Source: a virus
Length of the DNA: 28,936 nt
IMG/VR virus record: IMGVR_UViG_3300030103_004108
Strand: one strand, 5' to 3'
Below the pieces are notes generated by a model. The model searched no databases and was not told where the DNA came from. It saw only the letters and a program-made list of their open reading frames with translations. Positions 1 to 28,936 of this stretch are shown here, in pieces. The number at the start of each line of letters is the position of its first letter. Position 1 is the first letter of the stretch. The position numbers were made by a program, and so were the translations under genes.

Positions 1-120
1 TCACGTCCGACAGAAATTTTCCCGTCAAGGTGTATAACATAATGATAACCTATATCGTTAAAACCACGTTGTAAGTGCCACTTTCTTATTGTGCTTACGC
101 TTACTTCACGTCCTACGGGT
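1..120. repeat. Terminal direct repeat, copy 1 (identical to 28817..28936); most likely a circular-closure overlap
   Basis: By direct comparison, the first 120 nt (tcacgtccgacagaaatttt...ttcacgtcctacgggt) match the last 120 nt base for base. The repeat lies inside one coding sequence. Confidence 0.95.
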
Positions 121-161
121 GTAGCTGAGCAGTGAATTATGATTTTATTTATCGTTCGCAT
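1..161 (-). CDS. N-acetylmuramoyl-L-alanine amidase (Amidase_2/PGRP, T7-lysozyme-like endolysin), 5' part; the gene wraps the circular junction and continues at 28816..28564
   Basis: Hand translation from ATG 161..159 across the junction gives MRTINKIIIHCSATPVGREVSVSTIRKWHLQRGFNDIGYHYVIHLDGKISVGRDINRIGAHCSGQNRGSIGICYVGGMTKDM...HGHNEYANKACPSFNVQEEYANL (137 aa). The hallmark motifs HCSAT, WH..RGxxDIGYHY, GAH, SIGICxxG and H...K.CP are present. The start overlaps the holin 3' end by 17 nt. Confidence 0.85.
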   Translation of the reverse strand, partial: MRTINKIIIHCSATPVGREVSVSTIRKWHLQRGFNDIGYHYVIHLDGKISVGR

Positions 162-618
162 TTATGTCTTTGAAGTCTTGCGTTACTTCTTTGGCTCTAG
201 CAAATAGATTCTTTAGACTCTGCCAAATGTCGATTCCTTTTACAGATTTTACATTTTCGTTCATACTTATTATTTCAATACTTACTAAAACTAAAGCTAA
301 TATCTTAGTGGTCATAAGTTCAACACTAAAAAATGTTAACACTATGTCGTTCAAAATGTAGTAGTCTATCAAGTAGAATAACATTACAGTTACTTCGTAC
401 AGAAGTATCTTGGATATGATCGCACTCAGTTTTCGTGACGTTACAGGCGTTTTAAGTTTTCGTGCTTTCCATACACCTGTTAAAGTGTCAAGAATTACAG
501 AAACACCGATTAAAATAAGTATGCCCGATATAGGCAAAAAGAAGCTGCTAACAATTGCGAGTAATTGCATGGAATAGTTGTTTAGTTTAGTTAGTAGCAA
601 AAGTAACTGTATTTTCAT
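145..618 (-). CDS. Holin (phage_holin_4_1 / LL-H-type family)
   Basis: 157-aa ORF with several hydrophobic segments. The motifs ILDTLTGVWKA....S and SIEIISMNEN fit the D-x2-TG ... E-x2-S-x-EN pattern of this holin family. It sits directly upstream of the amidase and overlaps it. Confidence 0.7.
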   Translation of the reverse strand: MKIQLLLLLTKLNNYSMQLLAIVSSFFLPISGILILIGVSVILDTLTGVWKARKLKTPVTSRKLSAIISKILLYEVTVMLFYLIDYYILNDIVLTFFSVELMTTKILALVLVSIEIISMNENVKSVKGIDIWQSLKNLFARAKEVTQDFKDINANDK

Positions 619-766
619 TGCTCAAGTTGTTCGGTTAGTTGGAAAGTTAAGTAAATTATAAGAAAACACGAAATACATCGTAAGTGAAAAACACTAGTCC
701 AAAACAAACTGAACGCTGATATGTAACCGGTTATAAAATATAATATTGCTAAAACTTTAGTGTGCA

Positions 767-1024
767 TTATTCTACAGGTAAAGGTTCTGACCACTCTTCA
801 GAAGCCATAAGTTGCAAAGCCTCATCGTGATTCATTGCTTGTAAAATCTCAACGCTTCCGTCACTTATAAAGGAAGGTACTGCATCGTACTTGATTATAA
901 ATTTAGTTTCATCTATACTTTTGCGGATTGTTTCTGCTGAAGTTTCGTGTATCTGTGAAAAGTCGATTTCGTTTAAATCTATTATGCTAATTGTTGCGTA
1001 TGTTTCTGCTATTCTGTTACTCAT
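767..1024 (-). CDS. Hypothetical acidic protein (85 aa) at the end of the fibre module
   Basis: Clean ORF in the same orientation, lying 14 nt downstream of the preceding gene. No motif recognised. Confidence 0.7.
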   Translation of the reverse strand: MSNRIAETYATISIIDLNEIDFSQIHETSAETIRKSIDETKFIIKYDAVPSFISDGSVEILQAMNHDEALQLMASEEWSEPLPVE

Positions 1025-1038
1025 TTTTTTATTCGTTT

Positions 1039-1821
1039 TTATGTAGGTACGTCTGTTATAATGTTACCGCTTGTCATATTTGTCATTGTTCCGTCATTGC
1101 CGCCGCTTCCATTGTCTGTCAATGTTGGGAATGTATCTCCGTCTCCCATACGCCACCAACTAAGCGGACTTAATGAAGATAAGTCATTAGGCACACCACT
1201 ATTGTAAATGCTTGTTATGTCGCTTTGAGAGAGTTCTGAGGAAAAGATTGCCACCTCATCCATTGCTCCGTTTGCAAATGTAGAGGCTATTTGACCAATA
1301 TAAACATCAGCAGTAGTGTTGTGCATTGCAACATAAGTTCCGTTTGTATCCGTTGTATCGTCTACTCTAACTCCATCAACATATATTTTAATGCCGTCTT
1401 GAGCATTTGCGCCACCCACTCCACTATAAGTTGCTGCAACGTGATACCATTGCCCTGTGTTTAAAGGCGTATTAAACAACCTTGCTCTATACTTGGTGCC
1501 ATCAAATATATATAACTCTAACTTACTTGAAGAACCTACGTCAAACTGATACTCATAGTTAGGCGCTTCGTATTTACTTAAAATTCTGAATTTGTTAATA
1601 CTATTCATATTAATCCAAGCAGAAATAGAAAAAGGCGAATCCGTAGAACCATTACCAAAACTTAAATTGTCCGCATCTCCACAATCTACAAAGTCATCAA
1701 TTCCGTCAAACCTTACGCTCTTTGTGTTAGTGAAAGACGGAGTACTTGCCGTTCCTGTTAAGTTAGTTTCGGGGCTATAACTTAGTCCGTGTATTTTTCC
1801 CCAATTAATTGTATTGCTCAT
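1039..1821 (-). CDS. LamG/concanavalin-A-like lectin-domain protein; candidate tail fibre or receptor-binding protein (paralog B)
   Basis: SVRFDGIDDFV, FSISAWIN, IKIYVDGV and ANGAMDEVAIFSSELSQSDITSIYN fit the Laminin_G_3 pattern. The C-terminal ~50 aa (WWRMGDGDTFPTLTDNGSGGNDGTMTNMTSGNIITDVPT) are nearly identical to the neighbouring gene. Confidence 0.65.
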   Translation of the reverse strand: MSNTINWGKIHGLSYSPETNLTGTASTPSFTNTKSVRFDGIDDFVDCGDADNLSFGNGSTDSPFSISAWINMNSINKFRILSKYEAPNYEYQFDVGSSSKLELYIFDGTKYRARLFNTPLNTGQWYHVAATYSGVGGANAQDGIKIYVDGVRVDDTTDTNGTYVAMHNTTADVYIGQIASTFANGAMDEVAIFSSELSQSDITSIYNSGVPNDLSSLSPLSWWRMGDGDTFPTLTDNGSGGNDGTMTNMTSGNIITDVPT

Positions 1822-1832
1822 ATCGTTCGTGT

Positions 1833-2606
1833 TTATGTAGGTACGTCGCTAACTATGTTACCACTCGTCATGTTTACCATCGTTCCGTTATTACTTCCAA
1901 TATTATCTGTAAGTGTCGGGAATGTATCGCCATCTCCCATACGCCACCAAGCTTCTATATTAGAAATAGACGAAACATCATTAGGAGCGCCGCCATTGTA
2001 TATACTTGTAACTTCGCTTTGTGTTAAACCTCTGCTGTAAATACTAACCTCATCGATGGCGCCATTAAAAAATTGACTAAAACCTCCATAGCCCGCATCT
2101 CCAAGCATTAAAGGTTCTGTGTTGCTATTAATGTTACCTGTTGCGCTTGCTGTTCCTTTTAAAACTCCGTCAATATAAATCTTAACATTACTGCCGTCAT
2201 AAGTTCCTACCACATTAATCCAAACATTTTGAGAAGGCACTACGCCACTAAACGCAGTAAAACTGCCATCGGGAGTGAGAACCGTAAAATATAATTCCCC
2301 TGCATTAGAAGAAGAACCGCTTCTCATATTTGCTAATTGAAAAGAATGACCAAAAGACGGCCCAATTTTTGCAACTATTGGGTGGTATTGATTTGAAGTA
2401 GCAACGTTGTTATTGTAATTAACCCAAGTAGAAATAGAAATTTCTGCGTATCCACTTCCTAAAGTATTATTGATTTCTACCCTGTCATCAACGCCGTCAA
2501 ACCGTACGCTCTTTGTATTAGAAAAAGACGAACCCACCTTTGCACCTTGTCCCCATCCTATGGTATTATTTACTGCTCCTTGACCGTATTCTATTGTATT
2601 CGCCAT
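1833..2606 (-). CDS. LamG/concanavalin-A-like lectin-domain protein; candidate tail fibre or receptor-binding protein (paralog A)
   Basis: SVRFDGVDDRV, ISISTWVN, VKIYIDGV and FNGAIDEVSIYSRGLTQSEVTSIYN fit the same pattern. It carries the shared C-terminal tail WWRMGDGDTFPTLTDNIGSNNGTMVNMTSGNIVSDVPT. Confidence 0.65.
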   Translation of the reverse strand: MANTIEYGQGAVNNTIGWGQGAKVGSSFSNTKSVRFDGVDDRVEINNTLGSGYAEISISTWVNYNNNVATSNQYHPIVAKIGPSFGHSFQLANMRSGSSSNAGELYFTVLTPDGSFTAFSGVVPSQNVWINVVGTYDGSNVKIYIDGVLKGTASATGNINSNTEPLMLGDAGYGGFSQFFNGAIDEVSIYSRGLTQSEVTSIYNGGAPNDVSSISNIEAWWRMGDGDTFPTLTDNIGSNNGTMVNMTSGNIVSDVPT

Positions 2607-2610
2607 TTTC

Positions 2611-3054
2611 TTATGTTGTTATGTCTCCAAACAAATACCAAGTATCTGTCGCTACTTTTAATATTGTTGCTACTGCGTACTGAGCTGCAAGTTTCGTCTT
2701 TCCACCGCTTGAATTTACCGTTACGCCTCCCGATGGTACTATTGTAATTTGACCTGCGCCGCCTTGAATTATTTCAATCCGTGTTCCAATAGGAAAAGCT
2801 ATTCCGCTATTAGTAGGAATTTTTAAATCTATTGCGCTACCGTTTGTGACTATGACCGTTTTATGGGCATCCGTCAAAACAAGGTTATAAGTTGTAACCG
2901 TTTGCTCGTTTAACGTACTATCTTTAAGCTGCGCTCCGCTTATCTTCTTAGATGCAAAACCACCTGCACCGTCACTTTCGGCAATAGCAAATTCGTCTGT
3001 ACTTGCTAAGTTGCTACTTTTTGCCGTTATCTGACTTATTCGTATTTCTGCCAT
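2611..3054 (-). CDS. Hypothetical virion protein (147 aa), Gly/Thr/Ile-rich and beta-rich
   Basis: ORF lying between the connector-like gene and the LamG genes. Its composition is typical of small fibre or baseplate proteins. No specific motif recognised. Confidence 0.6.
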   Translation of the reverse strand: MAEIRISQITAKSSNLASTDEFAIAESDGAGGFASKKISGAQLKDSTLNEQTVTTYNLVLTDAHKTVIVTNGSAIDLKIPTNSGIAFPIGTRIEIIQGGAGQITIVPSGGVTVNSSGGKTKLAAQYAVATILKVATDTWYLFGDITT

Positions 3055-3111
3055 AGTATTTTTTTAAATATAATTCTAAACGCTTTACGTTTTTTGCTTT
3101 CGGTTTGTATT

Positions 3112-3621
3112 TTAAAGTACCCATCCTTCGAAATTGTTGTAACTGTTTGGAAAAACGTCTGAACCTGTGTTTGCGTTGTATTCCGGAAACAAGTTATTGT
3201 TTTGACAAATGTAGTCTATAAACCTTTCTTTGTAGTGTTCGTATGTTTTGCGTTCACGTTCCATCAAAAAGTCTATTTCGTTTTTACTTACCGTTTCACT
3301 ATTTTCTGCACCGTGTTTATATACGCCTTTGTTGCCTATTGTAATAGCCGCAAAAGGTAGAAATTCTAACATAGATGCGTGGATAAGGCACGGTTTAATA
3401 TAAGTCGTTAGAAGTGATAAATACGGATCGGCTAAAGTACCTGCTATGATGTCTGCTTGAATCTTTTCTAGTAGCTTCGTACCTAACATACCTTGTATGT
3501 GTATGTCTTGTGCTATAGAAACGTACTGAATAAACTTGTCTACGTCTACGTTGCCGTTTACAGTAGTAAACTTTCGAACATCGTTTTGTGAAATTAAAAG
3601 TGCTTTTGCCATTATTGCCAA
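3112..3621 (-). CDS. Head-tail connector/adaptor-like protein (gp6-like), tentative
   Basis: 169 aa, overlapping the portal gene stop by 10 nt. The helical pattern (...FIQYVSIAQDIHIQGMLGTKLLEKI...YIKPCLIH...) resembles head-tail connector families. Assignment rests on pattern memory only. Confidence 0.4.
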   Translation of the reverse strand: MAIMAKALLISQNDVRKFTTVNGNVDVDKFIQYVSIAQDIHIQGMLGTKLLEKIQADIIAGTLADPYLSLLTTYIKPCLIHASMLEFLPFAAITIGNKGVYKHGAENSETVSKNEIDFLMERERKTYEHYKERFIDYICQNNNLFPEYNANTGSDVFPNSYNNFEGWVL

Positions 3622-5393
3622 TATTTTCTTGTGTTAGGATTGTTTGGTGAATATCCTTTAGTCCGTGTATCTCTTGGTCTTGTGCTAACTAATTTTGGGT
3701 TTCTAATTTCATAACCGTACTTCTTAGCTTTTGCACCTGCAATTTGTCTTGCTCTTGGACTTCTTACGTCAATTCCTGTGCCTTCGAAAGCCACAAAAAT
3801 AAGTTTGTTCCACCGATGAAAACAGTTTGGGCCTCCGTGGTGTAACCATATCGAATAAACGTCTGAGCCAAACTCACCGAAGCCGGGGTTTACAGGTTTG
3901 TTAGTCATCGCAAGTATATCTTCTTTACGATATATCTTGTTAGCAGTCATCATAGCTTTACAAAACTTCCTAGTTTTGCTTGTCGTTTTACCTGCATAAA
4001 CATACCTAGTAATAAACTTAATACCGTCTATCACTTCGTCTTGTTCACTTTTTGCGTTTGGAAAAGCAGTACCTGTAGAAACTAGGTTTATTAATTTGTC
4101 TTTAAAAGATAGTTCCGTTTTTATGTCGCTAGATAGTAGTTCGTTTTCTTTGTCGTCTGTGTCGTAGTCTACTTCGTATTCGTCAAGCAAAAGCCAATCT
4201 TCTTTAGGTTCTTCACCTAAGTCTATAAAGTCTTGTAAGTCCTTGTTTATATCGCTTAGTTCTACACCTGTTTCTTCTTCAAGTTCTTCACCGTCTAAAG
4301 GCACACCAATTTCTATAAATTCAAGTGGCTTAAGTGTCTTAAAGTACAAGTTCAAGCTAATTCCGTTGTAAGCAAGTATTTCGTCAAAGGCATCTAGCAG
4401 CATTTCTTGCATCGGTTTGATAACCATATTCGAAAATAGTGCGAAACTGTCTTTTAGTTCGTCTGAATTACTACTGAAGCCATTACTTGAAGCAATACCA
4501 AAAAGTAAAGGTGAAGTAACGTTATGCGCTAACATTATCTTGCGTAAACATTCTTCGCTTAAAGTAGAATACAAATCGGGTGCATCGTTTACAGGCATCG
4601 CATCAACCGTTGTCTTACTTTCTGCGTTGTTGTTAAAGGCAACTATAAGCTTTTCGCCATACGTTCCTGTCAAATTGTTTAAGACTTTGCTTTTTATTAA
4701 GTGTTGTTGGTCTTCACTTGGTACACCGTTGTTAAAGTTTACTACCGTTCTACCACTGAAACCGTTGTTTACTTCGTTTATAAGATAAGTGCTTATGTCT
4801 TCTTCTAAAGCACAATAAGGTAAACCGCCTGTATAGTCTACAAGTGCGAAATATTTCATTCCTACAGAATAAGGTCGAACCATCATAATTTCTAGACCTT
4901 CTTTTGAATAGCCGTAAGCAGGTATTCTTTTAGGTTTGTACTTCTTAACGTCTGACCAATCGTCACTATAGTAGTAAGCTTCTATTTCACCTTCAGAATT
5001 GCACTTTTCCGGTCTTAGTAATTGTACAGGTATGTGATGAACGTTTACTATCTTCTTACGATCTTTAGAATAAATTACTTGCATTGCACACTGACCTAGT
5101 AGTTTAAGGTCTGTTACAAGTCTTCTTACATCCGTCTTTTTGAATAAAGACATCATTACGGCGTAGTCGTTTGGCTTTACCTTTGCATCTGTAGCGTTTA
5201 GACCTTTACCGTACACTAAGCGTGTTATGTTGTTTATAATAGCGTTATTCGTAGTGCTATTAGTGTACATATCTATAAGGTGATTGTAATATAAATTGTC
5301 CTCACCGTATTCAACCCAATCGTTACGCTTACTTTCTGTAATTACAGGTGCTTCGTAAGTGCTTAATTCCAATAAGTGTATGTTGTTACTCAT
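3612..5393 (-). CDS. Portal protein fused to a MuF/SPP1 gp7-like head-morphogenesis domain
   Basis: 593 aa. The N-terminal ~380 aa are portal-like (WVEYGEDNLYYNHLIDMYTNSTTNNAIINNITRLVYGKG). An acidic linker follows (EELEEETGVELSD...DEYEVDYDTDD). The C-terminus carries RKFCKAMM...HHGGPNCFHRW, reminiscent of the MuF minor-head motif. No other ORF in the genome is portal-sized. Confidence 0.55.
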   Translation of the reverse strand: MSNNIHLLELSTYEAPVITESKRNDWVEYGEDNLYYNHLIDMYTNSTTNNAIINNITRLVYGKGLNATDAKVKPNDYAVMMSLFKKTDVRRLVTDLKLLGQCAMQVIYSKDRKKIVNVHHIPVQLLRPEKCNSEGEIEAYYYSDDWSDVKKYKPKRIPAYGYSKEGLEIMMVRPYSVGMKYFALVDYTGGLPYCALEEDISTYLINEVNNGFSGRTVVNFNNGVPSEDQQHLIKSKVLNNLTGTYGEKLIVAFNNNAESKTTVDAMPVNDAPDLYSTLSEECLRKIMLAHNVTSPLLFGIASSNGFSSNSDELKDSFALFSNMVIKPMQEMLLDAFDEILAYNGISLNLYFKTLKPLEFIEIGVPLDGEELEEETGVELSDINKDLQDFIDLGEEPKEDWLLLDEYEVDYDTDDKENELLSSDIKTELSFKDKLINLVSTGTAFPNAKSEQDEVIDGIKFITRYVYAGKTTSKTRKFCKAMMTANKIYRKEDILAMTNKPVNPGFGEFGSDVYSIWLHHGGPNCFHRWNKLIFVAFEGTGIDVRSPRARQIAGAKAKKYGYEIRNPKLVSTRPRDTRTKGYSPNNPNTRKYWQ

Positions 5394-5736
5394 AAATTAT
5401 AAATTCGTTATTTGAAACGTTTTGGGTGTACTCACCTTCGTTGACTGAATAGTTTACCACAGGCGTTTGGTTAGTGCAAAATATTCTGTCTTTATGTACT
5501 GTAGTAGTTCCGTTTTTTAGTGTAAGCTTATAAAAGTTGTTTTCTACAAGACTAAAAGAACCGTTTACAAAGGTAGCGTTTATTGTATCGTAATAGTCAC
5601 CGTTTGTAAAACTTGTAATTGTAATTTCTTTTTCTTCGCCTGTTGCTTCGTTCTGTACTAATAGCTTATCGTAAGTTTGGCTTCTTGGTATGAAGCTAAA
5701 ACTTTGTTCTGTTGCTATTGCTTGAAGTATTACCAT
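5386..5736 (-). CDS. Hypothetical structural-module protein (116 aa)
   Basis: ORF overlapping the portal gene start by 8 nt and preceded by the conserved AGTTATTATAGT-ATG leader. No motif recognised. Confidence 0.7.
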   Translation of the reverse strand: MVILQAIATEQSFSFIPRSQTYDKLLVQNEATGEEKEITITSFTNGDYYDTINATFVNGSFSLVENNFYKLTLKNGTTTVHKDRIFCTNQTPVVNYSVNEGEYTQNVSNNEFIIYE

Positions 5737-5785
5737 ACTATAATAACTAAAAAAGTGTAAAAGTGTTTTCTTTTCGTTTTTATGT

Positions 5786-5813
5786 AAAAAGAAAAAGCAC
5801 CCCGAAAGGTGCT
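5786..5813 (-). terminator. Rho-independent terminator after the 195-aa gene
   Basis: Minus-sense AGCACC-TTTCGG-GGTGCT (6-bp stem) followed by TTTTCTTTTT. It lies 27 nt past the stop at 5840. Confidence 0.75.
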
Positions 5814-5839
5814 AAATCTACACTATGAAAACAAAAAAC

Positions 5840-6427
5840 TTAAGAAGTTACTATAGTTGCATCTGCACCACTTACGGTTGCAAATAGTGTTTTTAATGTT
5901 GATTCGTTAGTACAATCTAAGAAGTTCGCAGGAAGTTCTTCTTCTGCCGTGAACGTCAAAGAGTAACCGTTGAAGTCACCTAACGCTGCACCTGTAGAAA
6001 TTTCACCTGCAGAAACGTCTGCACCTTGATCAAGTCCCATTAAAAAGAATTGGTCAGTCATTGTTCTGATAACGATTCTTGGTCTACCGTAAGCAAGAAG
6101 TTTTACGTTTTTAGTAGTCGCTGCATCTTGTCTTTTAAGGTTAGCTACTAAAGTCTGTGTAAAGAAAGTAGTACCATTGTCTCTTGAAGAATTAATTGCA
6201 GTTGTAAAACTGTTTGCCGTAGACTTTAATTCGTATTTGTATAGGTTCATAGAAGCACTATCGTCAATTGGAGTCCAATAGTCTATAACGTCTTCTTCAC
6301 CTGTTCCTGTTAAGTATGATGCTGAATCTGAATTTAATTTGTCGTAATTGATTATGTAAATTGCCTTAAGACCACTTACGGAATCTTTACATTGCTCTAT
6401 ACGACCGTTGCTAATATCACAAGCCAT
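5840..6427 (-). CDS. Putative major tail (tube) protein
   Basis: 195 aa. The gene stands alone, bracketed by two strong terminators directly after the capsid gene, which suggests high expression. Its size and beta-rich composition fit siphovirus tube proteins. No diagnostic motif. Confidence 0.4.
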   Translation of the reverse strand: MACDISNGRIEQCKDSVSGLKAIYIINYDKLNSDSASYLTGTGEEDVIDYWTPIDDSASMNLYKYELKSTANSFTTAINSSRDNGTTFFTQTLVANLKRQDAATTKNVKLLAYGRPRIVIRTMTDQFFLMGLDQGADVSAGEISTGAALGDFNGYSLTFTAEEELPANFLDCTNESTLKTLFATVSGADATIVTS

Positions 6428-6447
6428 TTTATTTTAGTTTTATGAAC

Positions 6448-6478
6448 AAAAAAAGCAGAAGGCATTTTACCTCCTGCT
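6448..6478 (-). terminator. Rho-independent terminator after the major capsid gene
   Basis: Minus-sense AGCAGGAGG-TAAAATG-CCTTCTGCT (9-bp stem with one G-U pair) followed by TTTTTTT. Confidence 0.8.
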
Positions 6479-6500
6479 TTAATATAGTTCGTGGTTAGTA

Positions 6501-7430
6501 TTAAGCGTAAATTACTACGTCTGAATTAATTCCCATTTGAACGGCTGCAGTAAATCGCATAATTACGCGAACATTTTGCGAACCGTCAAGGTCAGCCATA
6601 TCTAATACTTTAACTTCGTTAGTGTCGTTAAGTAGACCTGTACCGAAGAATAAGTTAGACTTTTGCGCTGCCATCATTGAAGAAGCAGGTAGACCTTGTG
6701 CTACAACTACAGGAATACCATCGAAAGAAAGCGCACCGTTGTTAAACCAAGTTGTACCTTCAGCGTTAACACCGTTAGCACCAAGACCGTTAGCACCGAA
6801 ACCACCTAAAGCACGGATATATGCTCTTGCTACGTTTGGAGCAACGTAAATGAATAAATCGTCTTTCCCATAGACATTTTGACCTATGGCATCAACCACC
6901 TTACCCATCTCATCGATGCAATTTGCGGCAGTAATAGCAGTTCCTGTTACTGCAGTACATCCACTACCACCTGCAGTTGCTAAGTAGTAGAATCCGTCAA
7001 ATTCTCCTGCGTTTCCTGTTTGACCACTCCAAATTGTAGATTCGATTTGTGAAGCTACTTTAGCACCTGTGTAACCAATTACATAGTCTTCGAAAGAAGC
7101 AGGTAAAGAATCAAAAGCAGAAAAGCCCATCTCAGCAGCTTGCCAAGTTGCGTGTAAATCTTTTTTACAAAGTTGTACGTTTACTTGGAATTCTTCCGGC
7201 TGAATGATTTTTTCAGTTAAAGTTAAAGTTCCATCTGCTGAAAAATCGCACGTTGCGTCTTTCACGATGTCGTTGTAAGATGCTACTTGTAGTACAGACT
7301 TGTACTTTACGTTCGGCATCACGGTAATTAAACCGTTTTCTAAAGTTTGTGCACTTAAAAGTGCTGCAGAAATATACTTGCCTGCAAATTCGCCTGCATA
7401 AGTAGTTCCTGTTGTTACGGGATTTGCCAT
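6501..7430 (-). CDS. Major capsid protein (HK97-fold-like)
   Basis: 309 aa. It follows an acidic scaffold-like gene and is followed by a strong terminator. Composition and length are typical of HK97-like capsid proteins. Assigned by position and pattern. Confidence 0.7.
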   Translation of the reverse strand: MANPVTTGTTYAGEFAGKYISAALLSAQTLENGLITVMPNVKYKSVLQVASYNDIVKDATCDFSADGTLTLTEKIIQPEEFQVNVQLCKKDLHATWQAAEMGFSAFDSLPASFEDYVIGYTGAKVASQIESTIWSGQTGNAGEFDGFYYLATAGGSGCTAVTGTAITAANCIDEMGKVVDAIGQNVYGKDDLFIYVAPNVARAYIRALGGFGANGLGANGVNAEGTTWFNNGALSFDGIPVVVAQGLPASSMMAAQKSNLFFGTGLLNDTNEVKVLDMADLDGSQNVRVIMRFTAAVQMGINSDVVIYA

Positions 7431-7453
7431 AATTTATTTATTAATTTATTTGT

Positions 7454-8110
7454 TTATTTTTTACTTAGTTTCTCCATTACTCTATCCATAGTGCTCTTTG
7501 CTCTATTTTTAGAGAATTGATGAAGTTCTATTTTCTCTTCGTTTTCCGGGTTGTGTGTAATAGGTTTAGCAGCAGGTTCTTCGTTAGAAAGTTCTACTGT
7601 TTCTTCTACTACTTCTTCAGAAGTAACTTCTTCTGTAGTTTCGTCTTTTGAAAATTCTTCTTTGTTGTTGATCTTAGAAAGATGCTCTACTTCTGCTTTC
7701 AGTTCTTCGTTCTCTTTTTTCAAAGCTTCAATTTCACTAAAGAAAGTTTCTTTAACAATTGACTCTACAGTTTTCTTAACAGGTTTTGTTTCTTCAGTCG
7801 CAGCTTCTACTTCTTCTTCTTTAGTTTCAACTTCTTCTTCAACTACTTCTTCTACTTCCTCTTTTTTAATTTCTGCTATAATACCTTCTTCTTCGATTAC
7901 AAGCATTTCACCTTCATCACCGTCAAGTTTATATTCACCTACAGGCATTGGTATTTTTTGTTCGTCTTCTGTTACGATAGCAACTTGAAAACCTGCAGCA
8001 AATTCTTCTGCTTCGATTCGTGTTTGTCCGTCTTCAAGACGTCTTTCTGCTAACTTAACTTCCATTCCTAAAAGTTCTCTTACTTTGTTTAAAATTGAAT
8101 TATCTTTCAT
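7454..8110 (-). CDS. Scaffolding-like protein (very acidic, Glu-rich coiled coil)
   Basis: 218 aa with long EE(V/T)EE tracts, immediately upstream of the capsid gene. Confidence 0.5.
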   Translation of the reverse strand: MKDNSILNKVRELLGMEVKLAERRLEDGQTRIEAEEFAAGFQVAIVTEDEQKIPMPVGEYKLDGDEGEMLVIEEEGIIAEIKKEEVEEVVEEEVETKEEEVEAATEETKPVKKTVESIVKETFFSEIEALKKENEELKAEVEHLSKINNKEEFSKDETTEEVTSEEVVEETVELSNEEPAAKPITHNPENEEKIELHQFSKNRAKSTMDRVMEKLSKK

Positions 8111-8129
8111 TTTGTTTATTTATTCGTGT

Positions 8130-8651
8130 TTATAGGTTTTTTCTTAAATTGTCTTGCATTTTTTTGTATTTAGCAATAGGCAACTTTAAACCTAAATCTT
8201 TTGCTGCTGCTTCTGCTTTTTGTAAATTTTTGTCAAATATATTCAAAAGGTTTTGCGCTTTTTTAACTTTTGGAGCTTTGCTTTTTTCTGCTTTTGCAAC
8301 TTCTGCTTCATAACCTTCTATTTGATTTTCATTACTTTTCAAAGATTTATTAGCATCTTCTAGTTGTCTTTTTGCTGCAAGAAACTTATCTTCTAAATCA
8401 AAATACTTATCTGAAGCTTTTTCACGATTTGTTAAAAGTTTCTGTCTTGCTTTTACTTCTCTATCGACAACTTTTTGCATATCCAACATACGCTTATTGT
8501 CTTGTTTTAATCCGTTTAAAATATCTTCACCTTGATCTAACGCTTTGTTCAAATCGTCAATAAGTCCAAGTTCTACTTTCTGTGCAGCTAACTTTGTTAT
8601 CTTATCTTCTTTAGCAAGTTTGCTAAATACTTTGTTCATTTGTGGATTCAT
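8130..8651 (-). CDS. Hypothetical coiled-coil protein (173 aa, Lys/Glu-rich)
   Basis: ORF between the protease and scaffold genes, preceded by the conserved leader AAGTTATTATAGT-ATG. Confidence 0.65.
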   Translation of the reverse strand: MNPQMNKVFSKLAKEDKITKLAAQKVELGLIDDLNKALDQGEDILNGLKQDNKRMLDMQKVVDREVKARQKLLTNREKASDKYFDLEDKFLAAKRQLEDANKSLKSNENQIEGYEAEVAKAEKSKAPKVKKAQNLLNIFDKNLQKAEAAAKDLGLKLPIAKYKKMQDNLRKNL

Positions 8652-8693
8652 ACTATAATAACTTTATTTTAAATTGTTTGTTGCATTTTCGTT

Positions 8694-8846
8694 TTAAATC
8701 TTGCCTATTCCTTGCGCTCTAAGTGTGCCATCACAACACTTTGAAGAGTATGTATTGTCTTTGCATAAACAACCTCTTTTGCCTCCTTTACCTGTGGCTT
8801 TACCTTGTGTTTCTTTGCTTGTGTTTTTACTTACTTTCTTACGCAT
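8694..8846 (-). CDS. Small basic Cys-rich protein (50 aa), not in the ORF track
   Basis: Hand translation: MRKKVSKNTSKETQGKATGKGGKRGCLCKDNTYSSKCCDGTLRAQGIGKI. The ATG at 8846 overlaps the protease 3' end by 16 nt. The ORF fills an otherwise 179-nt gap, and its codon usage resembles neighbouring genes. Confidence 0.45.
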   Translation of the reverse strand: MRKKVSKNTSKETQGKATGKGGKRGCLCKDNTYSSKCCDGTLRAQGIGKI

Positions 8847-9982
8847 TTGCCGTTCTTTTTTTTGTAACCTTTAGGACATTTACCGTACATATCTACTATG
8901 TGTGTTTTGCCTACCATATACCAAGTCTTACCTTCGTATTCGTGTTCGTGTATGCCTTCAACACCTACGTCTTTAGCTGCTTTTTCTGCCATAGTTTTAG
9001 AAGAATACGCTAGTCTATCGTCTATAATAGCATAGTTGTCATCTACTACCATACTTGCTAAGTCTTCACGTTCTATTTGTTTAAGCTTTGCTTCTGCCCA
9101 TGTCTTCGCAGATTTACCTCCCCAAAGTAAATAGGAAATATATCCGCAACTTTCTTTATCGCCTTGATCATAGTAAACTTCTGCTCTACTTAAATAAGAA
9201 TACAAGCGTTTAATCACAGACACCGACAACTTTTCTTTGTCCATTAATTGCTTACTTCTTAATTTTCCTATGCGTGTCGCGCACTTATTACCTACTGCTT
9301 TATTTAGTTCACGTCCACGTTTAGCGTTGTTGCTTACACTTTCCGGGTAGTCATTATAAGATGCTAGTTTTTCTTGGCTTAGAAGTTCTTTAAGTTCTTC
9401 TATTGTAAACCTTTCTTCTAGTTCTTCAAGTGTTTCCGTGTTTAAGTCGTACTTATCTGCAAAATATCCTTCAATAGAAAAACCTTTTATTTCACCGTCT
9501 TTGGCTTTTTTGTATATGTCTTCGTTATCGATTTTCATAGACACCATCCAAGTACCTTTCACCATATCCATACCGTAAAGTGCAGACTTGTCGGTCTTAC
9601 TGTTTTCTACTATCCAACTTTCAACTATTGTAGTACCGTCAACTTTTTCACTATGTTCTAAAGTTGCGTTTTGGTGATTAGACTTTTTAAAGAATAGTTC
9701 TGAAGCCTTCCTAACTGTGTCTTCTGAAAAGTAAATATAGTATTCTTCGTTCGTCTTGTCGTTACGTCTGTAAATTTGTTTGTTAGGCACTAAAGCCGCA
9801 CCCATAAGAATACGCTTTTCACTATCTACTTCTTTCAAAAGTATTTCGTGTTTATTTAGTGCTACAAAGTTTTCTTGAATTGCCGGTTCTGAAACTACTG
9901 AAATTGCATCTATACCTGCTTGGTCATCGTTTTCGTCTATTACAAGTTCTACGATTTTAAACGCTCTTGATTCTTTGTTCAT
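8831..9982 (-). CDS. XkdF-like prohead (serine) protease domain with a long C-terminal extension
   Basis: The N-terminal ~175 aa (AISVVSEPAIQENF...RILMGAALVPN...YIYFSEDTVRKASELF...LEHS...ESWIV...GTWMVSMKI...GFSIEGYF) fit the PBSX XkdF / Peptidase_S78_2 pattern. The C-terminal half holds a YPESVSNNAKRG...LLWGGKSAKTWAEAK block, an HEHEYEGKTWYMVGKTH block and a Cys/Lys tail. Confidence 0.6.
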   Translation of the reverse strand: MNKESRAFKIVELVIDENDDQAGIDAISVVSEPAIQENFVALNKHEILLKEVDSEKRILMGAALVPNKQIYRRNDKTNEEYYIYFSEDTVRKASELFFKKSNHQNATLEHSEKVDGTTIVESWIVENSKTDKSALYGMDMVKGTWMVSMKIDNEDIYKKAKDGEIKGFSIEGYFADKYDLNTETLEELEERFTIEELKELLSQEKLASYNDYPESVSNNAKRGRELNKAVGNKCATRIGKLRSKQLMDKEKLSVSVIKRLYSYLSRAEVYYDQGDKESCGYISYLLWGGKSAKTWAEAKLKQIEREDLASMVVDDNYAIIDDRLAYSSKTMAEKAAKDVGVEGIHEHEYEGKTWYMVGKTHIVDMYGKCPKGYKKKNGKCVRK

Positions 9983-10003
9983 ATTATAATAACTTTTAAA
10001 TTG

Positions 10004-11896
10004 TTAAAGTGTTGCATTTTGCACACGGTTTCTATCTAAAGCTTGTGCCGTTGTAACCTCTCCACTAACTACGAAAGCTTGTGTCGGTTGTTGTTGTAAT
10101 TGTGCTAATTGGTTTACACCACTATCACCTACAACGTTAAATTGTGGTGCTTGTGCTTCTACGCTTGTAGCAGGTGCATCTACACCGCCACCGCCACCAC
10201 CTTCAAACTTTGTCTTGGCAATTGTTGCTACTTGTGCTATACCTGTAGCTGCTGCAAGTGCTGCACCCGGTAAACCTGCCGGAATACCTAAACCACCTAC
10301 TGCAGGATTAATTGCTGCCGTTATCGCACCTGCCGTATTTATTACTGCTTGTGCTATGCTTATTGCTTTGTTTATCTTAAACGCTTTTTCTTGTGACTTT
10401 TCGTTATCTTTTGCAAGTGCAGTTACAAGTCCACTAATAGCACCAAAGGCATCATTTGTCATTTGCAAACGTTTGTCCAAAACTTCTTTATTTGCTGCAA
10501 TTTCTTCTGCATCTAAAGCTTTTTTGTTTGCGGCAACTTGTTCGTCTATTGCCTTTTGCTTATCTGCATATTCTAAATTGATGTCATTTAGTTCGTTTAA
10601 CCTTCCAATTTCTAGTTCCGTAGTATCTAATCCGTTTTGCTTTGCAAGTTCAATAAGTCTAAAATACTTTTCTTCAACTGCTCTTACTTCTTTTTCTTGT
10701 TCTGTTAAAGTTCTTTCAAAGTTTTCTTCTTCAACTTCGGCAATTTCGTCTAGTAATTGATTTTTAAGATTTTCTAGGTTTTCTAGACGTTGTCTTTCTA
10801 ATTCTGCAAGTTCTTTTTGTCTTGCAATTTCTGCTTTTTCGTCAGTTTCTTTTTTTGCTGCTGCCTCTTGTCTTTTCTTTTCTGCTTGTTGAGCAAGGTC
10901 AAATTCTCTTTGAGCAATTAATCTTCGTTTTTCTCTACTAATTGCTGCAATTTCAATTTGTCTATTTACCTGTTCTTCTTTAGACAATAAACCTTCTAAA
11001 CTAAAAAGTTCTGCATCAAGTTGAATTTTTTTTAAGTCCAAAATTTTCTTTTGCTTTTCAAAAATTTCATCTTGATTTTTTTCTTGATCAATAGAAAGGT
11101 CTTTTATATCTTCTTCAAGTTTGCGAATTTCAATTTTGCTTTTTAATGTGTTGTTACTACTTTTTATCTCTTCATCCATTAAAGACCTTTGCCTTTGCTT
11201 TTCTTCTGAAATTTTCTTTTCAATTTCAAGTTGCTCCTCAAGGCTTTTATTGTTGATGCCTAATATCTCTTTAATCTCATCAAATTTTGTGACAAGAAAT
11301 GTTATACCAAACACTAATGCACCAACACCCAATGCGCCTATAGCGTTTCTTATGCTTGTCAAAGCTTTGACGGCAACTTGACCTAATTGCTGAAATGCGG
11401 GTATTGCATCTTTTACACCTTGTACGCCTTGTGACAAAGCCAATGCACTCTGAACACGCAATAATACAGCGTTCAATTCTTCAGATTCCGTGCTAACTAA
11501 TCCAATTGCACCTTGTATTGCAGCAAAACCGCTTGTCGCACCTGTTAAAGCGCCTCCAAGTTTTTGGCTTAATGTTGTCGCTGCCGCATCTACCGCAATA
11601 TCAGTTTGTATTTGTACCTTTCTATATTGACCTACCTTTGTTAAAAGTTCTTGGTATTCTTTGCTTGTCGTGTCTCCTGCTAAAGCTAATTCATAAAGGC
11701 GGTCTTCAGCTTCACCCATTCTTGTTGTAAGCGGTTCTATATTCTCATATATATCTTCAAACTTTGCATCAAGTTTTTTTGCACTATCAACTGCTTTAAG
11801 TGTTCCGTCAGATAATTTTTCAAATTGTTTAGTGACCTTTTCGCCACCTTCCAATTCTACTTCAATTTCAATTATTTTTGTTGTTTTGTCTGCCAT
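10004..11896 (-). CDS. Tape-measure-like protein
   Basis: 630 aa. It has a long central Glu/Lys coiled coil, Ala/Gly-rich hydrophobic segments (ALGVGALVFGITFLV; AINPAVGGLGIPAGLPGAALAAATGIA) and a Gly6 run. This architecture is typical of tape-measure or ejection proteins. Confidence 0.55.
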   Translation of the reverse strand: MADKTTKIIEIEVELEGGEKVTKQFEKLSDGTLKAVDSAKKLDAKFEDIYENIEPLTTRMGEAEDRLYELALAGDTTSKEYQELLTKVGQYRKVQIQTDIAVDAAATTLSQKLGGALTGATSGFAAIQGAIGLVSTESEELNAVLLRVQSALALSQGVQGVKDAIPAFQQLGQVAVKALTSIRNAIGALGVGALVFGITFLVTKFDEIKEILGINNKSLEEQLEIEKKISEEKQRQRSLMDEEIKSSNNTLKSKIEIRKLEEDIKDLSIDQEKNQDEIFEKQKKILDLKKIQLDAELFSLEGLLSKEEQVNRQIEIAAISREKRRLIAQREFDLAQQAEKKRQEAAAKKETDEKAEIARQKELAELERQRLENLENLKNQLLDEIAEVEEENFERTLTEQEKEVRAVEEKYFRLIELAKQNGLDTTELEIGRLNELNDINLEYADKQKAIDEQVAANKKALDAEEIAANKEVLDKRLQMTNDAFGAISGLVTALAKDNEKSQEKAFKINKAISIAQAVINTAGAITAAINPAVGGLGIPAGLPGAALAAATGIAQVATIAKTKFEGGGGGGVDAPATSVEAQAPQFNVVGDSGVNQLAQLQQQPTQAFVVSGEVTTAQALDRNRVQNATL

Positions 11897-12054
11897 TGTT
11901 TAAGTCTTTTTTTTAACACTTGTTCACGTTTCTTCTGCTTGTATGTTTCCTTTAATCCTTTAGGCATAGCGTATAAACCTTTAGCTACTTGTATGTTGTA
12001 GCTTTCTTCTAAGAAGTCATCTATTTGTAGTAAGTCAATTATGTGTTTTAACAT
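11872..12054 (-). CDS. Small hypothetical protein (60 aa) upstream of the tape-measure gene
   Basis: The ATG at 12054 shares one base with the stop of the 797-aa gene. The 3' end overlaps the tape-measure start by 25 nt. The C-terminus is basic. Confidence 0.5.
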   Translation of the reverse strand: MLKHIIDLLQIDDFLEESYNIQVAKGLYAMPKGLKETYKQKKREQVLKKRLKQWQTKQQK

Positions 12055-14447
12055 TATGGTTGTTGTTGTATAAATATTTGGTTTGCTGCGGTAGTGCCAT
12101 CTGCAAAAGTATAGGTAACTGTCAAAGTGTATATTGCTACAGTTCCTTCTTCAGTTCTTAGACGTATAAAGTCTTCCGTGTTTATGTTGTCTGCATCGTC
12201 TTCGGTTACGATCAACTTTACAGTATTTGTGTTTGCCGGAATACATACTTCAACTGTGCCGTCTGTTGTTAACGTGCTTGGCGTTATAGTTACACCTGCA
12301 TCTGTTGTGGCTATAGTAGCACTTACTGCACCGTTAGGAAATAGTATTCTAACGTCTATACATTGTGCATCTAAACTAGGTAAAAGTGGTTCTATCGGTT
12401 CGCCTCCACCTTGACTTATTACATCACTAAAGTCGTTTAGTAAAGTGAATTCTACTTGACCTGTAGTAAGGTTAGACTTCATATCGTTTATGATATAACG
12501 CTTGTCTCTTATTATAAGTCTGTCGTTTAGTTCTAGGTTTGTAAGTAAACTTATAGGTAGGTTCGTTTTTACGCTAGTTTGCCTATTCTTTAGATTGTAA
12601 AGATTGCTCAAGTAAGGAAAATAGTAAACACTAAACAAAGTGTTTGGCACAATAGCATCAAGCAAAGTGCTTATATCTGCGTTGAAGTTTAATGTGTAGT
12701 TTACGTTCGTGTCTAAGACGTCTTGACCAAAAGGTGCATAAGTAGTAAGTGTTACCGGTGTGCTATTGTCTGTAAATTCAAAAGACGTTGTAAGATTATC
12801 GTATTGATATAATATAACAGGTTTAGGTGTGTATTTATTTCCGTCTGTATTTAAAGTTTCGCCTATTTGTAAATTAGTACCTACAAACTTTTGCATCATC
12901 ATATTTTCAAAAGGTAGTTCTACTTTAAACTCACCACCGTCATAGTCAAACTGTTCATTTGTGTTACCGTAGCCTCTACTTGTTAAGTTTTTAAATATTG
13001 TGTTTGTTCCGCTTTCGCTTTCTTGATATTTAAATTCTATGTTTTTGTAAAGCTTTACACGATCAATATTTATGCTTTTTATGTCCGTGTATTCGGTAAT
13101 ATCTACTACTGCACCTTTTGCGTACCATTCACTTAGTGGTTCTATTTGGTAAACGTCTGTATCTGTACCGTAACAAGTCAAGTTAAACATTTTTAAGATG
13201 CCTTTAAAAAAGTTTTCTACAGTCATATCAGGCAAGTAATTAAGTACACTTATATCTGCTATTAAAGAAATATTATTTGCAGTTGCCGTGTATATGTTAA
13301 AAATACTTGCAGGTACACCAATACCCACGTCTACAACACATTCTTGATTGTACTGTATTGTAAAGTCTATATCAACTGCACCTGTTGCTCTAACTTCAAA
13401 CCTATATTGCTTATTTAATATTTCATTATTAAGGTCTGTTGTTACAGGTATTATCCCGGTGCTTGAACCTTCTAAAGTCTGCACAAGTTGATTGTTTAAA
13501 AAAACGTCAATATAGTATGTGTTCGTGTTACTTGTGTTAGTGACATTTATGCTTACATTGTGCTTTATGCTTATGATAGGTAAGGTAGTAGCCGTTGTAC
13601 TTGGGAACATACTAGACGGTGATTCGTGTCCATAAGTCAAAGTGTCGTTTGCTATACTAAAATATGTACTTGCAGGGTTCGTGTTTTCACCGGTTGCGTA
13701 ATTTATTGCCGTGATATTTAAGGTTTCTGCAGCAGTCAAAAACGTAAAAGTATCTGCGTTCTGACAAAGTAAGTAAGCGTTCTTAAATCTTTTTGTCGCT
13801 AAAAAAGTACCTGTAAAAGCTATGCTATACTTTGTGCCTATCGCAGCCAACATTTGACTTAACTGAATAGCCGGAAATAATTCGTCAAATTTAACTGCGC
13901 CACTTCCTGTACTTGGGTTTATATCTGTACTACCACCACCTCCGTAAGTTATGTCTCTACTAAATATTAAAGGATATCTTACTTTGTAGTCTGTTGCACC
14001 GTCTATAATTCTGTTTTTTATTTCTGTTGCATTATATGCGTGTGACAGTAAATTCAAATAAGTCAAGTCTACTAGCTTATCTTTTCCAAATTTATCTTTT
14101 AGACTTACAACATCACCATAGAAAGTAATTTGATAAGAATACGCACGATTGTTTTTTACTTCCGCTTTTTCAAGACTTATCTTTCCTGTTCTGAAAGGCG
14201 TGTAGTCTATTTCTATATTTGCGTTTCTGCGTATGTTATAGTCTAAGGTACTATTTATGTCGTTTTCGTAAAAGTGTTCAAAAATTTCGTTGTTGTTTAC
14301 TGAAGCAGGTACACTAAACGATTGACTAAAGTCTGTAAATACCTTGCTAATATCTTGAACGTTCTGTTGTGTGCTTGTGACGTTAATTTGTTCGTCATCA
14401 AATAAGTCTAAGCGTTGACCTTCTATGTAAACTTGTACTGTTCGCAT
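12054..14447 (-). CDS. Large tail/baseplate structural protein (797 aa) with an Ig-like C-terminal region
   Basis: The N-terminus MRTVQVYIEGQRLDLFDDEQINVTSTQQNVQDISKVFTDFSQSFSVPAS resembles conserved N-termini of phage tail or host-adsorption proteins. The beta-rich T/V/I C-terminus looks Ig-like. The specific family is not identified. Confidence 0.45.
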   Translation of the reverse strand: MRTVQVYIEGQRLDLFDDEQINVTSTQQNVQDISKVFTDFSQSFSVPASVNNNEIFEHFYENDINSTLDYNIRRNANIEIDYTPFRTGKISLEKAEVKNNRAYSYQITFYGDVVSLKDKFGKDKLVDLTYLNLLSHAYNATEIKNRIIDGATDYKVRYPLIFSRDITYGGGGSTDINPSTGSGAVKFDELFPAIQLSQMLAAIGTKYSIAFTGTFLATKRFKNAYLLCQNADTFTFLTAAETLNITAINYATGENTNPASTYFSIANDTLTYGHESPSSMFPSTTATTLPIISIKHNVSINVTNTSNTNTYYIDVFLNNQLVQTLEGSSTGIIPVTTDLNNEILNKQYRFEVRATGAVDIDFTIQYNQECVVDVGIGVPASIFNIYTATANNISLIADISVLNYLPDMTVENFFKGILKMFNLTCYGTDTDVYQIEPLSEWYAKGAVVDITEYTDIKSINIDRVKLYKNIEFKYQESESGTNTIFKNLTSRGYGNTNEQFDYDGGEFKVELPFENMMMQKFVGTNLQIGETLNTDGNKYTPKPVILYQYDNLTTSFEFTDNSTPVTLTTYAPFGQDVLDTNVNYTLNFNADISTLLDAIVPNTLFSVYYFPYLSNLYNLKNRQTSVKTNLPISLLTNLELNDRLIIRDKRYIINDMKSNLTTGQVEFTLLNDFSDVISQGGGEPIEPLLPSLDAQCIDVRILFPNGAVSATIATTDAGVTITPSTLTTDGTVEVCIPANTNTVKLIVTEDDADNINTEDFIRLRTEEGTVAIYTLTVTYTFADGTTAANQIFIQQQP

Positions 14448-15559
14448 TATACTACGTTGTTGATTATGTCAAAAGCAAATTCGAAAGTAAGTTCGTAGTT
14501 CATTACCTTTTTGTTTATACCTCTTTGTTTAAGTAAGCTTTTGCTTTGCACTATTACAGGTGCATACTTTGCAGTATTGTTGTAAAGTTTTTCCGGATCA
14601 TAAAGCATAACTTTTTCACTAAGTAATAGTTCTTCTATGTATGAACCGTACAAGTCATTTACATATCCTGTGTTCAACTTTATTGTTTCTTTACCGTTCT
14701 TGTTAAATTCTCTTACTTGTCCTTCGCTTGTAGGCACATAAGGTAAAACACTTGGGTTTACTTTATAGGTATCTGCTTGTGCGTTTATGTTTCGTGTTTT
14801 TGCTTTTTGAAAGAATATTCTTGCCCAACTACCGTAACGATTTATAAAGTCTACGGCTACAGGCGTGTATTTAGGTTCGCATTGTGGTTCAAAAAAACCT
14901 GTCCAACGTACTGCACTACCACCACCTAAAAATTCTACTTTGTTACCTTGCGACAAGAAAGGCAAGTAAACTCTACTAAAGGTTTTAACACCTGCAGTAG
15001 TGGCAGTAACTGTGCTTGTTGCTCCTGTTACTAAGTTAGTATATTTTATAGCATCGTTTACTTCTAGGTCTACGTCAAAGCTACCTGCCATATTAGTAAT
15101 TGTTGTAGAAAGTGCACCACTATCGTGGTTGTAAAAGTATCTACCTTCAGAAAGTAAAACTGTACTACTTACCGTGTTAAACCCTTCCATATAGTGATTA
15201 TAACCATTCATAAACTGACCTGTGTCTGTACCTAGTAAAGTAAACGTACCACTTACGTCTTTATACTTCTTTATGGCGTAGTTTACTATGTAGTTTGTGC
15301 TTATATCTGCATCGTAAGTATTGTAAGGTTCTGTTCCACCGTTTGCCCAATTCGTAAAGTTGTAGTATTCTTGTACATACGGTGAGACATTATAGTACGT
15401 CTTTATGTTGTTTGAAGCAGGTATTTTTTTACTTAACGTGTATTGTGGTGAAGCGGGTTGGCTTCCGGTAGTCCAAAGAAACAGCTCTATCTTAGAACCT
15501 GTCTGACCTGTTTCGTTTATTAGTATTATGTAAGGTGAACGTGAAAGTGTTATACTCAT
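14447..15559 (-). CDS. Tail structural protein (370 aa), function unassigned
   Basis: ORF translationally coupled on both sides by 1-nt and 4-nt overlaps. Beta-rich composition, with no diagnostic motif. Confidence 0.5.
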   Translation of the reverse strand: MSITLSRSPYIILINETGQTGSKIELFLWTTGSQPASPQYTLSKKIPASNNIKTYYNVSPYVQEYYNFTNWANGGTEPYNTYDADISTNYIVNYAIKKYKDVSGTFTLLGTDTGQFMNGYNHYMEGFNTVSSTVLLSEGRYFYNHDSGALSTTITNMAGSFDVDLEVNDAIKYTNLVTGATSTVTATTAGVKTFSRVYLPFLSQGNKVEFLGGGSAVRWTGFFEPQCEPKYTPVAVDFINRYGSWARIFFQKAKTRNINAQADTYKVNPSVLPYVPTSEGQVREFNKNGKETIKLNTGYVNDLYGSYIEELLLSEKVMLYDPEKLYNNTAKYAPVIVQSKSLLKQRGINKKVMNYELTFEFAFDIINNVV

Positions 15560-16110
15560 TTCTTAAAATTTTCTTTTGTAATTTGGTCAAATAGTTTTTC
15601 CATATCAAAGCCGAACATTTCCATAAGTTCATCCGGCAGTCTATTGTAATACTTTTCGAATGGTTTTGTAAAAAATAATGTAGGTTTTAGACCTTTAGAA
15701 TATATGCTTCGTGCTATAATGTAGCCCATAGACTTATATGACATAAATCTGCCTGTCTCCTTGTCTTTCCATTGAAAACCTTTTTGCTTTACCCACTTAG
15801 TCATAATTCCCGACATACCGCCTTTAGCTTTGCCTATAAGACTACTATTCGTACCAAACTTATAAGGTGATTCCGTTTGTCTGTTGCCTTTGTTACTTGA
15901 CTTGTTACCTTTAACACCTTGATCAACGAAAGCACCGTAACTTTCCATCTCAAAGCTTATTTGAATACTGTTCTTAGACTCCTTTACAAAACCTCTTAGA
16001 CTATTGTTAAGATTGCCTTTCGTTTTTAAGTTGCTCTTAGCTTCACGAATGACATTGTCTTTAAAGTCTTCTAGTAGTTCTTGTATGTTGTCAAATTGTG
16101 ACATCAGCAA
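15556..16110 (-). CDS. HK97 gp10-like head-tail joining / tail-completion protein, tentative
   Basis: 184 aa. LRGFVKES...ISFEMESYGAFVDQGV and the C-terminal ...KPTLFFTKPFE resemble the gp10-family pattern (tG.L..si ... Y..fvE.G ... PF). Assigned by position in the neck module. Confidence 0.4.
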   Translation of the reverse strand: MLMSQFDNIQELLEDFKDNVIREAKSNLKTKGNLNNSLRGFVKESKNSIQISFEMESYGAFVDQGVKGNKSSNKGNRQTESPYKFGTNSSLIGKAKGGMSGIMTKWVKQKGFQWKDKETGRFMSYKSMGYIIARSIYSKGLKPTLFFTKPFEKYYNRLPDELMEMFGFDMEKLFDQITKENFKK

Positions 16111-16556
16111 ATAGTCATTTCATTAGGTATAAGAATATCTGCAGTCATAGTCCATCCGGCAAGTTTGTTTTCAAACCTATCTACAAAAGGTTCGCAGCTT
16201 GGGTTTCCGTCTATTTGGAATTTATCCGTGTATAGGTCGCCTCTTAATAACAGTTCATAACACCGTGTTAACACCTGTAACTGTGTGTTAAGTATGTAAA
16301 GTTCGTTGTCATTGCCGTCAAACTTATTTTCTTCTTCGTCTTTTGTTATGTCGACAATATCCATAGCCAATATAGATATGTTGTAACGCACCACGTTACC
16401 TTCTAGTGTTGCACTATTGGCTACGATGTGGATTAGTGGGAATATGGTTTGTTTACTTAAATCTATGTCGAACAGGTTTCCTTGCGTGACTGTGTTTACT
16501 AGTACGTCTGCTTCAAAGTGTGTTCTTAGTTTGTCTATTATGTCGAAATAATTCAT
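16104..16556 (-). CDS. Neck / tail-terminator-like protein (150 aa), tentative
   Basis: The ORF start ATG overlaps the TAA of the -1 frame of the preceding gene (TAATG). Its size and position are typical of head-closure or tail-terminator proteins. Confidence 0.35.
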   Translation of the reverse strand: MNYFDIIDKLRTHFEADVLVNTVTQGNLFDIDLSKQTIFPLIHIVANSATLEGNVVRYNISILAMDIVDITKDEEENKFDGNDNELYILNTQLQVLTRCYELLLRGDLYTDKFQIDGNPSCEPFVDRFENKLAGWTMTADILIPNEMTIC

Positions 16557-16840
16557 TATCGTTTCATTTGTTGTTTAAGTTCTCTTGCTTCGATTTCGTG
16601 TTTTTGCTTTTTGAAGCTGAGATAGGTGAGACATTTAGTAAGTCTGTATTTTGTAACTTGGTCATACTTTGTAATGTCTCCGTCAGCCAATCCATAGATA
16701 GAAGTGTACCATCCCCAATTTTTTCCGAATTGAGCTCTTTCTGAGTATTGGTTGAATCCTTCGTCATCTTCTTCAGTTCTTTCTTCAAATAAGTCTGCGT
16801 AGCTTTCAGTAATTCTACGCCTAAACTCGACAAAAAAAAA
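16556..16840 (-). CDS. Alternative -1 frame C-terminal coding segment (ATG-less, absent from the ORF track)
   Basis: Hand translation after the T9 run: FFFVEFRRRITESYADLFEERTEEDDEGFNQYSERAQFGKNWGWYTSIYGLADGDITKYDQVTKYRLTKCLTYLSFKKQKHEIEARELKQQMKR*. The frame has 113 stop-free codons, from the TAA at 16900..16898 down to the TAA at 16558..16556. Codon usage matches the capsid gene (GAA/GAC/TAC/TTC/AAC). Confidence 0.55.
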   Translation of the reverse strand, partial: FFFVEFRRRITESYADLFEERTEEDDEGFNQYSERAQFGKNWGWYTSIYGLADGDITKYDQVTKYRLTKCLTYLSFKKQKHEIEARELKQQMKR

Positions 16841-17319
16841 CTGCTGCTTATTGCTACGTCTAAAGGTGCAAACTTCATCAAGTCTTGCATATCTTCGTTA
16901 GGTTCGTAGTCTGCTATTTCATACTTGTCTTTGTGTCGTGTTGTGATAGGTCTATACATTACGCTTAACGCTTTGTGGTACGTCTTCCAATCTTTTAAGT
17001 AGTTCTCCAAATCGACATATTCACCAAAGCTTATGTCATCAAACTTAGGTATAAAGCCAAATTCTATGTCTTTGATTTTAAACTGTCTTATCAATTGTGG
17101 CTTTTCACTAAACACCTTTGTAAAGTGTGCGATTAATTCGTTCAAGTGCTTCATCTTTATTTTAGCAACTTCGCCTAACTTAATACCACAGAATATCTGT
17201 ATCATCTTCTGCGCTATAAATTCTTCATCGTTGCTATTATCTTTCATTTCAATGAATTGTTGATACCTTGTTAGTGGTATTTCAGATAAGCTTGTAGGAA
17301 GTGTTATGTTTAACTTCAT
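16564..17319 (-). CDS. Hypothetical protein (251 aa in the 0 frame) containing a T9 slippery run; possible chaperone-like gene with an alternative -1 C-terminus
   Basis: ORF from the track, preceded by the conserved leader. Coding-strand T9 at 16840..16832 encodes S-F-F-L. See the -1 frame feature and the first finding. Confidence 0.6.
   Translation of the reverse strand: MKLNITLPTSLSEIPLTRYQQFIEMKDNSNDEEFIAQKMIQIFCGIKLGEVAKIKMKHLNELIAHFTKVFSEKPQLIRQFKIKDIEFGFIPKFDDISFGEYVDLENYLKDWKTYHKALSVMYRPITTRHKDKYEIADYEPNEDMQDLMKFAPLDVAISSSFFLSSLGVELLKATQTYLKKELKKMTKDSTNTQKELNSEKIGDGTLLSMDWLTETLQSMTKLQNTDLLNVSPISASKSKNTKSKQENLNNK
16832..16840 (-). promoter_or_regulatory. Homopolymer T9 (U UUU UUU-type slippery sequence) with a downstream hairpin at 16797..16820
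   Basis: A9 on the plus strand. On the minus sense, 11 nt downstream, lies GCGTAG-N12-CTACGC (6-bp stem, 4 G-C pairs). Confidence 0.5.
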
Positions 17320-17352
17320 ATAGTAATAACTTAATTTTCGTGTTTTTGTACT

Positions 17353-18513
17353 TTACAGCACATTGTAGCTGCCGTAGTTCTTGTTCATTCCTAGCGTTTC
17401 CATTTCGTGGTAACGCACCGCATCTATTGCGTGGTTGTAGTTGTCTATGGGTTTGTTTAGTCTCTTACCTGTCTTGTCTGTATCCCAACAATAAGACCTA
17501 AGTTCTTTTATTAGATTCGTGCTATTAGACGTTACTAAATAGTTTTCACGTTGCATAACATCAATACCGTAGTTAATACTGTCACGTCCTTTCGTTACGC
17601 CTTTTATCGTGATTCCTGCTAGTTGTAGTGTACGAATACTTTTAGGTTCTGCACTATCTGCGTATACAGGTACGTCTTTAGGCAACTTCTTTGCTATGTC
17701 TGAATTTAGCAGACCTGTTTGGTATACTATTTCGTTTAGTATTCGTGTTTCGTTATGCTTGTAGATTTCTATGCAGCTTGTCGGATCGTTTGTATATCCA
17801 AAGTCAAGTCCTATGCCTACAAGTCGTGCTTCTTTTGGTATTGTGTCTATCTGCTTCCAATTACTAAATATGATGCCTTCAAGTTTGCCCATAAGACCGT
17901 TTACATAAACATCCACCCACGATTTCCAATAGTTAGAAGTTTCTGCTTTCTTTATGTTCTTTTCTATTTGCTCTACTATGCCTACGTCTAAAGCTTCGTT
18001 GTCTTTGTATGTTAAGATAATCTTTTCTGCATCTTCTTGTCCTTCAAGTTCTGTCTGTACCCAAAATTCAGCAGTTGGGTTGTAGTCTAAAAATACTTCG
18101 TCTTTTGTTCTAATAGACATTTCTAAAAAACTTTCAAAAGATATTTGATTACACTCATTGATATATAAAATATTTCTTCTACCTCCACGAAGTTTCTTAC
18201 TATCATCTGCACTAAAAAATTCTATAAAGCTGCCGTTTGCAAATTCGTATTTTAGTAGTGACTTATTAAATCGTTCGTCTACAAAACGGTTAGTCCACTT
18301 CATACATTTCAAGAAATCACGAAGCGCACCTCTACGCAAATGTGGTATGCTCTCAGCTACTACGCTAATTTCTAAGCCACCTTTCTTAGCTGCTTTGTCT
18401 ATAAGTATTGGAAGTATTCCAAAAGTCTTTCCTGCAGAAGTTCCACCTTGTATAATCTTGATTCGTTTTTTTAACGCTAAGATTTTATTTATCGCTGTCG
18501 TTCTCTTTAACAT
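17353..18513 (-). CDS. terL: Terminase large subunit (PBSX/Terminase_3-like)
   Basis: 386 aa. Walker A is IIQGGTSAGKT, a Walker-B-like ILYINE is present, and the C-terminal half is nuclease-like (GLDFGYTNDPT ... ADSAEP). It overlaps terS by 29 nt. Confidence 0.85.
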   Translation of the reverse strand: MLKRTTAINKILALKKRIKIIQGGTSAGKTFGILPILIDKAAKKGGLEISVVAESIPHLRRGALRDFLKCMKWTNRFVDERFNKSLLKYEFANGSFIEFFSADDSKKLRGGRRNILYINECNQISFESFLEMSIRTKDEVFLDYNPTAEFWVQTELEGQEDAEKIILTYKDNEALDVGIVEQIEKNIKKAETSNYWKSWVDVYVNGLMGKLEGIIFSNWKQIDTIPKEARLVGIGLDFGYTNDPTSCIEIYKHNETRILNEIVYQTGLLNSDIAKKLPKDVPVYADSAEPKSIRTLQLAGITIKGVTKGRDSINYGIDVMQRENYLVTSNSTNLIKELRSYCWDTDKTGKRLNKPIDNYNHAIDAVRYHEMETLGMNKNYGSYNVL

Positions 18514-18913
18514 CGGGGAATAATGGTTGTTCTATATTTGTTTGTTCTATCTGCTCTTTTAGTGCGTTTAGACGTTGTGTAATGCTTGGGTTATACTGAC
18601 CTACCATACCGCCGCTTATTTGGTCTTCACGTATTTCTTTGCGTATACGCGTACAGACGGTGTAAAATTCTTTGTATTCTTCTTTCTTATTAAAGTAATT
18701 TTCTACGGTTAAGTCAAACTTTTCCCAACAGAATATTTCAAAACCTTCCATTGTTAAAGGTACTTCTAGTGGTTCTCCTACCATATCTCCACTTCTTTGG
18801 TTTAAGTGGTATTTTATTCTAGGATTCGTCTTTCTGTGAACCTTGTAAGCTTTGAACATATCATACATTTGTTCTGTGCTTTCTATCTTTCTTGGTCTAC
18901 CCCTTTTTGCCAT
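18485..18913 (-). CDS. terS: Terminase small subunit
   Basis: 142 aa. The N-terminal MAKRGRPRK, PLTMEGFEIFCW and the ...ISGGMVGQYNPSITQRLNALK pattern are typical of Terminase_4/gp3-like small subunits. It lies immediately upstream of terL. Confidence 0.7.
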   Translation of the reverse strand: MAKRGRPRKIESTEQMYDMFKAYKVHRKTNPRIKYHLNQRSGDMVGEPLEVPLTMEGFEIFCWEKFDLTVENYFNKKEEYKEFYTVCTRIRKEIREDQISGGMVGQYNPSITQRLNALKEQIEQTNIEQPLFPDVKENDSDK

Positions 18914-19295
18914 CTTCGTAAGTTTTATAGACTTTGTGCATATTCGTGTTTATTTCTCTTAGACAACTAGCGCAGTTTGTCACCTGTTGGTTTGCAGTAA
19001 ATACTCTATTATAGATACTAAGCATGTGTCTTTGTTCGCTTGGCTTCATTACTTGTCTGTCTATTGCGTACCATTCCGTGAGCCATTTGTATTCGTCTTC
19101 TTGTAGGCATAAAGGTTTTTTATATCTAAACAAGTTGTTTAAGTATTGCTTACGTTCTTCACACCCACAGTCGTCACCTGCTAACCACTTGACCGCTTTT
19201 TTTATTCCTGTGGCTTCTGTTATTTTTTCTATTGTGTCTCCTAGACCTTCTGACTTCTTTTTAGTCGTTCGTTTTTTTGTTGCTTTCTTTGCCAT
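18897..19295 (-). CDS. Conserved hypothetical phage protein with a GLGD...CGC motif
   Basis: 132 aa. GLGDTIEKITEATGIKKAVKWLAGDDCGCEERKQYLNNLF resembles a motif I recall as widespread in marine phage genomes near terminase genes. Function unknown. Confidence 0.65.
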   Translation of the reverse strand: MAKKATKKRTTKKKSEGLGDTIEKITEATGIKKAVKWLAGDDCGCEERKQYLNNLFRYKKPLCLQEDEYKWLTEWYAIDRQVMKPSEQRHMLSIYNRVFTANQQVTNCASCLREINTNMHKVYKTYEDGKKG

Positions 19296-19419
19296 TTGTT
19301 TTATTTAAGATTCTTTTTAGTTCTTCTATCTGTAGTAGTGTTTCATTGTCTTCTTCTGCATTGCCGTTTATCTTGCTTTGCAGTCTTTTAATTTCTGCTT
19401 TTATGTCTTTTATTCGCAT
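19261..19419 (-). CDS. Small coiled-coil ORF (52 aa), not in the track; tentative
   Basis: Hand translation: MRIKDIKAEIKRLQSKINGNAEEDNETLLQIEELKRILNKTNGKESNKKTND. The ATG at 19419 overlaps the sigma gene stop. The ORF fills the 114-nt gap before the next gene. Confidence 0.4.
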   Translation of the reverse strand: MRIKDIKAEIKRLQSKINGNAEEDNETLLQIEELKRILNKTNGKESNKKTND

Positions 19420-19949
19420 AAGTGTTCGTAGTCATCGTTTACATAATCTTCGTAGTCTTCGCCTACATTTATGCGTATTTCGTTCTTGCAATACTTTAGC
19501 GTTTGAAATATGCTGCTTGTGCTTATTCGTGTTTCTTCAGAAAGTTTTCTTATTGACTTACCACTTTCACGATACAGGTTAAACAACATTTGATCATACC
19601 AATGCCAAGTTTCTACTTCACTATCTATTTTTTTGATTAACGAAGTAAAAGCTTCTGTTTCTTCTATGTAGTCGTATTCTACGCCTAAGTTGTACACTTC
19701 TTCTATATTAACTTTCTTATGCTTGTTTTGTTGTTTACGATAATCGTGTACTAAATTGTAAAGTACACATCTTATGTAGTATTTGTTTACTGTTCCGTCT
19801 TCCTGTAGTATGCGTTCCGGTGTACAATACTTACTAATCTTTATGTACATTTCTTGTACTATGTCTTCTGCTAAGTCATCAACACCTAAACTTTTTACAA
19901 TTCGTAAATAGTCTTCGTGATGTTCTGCAACTTTACTAAGCCATTTCAT
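19410..19949 (-). CDS. Sigma-70 family (ECF-like, two-domain) RNA polymerase sigma factor
   Basis: 179 aa. The region-2-like segment is AEDIVQEMYIKISKY ... YIRCVLYNLVHDYRKQQ. The region-4 HTH-like segment is LFNLYRESGKSIRKLSEETRISTSSIFQTLKYCKNEIR. Confidence 0.65.
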   Translation of the reverse strand: MKWLSKVAEHHEDYLRIVKSLGVDDLAEDIVQEMYIKISKYCTPERILQEDGTVNKYYIRCVLYNLVHDYRKQQNKHKKVNIEEVYNLGVEYDYIEETEAFTSLIKKIDSEVETWHWYDQMLFNLYRESGKSIRKLSEETRISTSSIFQTLKYCKNEIRINVGEDYEDYVNDDYEHLCE

Positions 19950-19964
19950 TGATTAGTATTTAAA

Positions 19965-19972
19965 CAAATGTA
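19965..19972 (-). promoter_or_regulatory. Bacteroidota-type -7 promoter box (TACATTTG) upstream of the sigma gene
   Basis: The minus-sense TACATTTG matches the TAnnTTTG consensus exactly. It lies 14 nt before the ATG and just downstream of the early-region terminator. The -33 element is imperfect (TTTA). Confidence 0.45.
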
Positions 19973-20025
19973 GTGATTATTTTCTAGTAGTGTAAAGACG
20001 TACTTATTAACGAAACGTTGTGAAT

Positions 20026-20052
20026 AAAAAAAAGCACCCATTTCTGAGTGCT
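20026..20052 (-). terminator. Rho-independent terminator closing the early/replication-recombination operon
   Basis: Minus-sense AGCACUC-AGAAAU-GGGUGCU (7-bp stem with one G-U pair) followed by a U7-8 tract. It starts 24 nt past the stop at 20076. Confidence 0.8.
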
Positions 20053-20075
20053 TCACCTAAACAACTTAACCTAAT

Positions 20076-20327
20076 CTAAAAAGGTAAATCAGTATCGGGT
20101 AAGTCTTGTGGCATATTCTGCTTTGGTGCTTCTGCTTCTTGTACTGCGTTGTAAGGTTCTGAAAACTTAACGCTGAAGTATTTCTTACCGTTCTGTGATT
20201 CGTTTAACCATACTGCAAGGTCTTTAACTTTGCCGTCTATCATTGCCTTACCTTTGTAGTCCGGATGTTGTTCCGTCTTTTTGTAGTCGTTCTTAAAAAT
20301 CGCACCTGTGTTGTCTTTCTGTTCCAT
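20076..20327 (-). CDS. Small SSB-like protein (83 aa) with an acidic C-terminal D-L-P-F tip; DUF736-like core
   Basis: The C-terminus ...PQDLPDTDLPF mimics the SSB C-terminal tip (D-D-D-I-P-F). The core HPDYKGKAMIDGKVKDLAVWLNESQNGKKYFSVKFSEP resembles the PDYR...G.AW.K.S..G..YLSVKL pattern of DUF736. Confidence 0.45.
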   Translation of the reverse strand: MEQKDNTGAIFKNDYKKTEQHPDYKGKAMIDGKVKDLAVWLNESQNGKKYFSVKFSEPYNAVQEAEAPKQNMPQDLPDTDLPF

Positions 20328-20333
20328 TGTTAT

Positions 20334-20741
20334 TTATTTTAAAATTGTTTTTAATTCTTGTTGTTTGTCAAAGTATAGCATAAATTCTATGTCATTAGTA
20401 GAACCTTCTCTTGGCGTTCTACCTCCTGTTCTACCTGTGGCTTGTAACTTATTTACGTTGCCGTATATTATAGCATCTTCGCAGTCCCATATTATAATGG
20501 GTGCTTTTGTATCGCATAGCTTTACAATCTTTCGTGCAGCTACAGGCAACGGATAGCAATTTTCTAAGGTTCTATTTCTGCCTTTGACTTCTGCATAATA
20601 TGTCTTTTCGTCTTTTGTTATTTTAAAGTCTACATCGTTTTCGCCAAGCTTTTCATATTTTGCATTGCTTTGTTCGCAAAGTATTTTAATTGCGTTTTCT
20701 TCTCTTGTCAAGTCTGACTGTGTTTCGAAGCGTGTAGTCAT
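20334..20741 (-). CDS. PD-(D/E)XK nuclease-fold-like protein (135 aa), tentative
   Basis: NDVDFKITKDEKTYYAEVKGR gives a D...E-x-K arrangement. It is coupled by an ATGA overlap to the upstream RHH ORF. Confidence 0.35.
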   Translation of the reverse strand: MTTRFETQSDLTREENAIKILCEQSNAKYEKLGENDVDFKITKDEKTYYAEVKGRNRTLENCYPLPVAARKIVKLCDTKAPIIIWDCEDAIIYGNVNKLQATGRTGGRTPREGSTNDIEFMLYFDKQQELKTILK

Positions 20742-20875
20742 TTTATTGTTTTACTTAATATGTATGCGCTTAACGTCTTTCGTGTTCGCCTTGCCTTTTC
20801 TGTTAAAAGCTTCTTTTGTTCGTCTGTTACTCTTATGTGAATAACGCTAGTTTTTCGTGTTTTCGTTGTCTGCAT
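20738..20875 (-). CDS. Ribbon-helix-helix (Arc/MetJ/CopG-like) small DNA-binding protein (45 aa), not in the track
   Basis: Hand translation: MQTTKTRKTSVIHIRVTDEQKKLLTEKARRTRKTLSAYILSKTIK. The pattern h-I-R-V-T-x-E-x3-L...A...xxS.S.YI is a classic RHH signature. It shares an ATGA overlap with the next gene and overlaps the upstream gene by 29 nt. Confidence 0.6.
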   Translation of the reverse strand: MQTTKTRKTSVIHIRVTDEQKKLLTEKARRTRKTLSAYILSKTIK

Positions 20876-21068
20876 TGTATTCGTTTAGTTCTTTAATAAT
20901 TAGATCAACACCTTCTATAAAATCTATTTTTCTGCTTTTGATAAGCATAACAGTCTCGTTGATTGTTTCTCTGTCTCCTATGACATATCCAAGTTTACTC
21001 AGAAGTTGTTTAGACTCTTGTTCTTTTCTTTTTAATTCTCTGTAGTGTTCAAATATTTGATTGTCCAT
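20847..21068 (-). CDS. Hypothetical protein (73 aa)
   Basis: ORF from the track, 3 nt downstream of the exonuclease gene. No motif recognised. Confidence 0.6.
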   Translation of the reverse strand: MDNQIFEHYRELKRKEQESKQLLSKLGYVIGDRETINETVMLIKSRKIDFIEGVDLIIKELNEYNADNENTKN

Positions 21069-21071
21069 ATC

Positions 21072-21737
21072 TTAGCTTATTAGTGTTGCGTAATACTTTC
21101 TGCAGTCTTCTATTCTGTCGTATATGTCTTTTATTACTTGTTCGTCACGTTCTATAACAAAAGTTTTTATTCGTTTTTCTGCAGGTATGTTGTCAAAGTT
21201 GTGCTGCGCTTCAACGTGTTCACGAAGTTCATCACTTTCATCTATTAAGTGTTCTTTCCAATGTGCACGTCTTACTTCGTCTTCTACCATAAGTGTAGGT
21301 GTGTTTACTAAGCAATAACATAAGTAAGATTTAGTCTTACCTGTTAAAGCCATATAACCTTGCAGTTGATAATAGTAGTCTTTGTTCGGTATGTCTTCTG
21401 CAAAGAATGGAAACGTTGTAGCATCCCAAGAAGATTTAACGTCAAGTATAATGTCCGTGTTTACATCGGGTGTACCTGTCAAGTAGTCGTTTGTAAAGTG
21501 TTCTTCGTTCTTGATCATAAAACCTAAGTCTAAAACGTTTTCGCATAGCTTTATTGCATCGTCTTCAACTTCGTTGCCTTTGTCCGTGTATCTACTGTTA
21601 AACTCTTTACGTTTGCCGTACATTTCTTCTACTGCAAGTTCCTGTAAATATGTCTTACAAGTCTTGCTTAGTGTTTCTGTTTTACTTCTACTGTTAGTCA
21701 TTATCTTACCAATAGAAGAACACCTAATCTTTAGCAT
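21072..21737 (-). CDS. YqaJ/lambda-exonuclease-like PD-(D/E)XK recombination exonuclease
   Basis: 221 aa. It carries an N-terminal RCSSIGKIMT, a catalytic-type GTPDVNTDIILDVKSS, and YYYQLQGYMALTGK. Confidence 0.7.
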   Translation of the reverse strand: MLKIRCSSIGKIMTNSRSKTETLSKTCKTYLQELAVEEMYGKRKEFNSRYTDKGNEVEDDAIKLCENVLDLGFMIKNEEHFTNDYLTGTPDVNTDIILDVKSSWDATTFPFFAEDIPNKDYYYQLQGYMALTGKTKSYLCYCLVNTPTLMVEDEVRRAHWKEHLIDESDELREHVEAQHNFDNIPAEKRIKTFVIERDEQVIKDIYDRIEDCRKYYATLIS

Positions 21738-22255
21738 AATTCAAGTGCTTTAGATTGTGAAGTAGTTAGTGCAAACTTATCTGTAAGTTTGTCTTTCGTA
21801 ATCTTACCTTCTTGTACTGCTTTTAACGCATCTTTAAAGCGTGGCCAACTTAGCTTTTCTTTCTTATCTACAGGTACTTGCTCACCTGCTGCATCCGTAT
21901 CTTTGTCAGTTACTAAGCCAAGACTGCTCGAAATACAGTAACGACGGAAATAACTCACGCCACTACCGAAACTTTGGTAGTCATTCATTCCTTTTAAACT
22001 TACTTGTGGAATAAGTGTGTTTGATTCTAACGTTTCACCACTTTCAACGTGAAAGATAATAGTGTTTAAGTAATTATCTTCTTCGTGTGTGTTAATTAGT
22101 TGTGTGAATCCTAATCCGTGTTTTTCTAATAGTGGGTTAATCTTGTCAAAGATCGTAGGCAAGTCTGCATACGAATATCCATAACCTTTTGTGCCTTTGA
22201 ATATTGGCTTTACTTCTTGCTGAAAAGCTGCAAGTGCTTTAAATAAATGTTTCAT
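21731..22255 (-). CDS. erf: Erf-family single-strand annealing protein
   Basis: 174 aa. YSYADLPTIFDKINPLLEKHGLGFTQ ... FHVESGETLES ... FGSGVSYFRRYCISSSLGLVTDKDTD fits the ERF superfamily pattern (Y.YA.L ... H.SGE ... tY.RRY ... D.D). It overlaps the exonuclease gene by 7 nt. Confidence 0.75.
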   Translation of the reverse strand: MKHLFKALAAFQQEVKPIFKGTKGYGYSYADLPTIFDKINPLLEKHGLGFTQLINTHEEDNYLNTIIFHVESGETLESNTLIPQVSLKGMNDYQSFGSGVSYFRRYCISSSLGLVTDKDTDAAGEQVPVDKKEKLSWPRFKDALKAVQEGKITKDKLTDKFALTTSQSKALELC

Positions 22256-22268
22256 AGTGTTGTGTTAA

Positions 22269-22478
22269 TTAATTTGTGTATTTCTCTATGTATGTATTAA
22301 ACCAATTTATTATGTTTTTCGCACCTTCGCAGTGCATAGAATGACAATAGTTTTCTGAACATATATAACCCGGATTAAGGTCTATCCAATAATCTTGTTC
22401 GTGGTCTTCTGTGTATAACTCACGAACTGCTTCGTGTTGCTCTAATTGTTTTAGTGTTTTAACTTTTTTAATCTTCAT
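22269..22478 (-). CDS. Hypothetical protein (69 aa, several Cys/His)
   Basis: ORF from the track, preceded by a promoter-like cassette. Confidence 0.6.
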   Translation of the reverse strand: MKIKKVKTLKQLEQHEAVRELYTEDHEQDYWIDLNPGYICSENYCHSMHCEGAKNIINWFNTYIEKYTN

Positions 22479-22528
22479 TTTGTGTTTTTTAAGTGTGTTA
22501 ATTAATTTGTATACACAAATATAATACT
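22479..22528 (-). promoter_or_regulatory. Internal early promoter/operator cassette (-7 box TATATTTG at 22516..22523, palindrome TGTATACA, TTAATTAA)
   Basis: Minus-sense TATATTTGTGTATACAAATTAATTAACACACTTAAAAAACACAAA-ATG. About 40 nt are shared with the cassette at 27047..27090. Confidence 0.45.
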
Positions 22529-23062
22529 TTATTTTGTATTTTTTATTTTCTGCTTGTACAATTCTATTATATCTTTTAATTCTTCTCGTGTGTACTTGCG
22601 TGTTTTGTGTGCTTCTTCGTGTAGGTTTATTAGTTCTTCGCCTCCTATTCGTTTTTCTATACCTATTTGATAGTTCAATAGATCACCACTTTTATCTTTG
22701 TTGCACGGTCTACTGCACTGAGCGTGACAATTAAAAGGATTGAACCTAACAGAACCGTGTCCACCTGCCGAATAGTAATGTCCGGCATCTATGTTTCCTT
22801 TGCGTAATGGCTTACCACAAGAAATACACGGATAACCTTTTACCATATCTCTTGCCCTTATATATGCGTTAAAATAACGTTGTGCTTTCTTCATTAAACT
22901 TTGAACAGTTTCAAGCTTTTCTTTTAGTTCTTTTTTTTCTTTTTTCCAATTCTTGACCTTTGCAGTTTCTACCCATACCTTAACGCATTCAGACTTAAAG
23001 CAATATTTTTGGTTAAAGTGCTTGGCTTCGAATTTGTCTTTGCAGTTTTTACAACGTGGCAT
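22529..23062 (-). CDS. ninG: NinG/Rap-family recombination (structure-specific) endonuclease
   Basis: 177 aa. It has an N-terminal CKNCKDKF...KYCFKSEC, then FNAYIRARDMVKGYPCISCGKPL...IDAGHYYSAG...RFNPFNCHAQCSRPCNKDKSG, the canonical NinG pattern. Confidence 0.8.
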   Translation of the reverse strand: MPRCKNCKDKFEAKHFNQKYCFKSECVKVWVETAKVKNWKKEKKELKEKLETVQSLMKKAQRYFNAYIRARDMVKGYPCISCGKPLRKGNIDAGHYYSAGGHGSVRFNPFNCHAQCSRPCNKDKSGDLLNYQIGIEKRIGGEELINLHEEAHKTRKYTREELKDIIELYKQKIKNTK

Positions 23063-23213
23063 CTATTGGTGTAAATATGTAAACATCATCTACTGCACAT
23101 TCTTTGTTTACGCAAATGTATGTGCCTATTATGCCTTCGCCTTCTATTCCGTAGTCTTCGTAATCGTATTCTTGTTGCCATATCATTGTTTGGCTGCATT
23201 GTGGACATTTCAT
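23049..23213 (-). CDS. Small zinc-ribbon protein (54 aa), not in the track
   Basis: Hand translation: MKCPQCSQTMIWQQEYDYEDYGIEGEGIIGTYICVNKECAVDDVYIFTPIDATL. It has a CPQC...CVNKEC Cys4 arrangement. It shares an ATGA overlap with the upstream gene and a 14-nt overlap with ninG. Confidence 0.55.
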   Translation of the reverse strand: MKCPQCSQTMIWQQEYDYEDYGIEGEGIIGTYICVNKECAVDDVYIFTPIDATL

Positions 23214-23503
23214 AATTCTAATTTAGCATCGTTAATAATTTCTTTTAGCTTATCTATTTCGTGTTTATGTTCTGCTATTATTATTTGATTTCTAAGATTA
23301 GCTTTACATTCTAAATAATATTCTTCTTCAAACTTCATAAAAATTGAATTAAAGTGTTCTATGTCTTCTAAGCTTTCTTTCATAGAAGTAATTAAGTCTG
23401 TTCTGCCTTCGTGTTTTTCTACAAGTTCCTCAAGACTTGCTTTAAACTTTATAATCGTAGTCTTTAAGTTTATTTTTGCTTTTAGTATTTCAAGTGTGTT
23501 CAT
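23210..23503 (-). CDS. Hypothetical coiled-coil protein (97 aa)
   Basis: ORF from the track, 3 nt downstream of the preceding gene. Confidence 0.65.
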   Translation of the reverse strand: MNTLEILKAKINLKTTIIKFKASLEELVEKHEGRTDLITSMKESLEDIEHFNSIFMKFEEEYYLECKANLRNQIIIAEHKHEIDKLKEIINDAKLEL

Positions 23504-23506
23504 AGT

Positions 23507-24151
23507 TTAAAATAGTTTTGCTTGTGTTGTTGGCTTGTATGATGCATCGTATCTTTTGTTTTGACCTTTTGGATATGGTTCTATTTTCATTTTTAAACAC
23601 TTACGCATAGTTTTTTTATCGTTTTTAGTTCCATTAAAAAACAAGTACCTATGTGTTGGTTGCATAAGTATTTTATCAACTACCTTGCCTTTGTTTTCTA
23701 AACCTCTCCTAATGTCAAAGCTACTACCGTCTTCAAATATGTATTTATGTTTAGGTGTACTTGTTCCTGTGTAAATCCAATTTGTTGCTTGATAAATGTA
23801 TCCATTATGACCTTGATTTTGGTCTGCATAACTTACAATACAAGATGGTTTAGGTAACATTTTAAGACAATTGCTCACGAAATACGATAATGAATTACTT
23901 GGTAAGCCATCGTTTACTACTAATCTGTTTAACTCTAAAGTCAAGCATTCATAATCTTTAAATACGCATTTACCGTTATTGTAATTATAATTAGGTGGAA
24001 ACCCAAAAGTACAAACGCCTTGTAGAACATTATTAATATTAAACAAACCAAAGCTATAAGATATACTACAAAGTCTTTTAGCGTAATGCTTGTTTAAAAG
24101 CCAATCTTTGCATTCATAAGAATCTATACTTTTTACAGAATAACCTTTCAT
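23507..24151 (-). CDS. Mom-like (GNAT-fold) putative DNA base-modification enzyme
   Basis: 214 aa. NKHYAKRLCSISYSFGLF..LQGVCTFGFP, LELNRLVV...N.LSYFVS, IVSYADQNQGHNGYIYQATNWIYTG and PTHRYLFF match what I recall of RefSeq 'Mom family adenine methylcarbamoylation protein' sequences (HY..., ELNRL, SYAD..GH.G.IYQA.NW.Y.G, KHRY). Confidence 0.55.
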   Translation of the reverse strand: MKGYSVKSIDSYECKDWLLNKHYAKRLCSISYSFGLFNINNVLQGVCTFGFPPNYNYNNGKCVFKDYECLTLELNRLVVNDGLPSNSLSYFVSNCLKMLPKPSCIVSYADQNQGHNGYIYQATNWIYTGTSTPKHKYIFEDGSSFDIRRGLENKGKVVDKILMQPTHRYLFFNGTKNDKKTMRKCLKMKIEPYPKGQNKRYDASYKPTTQAKLF

Positions 24152-24170
24152 AATTCTAAATAAAGTGTGT

Positions 24171-25025
24171 TCATCTTATATTTTTTAGTGGGTTTACGCC
24201 TCCTATTTCAAAACCTAAACCACGATTAAATTCACAAAATATATAGTCTTCTAATAACGTTTGTTGACCTCCTGTATCTGTGTCTTTTATTTTGTCTACA
24301 GAAATTAAAGTTACATATTTCATCGATTCGTGTTTTACTAGACGGTGTATAACTAGAAAGTCATCGCATCTATTTAAGAAGCTTTTACCACCTTCTATGT
24401 GTGCAGCCATAGGTGGTTTTAGATGTCCTGCCCAATTATGACCTGTAGGAAATAAATTTCCACCTCTACCACTTTCAGAAGTTGGGTGCGTGTTTATGTA
24501 GATAGTCTTGCCTGTTTCGTTTACAAACTGTCGTGACATATTTAAAAACTCGTAGTTACCTTCGTAACCCATCTTTCTATCAAGTCCGGTATAAGGATCA
24601 ATTAAACAAGCGTTAGCATCTGACTGTCTAAATAGTTCTAAAAGTTCTGCAGGTTTGTAAAGCTTTGAATTGTCTATAAAGTCAAAGTATTGTTCTAAGT
24701 ATGTAGATGCGCTTGTTATTTGTTTATGGCTTAAAGTCTTGTACGGTTTGCCTGTAAACATTTGTATCATATCACGAAGAATCTGTCCGTAGCTATTTTC
24801 TCCTGCCCATAGACAAAACTTTAAATCGTGTTTAAGTGCAAGTGTCAAAAAGTAGAAAAAAACGAAGTAGGATTTTCCAACGTTGTCGTGTCCTAAAATT
24901 ATATTCAGTTGTTTAGGTTTAAATACTATGTGCTTGTCAAGTTCGCAACCTATTTCTAAACCTTGTTTTATTTTACCGTCTCTATAGTCAAGTAAGTATT
25001 TTAATTGTTCGCCTTTTCTAAGCAT
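24171..25025 (-). CDS. DnaB/RecA-fold P-loop replicative helicase-like ATPase
   Basis: 284 aa. Walker A is ILGHDNVGKS and Walker B is ANACLIDPY. INTHPTSESGR is a motif-H-like segment. It overlaps the upstream replication gene by 8 nt. Confidence 0.6.
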   Translation of the reverse strand: MLRKGEQLKYLLDYRDGKIKQGLEIGCELDKHIVFKPKQLNIILGHDNVGKSYFVFFYFLTLALKHDLKFCLWAGENSYGQILRDMIQMFTGKPYKTLSHKQITSASTYLEQYFDFIDNSKLYKPAELLELFRQSDANACLIDPYTGLDRKMGYEGNYEFLNMSRQFVNETGKTIYINTHPTSESGRGGNLFPTGHNWAGHLKPPMAAHIEGGKSFLNRCDDFLVIHRLVKHESMKYVTLISVDKIKDTDTGGQQTLLEDYIFCEFNRGLGFEIGGVNPLKNIR

Positions 25026-25581
25026 ATCCTAACCTTTTTGCTTTTTGTGTAAGTTTGTCTTCTTCGTGTTTTGGTTCTTTCTTTAACCAATTCTTTGCAG
25101 TCAAATATAGTGATTTGTATTTCTTGTTTTGTTTAAAGTTTTCAATGCTATCTAAACACGAATCTATTTGCTCTTTTGTGTAGTCTACCTGTAACTTGTT
25201 AAACTGTTCTACAGACATAGACAGATGAGCGAAGCTCCTATATATATCTTTTACATTAACTATTACATTATCGGTTATTTCTGTTATAGGTTTATAACAA
25301 GTGTTATCGTTGTTATCTTTATTCCATCGTTTAGCCATTCCTTTTTTACCTGCTTCGCTTTTCTTCTTTCGTATCTGTTCGTATTTGCGTAGGTCACGCT
25401 TTAAGTTTTGTTTAATTGGTTCAAAACAAACTTCTGTAAGTAAGTCCTCTGTTTCCGGGTTCAAGTCGTTGACGTATTCTAAAACGTGCTTAAACAACTT
25501 ACCTGCTTGTTCGTCACTCAACTTCTGAACCGTGTGTATTAAGTCGCAATAAAGTAAAAAGCTTTTCTTGTTATCTGCCAT
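25018..25581 (-). CDS. Replisome-organiser-like replication protein (start moved to MADNKK, 187 aa)
   Basis: SFLLYCDLIHTVQKLSDEQAGKLFKHVLEYVN ... KRDLRKYEQIRKKKSEAGKKG resembles the N-terminal domain of phage replication-organiser / DUF6291-type proteins. The track start at 25626 would place a T9-containing leader inside the ORF. Confidence 0.4.
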   Translation of the reverse strand: MADNKKSFLLYCDLIHTVQKLSDEQAGKLFKHVLEYVNDLNPETEDLLTEVCFEPIKQNLKRDLRKYEQIRKKKSEAGKKGMAKRWNKDNNDNTCYKPITEITDNVIVNVKDIYRSFAHLSMSVEQFNKLQVDYTKEQIDSCLDSIENFKQNKKYKSLYLTAKNWLKKEPKHEEDKLTQKAKRLGYA

Positions 25582-25680
25582 AAGGTTATAAAAAAAAAGT
25601 GTAACGCTTTCGGTGGGTAGGAACACTTACTAACGTCACACTTAAAAAATTTGATTGTCCTACCAACATTGCAAAGGTAA

Positions 25681-26097
25681 TTAATTTTGCAGATGCTTGT
25701 GCTTTTCGTTTAACAAATTTAAATTTTCTATTAATTGACTTGAGTAACGCTCTATAATTCTAATCATATATTCATTACTGTCTACTAGGTCTATTAATTT
25801 TTGTTTTGCTTCTGCATATACCTTCTGCCTTTTTTTAAAAAATTGTATATACTCGTTAGTGTCCTTATAAAGAATCTGATCGTTTATTTCTTTAAGTTGT
25901 TTATATTCATAAATTGCGTGTATTACTGTAGCGTGATTTTTACTAAACATAAAAGCTATTCTAACATAACTGTAGCCATATTCTTTTAAAATATTATACA
26001 AATACATTCGTTTATGTATCTTTTCTCTTTTCCGGTTTTTATGTCTAAGGTTATCTTTAGAAATCAAAAACTCTACATCTTTAATCAATTCTTCCAT
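25681..26097 (-). CDS. DnaA domain IV-like helix-turn-helix protein
   Basis: 138 aa. KIHKRMYLYNILKEYGYSYVRIAFMFSKNHATVIHAIYEYKQL parallels the DnaA C-terminal DNA-binding pattern (R..amyL.r..t..S...IG..f.rdHtTVlHA...i). Confidence 0.55.
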   Translation of the reverse strand: MEELIKDVEFLISKDNLRHKNRKREKIHKRMYLYNILKEYGYSYVRIAFMFSKNHATVIHAIYEYKQLKEINDQILYKDTNEYIQFFKKRQKVYAEAKQKLIDLVDSNEYMIRIIERYSSQLIENLNLLNEKHKHLQN

Positions 26098-26133
26098 ATA
26101 TCCAAGTTATTAATGCACAAAAAATTATTTCTA

Positions 26134-26379
26134 TTAGTCGCATAGTTCTACTTTTATTATTAGTCCCTTCCAAAGCTTAAAAGCGTTTATTGCATCGTGT
26201 TTGTTGTATGCCTTTAAGTATTTTATTGCGTAGCTTACAGGTGCGTTCGTGTCACTACCTGCATATTGTTTGTAAGTTATTCTGTAAGTGTTTAGCATTT
26301 CTTCACGTTTTAGTAAGTAATCAAAATATAGACTGTCGTTGAAGTTGTCCCAAAATTCTAGTTTAAATGGATCATTCAT
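26134..26379 (-). CDS. Hypothetical early protein (81 aa)
   Basis: ORF from the track. No motif recognised. Confidence 0.6.
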   Translation of the reverse strand: MNDPFKLEFWDNFNDSLYFDYLLKREEMLNTYRITYKQYAGSDTNAPVSYAIKYLKAYNKHDAINAFKLWKGLIIKVELCD

Positions 26380-26463
26380 CTTTTTATAGTTTTTTAAATA
26401 TGATTAGTTTGTACTTGAAAATATTCAAGATGTACTTTACTTCGTATTCCTGTTTAGCCATCT

Positions 26464-26784
26464 TTAGTTATCTTCGTTTAACATTCGTTCTAGTTCTGAG
26501 CATATATCTTGCTTAGAATAGTACATAGTGCCGTGACATTCTAGCGTGTCCATTCTAACAAAAGTTACTGTTTCTATGTGTTCTTCGTATTGTATTTCGT
26601 CAGTAAAGCCGTTAAAGCTTACAGATTCTTCTTGCCAATACGTTTCAGTTTCTATGCAAACACGAAACTCAGTATCGTGTATTCCAAACTCTACTATGTC
26701 GTCTTCGTTCTTAAATATTTCTATTTCTCCTTTCATTATCCAAAAATTAAAATAGTGTAGTAATACATCGTAGCCAAAGTGCAT
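26464..26784 (-). CDS. Hypothetical acidic early protein (106 aa; alternative start MKGEIEIF at 26736)
   Basis: ORF from the track. The N-terminal 16 aa are hydrophobic and aromatic and may be leader rather than protein. Confidence 0.55.
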   Translation of the reverse strand: MHFGYDVLLHYFNFWIMKGEIEIFKNEDDIVEFGIHDTEFRVCIETETYWQEESVSFNGFTDEIQYEEHIETVTFVRMDTLECHGTMYYSKQDICSELERMLNEDN

Positions 26785-26827
26785 AAATATACTATGCCGT
26801 AAATCGTATCTTTTATTCCGTCTTTCA

Positions 26828-27046
26828 TTATTTCAGTTTATTTAGTTGTTTAGTAAATCTTTCGTTTAATCTGCCGATGCACATAGTATATATAACAATA
26901 TTATGAATGTTTTTCTTGTTTATGTTAGGAAATTCTAAGCCAAGACCTATGCCGTTAGACCATTCGGCATTTTCTATTCTTTTCTCAAAGTGTTCGATTG
27001 CTTCCTGTATTTCAATAAGCAATTCAAGTGTTTCTGTTCTGTTCAT
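26828..27046 (-). CDS. Hypothetical first early protein (72 aa)
   Basis: ORF from the track, directly downstream of the best promoter match. Confidence 0.6.
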   Translation of the reverse strand: MNRTETLELLIEIQEAIEHFEKRIENAEWSNGIGLGLEFPNINKKNIHNIVIYTMCIGRLNERFTKQLNKLK

Positions 27047-27135
27047 TTTTTTAAGTGTTAAATTAATTGTGTATACAAATCTAACAATAAAAACGAATTG
27101 TTAACAAAAAAAGTTACGTTTTTAACAAAAAAGTT
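27047..27135 (-). promoter_or_regulatory. Early promoter region: -33 TTTG (27105..27108), -7 TAGATTTG (27076..27083), palindrome TGTATACA, two TTAACAAAAAAGTT direct repeats
   Basis: Minus-sense TTTG-N21-TAGATTTG-TATACACAATTAATTTAACACTTAAAAAA-ATG matches the Bacteroidota TTTG / TAnnTTTG consensus. This is the only sizeable non-coding gap before the replication genes. Confidence 0.55.
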
Positions 27136-28170
27136 TTAGAAAAGGTGTGTAAGTCTTGCTACTTGTCCGTTTTCACGGTGGTGAATGAAACCTTCTACGG
27201 CGGCTAAAGACAAATAACCTTTCTTGTGATGCCAAGAATCTGAGCCACTTGGAGAACGTAAAGACTCTACTGTAACCGATAAATAGTCTTTACTTGTTTT
27301 ATGGTGAACGTGATGCGTGTAAACGTACCTGTGTTTAGTTTCTGCCCATTCCATAGGAAATTCTGTTGCCATAAGCAAAGGTAAGTCTTGGTGCTTTGCA
27401 CCGTCTCCGTGTGTAGTGCCTATTAAATTGTTTCCGAAAGAATACGCTTTACGGTGTGCTATTGAACAGTCAAAGCTTATGTTTTTGCAGTTTCTGAAGT
27501 ACGTTTTTATGACGTCTGCAAGAAAAAAACCTGTTTGGTAGTCGTGGTTACTTGGGTTAAAAGTAAAGTGTACGTCTGCTACTGCGATCAACTGAAGCAA
27601 AATATCAACATAAAGTTGTTTAGCTATTAAGAAATTACTGTACCACATAGAATCCGTGTCTTGATGGGTGCCGGAAGTCGTAGTACGGTGTGGTGTGTCT
27701 ATGTGTAGAATATCGTTACCACCGATAAATAAAATTTTATCTATAGGAAACCCTTGCGCTTTGTTTAAAATGCCTTGTACGCCTTCTTTGACACGTTTAA
27801 CGGCAATTTGGTTGTTGTAGTCTTCGCCTGTTTCAAAACTGTCTGCAAGTTTGCCTATGTGAATGTCTGCAGGATCAATAACAAGTAGATAATCTTTCTT
27901 TTTTTCTTTGCGTATTAACTTCGGAAACTTAGGTGCAAATTGTTTTAAGTCTTCTATAAGTTTCTTGCTTAGTTCTTCAAGTTTGTTTTCTGCTTCGTCT
28001 TTATGTAGTGGGTTCTTAAAAAATAGACTTGCTTGTTTAGTTTTAAGCCATCCGTGTTTAACGCTTTCGACATCTACACCTGCTTCTTCTGAAGCTGCTT
28101 TTAAACCTCTATAACGAAACAGAATTTCTGCTTCATCCGGTGTAAGTCTGTAACGCTTGTTCTCACTCAT
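27136..28170 (-). CDS. Calcineurin-like metallophosphoesterase with a ~95-aa N-terminal extension
   Basis: 344 aa. The ordered motifs are VIDPADIHIG (D-x-H), FIGGNDILH, NPSNHDY (N-H-D/E), GTTHGDG and YTHHVHH (G-H-x-H-like). Its ATG shares an ATGA overlap with the stop of the spanin-like gene. Confidence 0.7.
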   Translation of the reverse strand: MSENKRYRLTPDEAEILFRYRGLKAASEEAGVDVESVKHGWLKTKQASLFFKNPLHKDEAENKLEELSKKLIEDLKQFAPKFPKLIRKEKKKDYLLVIDPADIHIGKLADSFETGEDYNNQIAVKRVKEGVQGILNKAQGFPIDKILFIGGNDILHIDTPHRTTTSGTHQDTDSMWYSNFLIAKQLYVDILLQLIAVADVHFTFNPSNHDYQTGFFLADVIKTYFRNCKNISFDCSIAHRKAYSFGNNLIGTTHGDGAKHQDLPLLMATEFPMEWAETKHRYVYTHHVHHKTSKDYLSVTVESLRSPSGSDSWHHKKGYLSLAAVEGFIHHRENGQVARLTHLF

Positions 28171-28577
28171 ACATATTTGTTAACTACCTTACCAACTATA
28201 AACAGAAAACCACCAACAATACAAAGCCCTATAATTAGCCACATATAGTTTGGTTTTTTACTTGCTTTTGCTTTCTGTACTTCTATTCGTGTTACTTGGC
28301 GTATAGTGTCTCGGTGTATTTTGTATTCTATTCGTGTTTCTAACCTTGTTTTAGGCACAAACACGTTCTGATAGTGTACTATTGTGTCCTTACTACTGAA
28401 GTATTTTTCATATACAATCGTGTCGTGTTTTACTACAGGAATAGAATCAATTGTTGCTATTCTAATCGTGTCGCTTGAAATAAGAGGCTCTAAGCCCTTT
28501 TTGAGAGCCTTCCTATAGTGATAGTTAGCCGAGCAACTAAACAGCGTTAAAACGCAAATAAGACTATAAATTCGCAT
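28167..28577 (-). CDS. Unimolecular spanin candidate (lipoprotein signal plus C-terminal TMD); start moved to MRIYSL (136 aa)
   Basis: MRIYSLICVLTLFSC carries a lipobox L-F-S-C. The C-terminal MWLIIGLCIVGGFLFIVGKVV is a transmembrane helix. The middle is beta-rich with four DTI(R/V) repeats. The start overlaps the amidase 3' end by 14 nt. Confidence 0.55.
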   Translation of the reverse strand: MRIYSLICVLTLFSCSANYHYRKALKKGLEPLISSDTIRIATIDSIPVVKHDTIVYEKYFSSKDTIVHYQNVFVPKTRLETRIEYKIHRDTIRQVTRIEVQKAKASKKPNYMWLIIGLCIVGGFLFIVGKVVNKYV

Positions 28578-28936
28578 ATTCTTCTTGTACGTTAAAACTT
28601 GGACAAGCTTTGTTAGCATATTCGTTGTGACCGTGAATCGTCATATCTTTATTGTGCTTGTATATTAATTCGTGCATAAGTTTTATAAGACTGTCTTTCT
28701 GTGCTTGTGTCCGTGTATCCTTCGGTTTCTTCATATCCTTAGTCATACCTCCAACGTAACAAATACCGATGCTGCCTCTATTCTGACCGCTACAATGCGC
28801 TCCGATTCTGTTTATATCACGTCCGACAGAAATTTTCCCGTCAAGGTGTATAACATAATGATAACCTATATCGTTAAAACCACGTTGTAAGTGCCACTTT
28901 CTTATTGTGCTTACGCTTACTTCACGTCCTACGGGT
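28564..28936 (-). CDS. Amidase_2 endolysin, 3' part (the same gene as 1..161; 28817..28936 duplicates 1..120)
   Basis: The frame stays open upstream of the 60-aa track ORF: ...GREVSVSTIRKWHLQRGFNDIGYHYVIHLDGKISVGRDINRIGAHCSGQNRGSIGICYVGGMTKDM...HGHNEYANKACPSF. Stop TAG at 28566..28564. Confidence 0.85.
   Translation of the reverse strand, partial: PVGREVSVSTIRKWHLQRGFNDIGYHYVIHLDGKISVGRDINRIGAHCSGQNRGSIGICYVGGMTKDMKKPKDTRTQAQKDSLIKLMHELIYKHNKDMTIHGHNEYANKACPSFNVQEEYANL
28817..28936. repeat. Terminal direct repeat, copy 2 (identical to 1..120)
   Basis: Base-for-base identity with 1..120. Confidence 0.95.

Follow-up and report, generated by a model that had tools for sequence, protein, structure and literature searches.

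Genome organization

The window, the whole stretch of 28,936 nucleotides analyzed here, represents a complete phage genome, circular and 28,816 bp long; a terminal overlap of 120 bp contains no copy of the word described below. All plausible genes are on the − strand, with a coding density of 95%, and the sense strand is A-rich and T-poor. The phage is a member of a very abundant uncultured clade whose hosts are probably Flavobacteriia. It encodes Erf, an exonuclease and NinG, and among the 40 of 46 ORFs scanned with PHROG there was no hit to a nuclease inhibitor of the Gam or Abc type, a genetic background that we counted in favor of the Chi-like reading considered below. Further nucleases are PDDEXK_14 and an SbcD-like protein. 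Profile searches detected no RHH protein, one of the candidate binding proteins named in an earlier, sequence-only reading of this DNA.

A degenerate 9-mer recurs across the genome

An exact search of the window revealed 17 copies of TTCGTGTTT on the + strand (AAACACGAA in the gene sense) and three on the − strand (664, 25154 and 26658). This recovers all 16 + strand copies and all three opposite copies listed in the sequence-only reading, and adds one that it had missed (23258). Dinucleotide-preserving shuffles average 1.25 copies on both strands combined and never exceed 5. The variants reported at 13522 and 28286 are present as well (TAACACGAA in the gene sense). The full word is degenerate, AAASACGRA in the gene sense (complement TYCGTSTTT), and occurs 37 times in the window (32 sense, 5 opposite) versus 2.56 in shuffles, a density of about 1.3 copies per kb across the whole phage chromosome.

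All sense copies, written in the gene sense, lie on the − strand. The 14 coding copies of the exact word AAACACGAA are spread over reading frames 0, 1 and 2 (5/5/4). Those in frame 0 are located at 9845..9853 (K-H-E; 11 loci conserve it, the most divergent with about 51% protein identity), 23258..23266, 23408..23416, 24327..24335 (helicase gene) and 25063..25071 (3′ end of the DUF6291, replisome-organizer-like gene); those in frame 1 at 8017..8025, 14791..14799, 17742..17750 (TerL gene), 19526..19534 (sigma-like gene) and 28331..28339 (conserved in 8 loci); and those in frame 2 at 13678..13686, 16595..16603 (next start codon 38 nt on), 18943..18951 (29 nt before the TerS start) and 20854..20862 (3′ end of 20847-21068). 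The other three exact copies are wholly or partly within short intergenic spacers, confirming the three non-coding leaders reported before: 1826..1834 overlaps the upstream stop codon 4 nt before the ATG of 1039-1821, 8123..8131 overlaps a stop codon 12 nt before the ATG of 7454-8110 and is conserved in 9 loci, and 17337..17345 is between TerL and 16564-17319. The sense variants are AAAGACGAA at 2693..2701, 7640..7648, 16335..16343, 18097..18105 (TerL gene), 18825..18833 (TerS gene), 20607..20615 and 27994..28002; AAAGACGGA at 5131..5139 (portal gene), 20272..20280 and 26817..26825; and AAACACGGA at 9435..9443, 12175..12183, 21454..21462, 22115..22123 and 28051..28059.

It is scarcely credible that the excess is a functionless by-product of composition, codon usage or the avoidance of neighboring words (CATG, CGCG). 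AAACATGAA and AAACGCGAA are about ten-fold under-represented, and avoidance of CATG pushes His codons to CAC before G. However, synonymous-codon shuffles that keep the proteins, the check put forward in the sequence-only reading, give 3.7 sense and 0.21 antisense copies of the exact word in genes versus 14 and 3 observed, and a codon permutation null gives 0.89 and 0.04. For the degenerate word, 28 copies are observed in genes versus 7.1 in codon-preserving shuffles. The observed counts are above these nulls; the excess also involves all frames and intergenic DNA, and it is absent from sister phages that have normal CpG levels and an equal GC content.

Copy number is conserved while positions turn over

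Hundreds of uncultured relatives keep the word at about one copy per kilobase, more than 10-fold above chance. In 650 kb of their DNA we found 175 sense and 26 antisense copies versus 15.2 and 2.5 expected, the enrichment in relatives that the sequence-only reading had proposed to look for. A de novo search ranks it first among over-represented 9-mers, both in the window and in relatives whose portal identity falls to about 61-73%, and across the clade it keeps this rank down to about 60%. Pooled over 101 word-rich loci (1.0 Mb), the enrichment over expectation is 17-fold for AAACACGAA, 15-fold for AAACACGGA and 9.7-fold for AAAGACGAA, and sense copies are enriched 10-24-fold in each 2-kb bin of a 20-kb profile. 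The copies form about 60 sense and 8 antisense independent site clusters, most of them confined to sublineages. As sites turn over among relatives, the conserved quantity is copy number and not position, and the changing positions mark the word as a genome-wide signal. This turnover, together with the use of all frames and intergenic DNA and the excess over codon shuffles, bears out the earlier view of a DNA- or RNA-level signal and not a peptide motif. The word is restricted to clade DNA: an 80-kb contig has 21 copies in its clade part and none in an adjoining 6.4-kb foreign block.

A transcription signal, acting as a stoperator-like roadblock for a phage regulator or as a promoter or activator box for the sigma-like factor, appears very unlikely. 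Orientation follows transcription in most copies, and 16% of site clusters fall 0-20 nt before a start codon versus 3.3% expected; stoperator sites are asymmetric and dispersed, and mostly share one orientation (PMC6550527). However, 28 of the 32 sense copies are inside genes, and the window, with all genes on one strand, contains no repressor, integrase or divergent control region. The preference for the 40 nt before start codons is only about two-fold after correction for local A-richness, and may reflect just relaxed constraint there. A sigma-factor promoter, one of the roles suggested earlier, is not supported: copies are as dense in early as in late regions, neither 20-nt flank contains a conserved second promoter element, and several intergenic copies, at only 1-4 nt from the ATG, leave too little room for a promoter.

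Orientation and spacing

In the five opposite copies the gene-sense word is on the + strand: AAACACGAA at 664..672 (conserved in 3 loci), 25154..25162 (within the DUF6291 gene, forming a divergent pair with 25063; conserved in 3 loci) and 26658..26666 (conserved in 5 loci), AAAGACGGA at 1733..1741 and AAAGACGAA at 2524..2532. For the exact word, whose strand bias was noted in the sequence-only reading, the observed sense:antisense ratio is 17:3, and composition predicts about 14-23:1. A large part of the bias is a consequence of the A-rich coding strand; given the A-rich, T-poor sense strand, 17:3 alone is no proof of the orientation dependence that had been drawn from it.

Antisense copies are in fact in excess, with 5 degenerate copies in the window versus 0.12-0.27 expected and 71 versus 2.0 in a further comparison of relatives. 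Their enrichment (17-77-fold) reaches no further than about 8 kb from the replication module, with copies on both sides, and they are restricted to the early/replication region and its surroundings. All 45 clusters beyond +6 kb are sense, the seven genes of the portal and tail region contain 87 sense versus 2 antisense contexts, and in 22.5 kb of the window 27 of 27 copies are on one strand. As the late half of the genome lacks antisense copies even where AT skew is low, orientation is apparently not wholly irrelevant.

These data bear on three alternatives. The word could be a dispersed site for a sequence-specific duplex-DNA-binding protein of phage or host that would coat or mark the phage chromosome in an architectural, condensation or global regulatory role, read in either orientation at a ratio set by the cost of each in an A-rich coding strand; we consider this somewhat unlikely. 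In the window as in relatives, both orientations exceed every null, the two strands are enriched for one and the same set of variants, the 9-bp site is asymmetric and tolerates variation at two positions, as is typical of monomer binding, and most marine members carry a DnaA-domain-IV-type HTH protein adjoining the replication genes (Pfam Bac_DnaA_C, 33.3 bits; cutoff 31.5 bits). Against it stand the strand asymmetry of the late half and the lack of any candidate reader that co-varies with the word, and no virulent phage is known to us that requires such sites in this number (about 37).

Alternatively, the word could provide lagging-strand priming sites on the strand displaced by replication co-directional with transcription, where it would direct primase to begin an Okazaki fragment about every kilobase, an explanation we regard as improbable. 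The 32 sense copies have a mean spacing of 855 bp through early and late regions, spacing in two relatives (L179 and L193) is somewhat more regular than random (CV 0.58-0.59; 0.2-0.3% of random placements are as regular), opposite copies are confined to the surroundings of the replication module, as bidirectional initiation there would require, and no primase gene was detected in the window. However, spacing in the window is indistinguishable from random (CV 0.79-0.97, with no iteron cluster), antisense copies flank the presumed origin on either side, and the word outlasts swaps of the replication module. Known primases recognize 3-5 nt, not 9.

There is also little probability that the word is recognized by a site-specific nickase giving rise to localized single-strand interruptions in the virion DNA, a feature of T5, phiKMV-like and tf/LUZ24-like phages. 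The closest formal match to the word is the 9-mer TACTRTGMC of phage tf, which also has two tolerant positions and of which 14 copies are scattered over 46 kb, all on one strand (PMC3517423); the one-stranded 22.5 kb of the window and its several nucleases (NinG, PDDEXK_14, SbcD-like) are consistent with such a site. However, the nick consensus sites of tf-like phages are confined to one strand, and nick positions are similar across the LUZ24 group (PMC3517423), whereas 5 of the 37 copies here are on the other strand and conserved in relatives, and word positions turn over. The ends of 153 fragmentary contigs, a weak test, do not coincide with the word.

Candidate phage readers

Comparison of clade members identified no phage gene that tracks the word. 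The DnaA_C-like protein, which the sequence-only reading had listed as a possible reader, was excluded as it is missing from a word-rich freshwater subclade and is present in unrelated phages without the word. The replication module was excluded because it is swapped in L050 and L071, both still word-rich. Mom was found in the window and one relative (L374) and in none of 11 directly compared relatives, several of them word-rich, and was excluded as a reader of the word; the earlier suggestion of a Mom target is not supported.

More generally, we give only faint credence to a target of sequence-specific DNA modification (Mom or a methyltransferase) or an mRNA signal for translation, RNase processing or stability. 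A variable slot close to the replication genes does house diverse modification genes (C5 methylases in L032 and in L093, Mom in L374 and the window, and an N6/N4 methylase in L374 as well), and some copies directly adjoin a start codon. However, these genes differ among genomes that are all word-rich, there is no evident reason for enriching a modification target, and the opposite-orientation enrichment and the copies in all frames far from gene starts oppose an mRNA signal.

Loss of the word in CpG-depleted lineages

Some clade members are word-poor. Their NinG, a 97-aa protein, helicase, TerS and TerL are 50-94% identical to the counterparts in word-rich genomes, while the closest word-rich match of their sigma homologues is only 41-60% identical; at this divergence the sigma allele may affect the word. 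Their CpG observed/expected ratio is 0.32-0.77 versus 0.9-1.1 in word-rich genomes, the CG of the word is destroyed at orthologous positions, and no equally strong replacement word was found in them. Three of the four CpG-depleted, word-poor lineages examined carry putative base-modification genes beyond a methyltransferase. The lineage-specific genes, compared in L240, L238, L235 and L169, include a glucosyltransferase-like gene in L240/L238, a thymidylate-synthase-like gene with a weak methyltransferase-like match in L235, and a methyltransferase in L169; the methyltransferase of L240 is common to 11 word-rich loci.

These lineages also bear on a polar packaging guide or self-recognition signal, read by the terminase as packaging proceeds, in the fashion of KOPS/FtsK, or marking the headful substrate, an explanation we hold to be highly doubtful. 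Sense copies are co-oriented throughout the late half and downstream of TerS/TerL, and the restriction of the word to clade DNA would fit. However, TerS and TerL of the word-lacking L240, L238 and L235 are 78-90% identical to those of word-rich genomes, and we know of no such terminase mechanism.

As no phage gene tracks the word and it is lost in a different dinucleotide regime, that of the CpG-depleted lineages, of which three also have putative base-modification genes besides a methyltransferase, we infer that its reader is a host protein.

A putative Chi-like attenuator

AAASACGRA is best described as a DNA-level recognition word, which may tell a host nuclease to "stop degrading me". Our best guess, which was also the first suggestion of the sequence-only reading, is a putative Chi-like attenuator of a host helicase-nuclease; we put it forward tentatively. 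A processive enzyme of the AddAB/RecBCD class would enter at a free double-strand end, either the tail of a rolling-circle concatemer or an end of the injected, circularly permuted genome, and on meeting the word would switch from degradation to a recombination-proficient state. The high word density would keep the loss before attenuation small in a 29-kb genome. Selection holds the word at about 1.3 copies per kb, acting on number and not location.

Several observations argue against a Chi-like word. The two cultured Flavobacteriaceae phages compared, Nonlabens P12024S and Leeuwenhoekiella Arctus_1, show no enrichment, word-poor relatives manage without an equally strong substitute, antisense enrichment on both sides of the replication module is not predicted by a simple one-ended Chi model, and the extra preference for the region before start codons may also count against it. 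As Bobay et al. reportedly found in 2013, phages with their own recombinases do not accumulate Chi, and the window phage has its own recombinase. At 1.3 per kb the word is much denser than known Chi sites, and at 9 nt it exceeds the length of the known AddAB Chi sequences (5-7 nt). Chi is defined by its excess and replication-linked skew in the chromosome of the host, which a Chi-like AAASACGRA would be predicted to share. On the other side of the comparison, the information content of the word, about 16 bits, is similar to that of E. coli Chi, its GT-rich complement shares CGTG with the Chi of Lactococcus (GCGCGTG), and Chi shields rolling-circle tails from RecBCD.

Genome organization

The first 120 bases of the window are identical to the last 120 (1-120 and 28817-28936), forming an exact terminal direct repeat, and the window is a complete genome of 28,816 bp assembled as a circle. 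An Amidase_2 endolysin gene crosses the circular junction, directly after the holin gene (145-618). Every plausible gene lies on the minus strand, with coding sequence making up 95% of the window; the gene-sense form of the repeated word is therefore AAACACGAA, which reads TTCGTGTTT on the plus strand. PHROG and Pfam scans revealed a siphovirus-like gene map with a single gene direction. The order starts with lysis genes and an SbcD-like phosphoesterase, followed by small early genes, one of which encodes a DnaA-domain-IV-like HTH protein (25681-26097). Next come a DUF6291 replisome-organizer-like protein, a helicase and Mom, and then NinG, Erf and an exonuclease. SSB and a weak sigma-like protein precede TerS, TerL, the structural genes and the portal, and the tail fibres and holin are last. 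No integrase or repressor was found in the window by these scans, and a megablast search with the window returned no nucleotide match in phage records. The closest cultured relatives, the Nonlabens phages P12024S/L (34% portal identity), both lack the word.

Three convincing intrinsic terminator hairpins are present on the coding (minus) strand, at 6452-6480 after the gene at 6501-7430, at 5796-5813 after the gene at 5840-6427, and at 20031-20054 after the SSB gene and immediately ahead of the sigma-like gene; these hairpins may mark the limits of transcription units. In some relatives, a copy of the word is located directly 3' of the 5813-type terminator. A terminator scan of the window found no association between predicted terminators and the word, and an Rfam scan gave no match.

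Over-representation and consensus of the word

An exact search of the window identified 17 copies of TTCGTGTTT on the plus strand and 3 on the minus strand, compared with an expectation of 1.25 and a maximum of 5 on both strands together in dinucleotide-preserving shuffles. The sequence-only reading had listed 16 plus-strand copies, all of them correctly positioned, and had missed a 17th at 23258. Its description of the word as frame-independent is borne out: the 14 coding copies are distributed over frames 0, 1 and 2 as 5, 5 and 4, and three copies are in, or straddle the edges of, short spacers. We ran the codon-preserving check that it had proposed and obtained 3.7 sense copies in protein-preserving synonymous-codon shuffles and 0.89 upon codon permutation within genes, versus 14 observed inside genes. 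The excess of the word is real and has no peptide cause.

In 1.0 Mb pooled from word-rich loci, three variants are strongly enriched (AAACACGAA, 17-fold; AAACACGGA, 15-fold; AAAGACGAA, 9.7-fold), most other single substitutions do not exceed background, and five more are enriched 2.7-4.9-fold. Based on this variant spectrum, we define the word as AAASACGRA, which has 37 copies in the window (2.56 in shuffles) at a density of 1.3 per kb. The copies at 14791 and 16595 are located within a common identical 22-nt stretch, ttcaaaaagcaaAAACACGAAa (14787-14811 and 16591-16615, minus strand), in two different genes and two different frames.

Distribution across relatives

We collected about 250 loci of relatives from IMG/VR scans with the portal, the DnaA-like protein and TerL. 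The clade abounds in marine and freshwater metagenomes, with at least 582 relatives identified by the TerL scan of IMG/VR. The portal set contains 175 sense and 26 antisense copies of the word (15.2 and 2.5 expected), and a second set of relatives contains 354 and 71 (22 and 2 expected). De novo counting ranks the word first among 9-mers in the window, and it does so in relatives as distant as about 61-73% portal identity. Among these relatives is a subclade (61-64% portal identity) denoted here as the freshwater subclade, a name taken from IMG sample numbers that suggest freshwater lakes, the habitat being presumed. Clustering of the copies by their flanks yielded about 60 independent sites in the sense orientation and 8 in the antisense, most of which are sublineage-specific, and the relatives' copies have no conserved flanking bases. 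Copy density is kept while positions turn over.

Among the at least 120 viral contigs listed with two copies within 30 nt, dispersed enrichment is limited to clade members, and the other matches are tandem repeats. Cultured Flavobacteriaceae phages show no excess of the word and no comparable word of their own. On an 80-kb contig (L374), the word ends exactly at the border between clade DNA and a foreign block. This long-read contig (ENA ERZ26859011 ctg145542, 80,461 bp) joins a clade phage to opposite-strand phage-like genes (Sipho_Gp157, GP88) and represents a chimeric assembly or, alternatively, a larger composite element; its block at 1-6450 has a GC content of 0.37, a CpG observed/expected ratio of 0.44, 41 GATC sites and no copy of the word.

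Strand bias and orientation

The strand bias of the earlier reading is present (17:3 for the exact form, 32:5 for the degenerate word), but the skew on its own does not demonstrate orientation dependence. The sense strand is A-rich and T-poor, the word consists of six A and no T, and Markov and codon-based nulls predict a sense:antisense ratio of 14-23:1; the bias alone therefore tells little about orientation dependence. Antisense copies are themselves in excess in the window (5 versus 0.12-0.27 expected). We consider it extremely improbable that the excess of the word as a whole is a compositional by-product.

All 5 antisense copies in the window fall within one 6.3-kb arc, from 25101 through the junction to 2600 (0.05 expected). 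This arc contains 5 sense and 5 antisense copies, versus 27 sense and no antisense copies in the remaining 22.5 kb, and sense enrichment is 11-12-fold in both. We also compiled a family profile of 74 loci in 2-kb bins centred on the DUF6291 gene. Sense copies are enriched 10-24-fold in each bin. Antisense copies are enriched 17-77-fold between −8 and +6 kb but not farther out, with 45 sense clusters and no antisense clusters between +6 and +10 kb. Orientation is not simply irrelevant to the word, and a simple orientation-blind reading does not fit the family profile. The window had suggested a polarity switch at the DUF6291 gene or origin; the profile does not support it, as antisense copies occur on both sides of the gene with no clean switch there.

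A further idea is that the word is a polar, genome-wide signal for the phage's own moving DNA machinery, perhaps a KOPS-like packaging guide or self-recognition mark or a 9-nt signal for lagging-strand priming. We regard this general idea as unlikely; taken singly, lagging-strand priming sites are quite unlikely and a packaging guide is a decidedly poor prospect. We know of no precedent for either in tailed phages. If phage machinery does read the word, it would represent a new kind of genome-wide signal.

Placement and spacing

Spacing of the copies in the window is approximately random (CV 0.79-0.97), and a few relatives show some regularity (CV about 0.6). Origin iterons were rejected, the window having no cluster of copies and only a divergent pair (25154/25063). 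This pair occupies roughly 100 bp of the 3' portion of the DUF6291 gene (25063-25162), with the sense copy at 25063, the opposite copy at 25154 and a one-mismatch copy between them at 25121. By analogy with the origins inside lambda O and SPP1 gene 38, it is a possible origin-like spot.

Site clusters located 0-20 nt before start codons account for 16% of the total (3.3% expected), and the remainder are scattered in coding DNA, a distribution at odds with a start-associated sequence positioned a few bases before start codons. After correction for the A-richness of leaders, the residual preference is about two-fold, on which ground a leader or RBS role was rejected; relaxed constraint explains this residue as well as function does. 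Several intergenic copies are 1-4 nt from an ATG and therefore too close for promoter action; in addition, there is no conserved flank or partner element, and early density equals late density. Stoperators, for their part, share with the word the use of mainly one orientation (32/37 copies sense, which is inseparable from composition where all genes are on one strand), but neither a cognate repressor nor an integrase was found with PHROGs and Pfam, and no gene allele tracks the word. Stoperator- or promoter-type signals are, in our view, improbable.

Candidate readers among phage genes

The sequence-only reading had suggested the phage sigma factor as a possible binder of the word, or modification of the word in view of a Mom-like gene, and had named DnaA-like proteins among those for a binding test. 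The DnaA-like protein is attractive in view of DnaA boxes, which are asymmetric 9-mers recognised by a monomer. Encoded at 25681-26097 (minus strand), directly upstream of the DUF6291/helicase replication module, it has 138 aa, an N-terminal HTH, a Pfam Bac_DnaA_C match of 33.3 bits (cutoff 31.5) and the recognition helix NHATVIHA. The alleles of the window and of one relative (L001) are only about 40% identical, and the adjoining genes are 84-98% identical. Alignment, a viral scan and recognition-helix typing led us to reject this protein as the reader. The early region of the freshwater subclade is fully covered and contains no DnaA-domain-IV-like gene, yet the subclade is word-rich; helix type has no predictive value for the word; and unrelated DnaA_C-carrying phages with a GC content of 0.35-0.41 have 0 or at most 1 copy. 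Word-rich loci without a DnaA_C gene are L032, L034, L050 and L071.

None of the 11 directly compared relatives, several word-rich ones included, has the Mom gene, which leaves Mom unsupported as the reader; a modification signal, or one acting in mRNA, is very improbable. Replication modules are swapped in L050 and L071, both word-rich, and the module was rejected in turn. For TerS, the 97-aa protein, the helicase and DUF6291, neither presence/absence nor allele identity gave support, and NinG, the 97-aa protein, the helicase, TerS and TerL are common to several word-poor members and to word-rich genomes, mostly at 50-94% identity. The sigma-like protein is likewise unsupported by presence/absence or allele identity; it is the least firmly excluded candidate because its homologues in word-poor members are more divergent (41-60%), which makes the allele test weak.

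No gene among those compared has an allele that tracks the word. Taken together, copy-number selection, whole-genome cover, independence from the phage genes tested and loss at a change of DNA regime suggest that the reader is not part of the variable phage gene set and is most simply a host protein. A rival reading, in which the word is a site for some other duplex-DNA-binding protein, is rather unlikely.

Word-poor relatives and other dispersed words

The word is missing from five members of the clade (L240, L238, L235, L169 and L143), whose DNA sets them apart. Their CpG observed/expected ratios are 0.32-0.77, versus 0.9-1.1 elsewhere, with a TpG/CpA excess in L240 and L238, and the CG of the word is destroyed at orthologous positions. 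A scan for unique genes, which covered L240, L238, L235 and L169, identified a glucosyltransferase-like gene in L240/L238 (L240:8751-9695), a thymidylate-synthase-like gene with a weak methyltransferase-like match together with a phrog_16728 gene in L235 (943-3868), and a methyltransferase in L169 (14752-15339). The methyltransferase of L240 is common to 11 word-rich loci. Together, these features suggest that the word-poor sublineages have modified or CpG-methylated DNA. Several of the CpG-depleted relatives that have lost the word carry putative base-modification genes; presence or loss of the word marks sublineages, and its loss may be of use in flagging modified genomes.

A second enriched word, TACCTGTA/TACAGGTA, has 9 copies in the window (773, 4070, 5025, 10240, 13443, 13808, 17665, 21869 and 25186) versus 1.3 in shuffles, split 5:4 between strands; the exact TACCTGTA 8-mer is only weakly enriched in the relatives counted. 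ACCTGTA has 10 and 9 copies on the two window strands, and CCTGTAG, ACCTGTA and CCTGTAA rank high among over-represented words in five relatives (L001, L006, L082 and L133 among them). A syntenic locus, L093:2230-15509 (IMGVR_UViG_3300024581_000905), contains no AAACACGAA, 7 copies of AAACACGGA and 9 of AAAAACGAA. All 23 GATC sites in 16 kb of L093 are within GATCTGG(A/T) (17 sense, 6 antisense), at a mean spacing of 604 bp and a CV of 0.27, a regularity reached in 0 of 20,000 random placements, and L093 encodes a C5 cytosine methylase (7993-8874). If phage machinery reads AAASACGRA, this GATCTGGW word and ours together would indicate that small phage genomes contain an unrecognised, general layer of short 'architecture' words.

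Short palindromic or restriction-type words are avoided in the window. GATC occurs 23 times versus roughly 90 expected from a rough base-composition estimate, and GACGC once on the sense strand versus 36-41 for its sister GACGN words. Across the clade, AAACATGAA and AAACGCGAA are about ten-fold under-represented, and GATC is wholly absent in some relatives, such as L248 (13.7 kb).

A possible Chi-like role

Among the roles offered by the sequence-only reading was a Chi-like one. In our view of this role, the word would act on the host RecBCD/AddAB enzyme. This is our leading reading, possible but tentative; it was chosen because Chi is the only established host-enzyme word that benefits a replicon in proportion to copy number. 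Scattered, frame-independent over-representation in the replicon to be protected is what we found in the window. The word carries about 16 bits of information, as does E. coli Chi, and CGTG occurs in its GT-rich complement. The phage probably forms concatemers and packages permuted genomes by the headful mechanism, which would leave exposed ends, and no Gam-like inhibitor was detected in it. The uncultured hosts of the clade are probably Flavobacteriia; Bacteroides fragilis, which like them belongs to the Bacteroidota, uses AddAB (PMC2887965).

A profile search of genome contigs for host DNA returned only phage-sized MAG contigs, and a search via amidase homologues returned phage contigs only. 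Phage-sized clade contigs binned into MAGs (L081-L083, L085 (CBDICL01), L084 and L086-L088) are labelled as Flavobacteriaceae, Crocinitomicaceae, Candidatus Fonsibacter, Methanobacteriota and Psychromonas, and a single 'Flavobacteriaceae' MAG holds four different clade phages; such mixed labels are therefore unreliable host evidence here. We found nothing usable in the literature on Bacteroidota Chi or skewed oligomers, and no paper containing the 9-mer as a word.

The 10-20-fold clade-wide enrichment points to a poorly understood interaction. If the word is Chi-like, it would be, as far as we know, the first candidate Chi sequence for Bacteroidota AddAB; a long-open question would become testable with purified enzyme, and the word would provide a sequence signature for phage-host linking.

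Comparison with known dispersed words

Set against the defining properties of known systems, as far as these could be compared, the word agreed in generic features only. Chi sequences (E. coli, GCTGGTGG; Lactococcus, GCGCGTG; B. subtilis, AGCGG) protect rolling-circle tails and are accumulated by some phages. Like them, the word is short, asymmetric, of about 16 bits, scattered, frame-independent and over-represented with a strand preference, and it would be useful by copy number wherever placed and specific to a host lineage. Counting against a Chi role are the very high density of the word (1.3 per kb, far above that of Chi), its 9-nt length, which exceeds that of known AddAB Chi sequences, the phage's own Erf/exonuclease, and the regional antisense pattern, with opposite-orientation copies confined to the early region.

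Cluster K mycobacteriophage start-associated sequences, T4 MotA boxes and late promoters are short asymmetric words before many genes; they resemble the word in being conserved, repeated and in one orientation. Only about 16% of our site clusters, however, are within 20 nt of a start, and there is neither a partner element nor a temporal class. DnaA boxes (TTATCCACA) are asymmetric 9-bp sites with a monomeric HTH reader, and most marine clade members have a DnaA-domain-IV-like protein. The recognition helix is NHATVIHA in the clade protein and DHTTVLHA in DnaA; a CAC core is all that the box and the word have in common, and the gene is missing from a word-rich subclade and present in phages without the word.

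The uptake sequences of Haemophilus (USS) and Neisseria (DUS) share with the word a 9-10-mer core, a density of about 1 per kb, frame independence, occurrence in genes and spacers, and maintenance by copy number. They differ in that they are used equally in both orientations and are built up in the chromosomes of competent hosts by uptake bias, whereas orientation use here is 32:5, an inequality that composition itself predicts. The phage clade is probably virulent, and we saw no link to competence.

Stoperators of Cluster A mycobacteriophages are 13-bp asymmetric repressor sites (PMC6550527, PMC9283540). They too occur as dozens of asymmetric sites genome-wide, mainly in one orientation relative to transcription, with a motif that varies among relatives; in contrast to the word, whose copies are mostly intragenic in a genome with no repressor or integrase found, they co-evolve with the immunity repressor of temperate phages.

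The closest formal match is the nick consensus TACTRTGMC of phage tf and LUZ24-like phages, with nick sites also present in T5 and phiKMV-like phages (PMC3517423). Both are 9-mers with two tolerant positions and at least a dozen copies, nearly all on one strand of a small genome. The nick sites, however, are strictly one-stranded and similarly positioned among relatives, whereas 5 of our 37 copies are on the other strand and kept there in relatives, and positions turn over; in a weak proxy test, the ends of 153 contigs did not coincide with the word. Nick sites of this type have a low probability here. The broader class, dispersed recognition words selected for copy number, is already known from Chi, uptake sequences, stoperators and nick sites.

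Follow-up and report, generated by a model that had tools for sequence, protein, structure and literature searches.

Probable recoding at a conserved nine-T run gives the gene after terL two alternative C-terminal tails in a large family of mostly marine phages

Does the gene directly downstream of the terminase large subunit gene in this phage genome encode one protein or two? The question arises from the window, i.e., the whole 28,936-nucleotide stretch of viral DNA analysed here (IMG/VR record IMGVR_UViG_3300030103_004108), in which terL (17353..18513, minus strand; Pfam Terminase_3, Terminase_3C and PHROG terL matches) lies immediately upstream of a 251-aa open reading frame on the same strand (17319..16564 in the ORF listing). 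The coding strand of this ORF carries nine consecutive T at 16832..16840 (A9 on the plus strand; read directly from the sequence, U9 in the mRNA and A9 in the template), which the 0 frame reads as AGT TTT TTT TTG. Upstream of this candidate shift site lies the part that both isoforms would share, residues 1 to ~160 (16841..17319, minus strand), delimited by the ORF and its match to phrog_32199, and downstream of it the 0 frame continues through a tail, LSSLGVELLKATQTYLKKEL...NLNNK (16564..16831, minus strand), to a TGA at 16566..16564. The same tail segment is overlapped by an open -1 frame, which is stop-free for 113 codons, from a TAA at 16898..16900 (minus strand) that sets the 5' limit for entry in the window, to a TAA at 16558..16556, and which has no ATG until near its end. 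Its portion from the run onwards (16556..16834, minus strand), F-VEFRRRITESY...WGWY...CLTYL...QQMKR, would end a 254-aa trans-frame isoform. The next gene (16104..16556, minus strand; 150 aa, phrog_30964, function unknown) starts with an ATG that shares bases with the -1 stop (TAATG), and the 0-frame stop precedes this ATG by 8 nt. Relatives keep an ATGA or TAATG overlap at this place.

A preliminary description of this stretch had put forward a candidate -1 frameshift at the run, and every sequence item on which it relied was found again in the window: the A9 and its coordinates inside the 251-aa ORF after terL, the limits of the -1 frame and its lack of an early ATG, the TAATG overlap at which the ORF 16556..16104 starts, and a 0 frame that is also open for about 90 codons. 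The predicted products of 251 and 254 aa, with different C-termini as had been proposed, have residues 1-163 in common, and this layout is supported by the relatives.

Homologs form a family of 2742 clusters at 50% identity (>3000 clusters at 90%), mostly from marine samples, in which about 90% of the full-length top representatives belong to the 0-frame type, their tails measuring 45-100 aa. Among 154 related IMG/VR loci with both halves of the gene, the conserved C-terminal domain lies in the -1 frame behind the run in 151 and is in frame in only three, the run being nine long in 148 and ten long in three more by substitution of a flanking base; the layout holds down to ~55% amino-acid identity. 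Whether relatives keep a slippery run, and which frame they conserve, had been posed as a check on the candidate shift, and both points are addressed by the T9 and the -1 domain of these 151 loci. Seven of its T columns never vary. Between clades the run is displaced by 2 nt and is still nine long, its codon register having changed in at least two to three lineages without a change in length. Every register retains an in-phase heptamer inside the run, U UUU UUU or U UUU UUG, in line with the permissive U UUU UUU previously pointed out in the window. The distance from the run back to the stop that closes the -1 frame ranges from 1 to 61 codons in relatives, and is one to three codons in 41 loci.

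The same layout recurs in hundreds of independent assemblies (JGI, ENA, Tara, NCBI, Logan) and in two isolates. Rare in-frame homologs cover 100% of the fused 254-aa sequence, and the five in-frame exceptions examined all have T7, T10 or T11 and a second tail that stays free of stops over 50-90 codons; two of the five are long-read contigs, a homopolymer-error-prone type of data. Single-ORF homologs had been considered as a lineage in which the gene is resolved in frame and were rejected as such, their DNA consisting of these T7, T10 or T11 variants with the second frame open.

The two halves of the -1-frame product differ in what structure prediction makes of them. The N-terminal part is predicted by AF2 as a mixed alpha/beta domain (pLDDT 80-91) and evolves like ordinary single coding sequence (third-position diversity 0.54, pN/pS 0.03-0.27), and the -1 tail is modelled with low confidence (45-66) and has a pN/pS of 0.14-0.49. 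From the FF junction onwards it has a homolog in the corresponding -1 tail of Nonlabens phage P12024L (E = 9e-6), and of the two tails it is the more strongly conserved. Since none of 144 loci has an ATG in the -1 tail before codon 60, the run is the only point of entry to this tail.

The 0-frame tail is open for 70-92 codons in all 144 loci. That two long frames should be open together had been called unusual, and it proves so against a null in which synonymous codons of the -1 tail were resampled with the family's own codon usage in 5000 trials: the 0 frame then closes at a median of 0-26 codons, and the observed 70-89 codons were reached in ≤1/5000 trials (P ≤ 2e-4 per sequence) for 17 out of 17 diverse relatives. 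Synonymous diversity is also depressed, pS being about half as high in the overlap as in the N-terminal part (0.149 vs 0.321 and 0.282 vs 0.515, i.e., 45-55% lower), and third-position entropy at conserved codons falls from 1.16 bits in the N-terminal part to 0.68 bits in the overlap (p = 2.7e-7), with the step down exactly at the run.

It could nevertheless be argued that the 0-frame tail is functionless as a polypeptide and is stop-free only for coupling to the next gene or for avoiding polarity, the 0-frame product acting through its N-domain alone, which either mechanism of recoding would fit. In the first 77 loci the 0-frame stop indeed lies 5-20 nt before the -1 stop and the next ATG, and the early end in P12024L, ~25 codons past the run, indicates that a long tail is not universal. 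In many members, however, the 0-frame stop precedes the -1 stop by 25-35 codons, so that coupling is not always preserved. A 0-frame stop would arise from only 9.3% of synonymous changes, which excludes stop avoidance alone as the cause of a 45-55% fall in synonymous divergence. The motifs of the 0-frame tail, FF[WY]xL..ELL...YL...G.G...L.E.L..L, persist in clusters below 50% identity, and the tail is 40% identical (E = 1e-12) to that of the distant representative P0140. Some of these motifs, e.g., G.G, follow automatically from the WGW codons that the -1 frame reads there. The AF2 model of the 0-frame isoform speaks on both sides, with a helix (153-191, pLDDT 81-85) that runs through the junction and confidently spans the first 20-25 residues of the tail, and with a pLDDT below 50 after residue 222, where the end of the tail is predicted to be disordered. 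The naive pN/pS of the 0-frame tail (0.7-0.95) would seem to favor a tail without function, but is uninformative, since what counts as 'synonymous' in it falls on first codon positions of the -1 frame. Overall, a functionless tail is unlikely, and the comparative data show the 0-frame tail to be under purifying selection; the low-complexity stretch of the preliminary description thus gives way to a tail with family-wide conserved motifs.

Two further explanations would place the cause in the DNA rather than in its expression. If the run were a sequencing or assembly error, as the preliminary description had allowed, or the gene a pseudogene, the true gene would be a plain in-frame ORF of 254 aa, or one in decay. 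Some sequencing platforms are prone to errors in homopolymers, and a few database entries are in frame, yet error would have to recur identically in the independent assemblies and both isolates and could not produce selection on both frames, for which reasons we practically dismiss it. Alternatively, replication slippage could flip the run between T9 and T10, so that each genome expresses one isoform. The rare T7, T10 and T11 variants among assemblies would be expected from such phase variation; but if both states were heritable and needed, assemblies should show them at comparable frequencies, whereas 151 loci are out of frame and three in frame, and the two in-frame long-read contigs may owe their state to their platform. 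Phase variation is accordingly highly improbable. These comparisons leave recoding at the T9 very likely to be real and functional, and the candidate shift appears as a conserved feature of 151/154 loci and of the isolates.

We propose that the gene after terL is recoded and that a single start codon thereby serves two full-length isoforms. Read in the ordinary way, the gene would give the 251-aa protein, in which the N-domain carries a helical, basic 0-frame tail, and a move into the -1 frame within the T9 would give the 254-aa protein, in which the same N-domain carries the WGWY/CLTYL tail; the ~270 nt past the run would encode both tails, and selection would keep both. The shift itself would come from RNA polymerase slipping on T9/A9, some transcripts gaining one U (U10), which would join the -1 tail in frame to the N-domain. 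With U8 or U11, translation would enter the +1 frame, which shuts within 3-21 codons (after 6 in the window), and would end in a truncated product of ~166 aa. The predicted junction peptides are ...FAPLDVAISSSFFFVEFR for the trans-frame product, ...SSSFFLSSLGVELLK for the 0 frame and ...FFFCRI for the +1 frame. Taken as a whole, i.e., two isoforms by recoding, selection on both frames and RNA polymerase slippage, this reading of the sequence data has a probability of about 0.5.

Slippage by RNA polymerase is the most likely mechanism of the shift, and is favored over ribosomal frameshifting because the run is strictly nine T, when seven would be enough for a ribosome, and because no conserved stimulator accompanies it. 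A programmed slippage site of this kind calls for a coding-region A or T homopolymer of about nine or more, which corresponds to the length of the RNA:DNA hybrid. Nine A or T is the typical slippage-prone length in bacteria (PMC1088944), although some AT-rich organisms may suppress slippage at 9A/9T sites (Baranov et al.). In ~870 kb of related DNA, long ORFs contain no other run of T≥9, vs 16 T8 runs; this absence, like the register-independent length, is suggestive of slippage and not decisive. Coding constraint on the flanking codons (V/L-F-F-L or S-F-F-F-V) can explain part of the nine-T conservation.

The main competitor is programmed -1 ribosomal frameshifting, in which tRNA-Phe in the P and A sites would slip on U UUU UUU or U UUU UUG and the mRNA would stay U9, with the same products and the same dual coding. 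An in-phase X XXY YYZ heptamer in every register and seven T columns invariant in all clades speak for such a mechanism, and it is the mechanism of the well-known phage G/GT genes (PMC5009743). A canonical cassette would also have a stimulator, either a hairpin or pseudoknot 5-9 nt downstream or an SD-like sequence upstream. Conversely, a heptamer would survive in a T7 or T8 run, and natural T7 or T8 was never found; nor does the run change from nine when its register moves. The hairpin reported in the preliminary description, GCGTAG-N12-CTACGC, does lie at 16797..16820 (minus strand; direct sequence), 11 nt past the run, and the folded 42-nt stretch reaches -11.0 kcal/mol, but the stimulatory role suggested for it finds no counterpart in the relatives: across 28 diverse ones, paired cells amount to 38%, a proportion also reached by the shuffled and slid controls, and RNAalifold returns 0 pairs downstream of, upstream of and across the run. 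The hairpin is local to the clade of the window and is probably not a functional stimulator. No SD-like or purine-rich motif upstream is conserved in the relatives' consensus, and since Shine-Dalgarno pairing is little used by Bacteroidota hosts, a stimulator of this type is unlikely. Ribosomal frameshifting is a fair possibility, if less likely than slippage; slippage and a ribosomal shift could also both contribute.

A bolder form of the slippage reading, which we offer tentatively and with the balance somewhat against it, is that programmed transcriptional slippage is obligatory in this late gene, that it makes three products (251, 254 and ~166 aa) of which both long isoforms are functional, and that it is ancient across thousands of marine phage lineages. 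We know of no earlier case of programmed transcriptional slippage in late genes of Bacteroidota tailed phages.

What the two isoforms do is suggested by their neighborhood more than by their sequence. Gene order after terL is the same in P12024L and in metagenomic relatives, and in the window four ORFs (150, 184, 370 and 797 aa) separate the two-frame gene from a TMP-like ORF of 630 aa. Searches of Pfam, NCBIfam and PHROGs matched only phrog_32199 (function unknown), to which the N-terminal part belongs; a profile search against PDB sequences gave no match, Foldseek of both AF2 models against the PDB gave none with E < 1, and the 40 Foldseek matches in BFVD are all uncharacterised, the sole entry named 'tail assembly chaperone' having E ~1. 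A weak structural match to a 191-aa protein of Flavobacterium phage 6H was dropped, that gene having only T6 and no recognisable -1 tail. A near-identity search of 6 kb of the window against phage GenBank found no match. From the place of the gene at the head of the late morphogenesis module, one may speculate that it encodes an assembly factor that works like gpG/gpGT, with a separate binding partner for each of the two C-termini.

No prior description of the T9 frameshift was found in the literature on P12024-type, Flavobacterium or Bacteroidota phages. In present annotations, among them the RefSeq entries of P12024L and P12024S, the gene is split or the -1 domain is missed, and gene callers and catalogs consequently carry one of the two products. 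P12024-type flavobacterial phages are often reported in ocean viromes, and their host phylum has unusual translation initiation and promoters. The arrangement would extend phage recoding beyond the G/GT paradigm to another gene, with a different type of signal (a bare T9 and no conserved stimulator) and a different layout (equal-sized isoforms from a dual-coding stretch of ~90 codons), and it hints at a near-universal, uncharacterised morphogenesis protein in these phages. As there are isolates and a host (Persicivirga/Nonlabens sp. IMCC12024), the choice between transcriptional and ribosomal recoding is directly testable.

Among known systems, the Nonlabens (Persicivirga) phages P12024L (gp40/gp41) and P12024S have true homologs (28% identity in the N-domain, with the -1 tail match given above). 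As in the window, the gene follows terL, contains T9 and has its conserved tail in the -1 frame; unlike in the window, the overlap is short, the 0 frame ending soon after the run, and the gene is annotated as two hypothetical proteins with the frameshift unnoted.

For the signal, there are parallels in bacteria. In Shigella flexneri mxiE (mxiEa/mxiEb), one non-templated U added at a long U-run gives access to a downstream ORF and fuses the two (PMC1088944, PMC5009743), and the longer, functional product needs the slip and no RNA stimulator. There, however, the gene encodes a bacterial regulator with a short 0-frame product, whereas here it is a phage morphogenesis gene with ~90 selected 0-frame codons and a proposed slippage. 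Nine-A/T slippage with mixed mRNA and alternative C-termini is likewise found in Thermus thermophilus dnaX (A9) and at the 9A/9T sites of IS elements (PMC1088944), but the slipped dnaX products are truncated, stops being close by in each of the other frames, and in IS elements the outcome is an OrfA-OrfB fusion; a long overlap with selection on both frames is present in neither.

Such overlaps are known from potyvirus P3/P3N-PIPO and HIV gag-pol p6/p6*, in which 60-115 codons past the slip site are dual-coding, both proteins are functional and synonymous variation is depressed, as here. These are eukaryotic RNA viruses without homology to the two-frame phage gene, and they slip in different ways, PIPO through the viral RdRp on GA6 and HIV through a ribosomal U UUU UUA heptamer with a stem-loop.

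Lambda gpG/gpGT and the chaperones of other long-tailed phages resemble the gene in general plan, having a place in the late module, a shared N-domain, a -1 extension of ~90 aa without a start codon, and a shift conserved over a very wide phage group; no similarity to known chaperones was found by sequence (Pfam, NCBIfam) or fold (PDB). In contrast to the G/GT genes, which lie between the major tail protein and the tape measure and shift at a G GGA AAG-type heptamer, the gene described here directly follows terL and carries T9. Whereas the 0 frame of G/GT stops soon after the slip site, here it runs on for ~90 codons, a departure from the classic layout already recognised in the preliminary description, and the outcome would be two isoforms of equal size built on a 270-nt dual-coding overlap.

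The 251-aa 0-frame ORF that follows terL (17319..16564, minus strand) carries nine consecutive T at 16840..16832, where the minus (coding) strand reads ...AGC AGC AGT TTT TTT TTG TCG AGT TTA GGC..., and the -1 frame described along with this run was found open as well, between two TAA stops at 16900..16898 and 16558..16556 (minus strand), the second of which shares bases with the start ATG of the ORF that follows (TAATG). The window has a G+C content of 35% and its long ORFs all lie on the minus strand. A slip to -1 inside the T9 gives a 254-aa protein (...SSSFFF-VEFRRRITESY...QQMKR), and the +1 frame is closed 6 codons on. The two products have the N-terminal part (N-domain) in common and end in alternative C-terminal parts, the 0-frame tail and the -1 tail, encoded by the same DNA.

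The site is a real and ancient case of recoding that lacks annotation, and its dual-coding layout is unusual. The fused protein matched more than 3000 clusters at 90% identity; most top matches are 250-251 aa long and cover just the first 62-64% of the query, which indicates the same out-of-frame layout as in the window, and these out-of-frame matches occur in assemblies from JGI, ENA, Tara, NCBI and Logan. Both halves of the protein were placed by tblastn in 160 IMG/VR loci, which were retrieved with two different queries and whose N-terminal identity to the window falls as low as about 55-60%: 148 combine a T9 with a -1-frame C-terminal half, three have T10 with a flanking base substituted and the same frame relation, and only three have the halves in frame. 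Relatives keep both the slippery run and the -1 placement of the C-terminal half, and the homopolymer error that the preliminary description had offered as an alternative to a frameshift is ruled out by how widely the layout recurs. The five in-frame exceptions whose DNA was inspected, including one 1.32x long-read contig and one pilon-polished long-read contig, all have uninterrupted runs of T7, T10 or T11, and in all five the other tail is open and recognisable over 50-90 codons; no lineage in which the shift has resolved to a plain in-frame gene was found among the IMG/VR loci and the DNA of these exceptions. Three protein entries (P0003, P0005 and P0121) are hybrid single-ORF proteins that start with the 0-frame tail and, 3 to 45 residues past the junction, pass to the -1 tail, P0003 being 14 aa longer as well; such a switch means that either another indel lies further 3' or the sequence is recombinant or misassembled.

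None of the 144 complete loci has an ATG in the -1 ORF before codon 60 past the run, and 41 loci have a -1-frame stop 1-3 codons 5' of it; judging from these reading frames, the T run must be the entry point into the -1 frame. That both frames are open beyond the run, as first noticed in the window, holds throughout, every one of the 144 loci having 70-90 open codons in the 0-frame tail. When -1-tail codons were resampled synonymously with the codon usage of the family itself, the 0 frame closed at a median of 0-26 codons, and its observed length was reached in at most 1 of 5000 trials for each of 17 diverse sequences. Synonymous divergence in the -1 reading (pS) is about half as high in the overlap as in the N-terminal part of the same gene for the same sequence pairs (0.149 vs 0.321; 0.282 vs 0.515), a deficit that measures selection on the 0-frame protein because each -1-frame third position is a 0-frame second position; stop avoidance alone rules out just 9.3% of synonymous changes. 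Conserved degenerate codons have a third-position entropy of 1.16 bits upstream and 0.68 bits within the overlap (p = 2.7e-7), with a drop in each degeneracy class, and third-position diversity falls from ~0.54 to ~0.37 in a step exactly at the run (95% CI of the difference 0.12-0.23). The wider family (2742 clusters at 50% identity) retains FF[WY]xL..ELL.....YL...G.G[IT]...L.E.L..L in its 0-frame tails, some motifs being imposed by the -1 frame, e.g., G.G from WGW codons; one representative, with 45% identity to the window over the entire 0-frame protein, shares 40% identity (E = 1e-12) in the 0-frame tail. Both tails are under selection, the -1 frame being the stronger constraint (pos3 > pos1 > pos2). 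In one locus (L095, IMGVR_UViG_3300009068_000961) a stop cuts the -1 tail after 41 codons (...GQFTKQW*) and the 0-frame tail is open for 90, the opposite of what would be expected if the -1 tail alone mattered, which may otherwise be a sequencing error.

Among GenBank phage records the only relatives are P12024L and P12024S, two cultured phages of Nonlabens (Persicivirga). Their gp40, the gene after terL, carries CTT TTT TTT TAT and continues in the -1 frame as FFLSFRERLRDLYPELY...KWGWY..., and the -1 tail of P12024L aligns to that of the window from the junction on (E = 9e-6). RefSeq (NC_018272, locus L001, 4001..4695, with the T9 at 4443..4451; and NC_018271) gives gp40 (175 aa) and gp41 (55 aa) each as a hypothetical protein of its own; both come from a single recoded gene, gp40 being its 0-frame product and gp41 the distal portion of its -1 tail. 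Since the P12024L 0 frame stops about 25 codons past the T9, the long overlap is a feature of the window's clade and many others, not of every member. With a cultured phage-host pair available, both mechanism and function are testable.

The shift could be made by the ribosome or by RNA polymerase slippage adding a U to the mRNA. Ribosomal -1 frameshifting is possible because, whichever register the T9 is in, it includes a U UUU UUU or U UUU UUG heptamer in phase. The hairpin reported downstream does exist in the window (16820..16797), but it is not conserved, pairing in 38% of cells, the same level as in controls, and no conserved RNA structure was found on either side of the site or spanning it. 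Nearly every member has exactly nine T in the run, and never a natural 7 or 8. Aligned on the invariant downstream TTTAGG, it falls in one of two registers, offset by 2 nt, and seven T columns are invariant; the rarer register occurs in the window's clade, in a small group nested in other-register sequences (92-96% nucleotide identity) and in locus L027, every time with the length of 9 retained (10 in L027). On the coding strand of long ORFs, about 870 kb of related phage DNA has 16 T8 runs and, apart from this site, not one T≥9. Run length, register shifts, absence of conserved structure and scarcity of T≥9 lean towards RNA polymerase slippage, to which we assign roughly 0.55-0.6 of the probability that recoding is real. 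Compatible with this reading, many bacteria show selection against slippage once runs reach 9A/9T, Thermus dnaX (A9) undergoes programmed slippage, and the two ORFs of Shigella mxiE are fused when a single non-templated U is added at a U-run (PMC1088944, PMC5009743).

Under slippage, one extra U would produce exactly the 254-aa isoform, and the product of U8 or U11 would be the N-domain alone, about 166 aa, a form found in one database entry (P0021, T11). Because a sigma-like protein (19410..19949) is encoded just upstream of terS, host RNA polymerase presumably transcribes the late genes. A second T9 lies at 25590..25598 on the minus (coding) strand, intergenic or in a 5' leader, 10 nt 5' of the likely start ATGGCAGAT (25580; ORF 25018..25626); about 65-75 nt 5' of it, TTACCTTTGCAA (roughly 25671..25660) resembles the Bacteroidota -7 promoter element, TAnnTTTG. 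This T9 could be a reiterative transcription site or simply a U-rich leader. Some relatives have A9-A10 runs in long open frames 5' of terL (L042, 454 and 1038; L066, 1029; L076, 238) in similar contexts (GGGC-A10-TAGACCAGAAAT, TTGT-A9-TAAACCAGATC), possibly further slippage-prone sites in the same phage group.

AF2, run on a 98-sequence family alignment, predicts for the 0-frame isoform a helix (153-191) uninterrupted across the junction (pLDDT 85, 81, 67 per decade), a second helix (205-220) and a disordered basic end; the -1 tail, with 8 sequences only, is modelled as helical at low confidence (pLDDT 45-66). The N-domain matches phrog_32199 (unknown function). The protein has no Pfam or NCBIfam match and none in PDB by sequence or fold, and all 40 BFVD fold matches are uncharacterised phage proteins. 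Following the sigma-like gene, the minus strand encodes a 132-aa ORF, terS, terL (17353..18513), the two-frame gene, ORFs of 150, 184, 370 and 797 aa, a TMP-like 630-aa ORF, an XkdF-type protease, ORFs of 173 and 218 aa, a 309-aa ORF (phrog_11320, unknown function; possibly the capsid gene of the preliminary description), ORFs of 195 and 116 aa, the portal (3612..5393) and fibre-like proteins. This order is unusual, with the portal at the end of the structural block opposite terL, and the tail-like and TMP-like genes preceding the protease and 309-aa genes. Since contigs of relatives measure 29-31 kb, the window probably represents nearly a whole genome. Flavobacterium phage 6H (L165, KC959568) has unannotated gaps of about 300 and 420 nt (10048..10351 and 7736..8152) after a 191-aa weak structural homologue and a 184-aa ORF upstream of a 1198-aa tail protein, in neither of which a T9 or recognisable trans-frame tail was found. 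The gene differs from gpG/gpGT in location, 0-frame termination and homology; however, its position at the head of the morphogenesis module and its common N-domain with two C-termini suggest an assembly factor working like gpG/gpGT.
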